The notes beneath the pieces were generated by a model, which saw only the letters and a program-made list of their open reading frames with translations, had not been told where the DNA came from and searched no databases. 64,000 nucleotides of DNA from Fimbriosthenelais zetlandica (Eukaryota), in the NCBI GenBank assembly GCA_977030845.1, contig OZ365118.1, positions 16,554,001-16,618,000 on the forward strand, read 5' to 3'. Numbering within the stretch: the stretch's first letter is position 1; every line of letters starts with the position of its first letter. Made by a program: the position numbers and the translations under genes. This document shows positions 1-64,000 of this stretch, in pieces.

Positions 1-139
1 ACAAAATGCAAACAATTCCCTCATACGCCGTCAGCAAACAATCTCCTCTATTCTTTCCTTCACACCCTTCATTGAAAAAAGATTTGTTTAATGTCTAACC
101 ATTGAGGGAGGTCCGCGCCTTGGGAATCGTTACAAGTGT

Positions 140-520
140 TGGGAGAGATGGAGGGAGAGAAGAGAGGATGGTGGCATGAGAAAGGGGACAGGGAAGAGGG
201 TTATGGAGGGGAGGGAGAGAGCAGAGGCATGGGTAAGAGTGAGGGTTGGGGGGGGGGGGAGTGAGAGAGAGATAGAAAGGGACAGGGAGGGGAACTCCAA
301 AGGGAGATGGGGGTGGGATGGAAGGAAATAGGAGAGAGACAGAAAAGAGACAGAGAGAGAGAGGGGAAAGAAGTAGAGGGGAAGGGAGGAGGGAGAGAAT
401 CTCTGGACAGAGATGGTGGGGTAAGGGGAGAGACAGAGACAGAGACTGAGAGAGAGGGTGGGAGATCGAGGAGAGAAGAGAGATGAGAATGGTTTGGGGG
501 GTGAGGAGAGAGAAGTGCGC
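140..520. repeat. GA-rich purine tract / low-complexity repeat
   Basis: Near-continuous G/A sequence with (GA)n runs; generates the spurious minus-strand S/L/P ORFs. Confidence 0.9.
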
Positions 521-3500
521 CACATTTATATATACAGACGTACGTCATGTCACCGCCTGGATTGTTTACCCATCTAAGGTGGCATTACTCTTCATGTTCA
601 AGGTGCGCATGTCATTTACTAGGTGGTCACATCTTGTAGCCATACATTGTACACTTCTCTTCTCTCTATGTGTATTATCAATCCACCTATGGTCATAGAA
701 ATGTTTCCCATTATGTTAAAAATACAAGGTATACAGAAATGAGGTTAGGCTGTGATGACTTTGTTGCTATTAATGATTTTATTTGTTCATATTGTTGACT
801 GATTCATATTTTATGTATATGTATCAAATATCTTTCATCAAGAGCAATTGAAATATTGGCATCAAGAGCAATTCCAGAATTGTAACTAAATTGTGACTTA
901 TTACACATTACAATATTATATTTAACTTTTCAGCTTCTGTAGGTTGATAATAGTTTAAAGAGTTATGATTCCTTTATAAAATCATCTCGTTCTTAAGTCC
1001 CCAGGCTCCATTCCCAATCCCAGTGCCCTGCGGGGTGGTGGCCCTTTTAAAGTCCACTTAAATTGAACCACCGCCACCACAGTTCAAACCCCAGGACCCA
1101 CTAAAGACAGATTCACAGTGGTAGGTTATAAGTTAACCTCTCTCCAAGTCCAAACTTGTGGCTTCTCCACTTTGAAGCAATGCAGTGTTTAGAAGACTCG
1201 TACTTCCTCGAGTGTTGTGATATAGACACCCAGTGCCTGAGGCCAGATTGGCCATCCAGACACCACGCTGATACATATGATTGAAGTCCAGATGCTTTGC
1301 CTTAAATTTCAGATTCTCTTATTGAATTAAGAGGCTGCCCGTGGAGATAGCACTGGTCTCTATTGGCCGCGTCTCCATATCGTTTACCATTGAAATGTTC
1401 AAATCTGGCCACCACTTTGGAGAAAGCATATTCTTATGAATTCTATATGACACAAAAGCACCGGATTCTCAGAGTTGAAGTGAACAGGGCTAAATTCACT
1501 CACATGTGGACTGAATGTCTAAATCAATAGATAGAATGACATGCACATATTGTGATATTTACAAAATGTCAATAAATAAGTGACATTTGCTTAAGATTAT
1601 TAATACATCATCGACCCTGGGCAACACGTCCTTGAATTTTCTGATAAAATGGAATCAACTGGGCAATGATCACATTCAAAGGGAGGTGTATAGGAATGTT
1701 TATCTTGAATGGATCATATATATGAGTTTCTGTGATAAATCAGAGTGGTAGAACAGATTATAGTGCAGATACTTTGAAACATTATCCAATTGATTTCGTC
1801 TTCACCAACTCTCATGACAACAAATAGTATAGGCCTAATATACAATATCTTTATGATTTCACTTAGAGATAATCATAACAGGTTTATAGGTTGGAGAAGT
1901 AGACTGTCTCCACTACTATCTCATGGGAAAAATAATATTAAGAGAATAATATTCCCAGATTGATTCGGATGGTTATCATACATGAACAGTCATTGAAATG
2001 GATAAAATCCGAAAGATGCCCCAGCAGAAAAGTACCTATCGAGAGTGTGTACGCTGGCATGAACAAAATATTGTTATAAGATATGTCAAACTAAGAAAGT
2101 ATAGGGAAGTTAAATATTTTAACCAAGCCATGTTGGTAAATACATAGTACTTTGGAAGTAGTGTGTACAACATGGAGAAAGGGTGGGGGAGGGGGTTCTG
2201 GATTTAGGTCTGATGTAATTCGCAGGTGCCCACTCCTTTTAAAGCCAATTGCTTTCCACCAAGAGGTCAACTGGGAGCAAAATCAAACACCCCAAGTGTT
2301 ATATAACAATGGTCTTAGAATATCAGCATGAAATGCGAATTATGAAAATCCCATAATTCCAATCAATGTGTTATAATTTCCCATAAGCTCTCATTAAATG
2401 AATACAAGAATATTGGTCCCTTCACCCTCGTTACAAATTAAAGGGATAAGTGCTTTGTTTAATACTATAGACATTAAATAGACACACAACTAGAAGTATG
2501 TGGCTATGAGATTAATCTGACATACATGCTGAGACCCGCTGCGGGATTATATTTATCCTTTATATCCACTTGAGGCCGATAATAAGCCATAAAATCATGA
2601 TTTATAGAAATGGAAAATTCATTCCAAGCATTAATTGCGGTTCAGAGATCGACCAAATATCTTATAGAAGGACCACACAAGTTAATGTAATTTGTCTGTG
2701 CACGTCCTATTGCATTTGTTTTTTTAAGTTATGAAGTTCATACACTGATATTATAAAGCCTATGATAATATAACGGCATTTAAAATACTTAGGCTTATAA
2801 TATTATATGAGAACAAGAACCTAGTTGAACCCTGCAGGTGGTAAACCAACTGAAAAGCCAGCAAAACCCTAAAGTTTGCTTAGTTCTACACTTAATGTAT
2901 ACAAACTATATATAGGCTGTGAAATTAGCACCTTGCTCTGGTCAACCCCCTTAGAGGCTGTGCTATAATAGCCTATGGTTCAGAGGCATAGTGCTACCTG
3001 GCGGAATTTCAATAGACTTAGCCTCGGGCTTTTTCCAGCTCTTTATAGGATTGGCAACGTTTGAAGTTTGACAATCGCAGTTTTTCCTGTTAAGAAACAC
3101 ACGAAAGGGATCATCTGAACATAAGAAGCTTAAGAAAGGAATGGCGCCAATGTATACGTTCATGTATTCCTATACATATGTATGGATAATCCATCTAGCT
3201 TTATGTAAGGGTGTATTAATGCAGGTGTATATGGACCTGCACTGGGATTGACCCAGTATTTATCTGCTGGCCACATAACAGCCATGTCCAGCAAGCTGTA
3301 TATTGTATATGATTATATCTCAACATGGATCAGCATGTACCTGGGACTGAGAGACATGATTAATCCAAGATGAAAGCAAAATGTTATCTTTTAATCGATC
3401 ATGGTGAACTTTATCTCCCCAGGAATATAGGTTAATGCCTGGGTCAGTGGTGTTTACAGAGGGGCAGTCATCTCCAATGGAAAGTGTGTGTTACCTAGGG

Positions 3501-6500
3501 GTGTAGTAGCTCCACTCCAAGATCTTAGAACTCAAGCCAGCCTTTCCGACATTTTTGGTGAAAATTATATCACGCAGAGCTCATTTCAGTGAACCTAGCC
3601 TCACGATTCCTGTCGTAATGGTTGTCTTGTTAGGAATTATTATTCCTAACCAATACTCACATATTGAACCAGATGTGTAGCCATTATAAGAAATGACATT
3701 TAAACAACATCCATTGAGGCATATACCATGGCCAATGTGTCTGCTACCCTTGCCTATAGAGAGCATGGGGTGATCATTATCGTTCACGTCAAAATAAACA
3801 GATAGAAAATCCCAGGTAACTCGGGATTATGAAGCATGAATTTTGATGTGTACTATCTGACTATATAGTTGACTAGATCTGGCACCAGTCCACAAATGGC
3901 AATCAATTCTGATTGTATTCTTTTACACATAGAACTTTGCTAATTTTTCCATTAATAATGAAGAATTAGATAAGACACTGTAATCGATCTATAGGCCTAC
4001 TTTCGGTCTACCTTGTTCCAACAGAGTATAGAGAGGTCCTTTAGAGATATAGGCATGACATGCCACCACATTCCTATGACATGTTGAGCTTGGCATGGTT
4101 AAAAAATACCTCCATACAGAGAGGTGTATATCTAGCTATATTACAGTACTGAGAAGTTACCAATCTCAGGTGGGCAAGTAGAAGGGAAGGGAGAAGGGTA
4201 GAAGAAGTGTCTCTGCTGGAAGAAGGGTGGGGAAGGGTCTTGGGGTGGGAAAGGGAACAATGGATATGGTAGGGAATGGGGTATGAGATTAGGCTGGGAA
4301 TGGAAAATTGAATAATCAAAGGGCAGGAGGAAGAGTAGTAGCAGCCCCAGGGGAAATGTTTTTTTTTTTTACTTTTCTTAAACCAGGATAGTGCCAAGTA
4401 TATCATTCTGATCCAGAAATCCCAAACAGACACATGGCGCGGCCAATATGACAAGGGGGCATATAACAGTGTACATTATTCAAAGCAGGAATTTGATGGG
4501 GGTTTAAGTGACGTCCATTACATGGGATTGGTCCCTGTTTGAATAACCATCTGGTTGTATAGCAGTACATAATTACTGACGTTAGTTTTTAAAGTGTGTG
4601 CCCTCATGAAATAGACAGGTTAATGAGTACTTAGCCTTGAGGCTTAAAGTCACTGTGTTAACCTATATCATGTGTCTTCATTGTTATTTAACATGAACAT
4701 GTCATAAAAAGAGCACATATAAGTGAGTTGTTCCATGGGATCAGGGTTCCTGTCATTACTATTTGGAGACCATTTCTTTCTTAACTGGTTCCTTCCTGGT
4801 TTGAAACAAGCCTTAGGGAACACCTTGGTGCCAATTGTTATCTATATGATAAAGTAAGATCAAGATCAATCACTATAACAAATTGAATATATATGCACAA
4901 GATAACAGGAAGTGCAGGACTCCTCTGCTGCAGGAGATGATTTTTCCTGGGGATATTTTAAATCAATTGCACTTGCTAAATCAAAAGTGAAATAAAAATG
5001 TCCCATAGAAGCATCCAAAGAGGAAAAAAGGATCAAGCTATTCAAGCCAGGCCTGAACTTCTCGTAATCAGTCCCATACATTCCTTACAACAATGACTTC
5101 CTCCTATACAAGCCTTGAGAAGACTTGAATTGAATTTTCCCATGAGAAAGGGAAGAAAAAATTAGTGCAGAAAATAGATCATTCTGGGGTGGCTGTAGCT
5201 GGGCAAATCATGTCCATCTGGTAGCACCATTACCATGGCAAAAGGCTACATCTCTAGGTGGAGTGAGGGCCAAGTGGGTTCTTTCAAGTTGCCACCCCCA
5301 CCATATGACAATGGCAAGAGGCTATACATCTCTTTAATCATTTTGAACTCCCTTCTAGACATTGCACATGCCTTTTTTATGCATGTGACACTCCCTCCTG
5401 AGTCATCGTTTTTCAATTTGTTCGCCACTGTTTCTTGTGGAGGGGGAGGTGAGGGAGGGGGAGGTGAGGGAGGGGGCAGGGAGGGAGAGGGAGAGAGCAG
5501 GGTGGTAAGTATAGGAGAAATGCCCCACCCCACCCCTTTCCTCCAGTGTTGCCCTTCCAGCAGTGAAACCCCTTTTCCTCGGATAGCAGACATAAAGGCA
5601 ATATACACACACATGCGGCTTAATACTCTAAGCATCTGTTGCCTCTCTGCTAGGGTGGTGGCTGAAGAGTCTATCTAGGGTAGACTTGAAAGGGGAGATG
5701 GTAAGGTGTGGCCTGGGCATTGACCTGGACCACGCCCTCAGTTTGGGACTAAGGTCACCCCCTCCAACACCACTACCAGAAACACCACCTGCCGTCACGG
5801 CTCCCTCCCACCCTCCCACACACACCCACCCAAACCCACTTATACCTACCCTTCTGTCACTTGACCTTAGTGCTTCCACACAAATCTTGAACATACACCT
5901 AATGGCTTGCCTTCACACACAATGTCCAGATGCTATTGCACAGTAAACGTGGAAGTGTTTTCTTTCATGCAGTGACATTTTTTCACCAGAAATCTCTGTA
6001 AATGTGTCTGACCTGGGACACCCTGATACTTTCTCTCCCCATCGAAATAATTTATTGCAGCCTCGGGCTATTTTTTCAGTCCTTCATGCTATATATATAC
6101 CCATGTACCTTATAGGTTCTTGACCAATTGAAATAAGAATTTCAACACAAACTTATTAAGATAATTGTCTTGAACCATACCCTTCCATTCCTTAGTTCAT
6201 CCCTAAGATACAGATAACATTTCTGTATTAAATACATATCTGCCCGTTTTGATCGCCCCCTCCCGCTGAAGTCCTCCACAAATTGCATCTTCATGCATCT
6301 TTCCATTCAATTTCACTTGCACAGATGAACCATCTCAACGGGAATCCATTAAAAAGCCATTTCTACCTCGCCCCACACATAACCACGGAGCTTTTTCGTC
6401 CCTCGACATGCACACCCCATCTTTGCCTGTCAGGTTATTACATATTTTTCCTGTGTGCCTTCTTGCATGGAAGTAAAACACTTGAAAATGGTGATATGAA

Positions 6501-7539
6501 AGAACACACAAAAGGGCGTGGACGGTTAAGGAGACACATGTTTTATCAAGGAGCAAGTAACCAGATGACGAGGCATGGGGATATGATAGATACCATGCCC
6601 GGAGACAGAGATAGTTTACACTAGACAGGAAACCTCCCTCCACCAACCTGTCTCTCCACCCTATTCCCACACCCCTCCCCCACCTCCCAATGCAATTCTT
6701 ATATTCTTATTCATGCCAATTGTTTAAAGTGCAATGCATGATGCCTATACCTCAGTTCACAACTGCTTGGCAATCTGTAAGTTACCGTAGATTCAAAACT
6801 TTTTAAATTTAGAATGTTTGCCACAGGCTGTGACATCCAGGGCCACTTTAGTCATAATTATTTTTGGAAAGAAGTTTTCGAGAATAGAAACTATTAATCC
6901 ATTCTGTCTGGTACTCCTTTATAAGTAAAGGTATGAAAAATAGAATCATTTTAGAAGAAAAGGGAAAAAAATCAGAGAAGTATCTCTTGTGTCTATAAAT
7001 TAGTAGGGGATTTAGCATGGCGCAGGTGGGAATCCCAATTATATGTTTTACAAAACGCACTTTATGTGTGGAGACTTCCCAGGTAATTGGATTCCTAATT
7101 CTGGCACTATACACTCAGGCATTACAAATGTCACCTTATAATCCCTATGCTACTTTTAGCGCGAGGTCGACCTAAAGAATTGTATTCACGCTAAAATAGG
7201 ACAATTGTGATGGGCACAATCGGGGGGACATTCATGCAATTGGAGGGAAGAAGAAAAGAACTAAGGTCGCTTTAATGAAAGTGGGCCCAATAAGACCTGT
7301 CGACATACTCCTTCTCAAGGTATGTCAATATTCACATGGTCTAGGAGCTCATCTGATGTTCTTTGTGTATACTTGTATAAATATACCAACACTATAAGGT
7401 ACATTTCACTTCTCAAAGGACACTATGGCAATGGGGGCCATAAGGCTGCAAAGTAGACAGGATCACCAGACTTCAAAGACAGGGGGGGGGGCACTTGTAT
7501 TACATTCTGAGACAAGGACAGGGGCGCCTGGAAGATGGG

Positions 7540-7760
7540 CTTCCTCGAATGAACTCTGGAAGATATATAGAGGGGGAAAGAGAAAGATAGAGAAGATGGG
7601 AGAATGGGAGAGAGGATGGGAGAGGGAGAGAAGATGGGAAAGGGAGAGAGGATGAGAAAAGAAAAGAACATGGGAGAGGGACAGAAGATTCAAGATGGGA
7701 GAGGGAAAGAGGATAGGAGGGGGAGAGAGGATGGGAAAGGAAGAAAGAGAGGATGGGAAA
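7540..7760. repeat. GA-rich low-complexity tract
   Basis: Repeated GAGAGGATGGGA-like units. Confidence 0.85.
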
Positions 7761-8873
7761 GTGAGACACTTTGAACAGATAGAGATATGAGGAAGGAGTA
7801 AAGTAAAAGTTACATATTATATAGGGAAGTGAGATTGGCGAGGAGTTAGAGGGTGCACAAAAGTCAAATAGAGGACAGAGATATTCAGAAGGGAGAGGGA
7901 ACGGGGTTGGATATGGGGAACTCATTTGTTTCCAACCCCTGCAGCTGGAGCAAAGAAATGGCCAGATGTATAAATGCATAATATGGAAGTATTATTTCTA
8001 GGGCTTAGTGTATCAACTTTTATGGATGCATACTTTAGATATTACATCGAGATATATGCATACATGTATGAGGGCATATAATAGCCTAATGCGTACTACA
8101 TGATAGTAATATGTACACATGTAATAGCACTGTGTACACACATGGGACACTGCAGATTTCTGGGGCTGCATGTGTACGCATGGGAAAGCACATTATTCTT
8201 ATTGTGTCATTGTTGTTGGGGCACCCATATATTCCCAGGCAATGGTTAATTATCTCTAACTTATCTCCAGCATCATGCATGACTGGGATGCGCCGCTCAT
8301 TACCATTAGTGGTTGATAGTCGGTTCATCACAGTGTGTGGTGGGGGTATTATAGTGGTTCCTTACAGACTTCCCACTCCTCTCTACCTCCATATATCATG
8401 TAATGGCAATTAGTAACCCTGCATGTCCAGAGTCAGTGATCTATTAATAGCTTCACTCGCAGAACTTTTCATTGTTTCTCAATGCTACAACATTAAAGCA
8501 TTCTAAAGAGTCATTAGCCTGGACTAGGCTGGAGTTGTTTCCAAGTTTCCAAGACTTGTAACCCTAGCTTCGCTCACGATACCCTAATTCTGTTGATGAC
8601 ATAGTCACATTGATATAACAGAATGGCCATTATGATAGCATTTTCTCTGTGGTCACTCCCATTTAGGTACGGGTACCACATAATTATTTAAGCCCAATTA
8701 ATAATTATCCCATTTTAATAATTGCAATATCCACAAACCTAACTAGGCATTGAGTTATATGGGCGCATGTGCATGGCAGATAGGCATCTGTATTAGAGAT
8801 ACTGGATGTATACATGTGTATCAAATTTCAGATGAAAAATAATTAAATAAAAATCAAAGAGAAAAGGACTTAC

Positions 8874-9429
8874 CATCAGCTGGCCTGACGGTCATTGACA
8901 TGTTGATGGCCCCAGATTTGGATATAGTGATGAACTTGCCGGCGTCATCAAACAAAACCCAATAGTCATTTAGTACTGAACCAGATAATGCCAGAGATCT
9001 GGATTGGCGTTCTTGATTTGTGAGGGGTGAGTTGGGGCCGTCTTGAGACAGGCTCGTGTTCCAATGTTCGGGTAGGCGACCCTGGTGGCGAAAACTAACC
9101 CCCGATGATGGTCGCCCACTCACCGCAGGTCCATCTCTTGTACTTCTCTTCTGGTAACGAGGGTATTCCGATGATCCATCTCTTTGGTGGTGGACAGGGC
9201 CTTTAAGCATGGACAGGATTGAAGTGGATGATGATGATGAGGAAGAGGAGGAAGAGGTATGGGAAGAGGGGAGGTTGAGTCTGAGACTCATTGCAATGGT
9301 CATTGATGGTAAGGTCCCCAGGAGCACCAACAGCCCGGCGATTAACACGGAGACAGCGGACTTCAGTCTGGGGGACGGGCTGGCCGCATGTCCGGGCTGT
9401 CTGCACCTTCTAGCATCGGGCCACTGCAT
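8874..9429 (-). CDS. First coding exon of a secreted fibroblast growth factor (FGF)-family ligand (partial gene; probably FGF9/16/20-related by synteny)
   Basis: ATG at 9429 (MQWPDARR...), 185 codons + 1 nt, ending GCT GAT G|GTAAGT (phase-1 donor, 8873-8868). The hydrophobic stretch AVSVLIAGLLVLLGTLPSMTIAMSL resembles a signal peptide. The C-terminal LFDDAGKFITISKSGAINMSMTVRPAD(G) aligns without gaps to the FGF consensus [27 protein letters not shown](G), and the intron falls at the conserved FGF exon1/exon2 position. Exons 2-3 were not found in 1-8870. Confidence 0.75.
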
Positions 9430-11339
9430 GCGGTAGGAGGTGGAATCCGGTGTGACCGGACTCCAGGGGATCAACTGACTCCTGCTATTCAGATGAGTGG
9501 GACCTTTGCCACCCAACTCCTCCAGGGCTCCTACCACAGCCCCGTCAAGTGTATGTGTGAAGAATCAATTTTTTTTTCTAAATGTGCAGCGGCAGTTTTT
9601 AAAAAATATGAGAAAAGTGGCAAAAATAACTTGGAGGCACACTCACTCACACACCCCCGCCGGCCCACACACACACACCAGTGTGGTGGTGTTGGTATGG
9701 AACAAGAGTGCAGTGTGGTGTGTAGTGGTCGGTGGCTAACTATCACCTACCATCTGCCTTAGTCAATGCACCGCTCTAATTCACCTCTCCACTCAGGTGG
9801 AAAAATATCTCTAAGATCTATATGAACATGCATGTTTTCTCAATATCCTCCTAATATAAATGCACTGGCATTCTTTTTTCCCTCTTGCAATTCCAGAAGG
9901 GGTAACAATTTCTCAATCAGTGTGCAATGTGGGTTTGCAGAGGTATCTGTGGCTTTTTTTCCTGTGGTGAATAAATATGTTACTTATTCCTCGTGACAAT
10001 GTGGAGAGATATAATCAATAATAATAATAATCCCTTGGTTATATGCTTGGTCACTTTGTATTAGCAGACTAGTTCACAGCGAAGTTTTCTCGTATCCACT
10101 CTATCAATGTAATAAGTTGCAGTAGTAACAGTGTGTTGCGATTCCAGCTCTTGCTTTGCCTTTTCCAAGCCTGGCAGTGAATTGTCTAAAGGACTTAAAT
10201 GTTCTCCAGTCGCAGGGTGGAGGGGGAGAAAGTGAATGGTACTTTGATTTCTAGGGAAAGTGCTACTATACCAGTTACTGCAGTAGTACCTGCTGCTTAG
10301 CGCCCCAATGGTGCAAGACCTTCTGCTCCCAAGTCTCCTGCTGCTGCGGCTGCTGCGGCTGCTGCTGCTTGGGAGGCAGGTATAAGGATGCGGCGCTCCG
10401 GTCCAGAGCACTTGGGACCGGTTGGCTGGGACTGCTTCTGTAGATGAAGTAGTAGTTGTAGTAATCGTAGTAGTAATGGTATTTCCACACACAGGCCTCT
10501 TCAATGCACCACTGGCTTCCCCCACACAACAATGTATCCTTGCTTTCCCACTCCCTTCCCAACTAATACCCTGAAATCCTTGGGTAGACCCTGTAGTAAT
10601 AGTAGTAGGCTGTAGACTGCCTTCTGATCGCTTCTTCTCTCCACTTGGGAGATGGGAACTCAGCCTAGCCATAGCGGGCTAAGTTCACTTCTTGTGGCCA
10701 TACGTTCTAAGTCCTTTGGATCCAACACTGACACAAGAGATGATCTCTTAATAACACAAGTACAGAGCCAATGGGTGAAAAAGTCCATCTGTCCTTGGTC
10801 TCTCAAACTCCAGGGCCGCCAATGAAGCCCCTGCACCCATCGGACTACAAAGAATGAATATACAAGTTTGTAGCCTATAGCTCGAATACACACTCCTTAA
10901 AGAAACTTAACAGTTCTCCAATACACAAAAGTACTCCAAACTTCTGGTTTTTCCCGTGTCCATGACTCTTAGAACTAGTTCAGCAACTTGGAGTCAAAGG
11001 AATTGCTTAAAATCCATGTAACTCTGCTCTGATAAGCATATATGCATACATTGGGCATTTCCAGCTATATTGTAATCCCAGCTGCACTTTAGCAATAGTT
11101 TCAGCTGCTCGATTATTAAAGTTTTCTTCTATCAAATGGAAAGCACGTTAAAACACATATGGCGGAGTGCAGAACATGGTTCCTTCCTCCTTCTTCCTTA
11201 TAAAAATCACTCCAGGGTATTGGGTATAGACGGATGGTCTGGGTCGGAGGAAGAGCCAGGACGGAGCGTTGTGATCTGAGAGGATATCTCTTCCACTATG
11301 GCCTTCAGTAAATGTCGTCCGCGGTGTATAGTCGAACGC

Positions 11340-11410
11340 TGTGAGTACACACCACCGTACGAGAATCCCCCTGGTGGATATATATTTAAACCCCCACCTA
11401 TGACGTCATG
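11340..11410 (-). promoter_or_regulatory. Putative core promoter of the FGF gene: CRE palindrome plus TATA-like element
   Basis: Perfect CRE TGACGTCA at 11401-11408 (10-bp palindrome ATGACGTCAT). On the minus strand it is followed by TTTAAATATATAT (11390-11378) and a pyrimidine-rich initiator-like stretch near 11340-11355. The orientation points toward the FGF exon. Confidence 0.45.
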
Positions 11411-12263
11411 ACACCTGAGCCCACTCCTTTCTCACTCAACTCAACTCACTCACTCAGCAAGGCTCGCTCTCTGCCTTTGCACGACGCTTTGCACTCCTAT
11501 TATTTTAAGTCATGGCAAATTGAATTATTTATGAAGAGCTTGAATTTTCAATGTTAGCCGGTCCAATGAGTGTTGGCCCAGTAGGTGCCGGTGGTACACG
11601 CTCCTTCTCTCTCTCCCTCTCCCTCTCTCTAATGGGTTTTCTTCTGAGTCTGCTGGGAAGTTGCAGATCTCTACCATGGCCAACTCCAGTCAGATCTGTG
11701 TGAGTGGTACAATTATTGTCACTCTACCACTCAACATTTTTTTCCGCCTTAAGTTAAAGGGCAGAAAAATCAATAATTATGTCGACCTAAGCTCTAGGCT
11801 AGGCCTAATCAATGATTTACAATACAGGTCTTTGACCTTAAGTCAGATAATCCTTAATGGAACTTGTAATGAAAACATGTCAGGGGGCCTACACTTTGGG
11901 GTAGGCCTACTTTCACTTCATGGATAAGCCAATAATCCTGTCACCGTGCCTTTGATAGGCCTCCACTGTAGACCTAGGCCTATGTCCATGCATTTCTATC
12001 CATTGAAATCAACTGTGAGAAATACCCTACATGTCACCTGGGTAGTAGTTTATCCCAATTGTCCCGGTATCACTGGCACAAAAGTTCTTCTCTTATCCTA
12101 TAATAGGTCTGTCCGCGTCTGTGAACAACTAAAACTCAGTCCTCCCACGGGTGTGTGGTGATAGATCTAGGCCTATGTTCTCTACCGACTGAGTTAGCTC
12201 CCTTCCCCACTCCCCCCGACTGCCACAGCTCAGCGCAACCTCCCCATGTGTCAAAGTTGTTTT

Positions 12264-13952
12264 CAGTGGCGGATTTAGGGGGGGTGCGCGGGGGCGCGCG
12301 CACCCCCCTTTTCAAAATCAAGCTAGGGTTAGGCGGCTATTCTGCCTCATCTTAATTATTTAGTACAGAAGCTGTAAGTTCACCGTCCTAGCAGACCCAT
12401 CCACTCTGGGGGAGGATGTCCCCTTGCACACCCCTGGTGACTGGGGTGTGGGGAGGCAATAGCCGCCTTGTTACGTAAGGCAAACAGCATAATAGGTGTG
12501 AATAGGGAAAGTTAGATAGTGGAGAAATGTGGGTCAAAGTGGTCAGTTGGACTAAGCAGGAGCGTGCATATGTCTGCACCCCTGGCCTCTTTTAACATGT
12601 CATTCTCACTATGAAGATGGGCCGTAGGCCTAAGTCTTATTTTCACTTGAGCATGCATAAGGGATGGTTCAAGTACGAAGTTTGTAGCTAGTCTGGGCCT
12701 AGTTCGAAACTCAAGGAACAACAAAAGCTTGCATACTTTGTTGCTTTAATTGTTGTATATTATAATTTTTGGTTAACTTCGATGAGCCATTTTAACTGAT
12801 TCTGAGCCAGTCTCACTCATGGGGGCGGGGGTGTCTTTGCCGGAAAAATTACGGGCATGTGCCGCCCAGGTGTCCAAATGGTGACCGAAAAGTTTGCCTC
12901 GTAGACGGGTAAAATACCACCCAACAGTGTAAGTTCCCCTATTGTGCCTATTACCAATACCCATCTCTGCTTCCAATTAGACTTTTATTGGGGGCCGTGG
13001 CTCGGTTTCCCAACTGTTTTAAGAGGCAATCCAAAGTCAAAAACGGATTTTAATTAACACATGTGGTTATTGTGTAAGAGACGGTACCTAAGGTGACTAC
13101 ACATCGCTAAATCCAGTCCACCCCAGATGACATTTTATAAGGGGTCAATGAAATCTAAAGGATGGCACGTTCCTAGTGACCATCATACTTCATAGGGGAA
13201 GAAGCGCACCCCCCCCCCCACCCCTGATCCACTTTCGACCGGGGTCATATAGGAAAATAACAGAATACCAATAAATAATTTTTAAAAATTCAAAAATCAT
13301 TTAAAATCTTAGTACTTCTTATTTCGAATTATTCTTTTTTATAGTTTTGTTTTGCTAAATATTGTCTTTATACTTAGATTCAAATATAAAGTAATTTAAT
13401 TGTGATTGTAATGTCCTGTTAAATTTCCCTTTCCAATTAATGTCCAGTAAGGTCACCCCCGCCAGGGCTTCATTCAGAGGGGGGGGGATATCCCCCTCAT
13501 CAACCTGCCGAGTAATATTTTTTCAATAACAATTGTTAAGAACTATATTTGAGCGTAAATATTTGAGCCAGAATGGCGAATAGTTTTTCACCCCTAGCCT
13601 AGAGCAGGCTCCATGTAAAATATCTCTACTGAAGTTGTTCATTTAAGACCTTATTTTACGTCCCAAAATGCACCAAATTACAGCTTAAATTCCAAAATTT
13701 TCCGGGGGGGGGGGGGGCATGCCCCCGGACCCCCCTAGCAATGCTTTGGGCCTCCGGCCCTCGCAAACGAGTCCTTTTGGCGCTCAGATTTTTGTTATAG
13801 TTTATTAGCGTTGAAAGTAAATCTGTATAATATTTTGCCGGACAAAACTATAATTTTCACTATATGGTTAGGAGCCCAAAATTATCCCCCCCCCCCCCTG
13901 GTGGAAACCCTGCCCGCGCACCCCCCTTTTGGAAATCCTGCATCCGCCCCTG
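12264..13952. mobile_element. Non-autonomous DNA transposon (outer element) with CAG...CTG termini and 5-bp TSD (hAT5-like by inference)
   Basis: The left end CAGTGGCGGATTTAGG (12264) and the reverse complement of the right end CAGGGGCGGATGCAGG (13952) form an imperfect 16-bp TIR. Both sides carry the direct repeat GTTTT (12259-12263 and 13953-13957). Subterminal GCGCACCCCCCTTTT occurs near both ends. No transposase ORF. Confidence 0.7.
13463..13912. mobile_element. MITE nested inside the outer element, with 5-bp TSD
   Basis: The left end CAGGGCTTCATTCAGAGGGGGGGGGATA and the reverse complement of the right end CAGGGTTTCCACCAGGGGGGGGGGGGGGATA form a ~28-bp imperfect TIR. TSD is CCCGC (13458-13462 and 13913-13917). 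Removing the element restores the outer element's subterminal motif. Confidence 0.75.
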
Positions 13953-14147
13953 GTTTTCTCCTCTTTCCCTCCCTCTACGCCGCTTCCCTGCCTATATCTC
14001 TCACAGAAGGACTTAAACGACCATTCCCACCTTAGATCTAACTCCGATCTGTACACAGGGCCTTGTTTTATTATCAAAATCGAGCCAGAACATGTCCATT
14101 TAGCGAGATCGCTTGTCAAAATAACTCCTAACTGGGTCACACCGCCA

Positions 14148-14212
14148 ACTTCCGGTTTACTTTTAACTCCGGCGCATGCGCAGTGCCAGCCCACGAAGCA
14201 AGATGGCGGCCG
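14148..14212 (+). promoter_or_regulatory. Housekeeping/mitochondrial-gene promoter: ETS(GABP/NRF-2) + NRF-1 + YY1 motifs
   Basis: ACTTCCGGT at 14148-14156, GCGCATGCGC at 14172-14181, and CAAGATGGCGGC at 14199-14210 overlapping the MICU start codon. Confidence 0.7.
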
Positions 14213-14415
14213 CCTTGAGGAAAAACATCCGACCCCTGGTCAACCAAATTCTCGCTCATAGGAGGACATTTTACAATTATACAACCAAAAATGGCTCACA
14301 TCCCAGTCTGCCCTTGGTTCTAGCATGTGGGTGTTCAGTGGGGGCCGGATTGACGCTGTATTTATCGAGTAACATGAGGAAAATGGCGCAGATCGACACT
14401 GTGTATGCTGCAAAG
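14203..14415 (+). CDS. MICU3: Calcium uptake protein, mitochondrial (MICU2/MICU3 pro-orthologue), exon 1
   Basis: Strong-context ATG (AAGATGGCG), 71 codons. The Arg-rich, acid-free N-terminus MAAALRKNIRPLVNQILAHRRTF resembles a mitochondrial presequence. It is followed by a hydrophobic segment LPLVLACGCSVGAGLTLYL and VYAAK, then the phase-0 donor AAG|GTAAGA at 14416. In frame with exon 2. Confidence 0.8.
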
Positions 14416-17400
14416 GTAAGACCTGCCTCGCTGACACTGTTGTTATTTAACCTACCCTGTGTGTTTACCATCGCTTTTTCCGCCTCTCTCAATACATTTA
14501 TACCCCAATATATGTGCACATCACCACCCAACATACTAGGCTGGATGTCTGAAGGTTTCAAACAGTTAAAATGAATCCATTGAGTGCTGCCTTCGTGTGC
14601 CTGTAGACACGAGGTCACGGACCAATGTAAACATTCATTCATGTGGCGCTCGTGTTGTGGCCTATTTGTTACCCCCGCTGAATGACAGCTCTACAACAAG
14701 CCCCGCCCCCTTTATCTCACACTGTCCCCTCCCCCTCCCCCCTACCCCCTCCTCCCAGCTGATTGCATGATGCTGAAGATGTCGCAACTCAAGGTGATGG
14801 ACTACTTGAGTTACCTACTTTTGACTCTGATGTCAGCTTTGGGCCTGACGTGTCCCTACTCGTCTCCGTACCTATAATGCTTATCAATAGCCTATGTATC
14901 CGTCTCAACTTGCCCATTTATATCTTGATTTTTTTTCACTGACCCTATATCACCTTCCCCATCTATTATACTCAAGGAATGGCGCAATTCATTCCAGTCA
15001 CAATAAACAAAAAATTAGGTTACTTCCCCTTTTTCTCCCTGAAATATCTGACGTAAGACCTATTCCTTTGTGATTTAAAATAAAAATAATCTAAGGGCAT
15101 TGCTTTGACATGAAAAATATACCTATTATTTGCTCTCAAATCAATGTGATACACGAATCAGACCTAATCCTAGATGGAATGTCTGGTATGTGATTCTTAT
15201 AAGGATACGGACTAAATTATATTATAAATGGATTTAGGATTGAATTATAATTTATTTATCATGACTTGAAATCATGACTGATGGGTCATTCTATCTAAAA
15301 CGGTCCTGCCATGACAGAGTAGTATATGAAAATGGTGGTATTTGCCCCCGACCTGCTCTTGTCTACCCCATATGTAAAAAGATGGACCTTGATTTTCAAA
15401 TCTATTTTCTCACTTTAAAGCTTTTCATTCAATTAGTAGACTAAGAACATGTACAGAAATACCTTAAAATTGTAGCTTGAGAAATAATTATTTTTCTGAT
15501 ATTTGTTTGTACTCGGTTCCCATTCCCATTTCCACCTTTTTAAAATAAAAATCCTTCATACTGATATAATTATATAAAGCACTTTTTGGTGGCATTACCT
15601 ATTTTATCAGTGATGTAATTTTCACCTGGGCCAACTATATAAGATTTCAAACTGGAGAGAGCGATCCATGCTTTGTTGTTTTGACACGCCATTAGTCCCA
15701 AATAGTGTGGTTGCATATTCAATTGGATACAGTCATTGGTATCCACATGCCAGCTGTCAAATTATGCGTGCCATGTCATGGCAGAAGGTGGGTACTTTAC
15801 CCGGTCCCGCTCATTTAAAAATCGAGAAGGGAAAAAATTATAACAACCACGGTCGGTATTTGGTTGAAAAATCTGGTCTAAGTTCACTGCGTGCTAGATT
15901 GTGGTACCGTAATATGTGCCGTTGCTTTTGTGATTTACGCGAGCTGCAGATCTGATTCATATCCTAGGATATGTGGAATTTGACTAACACCATATAGAGA
16001 GACAAGATTGTATACATATTTATGATTCTAGGCGTAAAACTTAGTTTTACAGTCATGGGGTTCCTTTTAAATTTAATGGTTGATAAAATATCCTTGAAAT
16101 GGAGAAAGAATTTGCGGTTAATAAATAATTAAAGAAACTAAATTTCATTTCCACTTTTGAATATGGTTCACCTTCCTCTGTAGAGTGGGGCCTATAGAGG
16201 TCTAGGCCTATACATACAGGCCTGAGACCCTTGGTGGATTTGTCCATGGTGACGCACCTAGTGATCTTTCTCCTCTCTCGATATATTATGAAGGCGGTCG
16301 CCAGTGCAGCGTGCCTTTGATCACAAAGCGTGGCGAACACAACAAGTGTCCGTGCTCACTCCGCCCTATGGCTTTATAATGGCGGGGGACCCCTCAAGCC
16401 CCAATGCCCCCAACCCACTTCAACCCCCGCCCCCCATTTTTTACTGATTTTAGATTCGCCACATGCTCTAATTTGGATCTCTAGTCGGTCTGGTGGTAAA
16501 GTGGCCTTAAATGGGGTTAGATCTAGTATAGTGGGGTCTCCATCCCCCTCACTAACCCAACCCAACCCCTACCCAGCAACCCCAATAATAAAGAAGGGAG
16601 TAATAACACAGTTTTGTTGGATGATTCACTTTAGCCCAAGCTATAATAGTATAATGATTAATGTCATATAATTAATATGGGAATTGCTAAGAAATAATAC
16701 AATGTATTATACTATGTATTATATCGAGGAATCGATTTATGGAATTTAGAGTACTTTTATTATAAAATTTATTTGAAGGAAAGTTCTCCTTTTCTACGAC
16801 ACCACAATAGAAACGCCTCTGTAAGCCTACATGTTTACGTCTACAAAGATCTTATGATTTATTACACTTTTGTACTCATTTTCCATAAATCATCGGAAGA
16901 GGGTCTGGGTTTGTGGTTGATGGGTGGGGGTGATGGTGGCGGGGGGGGGGGGGTAGTCTGACATGGAGGTCTCTACTGATAAAACGTGTTTGTTATCTGC
17001 GTGTTAGACTACCTGTTACGTCGCCTAATTGCTGTCCAAAATTGGTCTCGAGCTTTCTGATTCTTATCTGCCCCCTCTCTCCTTTCGGGCGATTCACAGT
17101 CAAGTTGCCAATAGCAATACAGGGCTCGCCCCAGCCTCGCCGCGCCCACCTTATCTCTGCCCTGGTTGGGGGCCATTACTTCTTGCCTTTCTCCAGGCGC
17201 GAGACCCCCTAGTCGAGGATAGCATAGAAATGTGGCCAATTTTTATCCCACTTGGAACATAATTTAGCTTCGCATACTTCAAAGTTACAGGAAAACCAGC
17301 TTGTGAAAAGGGTCTTTTCCTTAAAACTTTGCAGTATTTAATATAGGAAAAAGTTTGTTGCAATCATTTCCCTTTTCCACCTTAGATGGTGCGAAATCCC

Positions 17401-20400
17401 CTACCCTCACCTCTACCTCAATAATTTAGGATAATTTACATGTGCACCCTTAGCATGGACATGGAATTTGAACTGAAAGTCAACTGCGTTTAACTGTTAT
17501 ACAATATTTTAACCCAGTAAAAGTAAACTGTGAAATGTGCTGAAAAAGTCCATCAAAATAATGAGAATGGGTGAGATCAAGGCCCTTTGATCACTCATTA
17601 ATTTGTGGGGCGCACTTTAAGTCCATTCCATGCACCTTTACCTCTGGAAACCTTCCAGAAATTAAATCCTCTGGAAAGTTTTTGGAAAGTTCATTTAGAT
17701 TTCTCATACCTCATTGAGAGTAATTATTCTATCACTTGAGCTTGCCAAACATTGGCTTTTTACAGAGCACTGAGCTTTTACGGAGGTGCACATTTCACGA
17801 CACCCCTCCCCCTGTCCACTTCCACCATTTTTCATTATACAAATTCAAATAATTTCTGCCCAAAGTGTACATTTATTTCCAGGATGCACTCCCAACATTT
17901 CGGACCATAACTGTTAATATTTCCAGGGGTGAACGACCTTTCCCTTGTCTGTTCCCTTTCCTCAACCATACCCCTCCTTTCCTTGTTTACGTTGCAAACT
18001 TCCTCACCCGATTCTTGTACATTTCATTTAGCAAACCCATTATTCTAACTCATGAAAAGTTACGAACCCGGCTTACAAACATTGCCTTGAGAATCCTCAC
18101 TTCCTCCTTCTCCCCCTCACCCCCCCCCCCCTCAGTAATAGAGATATCAAATCTTTTGAACCCCCCTCCCTACTCCGCCCAGAGATGAATGTTCTTCTCT
18201 ATTACTAGTGATGCCGGCTTCTGAGCCTCCAATATGGTTGTGGTTGGGAGTTGTGAAGACCAAGGCCAAACTTTTCCACTTGTTTTCTGTCGGATCACAC
18301 CCTAAACTATTGTAGGTCATACCCCCTCGAGGCCAGACACCTCAGGTGGCTTCAGTTTGTGGGGCTCTGACTATACGTGATCCTGGGCAAGTAGCGTTAT
18401 TATAATGCACCCTGTTTACATTGAGAATAATCCAATAACATCTCAACAATTGCGTTCTAAAGTCAGAAGGTGAGAAAACATGTTTACATCCTTAATGACA
18501 CTAAATCCTGTACTCCACTGCTGCGATTTTGCTTGCGACACTACTGCGACAAAGGTGATGATTGTGTCGCAATGAAAAATGTATCAGCGGCCTTAAGGCC
18601 TTAGACACTTGGACTATAATGTATAAATTTGATTGTGACACAAGCATGGATGTAATTAGTCAATAATCAATGAGTTATCTCTATTATATGTGCAACCATA
18701 GGCCTAAGCATTGTTGTACAACGCCCTAAATATCAGAAGCCTTACTGACCAGCTGGGAATGAGAACACATCATTAAGTTTGTCCCCTTGATTGGTGGCCT
18801 TTTTTATTGCCCATTGTTCCCCACAATGCCTTCCTTTAGATGGGGAAGAGCTGAAGGCTCACCCCTTACCTGATCACCCAGGTCTACATGGACTATTTAA
18901 TAAGAGTGTGTTGATTTTGGTAAGCTAGCCACAAGGCGAGACTCTCTCTATACACAGTGCTGATCCCAAGACAAATAATGCTTGACCTCTGCCTGACCCT
19001 ATACTGACTGGACATGGATCCTAATGTCCAAGCGCACCTCCTTCACATGCCTGCAACTCAGGTGTCCAGACACTCCATCATGGACTGTTTCTGAAAAAAC
19101 CTAGCCCACTTTAGTTATAAAAACTTACCTTTAGTCCATTCCCTGTATCTTTTTTTCCATGAAACGGTCCCCATATTCCTCCCCTGCCCCTTTGACAACA
19201 CTACAAGATGTTTTTATTTGGGGTTTGTTTTATACACTAGGTCATTTGCAACCCTCGCTCTTTGGTGGGTCTCTTGACTCCCAGCCATATCCATAAGACA
19301 ATATTTATTGCCGGGAAATTTAAGTGAAATTCTCAAATGATGTTTGACATAGAAACGTGGCAAGATATAGGCTATGAAAAACATTCATATCTTACACGGA
19401 AAATGTAATGATTTAGTCTGAAGGAATTCTGTTTGAACAAAAGTTCTACCAATAGCCTACAGATACTTTGAGATTTTTTCCGATATCCACTTTGGTTTAG
19501 AAAAATATTCTTGCTCCGAAATAACACTTTTTCTAGCCACTGAATGTAATTTTCAAGTCTTTATAATCTTTTCATTTATAAGTATATAAATCGGATCTTA
19601 TTCCCTTGGCAAATCAATATTAAGGGCAATTCCCCCCACCCCCACCAGCACCCCGTGTACATGTATAAAAGCTAAGTACACATAACGGATCTTTGCTTCT
19701 CCCGCTCTCTGTATATGTACTAATCATCCTGTCATATTTACTTCTCATTTGAAGCGAGCTGGAAAGAAAATCTGTCATATTTGTGCCGAAAATTACACCT
19801 CGACTCGCCCATGGGAGCTGGGGGCCATGTCTGGGCCGGGGAAAAATAGGGTTGCTACTCTTTGAAGTTTACAAGGCCATCCATCTTTCTTATTGTCATT
19901 GATTCAAATAGTCTCAAGCAGTACGATGTCACGACAGATTACTAATATGATTCTTTAAAAGGACGGCCATTCTTTAACATTTGTGTCATAGACAGTTCCA
20001 TTTTGTACGAACGCATTATTGATTGAAAAAAAATAATAGGAAATTTTCGGCTAGGAGTTGTCATATATACCCGAAGGGCAATCCTTACCTAAATATATGA
20101 AGTATAATTCATATATTTTTCTACCCCAGTTCCCATGCAGACAAAACCAGATGAACAATTTCCAATTATGACCATAGCCAAAGGCTTCCATGTATTCCTC
20201 TGTCCCCACTCTCTTGTGAAGAGTTTTGGTGGAAGAAATAGAAGTTAATGAGACTCCCTCGATTTTCCTGAAAGCTTTCTATGATTTACTAAATGGTTTT
20301 CAGTTAGGATTATTTTGAAAAATACCTTACTAAATGTTGGGGTCTCAAAGGGTAGGTCTTCCTTGTATTGGTCTCAAAGTGTAGCTCTTCTAGGAATTTT

Positions 20401-20949
20401 TGAATATATGTATTCTAATCTGTATACATACCCTACATGTGCATGTATGATACTCTTTTTTAAAAATAGGAACTACACTCACATGCACTCACACATATAT
20501 AAAATAGTGCATATTACAAATTAATATATGATAATGTATGTATACATGTACACTAGTCTATGTGCTTTTAGGATAATGCCCCCACACACTCTCTTAGCCG
20601 CGACCCTGGATGCGTGGTGGGAGTTGAGGGCATTGGTTAACAATGTAACTAAATGCTTTATTCACGGGAACAGACTTCCATGGACGTTAATAGAAGTGAA
20701 AATGCTGGGGTAATTTGAAGGTTGGTGGTTGCATGGCCCCAGTGCGACATATATTGTGCACTGTCATGCCATGCTATGCCATGCCATGTATTCTTTTATC
20801 CCAGTGTGGGATTTGGCAGGAGAGGGTGGGGGTAAAGGTAGGGATGGAGAGGAGAGTGAGATAAGAAGTATGAGGGAATATGCTTTAGAATTAGAAAAAA
20901 AGATTTTAACTTCAGCTCTGAAACTTTTCACCAACGTGAATACCTAGGG

Positions 20950-21180
20950 AACAGATGCAAGGGTGGAGGGAAGGAGAGTGAGAGAGAGGAAACAAAAGGT
21001 ATAAAGATTCTTGGAAGGAGGAGAGATAGGCAGGCAGGTAGATATGGAGGCAGAGGGAATTGACTCAATAGATAACCTCCATCAAAATAACATGGAAGAA
21101 CAAATAAGGTAAGAGAGATGACAGGGCATTGTTGAGAGATCGAGATAGAACAAGAGAGAGGAAGGAGACTGAGAGAGAGC
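20950..21180. repeat. GA-rich low-complexity tract
   Basis: Purine-rich GAGA/GGAA runs. Confidence 0.7.
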
Positions 21181-24100
21181 ATAGCGGTTAGTTGCGCACC
21201 AATGTACTAGTATACCCCCCTCTCTCACCAACATCCATCCAGTACCCTGGACCTATATTTTAAGAATTGTCCCAGGTTGGAGACACCACCACCACCCCAC
21301 CACCACCACCACCACCTTGCCACCACCCTCTGCCTACCTGTGGAGACATTAACGTTACTCGGTGGTCTAGGCTTATTATTGCCTTCAGACTTTCAACTGC
21401 CAGGGTAATTGTCAGGCAGCACATTGCTTTGCACACCCCTTACCCCTTCGTGCAAGAAGGTTTTTTTTCTCATGCCCTTGCCCCCTTGTCTAGACTGATA
21501 CTTTTACTGCCATTTTGCTTCCCAAGCCATAAATCTTCGACGCAACAATTTCATGCAGCAAACATTCTATTTTCCTTAACCCCAAATGAGCAATGTCTTT
21601 GAAAAATCTCCATAAAATTAATTAATTCCCCATTATTTCAATGATATATTCGTGGTCTTATCCTGGATAAAATTTCACAGTATTTCTGCTTTGATAAATA
21701 GATACCCCGCTAGCACGTACTCCTCAATATTATTATTATTTCTGTTGGACATTTTTTCACCATCCCTTGACACCGTTCACATCAGGGGCATCACAGAGTG
21801 CAGTGTCAATCAAAGGCCTTCATACAATGCTGGTGGGAAATTTAAAATTGCCTTTGAAGAAACATGATTGTTTGATGTTGAGTTGTGGGGTGGGGTAGAG
21901 GATGATCGTGCCCTGGCTAGGGTCATGGGCCTGGGAGACAATCCAGAAATGGCATCACGTATAAAGGTGCTATAATAATATGAAGCATCCTTTTTGATCT
22001 CCACCGAATAATCATAGTCATTTGACTTCACCTTAGATCTGTTTGAACCATGCAAACTTTCAGAGTTTGCAAACAATAGATTGGCAGACGTTGCAAGAAA
22101 CTTTTCCAAAATCTGATATTTTTCGGTAACAATAGGCCCTTCCTCATGCACCATTCCTCTTGCACCATTATACTTAAATTATTTTGTAAAAAGTTCTGAG
22201 AATAGATATCTTAAAACTTTGTTGGGAAAATTTTATGTCTTGGGAGTGTAGGCTTGTTAGTCATGCATCATGTTCTTGAATAGAAGATTTCTTAAGTTGT
22301 TTAAGGATGTTTAATTAACAAAGGGCAGTCAGACTTTCCCATACATGTATTTGACCAGTTCGCGCCCACTCACCCCCACCCGCCCCCGCCCCCACCCACC
22401 TACATACACACCATGCGCATTTGTTCAGCCTTGCGTGTAACTATGGGAGTCAGTGATACTTACCCTGGGAGATGAACTTCTATAGTGTTCAATCGCCACT
22501 ATACGGTCATCATTTCCCCAACTAATTCAGTCATAATGGAAAAAATGCAGCCATAATAAGGAGCTCCTTACACCCCCTTGTTTGTAGGCCATTTTTGACC
22601 TGCCACATTATTACGACAAAGATCACAGATTGTAGCATCATCTCTTCCATGGCCAGGAATATCAGAGTGTAGGCGGGCGGGAAAATAAAACGTAAATCAA
22701 ACTGAATGTATGTGTGAAGACAGGGACATGGCGGGTGATCTAGGTAGACTTTACAAGTTTGAGCACCATAACGCTGACCCTGTCTTGACTTTCCTCCTAC
22801 TCTAGTAGGGATGAGTCAGGTGGGGTATTTCACCCAGTGGGCGGACTGCCGTATCTCACAATGACCACTTGTACAACTCTTCACTGTGGACCTTTACCTA
22901 CAGAGTTCATGGGGGCTGTTCTAGAATATTTTTTTTGGTTTATTTTATATTTTAAATTTTTCCCCAAAGATGAGATGTTTCCAAGGGATGTTAATCTGCA
23001 ATGAACTAATTATGACTTTGCATTTGGCCTTTGCTGGAAAAGCCCCTCCCTCTTCCACGAATCCTGCTAATTTAGCATAATGTCTTCAGGGGATTTTAAA
23101 GGATTTTTATATTAAAAATTCCTACCTGAACTTATGAACTTATCAATCTGAATCATATGCTGAACGGATGAAAATTTAAGGCAGAATAAAATCAGGTCAG
23201 GAGTCCCTAGACGAATATTTTTAAATCCTGGCCCATTGAAACATTTGAGTTGATTGAACTCATTTAGTTTTATGTTGACTTACTCGCCCCATGCCCATGC
23301 ATGTCACCGCGCCGCCACCAACCCCCAATGCCAATTGTCTCCGTTTTCCACTCATTTAGACTCCTTATCAAACAAGGATAAATCCTATAAATACATTTTA
23401 CAATTCTCTTAATACCTCGGCCCAGGGTTCAATTTGGAAAATCCAGATGTTCGAACGAAGTAACCGACTGTTATACAATGCCTTTTATTGTATGGCCTCT
23501 ACCTGCATCACGCCAATGCTGTACCAGGTCTGTGAGGTGTCGGTCTATAGTTCACTCACAGATCAAACAGCAGACCAGATTTACCCGGGGCTGATACCCC
23601 GTCTCCCCAATACACATATATACCTACACCCACACTCCTATGTCTTTGGAAAACCCCAATCTTTGTTGCCTACATTTTTTATTTGACATGTCAAAGGGTT
23701 ATAATATTTTCCATTTTCCCCAATAATTATGGTAATATTCCTTCAAATTCATTGAATTTATAATTATAAATCAAACCAATTCCACCCATTTATTGTATCA
23801 TGTATTTGATAACTTTCTAAATGTTTGAATTCAAACAATTATGTTGAAGATTTGTGTATATAAGTGTATTTAATTCTATTATATTTAGCTGCCACAAAAC
23901 ATAGGTGCAAACTCATATGTCACGACTCTTTGTTCCCATATTCAATATCAGTCACAGCACAGCTACCTTCTCTGAGGTGTACATCTTAGACAGACGTAGT
24001 TGCTATCGGCAAGGCAAAAAAAATGATGGCAGCGCCCTATAATAATGCACCCATGTACCCAAATATATAACCCTCAAGAAACCCAATCGATCAGTTGATA

Positions 24101-24834
24101 TTTCTGGATTCATACGAGAGCCATGTACTAACAAAAACTGTATTCTCAGGCCAAAGCGTGAATTTTAGGCCTATAGGTCCACAAAACGATGCCTCTCAAC
24201 AATATCCCTATGTACGTATATTACAAATACCCTGGTCTGAAGGGGCCATAAAGTTGGCGTTTTGTTACCAGGTATGATTAGAAGCGACAGGGCCATGTTT
24301 TGATCTTTCATAATTTCATCATCTTATAGTAATCATAAAGGGCGTTCCTCCTCTTTGTATTGTTTGATCCCCCGAAAAAAAATCCCATATAAGTTAATGT
24401 GAATAACATCCTGCAATAAAAATGCTTCTACAGCAGATACCCTGCCATTCCCATTGTCAATGCATTGTGCGAAACTCATGATTGTGCATAATGCAGGGAG
24501 GGGTTGCGAAATCTTGATATTGGTACTTTTTTTCCTAAAGGGGGGGGGGGGGGGGGGGGGGTGCGGGAAAAGCGTGGGTGTATTGTACAACAATGATATT
24601 TCATATCAAGCAGTTAACTTGAATACAACTCAAAGGCTACTAATACTCATAACGGTACTTTAAAGTATTTAGTTACTCTTGAGAATGCCTTTTCTGCCTT
24701 GATAATCATTTTAATAGTTTTTTCCCCAAACTAGACATCACCCACGCCCCAAATGTCATGCCCTTGAGAAATCGTTCATTGCCCTTTTATTAAATCATAT
24801 ATGATTTTTCCCCCGTTTATATGATTTGAATCCA

Positions 24835-24919
24835 GGGGCCTGTTTCATTAATAATTTCATTCCACATTGACCAATGTTAAGCTTGATTTATACCTCATCA
24901 ATATTTTGAAACATGCCCC
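24835..24919. mobile_element. Small MITE with GGGGC...TTTCA termini (PIF/Harbinger-like by inference)
   Basis: Left end GGGGCCTGTTTCA versus right-end reverse complement GGGGCATGTTTCA (12/13 match); no clear TSD. Confidence 0.5.
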
Positions 24920-26609
24920 TAATCCGTAGCTCTCTTCTTTGAGATGTTGAGAGTTGTCGGAGAAAAAATAGCCACCTCTCAGATATAATTGACTCATCAT
25001 ATGACAAAAAGAGAGAATGGGTAAATCTCACCACACCCCTCATCAAGATAGAAATATGTACATACCCCCTCCCTCCATATATTCCCAGGCATCTTCTATT
25101 AAATCTTATAATATAATATATGGACGCAGATCTGATAGGAATTTCTCTGAAGGAAAGAATAGTATTTTTGGGTAAATTTCATGTCGGTCCTGTTTGACTC
25201 TGAAGTTAGTTATTAAGTGATCTTTTTTATTGTGAATATATTTGTATTTGGAATGTAAATGGAGTTGGACCCTGGTAGACCTACTCTGGGCTAATATTCT
25301 CATAGAGCAAGCCCAGGATTTTGTATCTGAAACAGGACCTGATGAGATCCTGCTCTATGTTTGTATTATTACAATGGCCCTTCCTTTGAACGATTTATGA
25401 AAAGAAATACATCCTTGATTCTAATCATAATTTGCTTATTCAGCGAAGATAAGCGACAAAAGTATGTATCTTATTCAAAATCCTTGATTGTAGACATAAT
25501 TTGCTTATTTAGCAAAGTTAAGCACCAAAAGTATTTCTCTCATTCATAATATATTGATATATTAATTTAATGAAGATATAGCTGACATATACTGATATAG
25601 CTTTAAATTCAAATCCATCCATCCACCATTTAATCTCATGTGAAAATACATTAGAAATTCCATACGCCCCAACCACCGATTTTTAATAGGGAGGTCCAAC
25701 AGTCAGGTCTTTAAGGCCCGATTTAGTGACAATCCATTTTATTTGTAACAAGTGTGGCTGGGTCCATTTATCCCTGAAGTAAGGATCTGTGATAGGCTAG
25801 TTGACATCTCTATGCCCTCGTGTCTTTTCATGTGGTTGGATGTGGAGCCCTGGCATTCCGACACAGACAAGTGCAAAGTGTGCCACCACCACCACCTCCA
25901 CCACCGCTAACAGATTTTTTTTTTTACTTATCTATAATTCTAGCTTTCTCAAATTCTCCCCTCCATTCACATAGAAGGCAGAAGAAAACTGATACGTCCA
26001 ATTTTTCCCTCTACTCTCTCTATTTTATTTTGTGATATTATTTTGAGATTTTCGAAATTTCACCCACCCACACCCACACCTCCCACCCACACCCACACCT
26101 CCACCTCCTAGTGGTAACTAGTCCTCCAGCCAGGTAATTACCTGTTTGTAAAACCACCTGTGGCCATCCTTACTTCAAAGACCCATGAGCCGCGGCCAGG
26201 TGGAGGTGTGGGAGGCCGCCTCCCCTAGATACCTGGACAAGGTGAAGAAATCACTCCACCAACCAGGGGGTCACTATTTTACTCTAAAATATACATATCT
26301 GTTAAATCCAGGGGGAAATTATTGTCCCATATATGATGATCCCCCCGTTTATTTCCCTCCAAAATGCCATGGATCTCTTGTGCTTGGACACCGAAAATGA
26401 CTGTCCCATTTACATACCTAGAACTTCCACGATGCCTTTAAAAATATATCCAAGCTTTATTCATTATTTGAAATTTGAAATATAAAACTTGTAGAGTAAC
26501 CCCCTGTAACCTGAGGTGAGCTTTTAACGTGGAGGGTCCATCTGGTCATGGAGACATTGGCCTTCACCTATAATTCACCCCCTACCTTATCTACCTCTCT
26601 ACCTACAGG

Positions 26610-26940
26610 CTAGAGGAGGGAGAGAAGGAGAAGGAGAGAGGGATATACTACAGTAGAGAGAGGGAGAAGTGAGGGGGAGAGGGAGAGGGGGGGGGGGGGG
26701 GGTGAGAAGAGAGGGGGAGATACTACAGTAGACTCCAGGAAAGAGTGAGTGAGAGAGAGGGAGAGAGTGTGGGGGAGAGAGGGAGTACAAGATATGAAAA
26801 TAAAGATAGGTCGACATGTATATTCAAGACAGATGCATATGGGATTAGCAAACATATGTACAAGGAGACAGAGACGAGATAGAGAGAAGACAGAAAGTAG
26901 AAAAGATCAGGAGAAAGACAGAATGGGAGGTAGGTAGGAG
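26610..26940. repeat. GA-rich tract with poly-G and duplicated TACTACAGTAGA
   Basis: Direct inspection of the sequence. Confidence 0.85.
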
Positions 26941-28750
26941 AGGTGGCTGGCTGTCCATGGCTGGAGGCTTATCTGATAATGGCCATAAGCAGGCGGCATG
27001 TGATGATTGAGGGGGGCAGGTCGCCAAGTCCTGCCCTCCCCTCTTGTTGATGATCCATCATTAGGCCTCTCACCTACAGCCAAAAAACACTTGTGTACAT
27101 TTAGGCCCTGCGACTATCTTCTCCCGGACAAGTTTTCTTTTGCTTTTAGTTTTTGTCTCAAAATTTTATTTTTTACTTTTGAAAAGTTTCTTCCTTCAGC
27201 GGTATGTGTCTGAAGTACTTTTGGTATAGTTTTTAGTTTACAATTTACTACTTAAGTCACGCCCTTGGTGTATCATATAAGGTATCAATAGTATCCCTGA
27301 CTTTGAATTCAAAAAATGATCAAAACCAACCCCTGATCAATACGAATTTTTACGTCCAAAATCGTCTCAGGAAGGCTAGTATTTAAGATCAAATAAAGAA
27401 GAATTCAAAAGAATCTAAAAAGAAATTGATGCCCCCTTTTGGACTCATTTTCACTTCGCACCTCAGATTTAGTGGTGTATATTTTTGTGCCTGGATTATA
27501 GCAGGCCAGGCATTATAAATGACCTGATACACCAGCTTAATCCGCGCCTCACATGGTGTGTGTATATCATAGTGTGTATACATGTAGTCATTAAGTTGAA
27601 CGTCCAATATTGACACCACCATTGTAATAATGCTATGTGGTTTGGAATCGTACTAAGTGTAAACAGTCGGCCTGTGTGAAATATAGATGGGTGGGCGAGG
27701 TGGGCATAAATTACTGCATCCTATATATTGATACTGGTACTCATAAATAACTCGTCACTTTCTTATATATCACTTAATTAACTAGACAAAAGAATTAATA
27801 AATTATTCAAAATTCAAGATTGATGTGGCATATTATAGGCATATATTATTTAGTTATTTTATATGCGTAATTTCAGGAATATACAGAGTTTCAGGAAATC
27901 ATATAGATTTATATAGGCCTACCTAATTTTAGCAAATAGAAGTTATTATATTTAGACCGATGTTTCCTCCTAGTCCTCATATAGTTTAAAAAATTGTTGA
28001 ATGGACGTTACCCAAATATTCATACATTGTTAACATATTTAGAATTTTCCTGTGACATCTCTAGTGTTTTGTCATGTATTTTCCTTCGTCATCCTTGTGC
28101 AAGAATGATGTGTAGAATTGAGACATTCAGGCTTGGGTGCTTGCTTCCTCCACTTCCGATTATGTTTCAAGATCCTTCCGATCCACACCCCTCTCCTACC
28201 GGACGCTTCCTTGAAAAGTTTAGAAATAACTTGTGCAGGCGCCCAAAGTAGGTCTTGTCAGAGGACCCGCGCTAGCAAAATATTATGTCGAGGCGAGGTC
28301 AAAATATTTAGGACCTCACATTCTTGCCTTCTCAATAATGTGCTTTGGGAACATTTGGAGAGGGGCTAGGATGAGAATGCATAATATGTGTACAAGTATA
28401 GGAAGGAACTCTCATGTGTGGGGTATATTTTCCTTGATATTCCCAAAAGTTCTGTGAAATTAAAATGTGTCATTGCCTCCCACTGTAGAAAATTGGGTCC
28501 TCAAAATATATACTGGAATTTAAGGGCTTACTCAGGGAAAAATCAAATAAAAGTCAGGGAATTCTGTTTTCATGAACTGATGGGAACCATGTCATAGATA
28601 TGGCTTTTGGTTAGTCCCAAAGGTGGTCGCTTTAGCGGGGGTTCACTATACCCGACACTGAAAGTTGTCACTTTAATGAATAAATATAGGACCCTTAAGA
28701 TCTTTGAGTATTTTTTTAAAGTTTTATCAATTATTTGTTGTTTTTTTCAG

Positions 28751-28907
28751 GAGGCAGGGCAGGAGAGTGAAATACGCGCCATCACCAAAGTTGAGCAGAC
28801 TCAGCGAGAACTACGCTTCCTTAGCTTCGCGTCAGTAGAATATGAAGGCCAGGTCTACATGACCCCACAAGACTTCCTAGAATCAGTCATGGAGGAAGTG
28901 CCCAGAC
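28751..28907 (+). CDS. MICU3: Calcium uptake protein, mitochondrial (MICU2/MICU3 pro-orthologue), exon 2
   Basis: Encodes EAGQESEIRAITKVEQTQRELRFLSFASVEYEGQVYMTPQDFLESVMEEVPR, matching the MICU2/3 hallmark RF..FASVEY.GQ.YMTPQDFL.SV. Flanked by a tttttttcag acceptor and a C|GTGAGT phase-1 donor; 157 nt. Confidence 0.93.
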
Positions 28908-31900
28908 GTGAGTGCCTTATCCCCATTTAAATTCCCTAATTTTGGAGGAGTTTCAGCAAATGTCCTCATCATTTTTCTTGAAGTATTTCTTATGTTCTTG
29001 AAGTATTTCTTACGTTCTCGCAAAATGTATTATATGACGGCCCATCTAAAGCCAATACTTTGTATACATTGTACTGGGAAACATGTATGATGTGTCGGTC
29101 CCTTGATGATCCAGACCTGTCGACTACATACTGGACTATCCCCCTATACACCTCTCCAGGGTGATGCAGTGTCCTTCTCCTGTCCCTTTTTTTCTGTCCC
29201 TGTGATGCGGTTTCCGTTTTTACCTTCCTCCTCCCGACAATGTATACAAAATCTCAGTGTTGTAAATCAAAACCAGTCAGTGAAATGGTAAGGTTGATGT
29301 CTGGGTAAGTTATGTCATAAACTCTCCTTACATCAAGCCATGTATAAAGAGTTTATAATATATATACCGGGAGCTGCTCCTTCTGATGGGGAGAGCAGTA
29401 TCCAGCTCCTCAGCCCCAGCCGAGCTGCTCATGGACTCGTTCTCAGACAAGATTTACGTAAGTAAGGAGCTAAAGATCCTAGTTGGGGGTTACATTGTCC
29501 GTTTTTTAAAGTTTGAGTTAGGGGGGAAGTTTTGAGATGTTATTGGGAAATTTGGAGATGGTTTGTTGAAACTTGCCTTGTCATTTTGACATTTTTAATG
29601 TTGATTTGATGTTGATTTGATTTGAGTTGATGTTGATTTGAAATGCCTTGACAACTTGAACCTATGTATAGGTTATACTCCGATCATCCAATAATGCTAT
29701 GCGCCTTGGAGAAATAAAATAAATAAAATAAAATAAATTAAATATATTATGGAGATAAATGCAATGAAATATAAGTCTGGAGAAAATAGACTGCCATAGA
29801 TTTGACGCCTTCAAAAATTGCCTGGAAAATTAGAGAAGAATTGATTTTTTTAGGCTGTGAGTTGAGAGATGAGTATTTGGATTGTGAGCATGGACAAATC
29901 CATGAGCATGATGGGACGGGAGATGGCAGTTGTGAATGAGGGTGACAGAGTCCAGCTTACCATTCTTGTTTATGACCAACTAACCTGTCTCCAAGCCTGC
30001 CTGAGTGACAAACCCCCCACCCCCACCCCCACCCACAGTCCCACACTCCACCCCAAGTCACAAACCACCCCCCACGATAGAAGCGTTTATAGACTTATAT
30101 CACGGCTCCTTTTAAACAAGTGGATCTCTCTCTGTAAACCAGACGAGCAGAGATTATGCCAAGAATGCCGTTTATTCTACCGCTGTCTTCAAAAACGCCT
30201 CCAAAACACCGACAGTGTTAATCAGCTCTCGCCAAATTCTCTTGTTGATCGCACCACTCCACTTCTGCCAATTCCCAGTGGTGCGTCTCGTAATATATTA
30301 ACTATAATTGGTTTTTAAACGGTGATAATTTCTCATTTGCTTTTAAGTGTACTTATAAAGATTTGAGCCCAAATACGTGGCCATATATAGACCAATTTCA
30401 AATATTCTGATGCGCAAAAATCGCCAGACTTTTTTATGTTATTGCAATTACTGCCTAAGATGTTGCACTGAAATTACGATGAGAGCTTTCCAAATCAGGT
30501 GTCTGTTTCATAATTCTGCGCTACATTACCTCGCAGTAAACACATCTTATTTCTGAAATGGCCCCCTGTAGGCTTTAAAGTATATTTGGCTGTAGGGATT
30601 TCCCTCTCTCTCTCCTTGGTTCAGGCATGTATATCTTGTATTCTTTTTCCCATTGCGTCTGCAGTATAGACATACTGTATAAACTACCCATGGCCGGGCT
30701 GTTGTTTTTGATAGGCGCACATATAGATATGAAGATACACATATAGGAGGAGTTTTTCCTGGCTGGGATCCATGCCAAGACGCATGTCACCCAGGCTAGA
30801 GGTAACACTGTCCATTGGCTGAAGCCAAGCGACGGCCCTGTCCTCTCCCCCAGCGAACACGCCATAAAACACGCCGGCTAATTTGTTTTACTTCTAGCCC
30901 ACTCTTGACTGTTTGTCTGCGCGATGAGCTTTGTGTATATGACCCTGACCCCCCACAACAACATAGCACATAATTCCCTGGATAAACTCCACTGTCCTCC
31001 CTGTATATATATCAACTGAGGCGAGGGATTGAAATGTTCCAAGTGTCCCAAACCTACATGGTTAAATATAGGCAAGAGAAAGGGTCACCCTACTCCTGGC
31101 TCTGAATTCTCTCTTCCTCGAGACATTCTCTCGAATTATTCCTCTCTTCAAACCTAAGAGGAAATATCAAAGAGGAATTGATCAATTAGAAACTCCCCAA
31201 ATTTGACAATGAAATCCCCAGATTTATTCCTTTAAATTCTAGTAAAATTTAGTTACTCATAAGTCCTCTCCGTTCATTTTTTATGCACTTTTCAACACCT
31301 GTTATCTTTATTCCCTATCTAGTGAAAACTACAAGGATAACTTGGCCTAAATATATTAAGATTAGTAAGAAAAAATTAAGAAGGAAACTGAGGTGTCATG
31401 AGGGAATTGTTGGCTCGGGTTCAAGTAGACTTTAATGTCTCATCTTAGGTCGGACTTCCCCAAATCCAGCACATCTCCTTTTGACAAAGGCACATTAGTT
31501 TAACACTTCCATCTTGAATTTGTGACTTATATTTCTTGGACGCTTTTCAAGATGATAAGTGAAAAAGTGAATGCGAATATCACAGACCTTATTAAGATCT
31601 AATTCATTATACGAATAAAATTCCCGTATATGAATTTCTTTATTGAAATAAGGACAAATAACCTTACTCATTTGACTTAGTATAATAAGGCTTGTGTAAG
31701 AATAATTTCATTCATGTATTCAAGCACTAATGCCAAATATAGGTTCAGTATGACCCCTTAGGTCCGGAATTCGGTACCAAAACATCCCACATTCTCTTAG
31801 TTAATCCAAGACAATGGAACAATCCGCCTTCCCTTATCCATCCAAAATAACCCTATGTTATTTTAAAAACGTAATCATCCCAATAGACAGTCATTCTGGA

Positions 31901-32756
31901 ACAATTGATTTCTTAGAATGATCTCAAAAGTCGGATATAGACTTAATTATTCCATTTGGGGATCAGTTCTCTGCCACCCCCGAGTTCTCACTGTCTAAAT
32001 GTGAGGTACATGTACTAAAGTTCCCTCTCGGCATTGTTTGTAAGGAAGTATCACTTGTGTCACATGCACATTAATGCATCTTGAAGCATCCTTCAGGCCC
32101 ACGCATGTAAACATGGTCAAAGAATAGGTCAGCCTATACTTTCTCACTTCTCAGCAAGTGCGCTAACAGAAACTCAGATAAAATGCCAGCATTTTATGAC
32201 AATTTTCCTTATACAATACCCTGAAATAATTTCACAAATGATTCTGAAATTAAACCAAAATGTCTTGACTACTATAACAGAAATTACTTGAAGTACCAAG
32301 ACTAACAATTGGTTCCAATGCCCATTGAGCAAATTGAATGCCCATTTGACCTTACATTCCTCGCAATATATTCATTGTTTGACGATTTTGTGTGGTCAAA
32401 ATTACAAAAAATGCCCTGGTTTCATTTTCGATTATCACTCAGTTATCATGACATGTATAGGACCTTTATATTGGTGAACCATCCATTGACCCGTGCGGTG
32501 ACTCCTTTCTTCCGTACTCCCATCCTTCCATCCGCCTATTAGTAATTGTCTATTATGTAGGTGTAGGTGTACTGAAGAACCTCTAGGAAACCTACATCAT
32601 GATCATGCATTCTATTTACATGTATTCACTCTCTTACCTCTTAGGCAATATGTGTAGGAGTATCTGGGACTGTTCCATAAAAATAATATCCCATAGATTT
32701 AACTTTGGCTGACACTGTAATGCAACTTCCCCCAACCGTTAAATTATAAATCAATT

Positions 32757-32851
32757 GGGGCCATTTCATAAGAAAAATCTGTCAATAGATAATTGGTTAT
32801 GTCTTTGAACAATGACTTACGTGTGGCGCATCTTTGTTATGAGATGGCCCC
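32757..32851. mobile_element. Small MITE, same GGGGCC family
   Basis: Left end GGGGCCATTTCATAA versus right-end reverse complement GGGGCCATCTCATAA (14/15 match). Confidence 0.6.
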
Positions 32852-33679
32852 CTCATTGAGTAAGTCCCTCACTTGTCGTCACTCTAATGGAAAAGCACTC
32901 CATCCAATGGCACAGTTATGTGCCCCTCTTCAGGCACCGCAATAAGGCACCCAAAGCCCTTCTTTATATACATTTTACGTGTTTATATTTTGTCACTGTG
33001 GACATCTTTGTGTATGTGCCTTTCTGGGTCAATTTCAGGGTTAACCAAGGGGGAAATCCTCAATATCCCGGGTGGTTCTCCTTCCATTATTAGACCGACC
33101 ATGGTTTGTTTATCTCCCGAGGACCACAGGGCTGGGGCTAGTCTGTTACTCAGAAGGATAGAAGATTGACAAGCCATTCAGATCTATACTCCAAATCCTT
33201 ATAGATCTACAACACTATGACTTGAATATCATGTTCGAAGATTTTATTTAAAGAAGAAATTAAATTGAAAAGATGTATGTCAAAAAACAGAACCCCAGTA
33301 TGATTAGGAACGTTTTTGATAAACTGTGACAAATAGAAAGAGCAGATTCATGAACCAATATCACAATTGTCACTGTTGACAAACCATGTCTGCGTTTGAA
33401 TCTTTAAAAAAAAGCAAATTAGTCAAACTAAGCAATTGAAGATTGGGTGTGGAGATGATGATGTTTTCACCAGGTAATCTGTAGACTAGCATGTGAAGGC
33501 CGGGTGGAGAGAGCAGTCAGGGCCTGGTACCTGACACTGTGAGCTGCTCATAAACTGCTCACCCAGACCATGAGGTGACATGGAGAGAGAGCCACAAAGT
33601 CATAAACCCACACCTGAAGCTCATACCCAATTAAATGACTGCAAGTCAGACCATGTCTACTGAATAAAACACTCACTCA

Positions 33680-33790
33680 TACTGTCAGTCAGACAGTCAA
33701 GACTGCCAGTCAGTCACTCGGTCAGGACTGCCAGTCAGATAATCAGACAGGACTGCCAGACAGTCAGTCGCACAATCGCTCATACATTCC
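33680..33790. repeat. Degenerate (CAGT/CAGA)n repeat with GACTGCCAG units
   Basis: Three GACTGCCAG units among CAGT repeats. Confidence 0.65.
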
Positions 33791-36700
33791 ATCACTCTCT
33801 CACTGTGTTGATCGCTCACTGTCTTGCTCACTCACTCACTGTCTTGCTTGAAGTGGCATTTAAAGAACTGACCTCACAAGCTCTTGCATAGCTCTGATCA
33901 TGGCTTATTTGCCATCTTTTAATGCATATTATTTTTCTCAGAATTTGAAAAAATAAAACGCAGGAAACTTTCCTGAGAAATCCATTCAAGTGTATACCCC
34001 AGAAACTTCTCACCTTGCCCTCATGAAACAATGCATTTGATTCTTTACCAAACATAAACCTTGAGAAGGGATCTTTGCTTCTAAGAAATGAGCTGAGATT
34101 GTCAGCTTTAGATAGTGCATGGCGGAGCTTCATCCTGACTGTGGTAAGTAAGCTGGTGGAGGGGGGATAGGGGGGTCCATGAAGCGGCGGCAGTGTCAAG
34201 AGCAAGTGGATAACTGGCTAGCGGCCAAGGAACACACCAAGTGCTGGTTTTTACCACCTCCATGCCTCAGCCTTGGTTTATAAAGTGAGACTAGAGGAGG
34301 GCACCAGATGGTGCATTCTAATTGATATGTTTCACTGAGGCCATGACACCGCCTTTGGGAACCCCAACATTCTTTGCCACCACTACCCCCACCCCCACCC
34401 CCCACCCCTTCTCCATTGATCCCCCACAATGCCGGGGTCATGTATACACCCATGTATTTAACATCTAACCCTCCTCCCCATTCCTGATCTCTTGTTTTTA
34501 TTGGAGCGATATGATTCCCTCTCCGACTCGTTCCCTGGTTATGATCTATCGGGGGAGCTGCTCCTTGAGGAATTGCGCTGAACCAATTGTGGGAATGAAT
34601 GCGTTTGATTGCTCTACCCCACTGGTATATATCAGCCGAATACATAATAATAATCCTCCCCGAGCTTTCCTAATCTCAGCTCAACTTAATCCTATAGTGC
34701 TGGATATATACACCCCTTCCACCAGTAGAGATTAGAGATTCCCATATATACAGGCATGAGCAATACAATAAAATAACGCATCCCAATGTTCATCTTCATC
34801 CTATATAATACACTCTTTTAATGGATTAATTCCTGTTAAACTATGGTACAAATACTACATTACCATTTAACGCTTGTCCTTTAGGAGATATGTGATCAAT
34901 TCTAGAATTGGTCGTTAATAAAAAAAAACCCAATATTCCATGTGACCATTCATTTTAGAGTATTAATAATGCGACTATTATTACTGACAAATGAGTATTT
35001 TATTTGAGAGCATATAATAGTGGTGTATCTGTGGTGATCTCTGGAGGGTAAGGGGAGACGGAGAGGGTGGTATTTGTTGTTCCAGATGGGCCAGGCCTAG
35101 TTTGATACCTTGAGTTGCTCAAGAGGCCCTCGAGACAGCCAGGCCCTGTCTGTGTGAGACGCTCCCTCTATACCAGTGTCACACGTGTGTGTATCCCCAC
35201 CCAAAACTACCATCCACCCTCCATACCCAACAAAATCATTCCAACTACTCAAAATCCCCATCCTTCTACCCTATCTGCCCTTAAATCTTCAACCCTATTG
35301 TATACTATATGCCCATAAAATTTCTAACATACTCTACAACAAATGCACTTAATATTTCTTCGCTATGCCCATAAAATATTTCCACTAATATTCCCATGAA
35401 CATTCCTTTTTGGATGTTCCCTTGGTAACATATTTGTTCAGAAATAGTAAGAAAATGCAATGACAGTATATTGTTGTCAATGTAAAATTATATTTTCAAT
35501 ATTTCAGGTTTATACCTACCATGCCTTGAAACATTATGTTGGCCTGTTAGAAATACGCCTCGTTGAAGAAACTTAAGTCGAGATAATAGGACAAAGTGGT
35601 GATTAAATTACTGAAAACAACTCCCATGAACCATTCATAAGTAACTTAGACCTTGACGCAGTTCTTGTCTCTGGGAAAATTAACTTGAGACATTGTCAAT
35701 TGGTGATTGCATTGTCTCCCTATATCTCCCATAGTCAATCATTCCAGTCTAGACGCCCTAGGTTTCTAGGATATACAACCATCCTAATCCGTGCTATCTA
35801 TTCATAAACTAAACCATTGTTACTGCCACCTCGTGCAACTTACTCATAATTTATTACTTCCATAAGTCATGTATGCTCTCCAGTCTGGCTCTGAGCATCC
35901 CACTTGTGTCCAGTTGCCCCACCTACCGCTGGCGAACCATTCGGAGAATTCTGCAACCCCCCAAGTAAGCATTGGCGAGAACGATTTATGGAACGTAGTG
36001 TAAACTTTGCACAGCTGCTTGGCTGTTTCTATAGACTTAGCTATTCTAGTAAGAAACCTGCACGTCTGGCTGGATCCAAATGAAGAGACCTTCGTAACGT
36101 TAACGGTTTTTTTTGCTCACAGTAGTTGCAGGCAGTCTCCCACTTACATGCTTCACATGGTCTCACATGTGATGCCATCATGCTGTAGATCCTATAGCCA
36201 TTCAACCCCTCATCCTACCCTTACCCCCCCCCCCCCACACACACTAGGGGTATGATCCATAGTATGGTCCAGAGATGAACTTTGACGCTCAAATAGGCCT
36301 TGTTTTTTTTGTCAAAATCTTGGACACTCCCACCCCAACCCTTTCAGAGATGTTACCCCTTCCAAAATCCTGAAACCACCCCAGTACCTCTCCCCAGTCT
36401 CTCCCTCCCTACCCCTCAGTATACCCTCCCACCCTTCCCTCCCTCTCTCCCACCCCACCCTTCCCACCCATGTCTCACTGTACTATGAATGTGTAGACCT
36501 GTTTGTCGTTCATTTCCTCTCCATCGTATTAGACCATTACCAAATGAAACCGAGCTATGATTGCCTCGAGTGACTGCACTGAATGGCTTCTTGGAAACCT
36601 CGGTACAATTCCAAACTGCCAAGCATTGATCAGAAAGTGCAATATTTGACTTTAGCTACAGAGACACCCCACTGTCTTAGCACATAACACTCATATTTTG

Positions 36701-37789
36701 ATCATATTTTGACAAATCTAACGTGGCTATTCAAGCAGAGATCCTGCAGACATTGTATATAAGCAGTGCCTATGTTAGATAGATACCCATCCAGGGCCCT
36801 ATCCCATCTCTTACCATCCCACCAACCAACCACCACCTACCACAGCTATCATAGAAACTTTAACAGACCAGTATATGATCCCCTGATACTTTACCCGACT
36901 CCCATTCTATTTCACCACTGAGCGCATTAGCCTGTTCTGTTTACTTTGATAGAAAATGAGAGGACGAGTGGCGAGAGCACTTAGTGACTCGTAAGAGCTG
37001 CTCTAGGGATCTGCTCGTCTCGGGGGCAAGATGGGAGGGCCACAGTTACCACTGTTGGAGGCAGACAAAAAGCCTGTACTCCTTGACCATAATCTAACTG
37101 AGTTAACAGCTTCACTCCCACCTCCCACCAATACCCCGAGCAGATCGTGGAATTTGCATTTTTGCCCCCTTTTGCTTTTTTTGCTCTCGCCAAAATCTTG
37201 ACTTTGTGTATTTAAGAACATTCTTTTCGCCGTGGAACTACGCCCGTTGGGTTTGGATATCTCCACTGTGGGTTGATTTGTCCTCTCATATATTTTCCTT
37301 GACACCGCTCCCAGTTCCCCTGCAATCATTTCTTTATGCCTTCGGCAGTGGTTTACTTAAAACAAGTGCCTGAAATGATGCATTTTGAATTGATATTGTG
37401 TTGCGGATCTGTCAGTGCCCCTCATATGAAGCCTTAGATTGCATCTCGTGCAACAAAAATCACCAAGGGTGTAAATGAGTTCTATACACAATGACTAAAC
37501 CGACCGCAAATATATTGAGAACTATTTTTTGCTTCATGCCAACCTGGCTAGACTTCTTAACTTGCTCAATATTTTGATTTTGAAAAAAAAGTCTTCTTCT
37601 GTCGGGAATAATATGATTATAGAGTTATGGAAGAGGTTGTATGGAAAAAGACCACCAGTCACCAGGCATGGAATTGACACTTTGCTTTTACCACTCGCTT
37701 CCGAGCCCCACCCACCGGCCTCTCCCGCAACCTCCCATCCACTCGCATTCTATCACGTCCCGCCAGACACAAATGCTACCCATGTCGTT

Positions 37790-38070
37790 TCTGCTACTTG
37801 GCCGTATCATTTCCTTCTCCTTCCTCCCTACCTTCTCTATAGACAATTTCTACTTCTCTTCCTTTATTTCTCCCTCTTTCCATTCTCTCTTTCTCTTCTC
37901 CTATTCATCCCTTCCTTTCTTTTCTTCTTCTCCATTTAGAAATCATCCTTCTTTTCCCATCCTCTTCTCATTTTCCTTCCATCTACATCCCTTGTCCTTT
38001 CCAATCTGGAATCTCCTTTCCTCTTTTCTTCTTCTTTTCCCTCTTCTGCTCCACTCATCCTCCTAATATT
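37790..38070. repeat. CT-rich pyrimidine tract
   Basis: Direct inspection; yields spurious S/F/L ORFs. Confidence 0.85.
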
Positions 38071-41000
38071 TTTTTCATATACATTGTCCCTTTATCCAAA
38101 ACCATTCTTCCCAGCTTTACTTAATGGAAATACTCATAGTACAATAGAAATGTCTTCAATTTGATCTAGATGGAAACAATTGCTGTTTTGTGACACACTT
38201 GTGTGTCGGATGGGAATGGGAGACGCACATTGAGAGGCAATGTTTCTCTCACTTAACGGACTACATGTCTCAAAGTCACATCCAATATATACACATGTCA
38301 GGGCCCACGCCTCGGCTACCTCCTTTTTCGGAAACTGTTTCTGACTTTTTTCCCCTCCCTTCTTCCATCGCCTGTTTTCCTTGGTCCTTTAGCAAAACAT
38401 AGCCGTGCATGGAAAGGGCAGGGTCTATGATACACGGGCCATCTCTCCTATGATGTCTTCCAGCTATGCTACACCCCAAGAAAAGAGGCCAGAGAAACTG
38501 GGTGAGAAATAATGCTAAAGATGTATATATTAAAGAGACATGAGCAGCTCCTAGTGGTTATATCCAGAAAGATGCCATTAAAAATGACTTTAGATACCAG
38601 TGCACCCTTTAATTTAACCATATAGTCTTCCCCTTTAATATAAACCATTAGATCGCAATGAGGACATTACCCTCTCTCTACGTCTCTCATCAGACTCTTA
38701 CCGTGAAAATCAGTTAAAGCTATTGATGCTGATTTATCACCAAAAAGCTGATAGAAAGGGCGTGAAATAGTGCGTCAAACACGGTGCTCGTTCATCCCGC
38801 CGACTTATTACTATCCCTGCTGCTTTTTTGACCACCCAGTTAGCTCTTAAAAAGCTCCTGTGAGCAGTAGACCTAAAAGGTCCTGCTCGTCCCACAATTG
38901 CTGAGAGCTGCTCGATGACAAGCGTGACTACGTCTCTATCTGCTCCATGTGTGTGGTGGAGTTCTTATAGCTGGAACAGACCAGGGCATTTTTACAGTCG
39001 CGCTCATGGCGCAGGCAACTTTTATTGTCATGCTCTGTCTTTTTATGCTAGCTAGCCAAGAGGGCGCCCGCCTAAATCAAGTAAACGCATATAACCCCTG
39101 TGACTCAATTAGAAAATCTAATTGACATGGTCAGTTGCATAACTAGGATGCATTTGCAGTCGGTTCCAGGCATTAGATGTACTATATGATTAAGATGCTT
39201 GTCCCTATAGCAGGGTGGTAGGCTAATACAAGCTGCCACTAACACATGCAGACAACAAATCCTCCAAAGCATTTTCTTCATTTACTAACAAATCCTCCAA
39301 AGTACTTTCTTCAATTACTTACATAAGTACATCTTAAAAAATACGACTTTCCTGATCATTTATTTGGTCCCTTCAAGGAAATTGAATATCTCAGTTCTGA
39401 ACAAATGAGTATCATACCAATTTTGGTCAGTCAAAACGGAGGAGCACTGTAGTTGAAATATTCCTTATCAGATTTCCAACTGCTTGAAAAAGTTTGATTC
39501 AGTTCCTTCCCTAATGAGAGTTACATGCACATATTTTCTTATGGGAAACTATCCTAGATGAACTGACTGTCCCGTATTTCAGGGCGTTTTTCGGCCCCAC
39601 CATCTGTACTGTTATATATATGTGGGGTCAGGGAAGTATAAAACAAAGCATCTTGTAAAGTACAGTCAAACTTTCACGCTTGTACCCCGAATCAAGACAC
39701 AATGTCCTCACGCCTCACCGACCACAGTGGCCACCAATTGAGTTGTAAATCTCCACTGTTTTCTACCATCTTTTTCAACCCGTACATGAACATGATTTTA
39801 TCACATTGGTGGGAACACCCATGGGGCTCTTATGAAAGGCTTCCTTATAGGCATGGCCTTGAAAAAGGGTGTCTGGCCTATAGGACAGGGACCTGGGGCC
39901 TGTTTCACAAGAAGGTATACATTGACTTTTAAAGCTGATTGTTGGCACGTATTTTTGTTAATGATACCCCCGTGAACATGGCCTTGAGATGCCAACTCCA
40001 ATTAAGTGAACTTCTCTCTGCGTGGAAGGTGCACTGAAACCTTGGCCCACCATTTGATAATATGGAGTTAACTCTGATAGTCCCACAATGTTGCATTATA
40101 CATTTTTATCCCTAGTTTTTCACTTTAAGAATAGTTCCTTTATGGAGGATATTGTTTTAAAACAATCTTTCACACACTGAAGTCCTGCTTAGTCTTTATT
40201 TTGCCTGCTGACATGTTATTTGATTGATTAAGATTTTAAAAGAAAACATGTATAGTTCTGATAGGTAAGTTAAGAAATTAGACCATTATCAATGCTTCTT
40301 CCATATATATGTTTGCATTTCAAAATTCCAATGTCAAAACCCAATGGAATTTTGTCCAGACAAAGATGCTCAAAAGCAAACCATTCCAGGGGCCCATCTC
40401 ATTTTTTTAAGTTCTACATCTGTCGGTGGAAATGCTAGCACAAGTTTATTCCACAATGAGACCAGATTACTTTCTCAGCTCCATAGATATGGATGGGAAT
40501 GAAATGCGAACTAAAGCGGAGGAAAAAGGCAATGTTGACGCTGCGGTGTATTGGGAATGTGTGTCTCGCCAGGTATTTCAATAGTGACTGTCACACAATG
40601 AAAGAAAAACACCTCTCAGGTGAACGGCGCCCTCCGTCCCTGTGTGCATTTATTCATTAGAGGTCGGCCTTGCTAGCTCATGAGCCAAGAGCCCTTTATT
40701 TATTAGTGATGTTGAAAAAGCCTGTGATGATACAAGCTATGTTAACAATGGACTAGAATGCGGCGTATAGGTCGGCGAGTTGAAGACAAATGATACTCCC
40801 CGCCGCCCATGCTCACTCTGCCATTTCCTGGTCGGAATTCCATGATAGCATTACATGCTATGTACTTTACAATGCTCTAATTCCCTCCAGGTACATGTTT
40901 ACTCTACCTTTATTTCTTTGCACTCGTTCCGGTCATTTATGTCATTAGGAAGAAATGAAAGAAGTGAAAGTTAGTGGAATTTAAAAAAAAATCAAATGAA

Positions 41001-42610
41001 TCATTAGAGGCAGGGCTCTTCCTCTATGGCCTATACGCCCTACACCCCTGCAGTTTTGGAGAATGGTTCCGTAATTAAGATTCACCTAAGACGCCCATAA
41101 GCCATTGCCCATTCTGTAAATTTGAATTAATTGGATTTAATTTAGTTGGGCCTATTTCATAAAGATGACACGCTACATTAAGCCCTGAGTTTTGTTTGTG
41201 ATACGGTCCTTGACCCGAGTGTCCTAGCCCCCCCCCCCCCAACCCCCGACACCCCCTCTATCTCCACATATCTTTATTAGAGGCTCTGGTCGCTTTTGGT
41301 CGATATCTTTTGGTTTTTTCCTCAGTTTCTGGCCGTGAGATAGCGAGATTACCTGGTGAAATATGTGATTGTACCAGTATTGCCCACCAATACTTCACCC
41401 TCCCAGCTCAATACCGAACGAAGCAAAAGTTCCCTAATGAATAGAAATGAAGCACTTCTCCTTATTTGAGAGGGCACTTCAGTTCAGTTTCCTAATATTC
41501 TTTCTCTTTGGGATTATCAATTGTTAGGATTAAGAGAACTTTTGCTATGACATGGTTTTTGGGGGACTGTGAAGATCCAAATTCTCTGATACAAGTTCTT
41601 GGATCCAGATTGAAATGAAGTGGTACTAGTGCCTGGAATCAGTTGTATGGAGTATTTAGATTCTTGGGACCAGTCCCCGCTTGCCCCCCTTACCCCATCT
41701 CATCCCACCCGGATGGATCTAGATCCTTCACTTATAGACCCTTGATTCTGGCACTGGGGTGAATGCATCCATGGGGGGATGGGGCACAGACAACAAAATA
41801 CATGTTGTCTCAAGCGACCACACGCCTTACACTTTCCACCACCTCCTCCTGCACCAGCCAGCTCCAGTCTCCCGGCAAATGGACAAAACTTGCTGTAACA
41901 ACATTAAGCCAGCCTCAGCCCGGCCAGGCGGCCCGATCCCACTCCAGGATGCTGCGCTGTGGGGCGACCAATTACCCAATATTGTTTTTGGTCCGCTTCA
42001 TAGGCTACCCCTGTGTACTCGGAATGCTCCCGTCTCTTCCCTTGTTTTCATTGAAAGATCACCAAGGGTGCCATGGCCGAGGTATTTCTACCAAAAATAC
42101 TGATGCAGCCACCCCGCGAAAAACAACACCAGGCACACGTATAGATATATATCAAGTATGCGTATATATATGCACCCTGTCCGAGGTGGGCAAATAATAT
42201 AGGAGTGGCGAAAACCTCACCGGCAATCGGAATGCGAGGCAGCAAAATGCGATTATATTTTCTTTATGATTGAAATTACATTTTTCTCCCTATGTCATTT
42301 TTCATGGGGCCGTCTTGCTTTGTCATAACTGGCGGCGAGTGCTAAGCTTTCTTAAGCCATGTATCAGGTAACCGCCTCACTATACCTATGTACAGCCGCC
42401 TGGGCTCTACCTTTGTTCCTTGATCCCCTATAAACTCTTGGGATCATAAGGAATGTCAGGCATCTGGTCGGGGGAAATCTGAGGATCCAAAAAGCATAAG
42501 TATGCACGTGTATTGCAAACCACCTCCACCACCCCCACCACCCCTTACTCCTCTCCCCGTTTTTATGTCCGTTATTTTGAGTTAGCGTTATGAGACAATC
42601 AGAGAGGAAA

Positions 42611-42668
42611 ATGTGCCTCTCACTGTCGTACATGTGCCTCTCATTGTCGTAAATGTGCCTCTCAGTGC
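42611..42668. repeat. 21-bp tandem repeat, ~2.7 copies
   Basis: ATGTGCCTCTCA(C/T)TGTCGTA(C/A) units start at 42611, 42632 and 42653. Confidence 0.8.
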
Positions 42669-44266
42669 CGAGCTTTGTGGTTATTTGTTCAGGGTGGGTG
42701 TTATTTTGTAAACACAGCCATGTAAAATGGTCGTCGCCCGGCCTTGTCTTGCCCTATGACAATGTGTCAAGTTTCGTCTTGTCTCTGACTTGCGACAAGG
42801 CCAATACCTGCCGGCGGTAACGAGGATGACATAGCTAGTGTCAAAGCTACCCCATACTTTCATTCAAACCTAAAAACCCACATCCACTGTCAAGTTTGGG
42901 TTGGCAGGGTTGTTCTAACCTGTAAACGACTCAATCTATTCTCCCATTACAATTAAGACTAAGTTTACTATCAATTGCCAAATCTCTTGTACCCATCCAC
43001 AAATGTCATTCAGATTCCGTTAATTTGAAATAGAAACTCAACTTTTAATGTTGAATCTTGTAACAGAGGTCACTCGGTGAAATGACTGCCAATAGTGTCC
43101 TGTCCATTGAGTTGCTCCTCGGTTCTTGAGCAGCTCTCCACAATGCCCAACTCCCAGGAGAACCACGATATATATAGATGCCCTAAGTTTACATACATAC
43201 ATGTATATAAGCGGGCACCCGACGGTTACTGCATCATGAAAATAAATTGATTTGAACTCAGGGAAACGCGATCTGATCTCCCATACCAAACCAGGGGGAA
43301 ATGGCACCACCAACTGTTGGTATCGTCCTGGCCCTTTGTCAACCTTAAAGGCCATGTAATTGGATAAAGATAACCCACCCCGCCCCAGACATATATTTCG
43401 GGGGGTAACTTAAGATAAAAGTGCAAAAAGATAAGCTAAGAATGAATGCATTGCTAAGTCAAGGGATGAGTCCTTCCCCACTATCATACCACTAGATGAT
43501 GTCTCCCTGAGCTCCCCTGGGCCGGCTTAGGCTGGATTGAGTATCCTCCTTTGGATGTTGGATATTTCTCCCTGTAGATATTCTTATAGAAGTAATGCAA
43601 ACCGTGTACATATCTCTGATATGCACTGGAGGGCCTTGCTTCAGCCCTGCTCGTCTGCCATTCGCTGTGTTAATGCATTAACTTGCAATCCTTATGCGCA
43701 TGCAGGCCACTGCCGATTGTCAAAATATTCTCCAGGCAATTGCCTATGAAAAACGACACTTTCTGCCTTTTCTGCTTCATATTGATAAAAGTCTAAACTG
43801 TTGACCTGAGTTAGCTCAGAACTAGTCGACTGAATAAAGAAAAATAAAGTGAAAGTATCTCCTCAAGATAATAATATTTTGGTAAATGACAACTTGAAAA
43901 GTTTCGTGCATCAATATTCTACTGAATGCATCAATGTCCCCGGAATTGAATAATTTCTATACTCTATGAGTGGGCAGGCTGCATGTAGACGTGTTGGGGT
44001 GGACCTCCACCCTGGAGGGATCCACCATTTAGACAGTGGTAGATAACCTCAGCCTCCCTTATCACGGACCTCTCCTCCACACTAAGGGTCAGCTGTAAAC
44101 TTCTCCTCCTGGCCCTCTGGCTCTCATTGCCAGACAAACTTCTGGGGTGGCTGCGGTACAAGAAGCTAAATCTTCATGCCTTCCTCTCACTAAGCAGGAG
44201 CAGATACAGGATTTAGAAGTAAATTATTTTACAGTATACTGTGCCAATATCGAACCACACCATGCT

Positions 44267-44353
44267 TAAAGTGCCCCATTAAGCGACCACCTCCTTATAG
44301 AGACCACTTTTAGTCAATCCCAGAGGCGGTCGCTTTAGGGATGAAACACTGTA
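44267..44353. mobile_element. Degenerate Tc1/mariner-type MITE; a related partial copy lies at ~28603-28650
   Basis: Internal inverted repeat AAGCGACCACCT (44281) / AGGCGGTCGCTT (44324); the right end reads CACTG|TA. 28603-28650 shares CTTTT...TCCCA(A/G)AGG(T/C)GGTCGCTTTAG...CACT(A/G)TA. Confidence 0.45.
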
Positions 44354-47300
44354 TAGAGAATGGGAGAATCATAAGTTTACCATCTCGGCATCTGCTTTGT
44401 CGCACCATAACTTGAAGTTTTCTATAGTCTGACATGTCTATAAGCATTAATATATACATCCACCATGCCTGGATGAGCCATCATTTACTATAGGATTTAT
44501 ACCCGCTCCTTCCATCACCACTCTCTCACTCTTACACTTGACCTTACGTTCCCAGCTTCTCTACCACCCTCACTATGACCATGTGAAGTGTAATTTATGA
44601 TGACCACCTCGGCGGCCCACCCTTCTCTTCACCCTCGGGGTGTCCTTACATCTCCTCCCCTCCCCCCCATCCCCCCCCCCATCCCTCCCGAACCATCAAC
44701 ATGCCCTCGGTGCCTCCTCCTGTGTTATTTTGGGGTGGGCTTCCCCTCTGACCACATCCAGGGTCGCCTACCCTTCCCTCCATATATCAGATAGTCTGAC
44801 CAGACTACACCCAAGTACTACAGCTCTTCCTGCATCTTCCCCATCCCTACCCCCACCCCCACCCCTACACCCATCGCCACCATCACCACAACCCACCCCA
44901 GCCCAAATGGCCAATTAGAAAAGCTGGCAGTTTTGGCGCCATGGCTTCGCCGGTGGCTTCGCTCATCGTATACTGGCTTGTGCTGGTCTGGATCCGCCCC
45001 ATCGTCGGCTGTGGGAACTGGTGGTGATGTGGCTGCCTCATGTGGCAGTGTGTGGCTATAAATGTATAGTTATAGGTCCGTTCTCACTTTATGATCCGAT
45101 TGATGTGTTGAATCGGCATTGAATCGGATCTAATAGTGTGGAGCTGAAAAACTGACATATTAATATATTCACTTCTATTAAATGATGCTCTCCCAATCAT
45201 CTGTTAGTTCTGTAGCCCATTGTATAGTGTGCAGTAGCTCCTGACTTCAGATAAGTTTGAAAATTACAATTGGGAGACAAGATTCAAACTTAGAATCGGG
45301 AGCCATTGGGTCTTGTAGTGTGTCGGGGGTCTAAGTGAGTGTGTCGGTGACTGGTAATCCGCGCCACGCGCCTCAACCTGCGGGTCTCACGTCTTTTCCT
45401 ACAGGGAAGAGTTTTTATGTGGTCAGGGAAGAACATGACAGGATGGCTCGTCTGGCCCGCACCAGAGGCAATGGGCGGACGCCAAGATGTGTATGAGGCG
45501 TAGACGCTGGCTGGCTTTAACGACGTTACCAGAGGCGACGTCAAGACGTCAGTACGTCTCTAATAAGGAACACTAGATCATCGTGTCGTGGTATAGCACC
45601 AGACGAGTGATCCAGAGATAGGGACATGTGTTTAATGTAACCTGATGAAAAGTGCACTCATTTAAACACCTTAGTTTGTTCATGTTGCGAAAGTTGAAAT
45701 CCTGATGTTTCATTCCTTGAAATGTGAAAACTTTAATAATTTTGTGACCACCTCTTCAGGGACTTAAATGGTGCTTCAGTTGAAATTTTAATGCATATAG
45801 CTGGATTTTACATTTTCAAATCGTTCCCATATAATATTTAAATTTTGGTTTAAAATTATTGAAACATTTCCAAAGAATTTGTCATTTCCTTTTGTCACCA
45901 CTTACTTTCATTGGTTTCGTTATTTGCGTGGGCGGATACGAGACCAAACAAATACCTGTGGTTCGAAAAAAAATTGCAATAAGAAAAATAAAAAGAGGAA
46001 AGGAAAAAAAACCAAACATAAAAGACAGTGTAGAAACACCTGTTGGGAGCGGGGGGAGACGGAAGAATGACAAGTAGGAAATGGAGCTGTCCCTGATGAT
46101 CACACACTCTTAGAAAAGGTGGTAAAACATACAGCCTAAAATATGGTTTAATTTACAGTAGGTTCCAGCGAGCAGGCTTAGGCAGGGCTAGAATGGAAGG
46201 GTCACTTTTTTCTGTAAAAAAAAATAATGGGAAAATCCATTTTCAGTATGTGACATACAATAATTTGGTCATGTATAGAAATGTTATGTTGCGCAATGAC
46301 CTACACCTGTCCTAACCTCCCCAGACCTGTTTGTGGGACTTGGTTGAAGTGCCTAGAAACTAAGTGACTTGGAAGTCATTGACCCAGCTAGAGGGGTATG
46401 TGTGTGAGCTGCTCTAGATCCTTCTGTAGGAGCACCTCGACATATGTGTGTAATCCTCAGTCTAGTGGTTGGCTATAGCCTCTATAGTGTAAAGATGTAG
46501 TGGATTCAAATGTTGCCTGCTCATCATTTCAGAGAAATCTCAGAATGCAGAAAAGTAATATTCAGAAAGGAATGTAGTGCATTCAATCTCATGAGTCAAT
46601 CGTAGAGTACCTAAGTCAGTGAACTATTTAAATATTAAGAAATAGTGAAAACAAACTTTGCATGGGCATTGTTCCTGGAACTGTAATGAATGACAAGTCT
46701 TTTCAGTCAGTACAGTTCTTCCATGTGCCAAGAAGACACTTGGGGGCCAAGATGGACTTGCCAAGCTAAGGTACTTAGGTGGAATCCATTGTCTTAACAT
46801 GGCTATAGCCCAGACCGCCAATCGTCAATATATTGACAAATGGAGGCGCACCCACTTCCGGTGGTCTCATTTTAAGGAGGCATAATTGGTCTCATTGACC
46901 ATACTCAACTCACCTAATCTATCCAAAACATGAAGATATCAATAATCAATATTACACCAGACATCATTACACGCTGTCTTATACAGACCCCCTGCCTTGA
47001 TTGAAGAGCTCTTAGATTCTTAACTGAATAACCCTACATCCATAGACATTCTTCAATTGTGGTCTTAACGCTTGGTATAATTAATCTGAACTCAGTTCAA
47101 TGACCACTAAGCCTATATCCAAGTAGTGTACATGTATGAGTGCAGCCACGTATTCTCTCAATCCATAAGATATGCTATATGATTTAACAAAGTAGTGATA
47201 CTTCTGATCCCCACTCTGTCTGAAAGCATTTCCTAACATATTTCTCTTTTCACAATTATTCTATACTCAGTTTATTTTGACTATCCTCAGTTTATTGAGA

Positions 47301-50180
47301 ACTGACCGAGACCAGCCTTTGAAAGTTCTATATATAAGCAGCTATGTTACGGAATTAGCAGTTGTCAACTGTCTTTACAAAAGTTATTAACTTTGATGTG
47401 GCCTTACCCAAAGGTCCAGTCATGACCCAAACTGACCCCTTGGTTGGCCTGGTGGCTGGCCATGCACCTCCTTCTCAACACATTATTCCTAACATTAGTC
47501 ACATTTTTGTCTCGCCATTTTGAACATTCTCGAGTGATAATATATTATCCAATCAAAATATGTGAAGGATTTATGAATTACACTGTATGGAATAGTTTTA
47601 TGGTTGTTAATGGGCCCACGCACTAAGCTTTGTCTTAGACATGGGGGACCCAATTCATAACAAATATATGCAGCAGTATCAAATGGTTAGCCAAGTCTCC
47701 AATGTCGCACATTCTTTTGTAACCAGCCCCCATATCTCCCTCTCATGGAGAGATAAGCACCTATCATTCCTGAATTGGCAAACATGGCGCTCACCTTTGA
47801 AGTATACAATCATTTAATATCCATCTTCTCCTACTCATTGCTTATCAGCAACATTGACAATTTATAGTTCATCTCTTATGAACTATTGTTCTAACTAGAC
47901 AGTGATAATTACATCAGCAAATATGTGCAGTGTACACAGACTGCTCTCCTATAGTCCATTGATAGCCTCATTCATTGCCAAGCGATCATTATGGCTCTAA
48001 CACACTGGAGGCGTGCGTTCGTTTCTACCTTTTGTGCCGTCTAGAACTGAATGCATTGCTCATGCAAGCATTTGGACATTGGCCTTTCCACAAGCGTTTT
48101 ACCATCCACACTGGATAACCAGACATTCAGACCCCAGATGCATGCTAAGTATCAAGATGTTTTGATCCAAATGATTCAACTATGCGTCTGCATTGTCTCC
48201 AGCGCATTTCAAAGTGCGCATTTAAGCTGCATTTGCATTTCAGACGCATGTGTGGCTTTGAGACGTCTCTAGTGTGTCACTACCTTTACTGGCTCCTATA
48301 TCTCAATCTGTCAAAGTGGATCCAATGATCCAGAGATCTCCAGTACCCACCCCACCCCCTCCCACCTCTCGGACAATAGTACATACGTGTACATACATGA
48401 CTTATAGTGGCTAACCGAGCCGCTCTCCATTAAAAAGAAGAAGAACCACAGGTGCGAACGAATAAATTACAAACAGGCGGCGAGGGCTTGAATGATTAAT
48501 TTTGGTGTTTAGTTCCATGTCTGCCATAAGAACTCTGCTTGCTCGACATGGCCTGGAAAAGGTGGGAGAAAAATTGGCCTCACTCCGGTTGATAAACTTG
48601 TCTGTGTCTTTGATGAATTCATTTGAAATGTTTAAAAAAAGAAGGAAAAAGGAGAGCTAGTGTTCTATGTCAAATACCACCTCTTATGTATACAGTGATG
48701 AGACGGAGAATTGTACTGTGCTACAATTTTTTTATTTTTCGATGTCAGAGGTTTTAGATTGGTATTTAGCTGAAACAAATCGGGGCAGTAATGGCCTTGA
48801 ATTCCCAACTTTGCAAAACCAATTAGATGTTTTCTTCACCTTGCTCAAAACATGGGCATTGAACTTTGATTGAAAAGTTAATTATTGATCCATTGTGAGT
48901 GACATCCTTCAGCCCCTGAAGCTATTTCGGACAAATAAGTTTAATAAATTAACGCGTAAGCATTGCTATTCCTTTCCCAGTATTATTAACCCTCTGGCTA
49001 ATTCACCTTAATTTGACGAGGGGAATAAAGCCCGTCTACTAGCCGGTGCCTCTCTGACTACATCCACAGCCCGCCGTTTTGAGGAAGAGATTCGCTTGAG
49101 TAATACTGGAAGAGGAAACTGTCCATTACCGCCATGTTATACACACTACAGGGTCACAGAAGCTGTGGGAAGTTAGAAAAGCCCACCAGATGAAGTCTGC
49201 CCAATGTGGTCTTGATTATTTTCCTCTTCCTTCCTCTAGCCGCATCTTTTGCTGAACTTACATATATACCTACACCCGAGCCATCCAGGGGCGCATTGCA
49301 TAACAAAGATGTTCCATGTTAACCCATGGTAACTCGACGGGTCAGTTTCTCTGAAGCACTGTCTATGATAATGTATTAACCATTGCTGATGAGATGCAGC
49401 ATAAAGACTATTGTTGCAATTTGAAAAGAGCAGGCCATTCTGTGCCTACAGCAAGTTTCCTTTTCGTCCTGAAAAAGAACTTATAAATTGCTGATCCTTG
49501 ATATTAATTGTGTGTGTATTTTATATACATTTATGCATTTATACACTGCATTTGAAATCAAGATCACTAGTCTAGTATGCAGGAAAACAATTGCTGAAAT
49601 TAAACATTTTCTAAAGTTAGGGGCTAGATCTAACATACACCTAGCCGCTCCCAACTGCATCCGCCCCACTCTCCAAGTTCCAAGGTTATACTTGAAGTCA
49701 AGTTTCCTCACATAGAGTGGGGGGAAAGCAGCGACATGACATCATGCCTCATAGGTGTTTTTCCCCTCCGATACTCTGAAGGATCAGAGAGATTTGTGTC
49801 AAATCAAATAATTGAGATTTCGCATGTACGACAGCTACAGATGCACTATAGGGAGGGTGAGTGGTGGGGCAGGTATAGGGTGGGTGGGGTGTGGGGGTCG
49901 GGAGCGGACCATATGTTAGTAATCGTAACTTGAGATTTACCTGGAACACTGTGAATCCCTCTGCTACATCTTCATTTCTAGGCAGTCTCTGCCCCATGTA
50001 TAAAACTTTACTGACTTTTTCATGTTATATCCTGTTTGCATCTATTAAAATCCAGGGTCCAGTTTCTGGAGAAAGTTGACCAACTGGCACACTTAGCATT
50101 TTGGTATTAAATGTAACCCATTGTGGTTAAGAATCATTAGATGTATCCCATTTTAGTTATGTAGCCTAATTTGGTTACGG

Positions 50181-50635
50181 AACCTTAGGTAATTTAGCCC
50201 ATTTTGCAATTATGCAACATTGGGTAATATATAGCCCATTTCAGTTATGCAACATTAGGTAATATAGCCCATGTCAGTGCAACATTAGGTAATATAGCCC
50301 ATGTCAGTGCAACATTAGGTAATATAGCCCATGTCAGTGCAACATTAGGTAATATAGCCCATGTCAGTGCAACATTAGGTAATATAGCCCATGTCAGTGC
50401 AACATTAGGTAATATAGCCCATGTCAGTGCAACATTAGGTAATATAGCCCATGTCAGTACAACATTAGGTAATATAGCCCATGTCAGTGCAACATTAGGT
50501 AATATAGCCCATTTCAGTGCAACATTAGGTAATATAGCCCATGTCAGTGCAACATTAGGTAATATAGCCCATGTCAGTGCAACATTAGGTAATATAGCCC
50601 ATTTCAGTGCAACATTAGGTAATATAGCCCATTTT
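50181..50635. repeat. 30-bp minisatellite (AACATTAGGTAATATAGCCCATGTCAGTGC)n
   Basis: 12 full units from 50251 to 50610, a partial unit at 50611 and two degenerate units upstream; no unique spacers. Confidence 0.97.
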
Positions 50636-53600
50636 CATTATGAAACAAGCCCCTGCAACGACCAGGTAACTAAGTTGTTAATAGTAAGAAATGATTTACA
50701 TCCTGGTTTCAGTCCAAATCCCGACCTCTCACTTATTCACTTTTACCTGAGCATGGAGTGAGGCGCCGTGGTTATACATTGTCCACTTTTTAACATGAGG
50801 CCCTCACGGTGGCCCGTGATGGGAAATACATAAGTCAAATGAAGGATGATATATAAAACACACCTGGTCCAAATTGAAGCCACCTTCTCTACATTGGAAC
50901 CAATCGCTCCCGCCCATGTATCATTCCATGATCAAAACGCCCATCTAATTGGAGCGGTTGTCCGTCCCACTGGCTCATTGATATAGCCAGACTTATGATT
51001 TTTACCTACATCAAGCTTTCCCGGAAGCTGCCCCCTTTGATCCCGCAAAGTGCATATGTTTTTAGTGATATTTCACTCGAGTTTTACGATGGTTTAGGTG
51101 GAGAGAAGCGCCGTAACCCGTGCATAGTGGTACCATGGAAATGTATACCTTATTAACCATTTGCCTTGGTCTGCATCAAAAGCTAGTTCAGAAACTCTTT
51201 TTCAACTGCAGTTGACTTGGAGGCAATGCATGTACAATTAAAATGCATGTATATACATTCATTTATAGACATGCACTTATAATGTCATTTCACAGCAATG
51301 TAAAGCAATTTGTGGCCCCATCCATTGATAAAATACATTTGTATGAGCTGTATATCTACATATCCCAATCAGTGGGAGCAGCTCCGATTGACTGGCTCAT
51401 CCATCTGTTGCCCTCAACCTTTATGAAGTTATCTTTTATCTATATTTTGGTCAAGAATAAAAGGTAGCGTTTATGACCATTCATCTTGCTGTGTTAAACC
51501 TCCCCCACACCAGGCAATGGTCTCAAATTTGACTCACCATTTTTGCTTGTCAAAAGCAGACTAACATCATAGCAATGATGTGTAGATACCGCGCGCCGCG
51601 CCGCGCTACGGTGGCCCATAATTGCCTGGACAGGCGGGGGCTATAATGACCCGAGACATGGTGCAGGACATCGTAGAGATTACATATCTCTCTGACTCAC
51701 TGAGCACCTCTCCTGATGCCACTTGCTCATCCGATGAGCCAAGGAAAGCTCCGAGAAATTAGATTGTTCAGTCGGTTATTGGTCAATGGCAGGGATTTGG
51801 TCGCAACAGATCAGCTCGTGGGCGTGACCATGTGTCGCTTGTAAATGTCATAGCCAGATCCAAGGCCATATTTCATAGACAAGTGTAAGCAAACAGTATT
51901 CTGATTTATCCTCAACTTGTCCTTGACATCATCGTTGCCCCTGGCTGCATTGCGCTGTTTTGAGTCAGCCGAAAGTTGGTGGCTGGACATAAGATGCGAT
52001 CAAGAGGATTCTTGAGGCTAGAAAACACTCAAGTAATTCTGCCTATCATGTCATCAACATGGTATTAGATACTTATCATAGTTCTTATCCCCCTATAGCA
52101 AGCCATAATTTGCAAGTGTCCTTCTCCACTCAGTGCTGCAAACTGGGATGTCAAAGGCCCTTCACTATGGACCCTGCCGTTTGGGAAGCGCAGGGCATTT
52201 TGTGCTGACAGCATGTTTCCCCTTCGACGTGAGATAACTGTGACATAGTTGATTGGACATTAAAGAAATATCCCTCCATCCATGCATCCCCGACCAAACA
52301 TTGCTCATTGCCCTGATCTCTTATACCTGAAAAACTCTGTTATTCCCACCTTCCATACCTTCATCCCTGAAGCCCAGCTCCTGATAACGCTGTAACGTGG
52401 AAGTTTTTATCCTAATTTACTTTTCAATATCTCGGTCTGCAGACTGGCCGCGATCTGTGTCTACATGTATATACGTTCCCATGCCCTCATGGAAAAAACT
52501 TTCAAAACATATCACATGTAGTTCAGGGCCAAATGGCTTCTGATATGCCTTCTAAGCTCCACCCTCCCTTCCCCACCGGAAATGTAATCTGTAACATATC
52601 ACCCATCTCTGATCAAAGATGGCAGCCTTGATAGAACGATAAACCAAAAAGAATTAATATCTTTTTCCTTGATTCCTCCACCGACCTCCGCTCACAAGAA
52701 GCGATACACGAGATGGTTTGTGTATGGTGCCCACAGGTGTGGCTAAATGTAGCAGTGATATATGTAGAGAGCTACTGCCCAATGCAGGCTCTTTTTCTGC
52801 ATCAATTCACAATGAAATAGTATGTTTGGAAGTTGTTTTGGTCTATAGGAATTGAACAGTTCCTGGAAAAGGGGGTGGGGTGGATTTCAGCAGATGCAGG
52901 GAGAGGGGGAGCAGCTTGGAGAGGGATGGCAGATGGAGAGAGGGATGGCAGATGGAGGGAGCTAATTTGATGCAGATCTATGCAGATTTATTTCATAATT
53001 TTCCCCTACTGTATACTCATTTTTAATAAATAAAATTCATGGAAAATTTCCATTCCATTATCTAAGTTAATCCAGGGTTGCGAGACTATATTATTGGTGG
53101 TCCAAGGTTGATCCATTTGTACAAACAACTCAACTTGCTCCATAGATCATTCTGGTTTTGAGAAGATTTTATTGATTATCTATGGATTTATGATAGATTA
53201 GTCGCGTAAATCCAAAAGAGAATATATCCCTCGATAATCCCCAGGGCTTTAGCTGACTGACGTTATTTGAATCTCTCCCATTATGACATAAATCTTCCCC
53301 ATATTAAGTCCTTTGATTTGCAGTTCAATGTGATTTATATCTGTCAGCCATTTTCACCCCAACAATAGATCCACTGACGGATTAGAACTTTATTATTTCA
53401 ATCTCTTCTTTGTGATCATGTCCATCTTTTTGAAGTGCCAATCAAACTGTCTCTGCCTTTAATTGGCATTCAATATCAGCTGGATGCCCTCGAAATGCCA
53501 CTACCTCAACTTCAATATCAGAAAAATGATTATCATAATTGCTTTCTGTATTTCGAAACTGGATTTATGATGTTGTCTTTGGCTTTTATATCGGAATGAC

Positions 53601-56364
53601 ATAGCACCGTAGCATTCCAGGCACTTCTGACACCTAAACAATGGCGAAGAATGTTTTGCCTTGATTAACCATTACCTTTTGGTTTATCAATTTGTATTGA
53701 GTGGCCGACACAAGCTTAGCAACAACCTGTGTGCACCTAATGATGAATGGACTCTAATGAAATGAGGGACAAAATCACCATGTCATGAGATGAGTTGTGG
53801 AGGTGTTGTCAATAGCGAGATAAGTGATGTAAACAATGTCTATCATATGTAATGAGCTTTTCTTTATTAATTATTGACATCTCGTATATCTTACTTCATT
53901 CATTATAAGGACAGCCATTGCAAGGTCAGTCATCAATGACAAAAGGGTCGTACATATAATCTATCGTATCACTCTGGCACTGCCCTGTCAATCCATTGAT
54001 GTCCCACCATTGAATCAGAAGGATCATTTTGAAGGGTAATGTTTGTTCCTAAACTTATTCAGAAGATAATCCATAATGTGTCCCAATCCTGTTTAATTAA
54101 TAACTTGATATATCTTTGATGCACAATGTTTACTTGACAACTTAGGGAAATATCAGAAGGGAGTTTCAAAACAAAAACTGCGAAAATAATCAATGATAAG
54201 TCTATATATAAAAATGTAGGGCTTATGAAATGCTCATTGGAACATTGCAGTAACATCCAACCCTCTATCCCACCCAGTGCAAAGGTATCAGTTATGATGA
54301 ATTCTAATTGATAATAGTAGCCAAATACACCTCGCATTTCTTAAGAGCACACTGCCTCTTTAACCTTGTACCCAGCCCCATCCCTCTGTAACCATTCGTC
54401 TATCACGTCCCCGTTCCCATGCCGCCCACTCCAGCCTGTGAAGTCTCATGGACCCTGCTTGCTAATCGACTTGTAGTTCTTGGCCTCCAATCTACTGTGC
54501 CGGGGAGAGGGCGTGGCATGAGCTGCTCATTTTTGGCCGCGACACCCACAATGGGAAGGTCTGCTAGGCGAGCGGCTCACCGCTGTTTCCGGTTTGGCCT
54601 GCCTTGCCGGAAGTGGGCGTGGTTTGGGGCGCCTTCTGGCGACATCAGGTGGTATCTCTCATCCCCCCACTCTTCCTGCCCTCTCCCTCACTTCACGCTC
54701 TTGCAAGTTCCTCTAAATTGTCTCTACCAAAAGTTTGGTTCATTTCAAAATGGCAATAGTATCATATCTGAATTGCTTAACTGAGCTATTGGCTATTTAG
54801 CATTTGACAGATTTCTTGCCATTTGACCGGTGCCTCAGTGTTGAAATGCTCTGACATTATTTGTCCCTTACATGCATTTTCTTAATATTAGTACTTGTCT
54901 ATGTTAAAAGTTAAACTGTGGGTCATTTTTGACATTTACATGAGTTACCTCAGTGTTAAATTGCTCTGAGAATTTCACGTCTTTTACATACATTTTCCAC
55001 ACCGTAATCTACTAGAGTCCTTTTGGGGATGTACGCACTTCCTTTCCTGCCGTTTCCGACCCCCCAAGCCTTGCTTGTTGACCGCGAAAGGCGGCTTGTT
55101 TTGACGGCGAGGTCATGAGAGAAACATCTCTCGATATATTGTTTAGGGTGGACTGAAGTGTATATTTGTCGAGGAGAGCCGAGCATTGCCCCAGCCACCC
55201 CGACCGCCGATGGTCCCTGCTCGAGGAATGAATGCCCCATTGTCACTGTGAAGAGACGTCAATTTCAAAACCAAATATTGAGTCCTCAGTCGGCGCTACC
55301 CTCCCCACTTACAATAGCTGTAGGCTATAAACTTAATCTGACATTTTGTATAATAAGAGAAATGTAATACCAGGCGAGATAAGTGTCTGTCTTCATGGGT
55401 GATCCTAGAGGTCCCTGGTTACTAATACCTCCCCCCCCCCCTCCATCACCCCTACCCCTCAACAATTAATTTACCTGCTGAGAAACTTCAGAAAAGCTGT
55501 ACCGAATAATGACTTCATGATGCTTAAAAATAAGCAAAGTGGGTATTTGGAAGGGTGAGCTGTGGCTGGTCCCTGACACACTAGTTACTGTGTCATATAT
55601 ATGTGTGTATGTGTATAGGTATAACATATACATATATCTATAGGAACCAGTGTGTATATGGGTTGTGAAGTGTGCCGTGGACCAGGACTGATGTTACCCT
55701 CTCTGTCTATAGGTTAATCCCCCTGTCTCAGCTAACAAATATTGACCAGCTTCCCCCTATAGGTGAGGATAGGTACAAACAATAACACAACTACCCGCAA
55801 ACCCAGTCATGCGGCAAATTTCAAATCTTGTTTAAAAGTCAAGAAATATATCATTTAAAAAAATTGATATTAATGCTTTTTCGGTTTGGTTTCGGACGGT
55901 TTTTTGAGGTCTGTCATGTGGCAGGGAGAGGCGACTGCTTGATGCCTGATGCACACAGAAGTCCATTATTAAATGTGGCAGTGGAGGGGTGGTGGAGGAT
56001 TCTTTGTTATGGGATTAGGCTAAATCTCACCTCAAACACTTGTAGTTGTGTGACGGGCGTTGTTCTGGTGGCTGCCAGCTCGCAGACACTCTACCTGGCG
56101 AGGTCAGGTCCATGCTTCTTACCACCGCCACATGTTTTACTTAAGGTGAACGGGGCGCTCAGCATGTATGCTCTATGGTTATAGGGGGGTGCAGGTTTTA
56201 GGGTTCCCACTGAGACTCAGGGGAAACCTGGAAAAAAACATTTCAGACAGGGACAACTCAGGGAATTCGAGAAAAACTGATAAAAATCAGAGAATTTCAA
56301 TACTGATTTCGAAGGATAATCTTTTCAGCCTTCGGTTAATTGTATCTTATGCCATCATGGCCAG

Positions 56365-56490
56365 GGAAGTGAGAGAGAGGGGAAGAGAGAGAAGAGAGAG
56401 AGAGTTGGTAGAGAGGGAGACAGAGAGAGAGAGAGGTTGGTAGAGAGGGAGGGAAGGAGAGATAGAATGAGAGGGAGTGGGAGAGAGAAA
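56365..56490. repeat. (GA)n-rich tract
   Basis: Direct inspection of the sequence. Confidence 0.85.
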
Positions 56491-58267
56491 GAGAATTAAG
56501 TAAGCTGGAGCAGAGGGAGTAAGCTTAGGAACATTTCATATTGTTCATTCTAACTCCAGTTTATGTTTTTCAATTCACTACATCTTGCCCTAAAAGCTAA
56601 CCATGTGTATGCCTTCTCTGGCTCCACCCATCCCTTCTCCGTGTCACCATATCCATGTTTCTCCCACGTTTGTCCAAACACTTCGTCGATTCTGGTCTAT
56701 CCGGGGGGCCGTGAATAAAAAAAACCCTACCTGCTTAATAGTAATCATCTATAGACTAAAGCCGGTGATTTTGTCATGTGACAGGCCCCAGGGCCCCGTG
56801 TGTGGCCTTTAAAGGAGGCCCTTTGATGGGAGTAAGAACAGGTGATGGGGGTACGCCCTTCACAATGCCCTCCCCACCCTCAAAATGTTGACAGTATCTA
56901 TTTTCATATATATGTTATGCGAAATATCAAGAAAAACAAAGTTATCATAACTAGCAAAACATTGATACATAAAGTATCAGTCTGAGTATATACAATCAAA
57001 GTCATTAAAAAAATGACACCTATCGCATTTCCCACCTGAAATTAACCTTTAATATTTCATCTTAAGCAGAACCTATCACATGCTTGTTTTTTCAAAATGA
57101 TTCGTGTTGGTAGGGTACATTTTCTGAGTTGTCCCTTTGACCAACTCTTCATGAGTTTTGAGGTTTGAATCTTAAAGTTCCCTGTCCAGGCGTCCGCGCT
57201 ATTTTTTGTTGTGATTCCACAATTGTTATGACAGATAACGACTTGCCTGCTCAGAAAGACTTGACAATATGACAATTCCATTTAAAATTTATTAAACTTT
57301 AAGTAGGAAAAAGCCAGAACCACATCTTATCAACCGACACCCCTCAGGCCCTCCATAGCGATTTGTCCTAATTCATTTTCCTTAACCTACATATCCATCA
57401 TAATCATTGTCCAAAACACTGATCAAATTTAGGAGTTAGAGACCGATAAATTGACCGTAGGTGAAAAATTTAATAGGTAATCAAACGTTTGATGCATAAT
57501 GATGGAACAGTGAATCCAGATTTGTTTTCTCGACCCTGGATCTCAGAGATCCAAGTCGCTTAATCCACATCTTAGTCCAGGTGTTGCCCTTAACGTTTTT
57601 CTTTCTGCCGTGTAAAATCCACTGGCACTGTTTAGTCTAAAGGGTGGAGAAGAAGGATGGGCAGTCTGGCCTTTTAGTCCATGGTCCCATCTTCTACCAC
57701 TCTCTTATCCTCGCCCTTTCCACCCCTACTCCAGGGCAGGAGTTTCTGCCTCCTGGAACAATTGAGAAAAAGTAAAGCAGGTTTGGTTGCTCTTCTCTGC
57801 TTAATAAGAAGGCTCTGGCTCTGGCTGCAGCTTACGTATTTTCGTATATAGAGAAAATATGGGAGTCAAACGATAGAAATCACCCCAATTTTTTTCTTCT
57901 GATTGTACAATTTTCAGAAATTGTTTAAAGATATTCTCGTGACATTTTAACAAAACTTAACTCCTGAAATTTGTGTGCATTTTAGTGGAGAAGTGTTTTA
58001 TGTTTGATATGAAAGTAATTGTATGATAGAAATCTTGGTGAATAGTAGCCCTTTGGACCGCACGCACACACACTCAGTCACACACTCCCCCCATGACTCC
58101 TCTTGGCCTTTTTGAAGTATTTGCTTCTTTTCTCTGTAATTCTAACCACCTCTTGAAGTATATGTCCTGAGATGGGGATGGGAAGAATCCAAGAATCCAG
58201 GGTCCATACTTACTCCTCCCTCCCCTCCCCGACCTAGACCCATCCCTGAACCCCCAATCCCCCAATT

Positions 58268-58355
58268 CATCATGCATTCAATCATTCATCCATCCATCCA
58301 TCTATCTATCCATCCATCAATCCATTCATTCATTCATTCATTGCATTCATTCATT
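58268..58355. repeat. (CATT/CATC)n microsatellite
   Basis: Direct inspection of the sequence. Confidence 0.85.
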
Positions 58356-60228
58356 GTTTTGAATGAGAAAGACTATACAAATGCATTCTTGATGGAACAT
58401 TTAAATATACTAACAAAGCTCATAAGTTGGGAAAAGCCCCGTTCTGCCAAGAAATTTTGCATTTTGCATTGAGGGTATTGGGAGGCATCAAATCAGTGGT
58501 TGTCGGTGGTGGGATGGGCTTGGGGGGGTCGGGGGGATGGGTGCAGCTCACGCCTCCATCACAGTGAGCCAGGTGGGCCTGTTTAACGTTGCTACCCGTA
58601 CCTAGCCCCTGTTTATTTGCTGGCCCAGCCCAGTCCAACTTCACCCCCACATCCTAGGTTCGATCCCTATTTTCTCTACCCTCTTCCTTCTCCGAGCACC
58701 CTCCCTATCACCCCAGCCCCTCCCTTTCCCAAACCCCAAACCCCCCAACCTTCGCCATCCCATCAAGTAAGGAATCCAGATGAAGATTTTCATTGAGAAT
58801 GAAGGTTAATGTTGTTTAGAATGGATAAAGTTCACTGACCATCCTCCATAACACAGATCATAACACAAGGCATTGAACTCCATACCCTCCACCCACCCCA
58901 CACACCCCACACCCACCCCACACACCCGCACCCCTAGCCACACCAAATCCCAGGCAGTGTTGCACCTCTGAGCAGGGATAATACCTTGACAAGCCTATAC
59001 CTTTTTCTCGTCACATTTCTGGCCCCAAAAAGGCAAATTGAATTATGAGGGAGTGGGAGGCCCAGACAGTGGCCATATTGTGTGAGGGATCCAGTTTTTC
59101 TCTCTAATTTATTACATTAGCTGAGATACACTCGCTTCCTCCGGCCCTGGAATGTATGTTTCTACCTTGAGGTTGGAATATAGTGGGATTTTATTTATTT
59201 TCATTTGCAAAAGGTGGCATTCCTAGGAGATTTACATGACTTAGTTCCATTTTTTGGATATGTTAAAGGAAGGAATTGTGTCAAGAATGCATATATTTGG
59301 CTCGGCCTGAAAAAAAAACTTTTGTTATTGTGGTTAGAAAGTGGAAAGGTTTTGTATTTACTATTACTCGTATCTTTCCATGTGTCAAAAGATAGTGAAA
59401 ATTATTTATGATTTTGCTCACTGTGTGGTCTAAAATTTCTATATTTTGTTGAAATTTTAAAGGTACTTTAGAAACCTGCATGCTTCACGATCTGTCTATT
59501 TGGAAGTTTAAAAAGAATGGGAACATAAAGATGAATAGCATTGGTGATGGTGGCTTACCCAGGTCCATGTGTATAACGTTTAGTACATACATCCTAATTA
59601 ATGAGACTAGAGGTTGTTACTATAGCCCTGTTTGTATCTTATATTAATCTCCCTGCCTCTGCTTGGCACGCTATATGTATACAAGGGGGGCATGTTTCAT
59701 AAGAATGTCGAGATTTTGAGTATTCCCCATTTGATTTTCATTGTAAAATCGCAATGAATCTGAATTTCACAGCCAGGTTCAGACTTAGATATTTCTAAAA
59801 TCATATAATGAGACTTTGCTTTTTTCCACCCAGTGCTGCTAACTGGGATATCAAAGGCCAGCCATGCCTCCTACTGTCTATGGTGAGAGGCATGTAAAAG
59901 AACCATTGCTGGTGTTGGAGAATCACAGGCCATTGTACCCTCCAACGAAAAGTTCAATGATCTCATTCAATTTAATGATTTATTAAAATGTATTATGAGA
60001 TGCCCCCTCGCCTCCACTGGTCAATCAGAGCTGACATATAAACAAACATCATCCGGGTCTCCCCCCACCCCCATCTCACCAGCCTTCTCTGTGTTTATTC
60101 CATCAGGCGCTCCTCCTATTTCACCAGAAACTTAAAGATGTATCTTTATACGAGTAGTCAGTGAGAGATCCAGATCCACGCCCCCCTCAACCCACATCAA
60201 CCCACCCCTCACTCCTCGTATACAATCT

Positions 60229-60370
60229 CACAGGCGGATCCATGCAGCTATATTTTGTTGCTCAAATATTACATCTTTTGACCCACAAAACTAGACCTTA
60301 GACCCTCACCCTTTTTTCATAATATTACCCTCTGACCCTCCCTCCATCCAAAATCCTGTATCCACCCCAC
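60229..60370. mobile_element. Degenerate short copy of the CAG-GGCGGATCC MITE family
   Basis: Left end CAGGCGGATCCA, right end AAAATCCTGTATCCACCCC, resembling the termini of 12264-13952; no TSD recovered. Another left end, CAGGGGTGGATCCAGG, starts at ~61288. Confidence 0.45.
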
Positions 60371-63300
60371 AACACTGGAGTCAAATCCCCATCTCCCCTG
60401 CCACCCTACTGGAGTTAATTCTGTTCAACCCCTAAACCCCAAACCCTCCCACCCTAGCCCATGCCCCCACCCCCTTGCACACACATGGTCAATCATATAC
60501 ACTCGTAGTAACAGAAATTGTATGAAATTTGAGTCGAGTTTAGCAAAACTTGGCGCCCCTGACTGAAGGGAGCAATTCCCTCTTTGACGATCGATTAATT
60601 TTCTTGTGAGAACTGCGCAGTATACCAGTTCCCAACTCTAGATCCAACGGCTCAGATTATGGTAGCTCTCTATCCTCGGTTCCTCGTCTTCATTTTGGGA
60701 GATTTGGCCAAACGTTACTTGGCAGAGAAATGAAATTAATTTACAAATATATTCTCAAGCAATCATGCTCTGAAAGGCAATTTATTGATACATTTCATAC
60801 CAAAAAATCTGGTATGATTTTCGCATTTCTTATACTGTATAATTACAAAAAGATAAAATAAAAATGTTTGTACGTAATAATTTATAAATAATTTTAGTAT
60901 GGCAACAAAGGCACAACTTTATCCAAAGCCCTATTGCCGAATGACAATAATTTAAATGAGATTCCAAGTTTTTTATTTAACATAATATTGATAGGAATTA
61001 CGTTAATAGATGAGCGTTTAGCTGAGAATTCATGCCTTTTCTCGCTCCATCTCCAAAAACGGCTCGATGGAAGGATTGGAACGCCTGGCAAAGACGCTGG
61101 GAAAGGCAAAAGCCATTACTTCATACTGGATGTGTAGGCAGGGAGGGGGAGGATTGGTGAGGCCTTTTTTGACGGGGGTCTGGTTCAGAAATCACAGGTA
61201 TTCGCTATCCCTCCCCCGCACCCTCATCACGCACCTACCTCAGTACATATCATAAATCCCTATCGCCCTACTTATAAAAGTCTAACGCCAGGGGTGGATC
61301 CAGGACTGGTAGGGGTGGGGGGCCTATTCCCCCTACCCCCCAACTCCCACTCACCAATCCCAGCCCCGTAAGAAGTGGAAATTGCAATCGTCAAATCCCA
61401 GTTATTTTTGAAATTGAAAAACAAAATGTTGGTTAAAAATATCTCTGGATCTGTCACATTGCAATTGGAACATCACTATAGCCTAACATAGCCGTTATAT
61501 TCTCTAGGATATTCGCTATAGCGATGTGGCCTTTATGCGAGGTTCCACTGTACATGTATGTAATATGTAGAGGAGATCTTTTCACCTCCTCTCCGCTGTG
61601 TCGCCGCCGTACCTTGGCTTGAGGCGGCGCTCGCTGGGTGCGATGATAAGCAGTAGATAAATAAGCCCACCTCATCCCACCTTGATGGATTAACGGGATC
61701 ATCTCCTCCCAGCCTCACTCCGGCCTTAACACCCCCGGATAAGGCAAAGATCCAACGGCGGGCTCAACCCCTTCCACCCCCTCACTCCCCCACCTCTCCC
61801 CACCCCACACATACACTACCCTCCCTCGCTCCGTACCTGGGAAAGCTGACACCGGTATATATCTGGGGGTGTTTTTGTAACTTTTGAACCAAAATACTGC
61901 TCGCTTCTTTCCCCACTTCGACCTAACAGTAACATGTTTGTGTTTCATATTATGTTTTCCTCTGAACGCCTCTTCTGGATGTTTTTTGATGGTTTTTTTT
62001 CTGTAAAAGGAGAACGAGAGCCGGTTTTGGGATCGGATTTAGATGAGGGAGGTATTAGTCCAAATACTTCCTACGCTATTAAAGGAAGAGGAATTAATAA
62101 TGGAAATAATTGATATTTAAATATGGGCTCCAGCCACCCTTCACATTCGTCGACAATTAAGAATAAAATATTAGGTTGGCGACTCTGGCCTTGTAGTTGG
62201 CTACAATACTAACTGCTTGTTTTGGTTATTAACAGGGCACTCGATAATTGTAATAGAGTCGGGGTGTGTTTGGTGGTGGTAAGTGGGTGGGGGGTTGGGT
62301 GTGGAACTAGCTTTTGGTGGCTTCGAGACACAGCTCGGCCTTAGCTTTCACACATGCAGCAGTGCCTCGGTCCATTGGAGTGGGTCGTGGGTGGGGGGGG
62401 GGGGGGGGGGGGGTAGTTTAGTTAAAAGGTTTAGTTAAAAGTAGTTTGGCGGTGGGACACAGGACTGGCCTTAGCTTTCACACATGAAGCAGTGGCTCTG
62501 TCAGATTGGGGGGGGGGGGTGGGGGGGGGGGGGTGTCGTTAATGATCGTTGCTTTCTATTATGAAAGGGAGTGTGGCGGGGTTGGGGGGGGGGTTGTTTA
62601 GTTTGAAGCAACAAGCCAACCAATCAGGTGAACAATCATTGTATTTCACAAGCTCATCAGCAGGTAGAAAGCTTCACAGGGGGTCAGAAGCTAGGACATG
62701 TATGTATACGCTCTTCCAAACACCCCCTCCTCACCACTGCCCACTGGTCAGTCACAAACAGTGGTTCAGGGTGAAATCTTCACTAGTCAACTGAGACCAA
62801 CGCAGTTTATTAAATGATCTCTGAGTAAAGGTAATGTCCCTAAATAATATCTACCTCTTGGTGCTCCTGTGACATGTTCTTTGTACATGATTTATTGCCT
62901 CGTGAGGTTCAAGACACCTGGATATTATTCATACCAGTCGGTGCCAAAATGGATTTGAAGTAAAAATATGATCCCTTGACAATACAATATGAGTTTATAC
63001 GAGCTTTATCAAAGCTCAAGTCCCATGACTTGGTGAAGAAAAGTCTTTTTTAAGGAGCATTTCCTTGGGGGCATATTAAGCAAACCAGGAACCCTGGTTT
63101 GCCCTTAGTCCTAGTCCCTAATTGGAAGTCCTTTTTGCAGGCTCATCATGCCAAAAATCTGACAAGATGGATGGGCAATTATATAAGAATATCTCAAGAT
63201 CACGCTTTAGAAATTGATTTAATATTGAATTAATTTGTCTTGACTATCTATAGAGTGAAGTGGAGGTGAGCACCCCCGGTACAGACACATACATGTGGGA

Positions 63301-63584
63301 TTAGCTCGGCCCAGGGTCTGCCTTCCCCCATCATGTACCATACAAACACCACACCTGTTATAGTTACAGTACCCCTGGATCTCACCCCCACCCCCCCCCC
63401 CCCCCCACCCAGCATTAAACCTACACATCCCCGCCCTAATCCATGCTTGTTTTCTATACATATACCAGCATGTCCCTGTATTAAGCCCTGTGTGTAGTCA
63501 CTCTTACATGGATTAGGACATCACATAGCCACACAGGCTGACAGGCAAAAGTCCACCCACTCAATCACTGACTTACTCATTCAC

Positions 63585-63645
63585 TCCTTCCCTCACCCCT
63601 TCCCTCACCCCTTCCCTCACCCCTTCCCTCACCCCTTCCCTCATT
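63585..63645. repeat. 12-bp tandem repeat (TCACCCCTTCCC)n, ~5 copies
   Basis: Direct inspection of the sequence. Confidence 0.85.
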
Positions 63646-64000
63646 TACTCATTCCCTGTCTCCCCATATCCCTCCTCACTCCCTGTATCCCCCTCCTCTC
63701 CCCCTCACCCATCTCTGCTATCCATCCATTCCTCTTGGACCCATTGTCTGCCACTCTTGAGTAAACGCCATGCTCCACTGCTCCTTAAAGTTCAAGAAAA
63801 TGGGTTCACACAGAAGATGTTTAGGTGCATTATTAGATCAACCAGTCAATGCTTCTATGTGTAGGCTATATTCATACATGCGTATATGATTATATGTAGG
63901 CCTTAGAGATTTAGTCTGGCTCTTATAGGCATTTGACACACTTCATTTATAGGAATATATTAATATATATCCATACCTAATGCAATGTATTGAAATATTT

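Follow-up and report, generated by a model that had tools for sequence, protein, structure and literature searches.

A divergent FGF gene head-to-head with a MICU2/3-type gene in Fimbriosthenelais zetlandica: a probable case of the ancestral bilaterian Fgf-Efha linkage

Background

In tetrapods, EFHA (MICU2/3) and ZDHHC genes are located upstream of both FGF9 and FGF20 (Forconi et al. 2013, PMC3636272), in agreement with the linkage of FGF9/FGF20 with MICU2/MICU3 from which the preliminary description of the present locus started. Fgf-Efha (fgf20a/efha2) has been listed as a conserved ancestral microsyntenic pair and a putative genomic regulatory block (GRB) in bilaterians (Irimia et al. 2012, Genome Res, PMC3514665). 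Such pairs (CAMPs) are mostly oriented 5'-5' and some are co-regulated; in zebrafish, H3K27me3 is found on fgf20a and is absent from efha2 (PMC3514665). The earlier proposal that this locus is an ancient microsyntenic pair with MICU as a bystander thus agrees with published work, though as an idea it is not new, having been published in 2012.

The ancestral Fgf gene structure contains two introns (10.1101/2024.08.30.610304), and the spiralian repertoire usually consists of one FGF9/16/20 and one FGF8/17/18 gene (PMC8180254). The nereid FGFA, whose expression during regeneration follows specific patterns, was left unplaced by phylogeny (Shalaeva et al. 2021, PMC8224027). Capitella is reported to have an FGF8-like gene only.

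Here, the window is the whole 64,000 bp stretch of DNA that was analysed; negative positions lie to the left of it, and C37 denotes its contig. Feature positions are collected in Table 1.

Table 1. Positions of the features of the FGF and MICU2/3 genes, in window coordinates
Feature	Position	Strand	Remarks
FGF exon 3	-5487..-6032 (C37:16547968-16548513)	-	
FGF exon 2	-4484..-4602 (C37:16549398-16549516)	-	119 nt, phase 1 to 0
FGF intron 1, 3' two-thirds in window	1..8873	-	donor 8873/8872; without long non-repetitive ORFs
FGF coding exon 1	8874..9429	-	185 codons plus 1 nt; ATG at 9429
FGF 5' leader, minimum extent	9430..10860	-	collinearity with L028
uORF in FGF 5' leader	10064..10672	-	203 codons; BLASTP against L028 ORF
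Region between 5' ends	10861..14171	.	bounds from L028 collinearity and MICU start
Perfect palindrome GCGCATGCGC, NRF1-type	14172..14181	+	22-31 nt upstream of MICU ATG
MICU2/3 coding exon 1	14203..14415	+	71 aa; donor AAG/GTAAGA
MICU intron 1	14416..28750	+	14.3 kb; splice sites read; without long ORFs
MICU2/3 coding exon 2	28751..28907	+	acceptor ...TTCAG, donor GAC/GTGAGT; ends in phase 1
MICU intron 2, first 35 kb	28908..64000	+	about 39 kb in all
Downstream MICU exons	68267, 87799, 88907, 116750, 117560, 118905, 119262	+	mapped beyond the window

The FGF gene and its product

Scanning for motifs beyond the left edge of the window located exons 2 and 3 of the minus-strand gene. They lie just past that edge, separated from exon 1 by 13.4 kb. 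Intron 1 has a total length of 13,357 bp and extends out of the window to -4483. Its GT donor, in phase 1, was read directly from the sequence, and its acceptor, ...TCTTCCAG, stands immediately before exon 2. The spliced model of three coding exons has an intact frame of 407 codons, canonical splice sites and two phase-conserved introns, and the gene covers at least 21.9 kb (C37:16543010-16564860).

In the product of exon 1, the N-terminus is conserved and leads into a hydrophobic signal/anchor segment, which is followed by a variable linker rich in Ser; the exon closes with the initial beta-strands of the FGF core (...WVLFDDAGKFITISKSGAINMSMTVRPADG). In brief, the 407-aa product consists of an N-terminal hydrophobic signal, the variable linker, a divergent beta-trefoil core that carries additional cysteines and an inserted basic stretch, and a 115-aa tail rich in Arg and Lys. 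By its predicted architecture it is a secreted-type ligand. The coding sequence of its core is interrupted by the two introns of the ancestral structure (ici1 and ici2), with a short middle exon that is entered in phase 1 and left in phase 0. The phase-1 end of exon 1 falls at a Gly that aligns with FGF9 'RF-G-ILEF', and exon 3 begins at E-x-x-x-x-x-C-x-F. The vertebrate FGF exon 2 is 104 nt long, and the one found here equals 104 + 15 nt.

The assignment to the FGF family depends on an orthologue, P0001, because the exons of the gene itself fall below Pfam significance on their own. P0001 is a 393-aa protein encoded by a spliced Logan transcript contig (L028) from a related species, and was recovered using a 236-aa stop-to-stop frame as query. 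The 407-aa model is 52% identical to it over the full length, with both splice junctions matched; exon 1 is 43% identical to its N-terminal half over 99% of the exon length (E 7.9e-24). P0001 matches the Pfam FGF family (PF00167) with an E value of 2.2e-10 and 41 bits (cut-off 24). In an exon-by-exon scan, exon 2 alone reached E 0.012 and 16 bits against the same cut-off, at profile positions 44-66, while exon 3 and the tail of exon 1 gave no Pfam FGF match. Exon 1 alone gave no match in Pfam, PDB or a word-based homology search, and word-based searches found no relatives other than P0001. The nearest clusters in an ESM Atlas feature search were all FGF (score 0.90). A single-sequence AF2 model of P0001:120-292 was unusable (pLDDT 36.6). 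The minus-strand exon that the preliminary description called FGF-like does splice to an FGF core, as the three-exon model follows P0001 from end to end.

P0001 maps back to one locus in the genome, the one adjoining MICU, and the gene is single-copy. The genome has 2-3 FGF genes, and the only other clear one is of the FGF8/17/18 type and located on another contig. A whole-genome PF00167 scan did not pick up the MICU-adjoining gene, and is thus too insensitive for divergent FGFs.

The FGF gene is under purifying selection (dN/dS approximately 0.28 against the orthologue), and the orthologue is expressed: L028 is spliced and collinear with the locus across the untranslated regions. Positions 568-1900 of L028 are collinear with window positions 10860-9384, in blocks of 70-82% identity, and its 567 further 5' bases have no detectable match. 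The reading frame of the uORF is uninterrupted in both species, begins with MARLS and ends with ELVC in each, and is 33% identical to the ORF at L028 740-1240 (BLASTP, E 2e-8). A 3'UTR of approximately 5 kb is also conserved. Between the two species, the UTRs, which include the long uORF and 5 kb of 3'UTR, are in parts better conserved than the FGF core, which is 46% identical.

The MICU2/3 gene

The plus-strand gene is the single MICU2/3-type (EFHA) gene of the genome, for a predicted regulator of mitochondrial calcium uptake. Its sequence resembles MICU2/3 more than MICU1 or generic EF-hand proteins. Exon 2, whose product ends in ...RELRFLSFASVEYEGQVYMTPQDFLESVMEEVPR, matched MICU2 (1.3e-7), MICU3 (4e-6) and MICU1 (0.05) in a phmmer search of PDB, and was also matched in tblastn searches with MICU3 proteins of several phyla. 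The same ranking was obtained for the C-terminal exon (MICU2 4.4e-21, MICU3 1.3e-19, MICU1 2.2e-14), where the score of MICU1 was no better than that of calmodulin. The C-terminal region contains a canonical EF-hand loop, DIDGDGHLSHKEF, at C37:16673262-16673420, and matches Pfam EF-hand_8 (4.4e-6). Its best full-length relatives are named EFHA2 or 'calcium uptake protein 3'. P0037, a MICU3 protein, maps to one genome locus only, the one adjoining FGF. The earlier assignment of the plus-strand exons to MICU2/3 is upheld by these matches. The product of exon 1 starts with a basic stretch devoid of acidic residues, after which comes a hydrophobic segment; this composition has the look of a mitochondrial presequence and suggests mitochondrial targeting.

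The gene is at least 105 kb long and runs at least 55 kb beyond the end of the window, to C37:16673420. In its 5' part, the mapped exons are separated by very large gaps (14.3, 39.4, 19.4 and up to 27.7 kb), compared to 0.25-1.2 kb for the 3' introns. Intron 2 harbors a minisatellite with 14-15 copies of a 30-bp unit at 50181-50647.

The region between the genes

The two start codons are 4,774 bp apart, as measured for the head-to-head distance of about 4.8 kb given in the preliminary description, whose outer limits, 8874 and 28907, are exactly the two donor sites. The 5' ends of the genes are at most approximately 3.3 kb apart with no gene between them, and this region presumably holds the promoters of both genes. 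CpG o/e, with a local median of 0.45, rises to 0.83-0.89 at 13750-14500. Apart from the MICU start and the FGF 3'UTR, the profile stays at about 0.45 throughout, and a search in it for an unmethylated domain over FGF was uninformative.

Close to the MICU start codon we found the palindrome GCGCATGCGC, which we read as a candidate NRF1 site. It occurs nowhere else in the 64 kb window, where shuffled sequences give an expectation of 0.00, and ETS-like motifs (TTCCGG/CTCCGG) are located immediately 5' of it. The two unrelated genes are transcribed divergently, and we suggest that MICU has its own housekeeping-type promoter bearing this candidate NRF1 palindrome.

Subfamily of the ligand

Among PDB entries, the best natural matches of P0001 are three entries of FGF9 (6.4e-4 to 8.4e-4), by a margin of only about 4 bits over the other FGFs, which fall in the range 0.01-0.04 (FGF10 0.01, FGF20 0.011, FGF8 0.015, FGF1/7/12 approximately 0.03). 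Together with a C-x-F-R-E motif, another weak hint in the sequence, and with the divergent MICU2/3 (EFHA) neighbor, a linkage characteristic of FGF9/16/20, this makes membership of FGF9/16/20 plausible. Since the other clear FGF of the genome takes the FGF8/17/18 type, the gene described here is left for the FGF9/16/20 slot of spiralians.

Comparisons with FGFA and with lophophorate proteins were made by eye, unscored, on a published alignment (supplement S6, PMC8224027); among lophophorates and molluscs, the close known counterparts are the FGF9/16/20 genes of Terebratalia, Novocrania, Phoronopsis and Lottia 158297 (PMC8180254, PMC8224027). Like FGFA in Alitta virens and Platynereis dumerilii, the ligand is the fast-evolving second FGF in a repertoire that also has an FGF8/17/18 gene. 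In common with FGFA it has a LKxxRxN(R/K)FxCM strand (LKxxRxNRFxCMNRKG type), a Cys where 'YSS' has its first Ser, a basic insertion after this, and a Cys in the strand that comes next ('WCIGI' against 'FCVGY/VCMGI'). Unlike nereid FGFA, the ligand and P0001 have two additional cysteines as well as a long tail of Arg/Lys. P0001 retains ...ILP(N/D)GTVxGTT... and FLCMNxxG...CxFR(E/K) in common with Terebratalia FGF9/16/20; in the ligand itself, much of the former has disappeared (FITISKSGAINMSMT). As the ligand shares derived features with annelid FGFA, its pairing with MICU2/3 argues that FGFA is the FGF9/16/20 orthologue, and we consider it fairly likely that the ligand is orthologous to both.

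Origin and retention of the linkage

We suggest that the arrangement is a retained ancestral bilaterian Fgf9/16/20-Efha linkage, in which the ligand belongs by position to the FGF9/16/20 lineage and is probably the 'FGFA' orthologue; taken as a whole, we hold this explanation to be quite probable. The FGF/MICU2/3 pair is a new example of the linkage published in 2012, and its modest novelty is positional evidence that places an otherwise unclassifiable worm FGF. As in the published Fgf9/16/20-Efha1/2 pair, a developmental FGF ligand lies directly beside, and divergent from, a MICU2/3-type gene, and the MICU gene resembles the 'bystander' genes of Irimia et al. in its length and in its very large introns. 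In contrast to the published pair, the 5' ends are here only about 3 kb apart, and compared to chordate FGF9/16/20 the ligand is far more divergent. The preliminary description also proposed to look for a ZDHHC2/15/20 gene beyond MICU. No such gene is nearby: a whole-genome PF01529 scan found none near C37:16.5-16.8 Mb, and the nearest DHHC matches on the contig are at 3.80 and 7.00 Mb (12.8 and 9.6 Mb away). The locus differs in this from the vertebrate block; an adjacent ZDHHC gene is not required of the bilaterian pair. The 10-kb flanks of lamprey MICU3-like and tarpon MICU2 contained no FGF, which is uninformative on absence as vertebrate intergenic distances exceed such flanks. Among invertebrates, the MICU models of Plakobranchus, Papilio, Owenia, Dimorphilus and Tegillarca are 5'-truncated, or their 10-kb flanks do not reach far enough to show the neighbor.

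Ancestry of the linkage itself appears very probable. A ligand of another FGF lineage, or a lineage-specific one, could have come to lie beside MICU2/3 by chance or secondarily, independently of vertebrates; the very divergent core, with exon 3 lacking a Pfam match and P0001 as the only word-based hit, the unsettled phylogeny of nereid FGFA (PMC8224027) and the missing ZDHHC would fit this. We nevertheless consider it unlikely, since by our own estimate, with 2-3 FGF genes, an FGF would be the immediate neighbor of one given gene with a frequency of approximately 1e-4, the identical head-to-head pair is a published bilaterian CAMP (PMC3514665), the FGF9/16/20 slot remains vacant once the FGF8/17/18-type gene is accounted for (PMC8180254), and FGF9 is the best PDB match. 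Less likely still, the FGF-like gene could be a relic that is decaying or does not signal, in which case the pairing would serve no present function. Its fast divergence, with the core less conserved than parts of the UTRs, and the extra cysteines and basic insert in the trefoil could be read this way, and are opposed by the intact frame with canonical splice sites and introns in phase, a dN/dS of about 0.3, the transcribed and spliced orthologue, and the regeneration patterns of nereid FGFA. We regard such a relic as highly improbable.

As to why an ancestral linkage was retained, putative FGF enhancers inside the MICU introns are about an even possibility. The locus shows one feature of a regulatory block, namely a developmental regulator beside an unrelated gene with long introns. 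In blastn comparisons with partial MICU loci of Owenia, Dimorphilus, Plakobranchus and Papilio only exons aligned, and no conserved non-coding elements were found. A shared bidirectional promoter or co-regulation could maintain the pair instead, and the close head-to-head 5' ends, like the 5'-5' orientation and occasional co-regulation of CAMPs (PMC3514665), are what it predicts. However, the 5' ends are separated by kilobases and not by a few hundred bp; the MICU start bears an NRF1-type site of its own, typical of housekeeping mitochondrial genes, whereas the long uORF leader and large conserved 3'UTR of FGF are typical of a tightly regulated developmental gene. The unequal H3K27me3 marking in zebrafish (PMC3514665) and the FGF-proximal MICU exon gaps, 10-100 times longer than the 3' introns, also speak against it, and we consider this explanation improbable, slightly more so than chance adjacency.

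Implications

A more far-reaching reading is that the ligand is FGFA, that FGFA is the annelid FGF9/16/20, and that the regulatory block survives in annelids, with putative enhancers in the giant 5' MICU introns, while the coding sequence has become near unrecognisable. We put this forward tentatively, at somewhat less than even chances. If true, the position and the regulatory landscape of the gene would have changed less than the FGF protein, which fits with UTRs better conserved than the FGF core.

The pairing as such is textbook-level microsynteny, listed in 2012, and opens no new question; its value is practical. Divergent spiralian FGFs defeat phylogenetic trees, and a conserved neighbor may serve as an independent marker of orthology. 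The approximately 100 kb of MICU introns are nominated for a search for FGF enhancers in an annelid model.

The FGF gene

The FGF identity of the predicted minus-strand gene is established through an orthologue from a related species. The query was the 236-aa stop-to-stop frame of FGF exon 1, so that proteins of about 400 aa pass the length filter. The only protein retrieved was P0001 (393 aa, E 7.9e-24), whose source is a Logan contig of run ERR14707600. P0001 matches the Pfam FGF profile with 41 bits (E 2.2e-10, cut-off 24). Its best natural PDB match is FGF9 (6e-4), followed by FGF10, FGF20, FGF8, FGF1, FGF7 and FGF12 (0.01-0.04), and the ESM Atlas clusters nearest to it are all FGF.

The preliminary description required the minus-strand exon to splice to an FGF core, and this core was found to the left of the window. 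An open reading frame at 8854-9537 on the minus strand includes the ATG, and since it terminates at a canonical donor, GATG/GTAAGT (the slash marks the splice site), we place the end of exon 1 there, in phase 1. Searches with exon 1 alone, against Pfam, against PDB and by a word-based homology method, gave no match, and a PF00167 profile scan of the whole 447-Mb assembly gave none near the window. Exons 2 and 3 were located by a motif scan of the 100 kb left of the window. Exon 2, G/LLRITALPAANGKLNLASLKGVRSNRFFCMHKNGTFYST, has the acceptor TCTTCCAG/ and the donor ACA/GTAAGT; alone, it matches Pfam FGF with E 0.012, and the profile positions matched, 44-66, are where this exon should fall. In exon 3, ETFTRKSCAFREIHQQNHYITLCREK...QYFCVGYNKRKNILKRYCEGRAETFMNYL leads into a tail rich in Arg and Lys, and this exon alone has no Pfam FGF match. 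The two introns agree in position and in phase (first 1, then 0) with the pair of core introns ancestral to Fgf genes. The 407-aa product of the three exons aligns end to end with P0001, starting Met and final residue included, with 52% identity (46% in the core), and both its splice junctions lie at positions matching P0001.

Features of the FGF/MICU locus in window positions (negative, left of the window edge); C37 is contig OZ365118.1
Feature	Position	Strand	Remarks
FGF coding exon 1	8874-9429	-	reads MQWPDARRCRQPGHAA, hydrophobic segment, Ser-rich linker, then ...WVLFDDAGKFITISKSGAINMSMTVRPADG
FGF exon 2	-4484..-4602 (C37:16549398-16549516)	-	119 nt, just outside the window
FGF exon 3	-5487 to stop after -6032 (C37:16547968-16548513)	-	
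FGF 5' leader uORF	10064-10672	-	203 codons
FGF 3'UTR	-10990..-6000 (C37:16543010-16548000)		~5 kb
Two intronless ORFs	-33363..-26969 (C37:16520600-16527100)	+	695 and 625 aa
CUB and trypsin-like protease exons	about -61 to -65 kb		
Palindrome GCGCATGCGC	14172-14181		22-31 nt upstream of MICU ATG
MICU exon 1	14203-14415	+	MAAALRKNIRPLV..., donor AAG/GTAAGA
MICU exon 2	28751-28907	+	MICU2 1.3e-7, MICU3 4e-6, MICU1 0.05
Minisatellite, MICU intron 2	50181-50647		30-bp unit, ~14-15 copies, 96% matches
Similar array	71804-72374		outside the window; proline-rich when read
Further MICU exons	68267 (weak), 87799, 88907, 116750, 117560, 118905, 119262		tblastn with relatives, confirmed by a further search

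The transcript contig encoding P0001, L028, lacks introns and runs collinear with the minus strand of the window through no less than 1.4 kb of 5' leader, up to window 10860, and some 5 kb of 3'UTR, as far as window -10990. L028 is thus a spliced mRNA, which shows the orthologue to be expressed. Nei-Gojobori dN/dS between the two genes is about 0.28, with dS about 1.5 and thus saturated; the FGF gene is under purifying selection, yet evolves fast.

Both species have an open uORF in the leader, of 167 codons in the orthologue (L028:740-1240). The pair has the start MARLS..LP.G and the end ELVC in common, with only 33% identity in the interior, and may be a conserved regulatory uORF. The 3'UTR aligns with L028:2881-7801 in long blocks of 70-80% nucleotide identity, for example 488 nt at 77%, despite the saturated synonymous sites. 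Synonymous divergence is low in the first 52 aligned codons (pS 0.33 vs 0.65-0.8 elsewhere). These blocks and codons suggest nucleotide-level constraint on the FGF mRNA.

In the F. zetlandica genome P0001 matches this locus and no other, and only one further gene is clearly an FGF, of the FGF8/17/18 type (C10:31.78-31.81 Mb). A weak FGF-like exon, ...YYLGVRDNGNIMPADQVNPTSHHAHFII (G000:C37:10394506-10394667, Pfam FGF E 0.5), lies 6 Mb off on the same contig and could belong to a third, very divergent FGF or to another beta-trefoil gene.

The MICU gene and the arrangement of the pair

The head-to-head FGF/MICU pair is confirmed. The start codons, described earlier as about 4.8 kb apart, are separated by 4,774 bp, and once the FGF leader is counted, no more than about 3.3 kb separates the 5' ends. 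The interval between the two contains no other gene, and the 64-kb window holds no long ORFs and no transposon genes. The ZDHHC gene looked for beyond MICU is absent from its vicinity; the DHHC matches closest to it on this contig lie at 3.80 and 7.00 Mb. On the other side, past the FGF 3' end by 16-22 kb, two intronless ORFs carry leucine-rich-repeat N-terminal cysteine motifs (CPERCDC..., CPLSCVC...), and protease exons follow further out.

MICU exon 2 is much nearer MICU2 and MICU3 than MICU1, as is the conserved C-terminal EF-hand exon, 55 kb beyond the window end (MICU2 4e-21, MICU3 1e-19 vs MICU1 2e-14). A search with the latter against 1.8 billion representatives gave full-length relatives from sea slug, sea star, tunicate and insects that bear the name calcium uptake protein 3 or EFHA2, and also vertebrate MICU2/3. 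The nearest relative comes from the transcriptome of a gregarine that parasitises polychaetes and is, given that source, probably host sequence. From the downstream exons mapped with these relatives, the gene spans at least 105 kb. The 5' gaps between mapped exons are 14.3, 39.4, 19.4 and up to 27.7 kb, and the 3' introns 0.25-1.2 kb.

The perfect palindrome before the MICU start is the sole copy in 64 kb (0.00 expected), and we take it to be an NRF1-type site. TTCCGG/CTCCGG motifs stand immediately upstream of it.

In Dimorphilus gyrociliatus (CAJFCJ010000005.1:1084852-1105860) MICU exons extend as far as 9 kb upstream of the annotated model of 171 aa, which is thus truncated. The genome of this species is very compact, and the gaps between 5' exons of its partial MICU locus, 3.7 and 5 kb in length, look unusually long for it. 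In Lampetra fluviatilis (OZ110912.1) one MICU3-like gene has a DHRSX-like gene and PARN as its neighbours, and the 10 kb around it hold no FGF. In the 50%-identity cluster, MICU3-like and DHRSX-like members are oddly together; one of them, of 734 aa, may point to a fused gene model.

A putative ancient regulatory block and the probable affinity of the ligand

In tetrapods, EFHA (MICU2/3) and ZDHHC genes stand upstream of FGF9 and FGF20, according to Forconi et al. 2013 (PMC3636272). Irimia et al. 2012 report 595 conserved ancestral microsyntenic pairs from 17 metazoan genomes, each linked in at least four major taxa, and name Fgf among the families of ancient regulatory blocks (PMC3514665). 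There, fgf20a/efha2 exemplifies a trans-dev gene with a non-developmental partner, among bilaterian pairs kept in zebrafish. The idea of the preliminary description, an ancient FGF-MICU microsynteny, is therefore right in kind and has been in print since 2012; taken as a whole, its interpretation finds partial support and was for the most part known before. Its further idea, bystander FGF enhancers in the MICU introns, stays putative, based on the long-intron pattern and the D. gyrociliatus 5' gaps. No conserved non-coding elements were detected by blastn against the partial MICU loci of Owenia, Dimorphilus, Plakobranchus and Papilio.

The usual spiralian set is one FGF8/17/18 and one FGF9/16/20 (PMC8180254). 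For Capitella an FGF8-like gene alone has been reported (PMC3420111), and the second ligand of the nereids Alitta and Platynereis, FGFA, is highly divergent, its phylogeny having been left unresolved (PMC8224027). We compared published sequences by eye on the alignment, which is not a test. FGFA of both nereids has in common with the 407-aa model and P0001 a LKxxRxN(R/K)FxCM(N/H)(R/K)xG strand, a Cys where the usual YSS has its first Ser, then a basic insertion, and another Cys in the strand that follows (WCIGI vs FCVGY/VCMGI), at which WY(L/V)(A/G)L stands in other FGFs. The brachiopod FGF9/16/20 motifs ILPNGTVGTT and FLCMNxxG...CxFR(E/K) are likewise retained in P0001. If the orthology with FGFA holds, the MICU2/3 linkage would be positional evidence, modestly new, for FGFA as the annelid FGF9/16/20.

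What the first reader, a model, noticed from the sequence alone, without database searches (positions are those of the whole stretch)
29371..54528. Eleven exact copies of an unexplained interrupted palindrome GAGC(T/A)GCTC confined to 25 kb of MICU intron 2
Exact copies start at 29371, 29422, 33541, 34555, 36995, 38542, 38905, 43128, 46406, 51376 and 54520 (8 GAGCTGCTC, 3 GAGCAGCTC). I saw none by eye in 1-29.3 kb or after 54.6 kb. A rough i.i.d. estimate at ~40% GC gives about 0.1 copies in 25 kb. The flanks share no homology, so it is not a transposon fragment. Six copies extend to an 11-bp or longer palindrome, up to ATGAGCTGCTCAT at 54518. Near-matches occur at 35112 and 43109 (GAGTTGCTC) and 52909. 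I do not recognise it as a known TF motif. Inference: a homotypic site array for a dimeric DNA-binding protein marking a regulatory domain, or an intronic RNA element (the + form contains a YGCY core).
Basis: partly seen in the sequence, partly recalled or inferred. Interest (0 to 1): 0.75.

Follow-up and report, generated by a model that had tools for sequence, protein, structure and literature searches.

The report
Private 9-letter palindrome array in intron
One 25-kb stretch of a worm's MICU gene intron carries 13 letter-perfect copies of the mirror-image word GAGC-N-GCTC in otherwise unrelated DNA; this is far beyond chance and absent from the same intron of two other annelids, and it most likely marks docking sites for a two-part DNA-binding protein, though nothing shows what binds.

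Summary
GAGCWGCTC occurs 11 times at exactly the stated coordinates, against 0.2-0.3 expected. With a free centre (GAGCNGCTC) there are 13 copies, all in 29371-54578 and none in the other 38.7 kb. One-mismatch copies are about four times denser inside that block.

The copies are bare words. I found no flank homology, no repeat family, no target-site duplication, no donor element, no Rfam or Pfam signal and no robust partner motif.

Five copies have a second full or near copy within 13-51 bp. The first and last gaps of the array are doublets 51 and 50 bp apart, so the block looks like a discrete 25.2-kb unit.

The orthologous intron in two other annelid assemblies (22.7 and 36.5 kb) has zero copies. 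The array is therefore lineage-specific and not a conserved MICU feature.

My best reading, at about 0.4, is an array of recognition sites for a symmetric (dimeric) DNA-binding protein. The rivals are:
- words written by a mobile element or by repair (0.25);
- a giant non-coding insertion carrying its own binding-site lattice (0.12);
- an RNA element (0.04).

Genome-wide frequency, polymorphism and binding could not be tested. Earlier notes of this scan describe similar locus-confined word fields elsewhere in this genome.

The parts
29371..54578 (.). The whole block: 25,208 bp holding all 13 GAGCNGCTC copies and 10 of the window's 13 one-mismatch GAGCWGCTC copies
29371..29430 (.). Left terminal doublet: two GAGCTGCTC copies 51 bp apart (start to start) with a 42-nt spacer. 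It lies 464 bp downstream of the conserved MICU exon.
33541..33549 (.). GAGCTGCTC. Half-sites GAGCAG at 33511 and CTGCTC at 33555.
34555..34563 (.). GAGCTGCTC. Shares the 14-mer GGGAGCTGCTCCTT with the 29371 copy.
36995..37016 (.). GAGCTGCTC plus the one-mismatch copy GATCTGCTC 13 bp on. A further variant, GAGCAGATC, is at 37138.
38542..38550 (.). GAGCAGCTC
38862..38945 (.). GAGCTGCTC at 38905, flanked by half-sites at 38862, 38883 and 38940. Includes a 27-bp imperfect palindrome at 38862-38888 whose outer arms are GAGCAG and CTGCTC.
43109..43136 (.). One-mismatch copy GAGTTGCTC, then GAGCAGCTC 19 bp on
46406..46438 (.). GAGCTGCTC, then the one-mismatch copy GAGCACCTC 24 bp on
48417..48425 (.). 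Centre-C copy GAGCCGCTC
51376..51384 (.). GAGCAGCTC. With its flank it forms a 23-nt, 87% inverted match to the 29371 copy. One-mismatch copies at 51702, 51809 and 52909.
54518..54578 (.). Right terminal doublet: the 13-bp palindrome ATGAGCTGCTCAT and the centre-G copy GAGCGGCTC, 50 bp apart. It sits in a GC-rich patch.
28751..28907 (+). Conserved MICU exon (second coding exon), which fixes the gene, its strand and the intron

Best explanation
The block 29371-54578 is a lineage-specific array of recognition sites for a symmetric, probably homodimeric, sequence-specific DNA-binding protein. Each subunit would read one GAGC half-site, and the single central base pair would be largely free, though mostly A/T.

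Full sites are spaced 0.4-4 kb apart and are often accompanied by a weaker copy or half-sites within 13-51 bp, which would allow cooperative occupancy. Doublets about 50 bp apart mark both ends of the array.

Shown: the word, its symmetry, its excess, its confinement, its satellites, the lack of any repeat context, and its absence from two orthologous introns.

Inferred: that a protein reads it, that the protein is a dimer, and that the block acts as one unit.
For: - Excess: 11 copies against about 0.25 expected; 13 against 0.39 with a free centre.
- Dyad with no information outside the 9 bp, and all four centre letters seen.
- One-mismatch copies run at 0.40 per kb inside the block against about 0.1 per kb outside, P about 0.001.
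- Five close partners against 0.94 expected, P about 0.003.
- Half-sites CTGCTC/GAGCAG: 8 within +-80 bp against 1.1 expected.
- Local G+C is 0.47 against 0.42, P = 0.012.
- Not a repeat, not coding, not a known RNA.
- Array ends marked by 51- and 50-bp doublets, P about 5e-4, a post hoc test.
Against: - No known factor could be named. A formal motif-library comparison was not possible, and the exact words appear in no searched paper.
- Binding sites usually show graded edges and more degeneracy than 13 exact copies to about 7 excess near-exact copies.
- Spacing of one site per about 2 kb over 25 kb is unlike ordinary enhancers.
- No partner motif survives correction.
- CpG content around the sites is not raised.
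- There are zero copies in the orthologous 22.7-kb and 36.5-kb introns of two other annelid assemblies, and none within 1.8 kb downstream of the exon in a third relative.
- There are no occupancy or accessibility data.
Confidence: 0.4

Rival explanations
1. The copies are words written into the DNA by a mobile element or a repair process. They would be short palindromic scars, made of end remnants joined across a central mismatch, left by repeated local insertion and excision. This is the reading proposed for the TA-NNNN-TA palindromes of this genome.
For: - Sharp edges and random flanks.
- The A/T centre is what mismatch resolution gives in the canonical Sleeping Beauty footprint TAC(A/T)GTA (my own knowledge).
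- The ratio of exact to one-mismatch copies fits neutral decay at about 7%.
- Regional confinement fits local hopping.
- The array is lineage-specific.
- TAGGCCTA, TACATGTA and TAGATCTA are also enriched in this window, and the TA-flanked type is also enriched in the two other annelid loci.
- Earlier notes s1-191759 and s1-188360 read such words as scars.
Against: - No target-site duplication of 2-9 bp at any copy. The outer letters G...C cannot themselves be a duplicated palindromic target in the way TA can.
- No element with GAGC...GCTC ends in the window, and no family of longer palindromes with these arms.
- The constant part is the centre and the variable part the outside, which is the reverse of end-remnant scars.
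- Copy density is flat across the block with doublets at both ends, not peaked around a donor.
Confidence: 0.25
2. The block is one large non-coding insertion, either a giant non-autonomous transposon or a transduplicated segment. It would carry a lattice of binding sites for its own transposase, with paired sites at each end.
For: - The first and last gaps of the array are doublets of 51 and 50 bp.
- The bases abutting the outermost copies are ACCGG on the left and ACCGC on the right, a 4-of-5 direct match.
- Earlier notes describe, in this genome, a 3.4-kb transposon with eight exact 16-mers in unrelated DNA (s1-228813) and a 16-kb Mutator with motif-array ends (s1-217062). I tested neither.
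Against: - The terminal regions are not inverted repeats beyond the word itself.
- The 4-of-5 flank match is weak, with roughly a 10% chance after allowing for offsets.
- There are no transposon genes or domains in 25 kb.
- The interior looks like ordinary unique intron, and it carries TACATGTA copies as its surroundings do.
- No second copy could be sought.
Confidence: 0.12
3. The word is an intronic RNA element. It would either be a binding site for a YGCY/CUG-type RNA-binding protein, or a set of self-complementary 9-mers that pair within the pre-mRNA and loop the long intron.
For: - 8 of 11 copies read GAGCUGCUC on the sense strand.
- The T and A forms are perfectly complementary to each other.
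- The first doublet lies 464 nt after the exon.
Against: - An 8:3 split does not differ from 1:1.
- Exact dyad symmetry and all four centre letters point to duplex DNA, not a strand-specific RNA site.
- No Rfam match.
- Nine base pairs is weak for pairing across kilobases.
- Not conserved in the orthologous introns.
Confidence: 0.04
4. The pattern is chance, a compositional bias, a hidden repeat family, or an assembly artefact.
For: The window was picked by eye, so selection of a striking word plays some part. Several secondary statistics here are post hoc.
Against: - P is about 6e-16 against a Markov-2 background, and the word is the top palindrome of the window.
- No shuffle out of 100 exceeded 2 copies.
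- No flank homology at word size 7, and no self-matches.
- The word matches no sequencing adaptor or ligation junction that I know of (my own knowledge).
- The decayed copies and half-sites argue for history rather than a pasted string.
Confidence: 0.04

Closest known systems
Homotypic clusters of transcription-factor sites with dyad symmetry (bZIP-type 3-1-3 or 4-1-4 sites such as TGA(C/G)TCA; gene-wide RFX or TCF site fields noted elsewhere in this genome)
   Same: Two short inverted half-sites around one loosely specified base. A strong excess confined to one gene's non-coding DNA. Strong sites accompanied by weaker copies and half-sites within tens of bp.
   Different: No known matrix fits, as far as I can recall, and no library test was possible. 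The copies are unusually exact. Spacing is on the kb scale over 25 kb. Doublets sit at both ends. The array is absent from orthologous introns, whereas the TCF field at Axin was reported as shared among spiralians (s1-207662, which I did not test).
Canonical Tc1/mariner excision footprints (Sleeping Beauty TAC(A/T)GTA; TA-NN-NN-TA words such as TAGGCCTA in this genome)
   Same: A short sharp-edged palindrome, an A/T centre, random flanks, regional clustering, and lineage specificity.
   Different: There is no TA or any other target duplication, no donor element, an odd 9-bp length with G...C outer letters, and a constant centre rather than constant outer ends.
Subterminal transposase-binding repeats (IR/DR ends of Tc1-like elements, En/Spm and Ac subterminal motifs)
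   Same: Two sites about 50 bp apart at each end of a delimited unit, and exact motif copies embedded in unrelated spacers.
   Different: There are no inverted-repeat arms beyond the 9-mer. Nine further copies are spread through a 25-kb non-coding interior. The target duplication is not convincing.
Region-specific recruitment motifs (C. elegans pairing-centre 12-mers bound by HIM-8/ZIM zinc-finger proteins; recalled from Phillips et al. 2009, not read here)
   Same: A short exact word enriched in one chromosomal region and essentially absent next door, scattered through introns and intergenic DNA.
   Different: Those fields span hundreds of kb to Mb and often ride on short repeats. Here there are 25 kb, bare words, and no known reader protein.

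Membership tests
DNA-transposon excision footprint | Flanked by the element's target-site duplication | tested here: not met
   No 2-9 bp direct repeat abuts any copy beyond chance. 18% of random positions show a match of 3 bp or more under the same test.
DNA-transposon excision footprint | Palindromic remnant of the two inverted ends, with the centre set by mismatch resolution | tested here: inconclusive
   The form fits, with an A/T centre in 11 of 13 copies. However, the invariant part is central and the flanks vary, the reverse of end remnants.
DNA-transposon excision footprint | A donor element with matching termini | tested here: not met
   No GAGC...GCTC inverted-repeat element lies within 12 kb spans of the window, and no long palindromes have these arms. 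The rest of the genome could not be searched.
Interspersed repeat / MITE family | Copies share homologous flanks | tested here: not met
   blastn at word size 7 on +-300 bp flanks and a self-comparison of the window gave no cover at any site. The position matrix is flat outside the 9 bp.
Homotypic transcription-factor site cluster | Site excess over background, with local clustering of strong and weak sites | tested here: met
Homotypic transcription-factor site cluster | Match to a characterised binding matrix | not testable with these tools
   No JASPAR or CIS-BP library was on hand. No paper in the held library contains either word. I recall no matching factor.
Homotypic transcription-factor site cluster | Conservation of the site field at the orthologous locus | tested here: not met
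   0 copies in L004 (orthologous intron 14692-37399) and 0 in L005 (38830-75339). 0 in the 1.8 kb after the exon in L009. These relatives are distant: the intron DNA does not align.
Homotypic transcription-factor site cluster | Protein occupancy or open chromatin at the sites | not testable with these tools
   No sequencing run was listed for this stretch.
Known structured RNA family | Covariance-model match | tested here: not met
   No Rfam family reached its gathering score, and there are no tRNAs.
TIR transposon carrying an internal site lattice | Terminal inverted repeats and a target-site duplication at the unit's ends | tested here: inconclusive
   The 9-mer itself sits at both ends, with doublets of 51 and 50 bp. 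The spacers are unrelated. The flanks ACCGG and ACCGC match 4 of 5. No longer inverted repeat was found.

The most novel reading that the evidence does not exclude
This genome may use private exact-word fields as addresses. In that reading, individual loci of about 25 kb are each studded with their own short word, read by a dedicated symmetric DNA-binding protein. Here the field would be a discrete block bracketed by paired sites and sharply segregated from the promoter-centred TAGGCCTA field next door. Another note of this scan reports a different word confined to about 27 kb at the Bsx locus. Such fields could serve domain identity, boundary formation or homologue recognition, rather than classical enhancer logic.
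Probability: 0.1. Interest if true: 0.85.

Novelty: new variant of a known kind. Interest (0 to 1): 0.58.

Why it matters
If a protein reads these sites, this is an uncharacterised motif-factor pair. It would mark out a sharply bounded 25-kb domain inside a gene, in a clade where cis-regulatory grammar is barely known. It would also give a handle on how such domains arise quickly, since the orthologous introns lack the array.

If instead the words were written by a mobile element or by repair, the process leaves a fixed 9-bp palindrome without a target duplication. No described cut-and-paste family does that.

Either answer can be tested with a genome-wide count, one population or haplotype comparison, and one binding assay.

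Tried and rejected
- Decayed repeat family or MITE: rejected. No flank homology was found, and at the roughly 7% decay implied by the near-copies any shared flank would still be visible.
- Coding origin (Glu-Leu-Leu codons): rejected. The copies fall in different frames and strands, and the block's ORFs have no Pfam domain.
- Origin from the hexamer GAGCTC by a 3-bp duplication, or as a 3-bp target duplication: considered because both centre forms follow from it. Rejected because only 5 GAGCTC sites exist in 64 kb, so about 15 would have been needed in 25 kb.
- Composite module with a CCCACAAT(G/T) motif, whose core resembles a Staf/ZNF143 site: 4 of 14 window copies lie within 31 bp of a site. 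Hexamer enrichment does not survive a max-statistic permutation, P = 0.28, so I keep it only as a lead.
- CpG-island association: not significant.
- Tiny elements delimited by motif pairs: no duplications flank the pairs. The TATGTGTGT repeat around 46406-46450 is low-complexity and offset.
- Long inverted or direct repeats at the block's edges: only weak matches.
- Reads: no run was listed.
- More DNA of the same genome: 10 window ORFs are not in the protein collection. A profile search for MICU returned only insects in the rows listed. The nearest relative's contig, L008, stops 140 bp after the exon.
- Literature: neither word occurs in the held library. A search on TAGGCCTA, excision footprint and annelid gave nothing relevant, and the Kolobok paper has no bearing.


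Full report
**The observation**

One hundred dinucleotide-preserving shuffles gave a mean of 0.19 and never more than 2. Markov models of order 0 to 3 give 0.23-0.28. Inside the block alone the expectation is 0.13.

The excess is not inherited from a common sub-word. Of 13 GAGCTGC and 15 AGCTGCT heptamers in the window (both strands), 11 each belong to the 9-mer.

Among all 8-11-mers the word ranks with low-complexity runs and with one 30-bp tandem array. Among palindromes it is first, with P about 6e-16. The window has no N.

**What I added**

- With a free centre the word has 13 copies. The two extra ones are GAGCCGCTC at 48417 and GAGCGGCTC at 54570. All 13 lie between 29371 and 54578, and none lies in the remaining 38.7 kb. 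Thirteen uniform points fall in so short a span with P about 1e-4.
- One-mismatch copies number 10 in the block against about 3 expected, which is 0.40 per kb inside against about 0.1 per kb outside. Two-mismatch copies are not enriched.
- The ratio of exact copies to excess near-exact copies would fit neutral decay of about 7% per site. At that age any shared flank would still be obvious.

**The copies are bare words**

- Pairwise blastn of +-300 bp flanks at word size 7 shows only the trivial overlaps.
- A self-comparison of the window covers none of the sites.
- Oriented by the centre letter, the position matrix is flat outside the nine bases, apart from a mild AT at +1 and +2 in 4 of 11 copies.
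- Bases at +-1 are complementary in 6 of 11 copies, and complementarity is at chance beyond that.
- No 2-9 bp direct repeat abuts the copies.
- No pair of GAGC...GCTC ends up to 12 kb apart extends into an inverted repeat other than through the word itself.
- No family of longer palindromes carries these arms.
- The copies sit in different frames and strands of short open stretches.
- Ten ORFs of the block have no Pfam domain.
- There is no Rfam family and no tRNA.

**Fine structure**

Five copies have a second full or near-full copy within 13-51 bp: 29371/29422, 36995/37008, 43109/43128, 46406/46430 and 54520/54570. That is 5 against 0.94 expected, P about 0.003.

The half-site hexamer CTGCTC/GAGCAG occurs 8 times within +-80 bp, outside the word itself, against 1.1 expected.

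The two tightest gaps, 51 and 50 bp, are the first and the last of the array. With the ends fixed this has P about 5e-4, but it is a post hoc test. Their spacers are unrelated in either orientation. Both inner copies are followed, reading inward, by ATG. The bases abutting the outer copies are ACCGG and ACCGC.

The array therefore looks like a delimited 25,208-bp unit, not the tail of a gradient. Copy density is roughly flat across it.

**Context**

- The exon at 28751-28907 (+) encodes the conserved FASVEYEGQ.YMTPQDFLESV block of MICU proteins. An HMMER search gave 298 hits. Full-length relatives are named mitochondrial calcium uptake proteins and carry EF-hands.
- A candidate first exon starts at 14176.
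- No further MICU exon is detected before 64 kb. The intron is therefore longer than 35 kb, and the array fills only its first 25.7 kb.
- A second palindrome, TAGGCCTA, has 11 copies, all between 1830 and 27914, roughly centred on the putative promoter. It has none in the rest of the window. The two words are thus perfectly segregated along the sequence. The chance of that for random labels is 8e-7, again a post hoc figure.
- TACATGTA is spread throughout the window.
- Earlier notes of this scan read TAGGCCTA as a probable excision scar clustered around promoters (s1-191759 and others). I confirmed its excess here but not its origin.

**Comparison with other genomes**

Two chromosome-scale annelid assemblies hold the orthologous gene. 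Both keep an FGF-domain gene upstream on the opposite strand.

| Locus | Assembly | Orthologous intron | GAGCNGCTC copies in the whole locus |
|---|---|---|---|
| L004 | GCA_048127485.1 | 14692-37399 (22.7 kb) | 0 in 104 kb |
| L005 | GCA_903813345.2 | 38830-75339 (36.5 kb) | 0 in 105 kb |

Intron positions are and counts. A moth MICU locus also has no copy.

TA-NNNN-TA palindromes, above all TACATGTA, are enriched in both annelid loci. GAGCNGCTC and TAGGCCTA are not.

A third relative's contig (L009) has no copy in the 1.8 kb after the exon, where the window has its first doublet. The closest relative found (L008, 83% identical over 190 bases of the upstream intron) ends 140 bp after the exon.

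These species are too distant for neutral intron alignment. The result shows that the array is not an ancient MICU feature. It does not show how each copy arose.

**Interpretation**

The anatomy is that of a site read on duplex DNA by a symmetric dimer:
- two 4-bp inverted half-sites around one loosely specified base;
- all four centre letters present;
- satellites of weaker copies and half-sites.

That is the reading I rank first, at about 0.4.

Against it stand the exactness, the kb-scale spacing, the lack of any surviving partner motif, the lack of conservation, and the lack of a known factor.

The scar reading (0.25) explains the sharp edges, the A/T centre, the local confinement and the lineage specificity, and it has company in this genome. 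It fails on the one feature that defines cut-and-paste scars, because there is no target duplication and the outer G...C cannot be one. It also predicts constant outer ends and a variable centre, which is the reverse of what is seen.

The giant-insertion reading (0.12) is suggested by the terminal doublets and by earlier notes of exact-motif lattices inside transposons of this genome. But the ends are not inverted repeats beyond the word, and the interior is featureless.

The RNA reading (0.04) and chance or artefact (0.04) are weak.

**What could not be done**

- No sequencing run was listed for the stretch, so polymorphism and expression are untested.
- No motif library was available.

Noticed in passing
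window 1830-27914: TAGGCCTA has 11 exact copies, against 0.4-0.7 expected. Five of them fall in 11800-12632, just upstream of the candidate MICU first exon. There are none after 27914, so this field and the GAGCNGCTC field abut at the exon without interleaving. From memory, the word overlaps the vertebrate ZFX/ZNF711 motif AGGCCTAG; I did not test this.
   Followed up: partly
window 29431-29458: Directly after the second motif copy there is an ATG in a good context, then nine codons (MDSFSDKIY), then a consensus donor (GTAAGT). This looks like an exon, but its phase does not match the preceding exon and no homologue has this peptide.
   Followed up: partly
window 28152-28339: A 190-bp stretch of the upstream intron is 83% identical to a contig of a related species (L008, Logan run ERR14368248), while the surrounding intron does not align. 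It is a candidate conserved non-coding element.
   Followed up: no
window 50181-50647: A tandem array of about 14-15 copies of a 30-bp unit (consensus begins TGCAACATTAGG), 92-96% matches, inside the block.
   Followed up: partly
window 38862-38888: A 27-bp imperfect palindrome whose outer arms are GAGCAG and CTGCTC (the half-sites of the motif), with inner arms GACCT and AGGTC. It lies 17 bp upstream of the 38905 copy.
   Followed up: partly
window 34586, 38892, 43138, 54546: CCCACAAT(G/T), whose core resembles a Staf/ZNF143 site (from memory), lies within 10-31 bp of four motif copies, in either orientation. Only 14 CCACAAT occur in the window, but the association does not survive a hexamer-wide permutation test.
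   Followed up: partly
window 54300-54800: A GC-rich patch (G+C 0.54-0.56) with two GGGCGTGG boxes and a CCAAT holds the right terminal doublet. It could be an internal promoter-like element.
   Followed up: no
whole window: Very many long G/C homopolymer runs (99 overlapping G9 or C9 words) and GGGTGGGG-type words. TACATGTA and TGTATACA are each about 5-7 times over expectation.
   Followed up: no
L004 and L005: Both annelid loci keep an FGF-domain gene immediately upstream of MICU on the opposite strand. No FGF domain was detected in the window's upstream ORFs by Pfam.
   Followed up: partly
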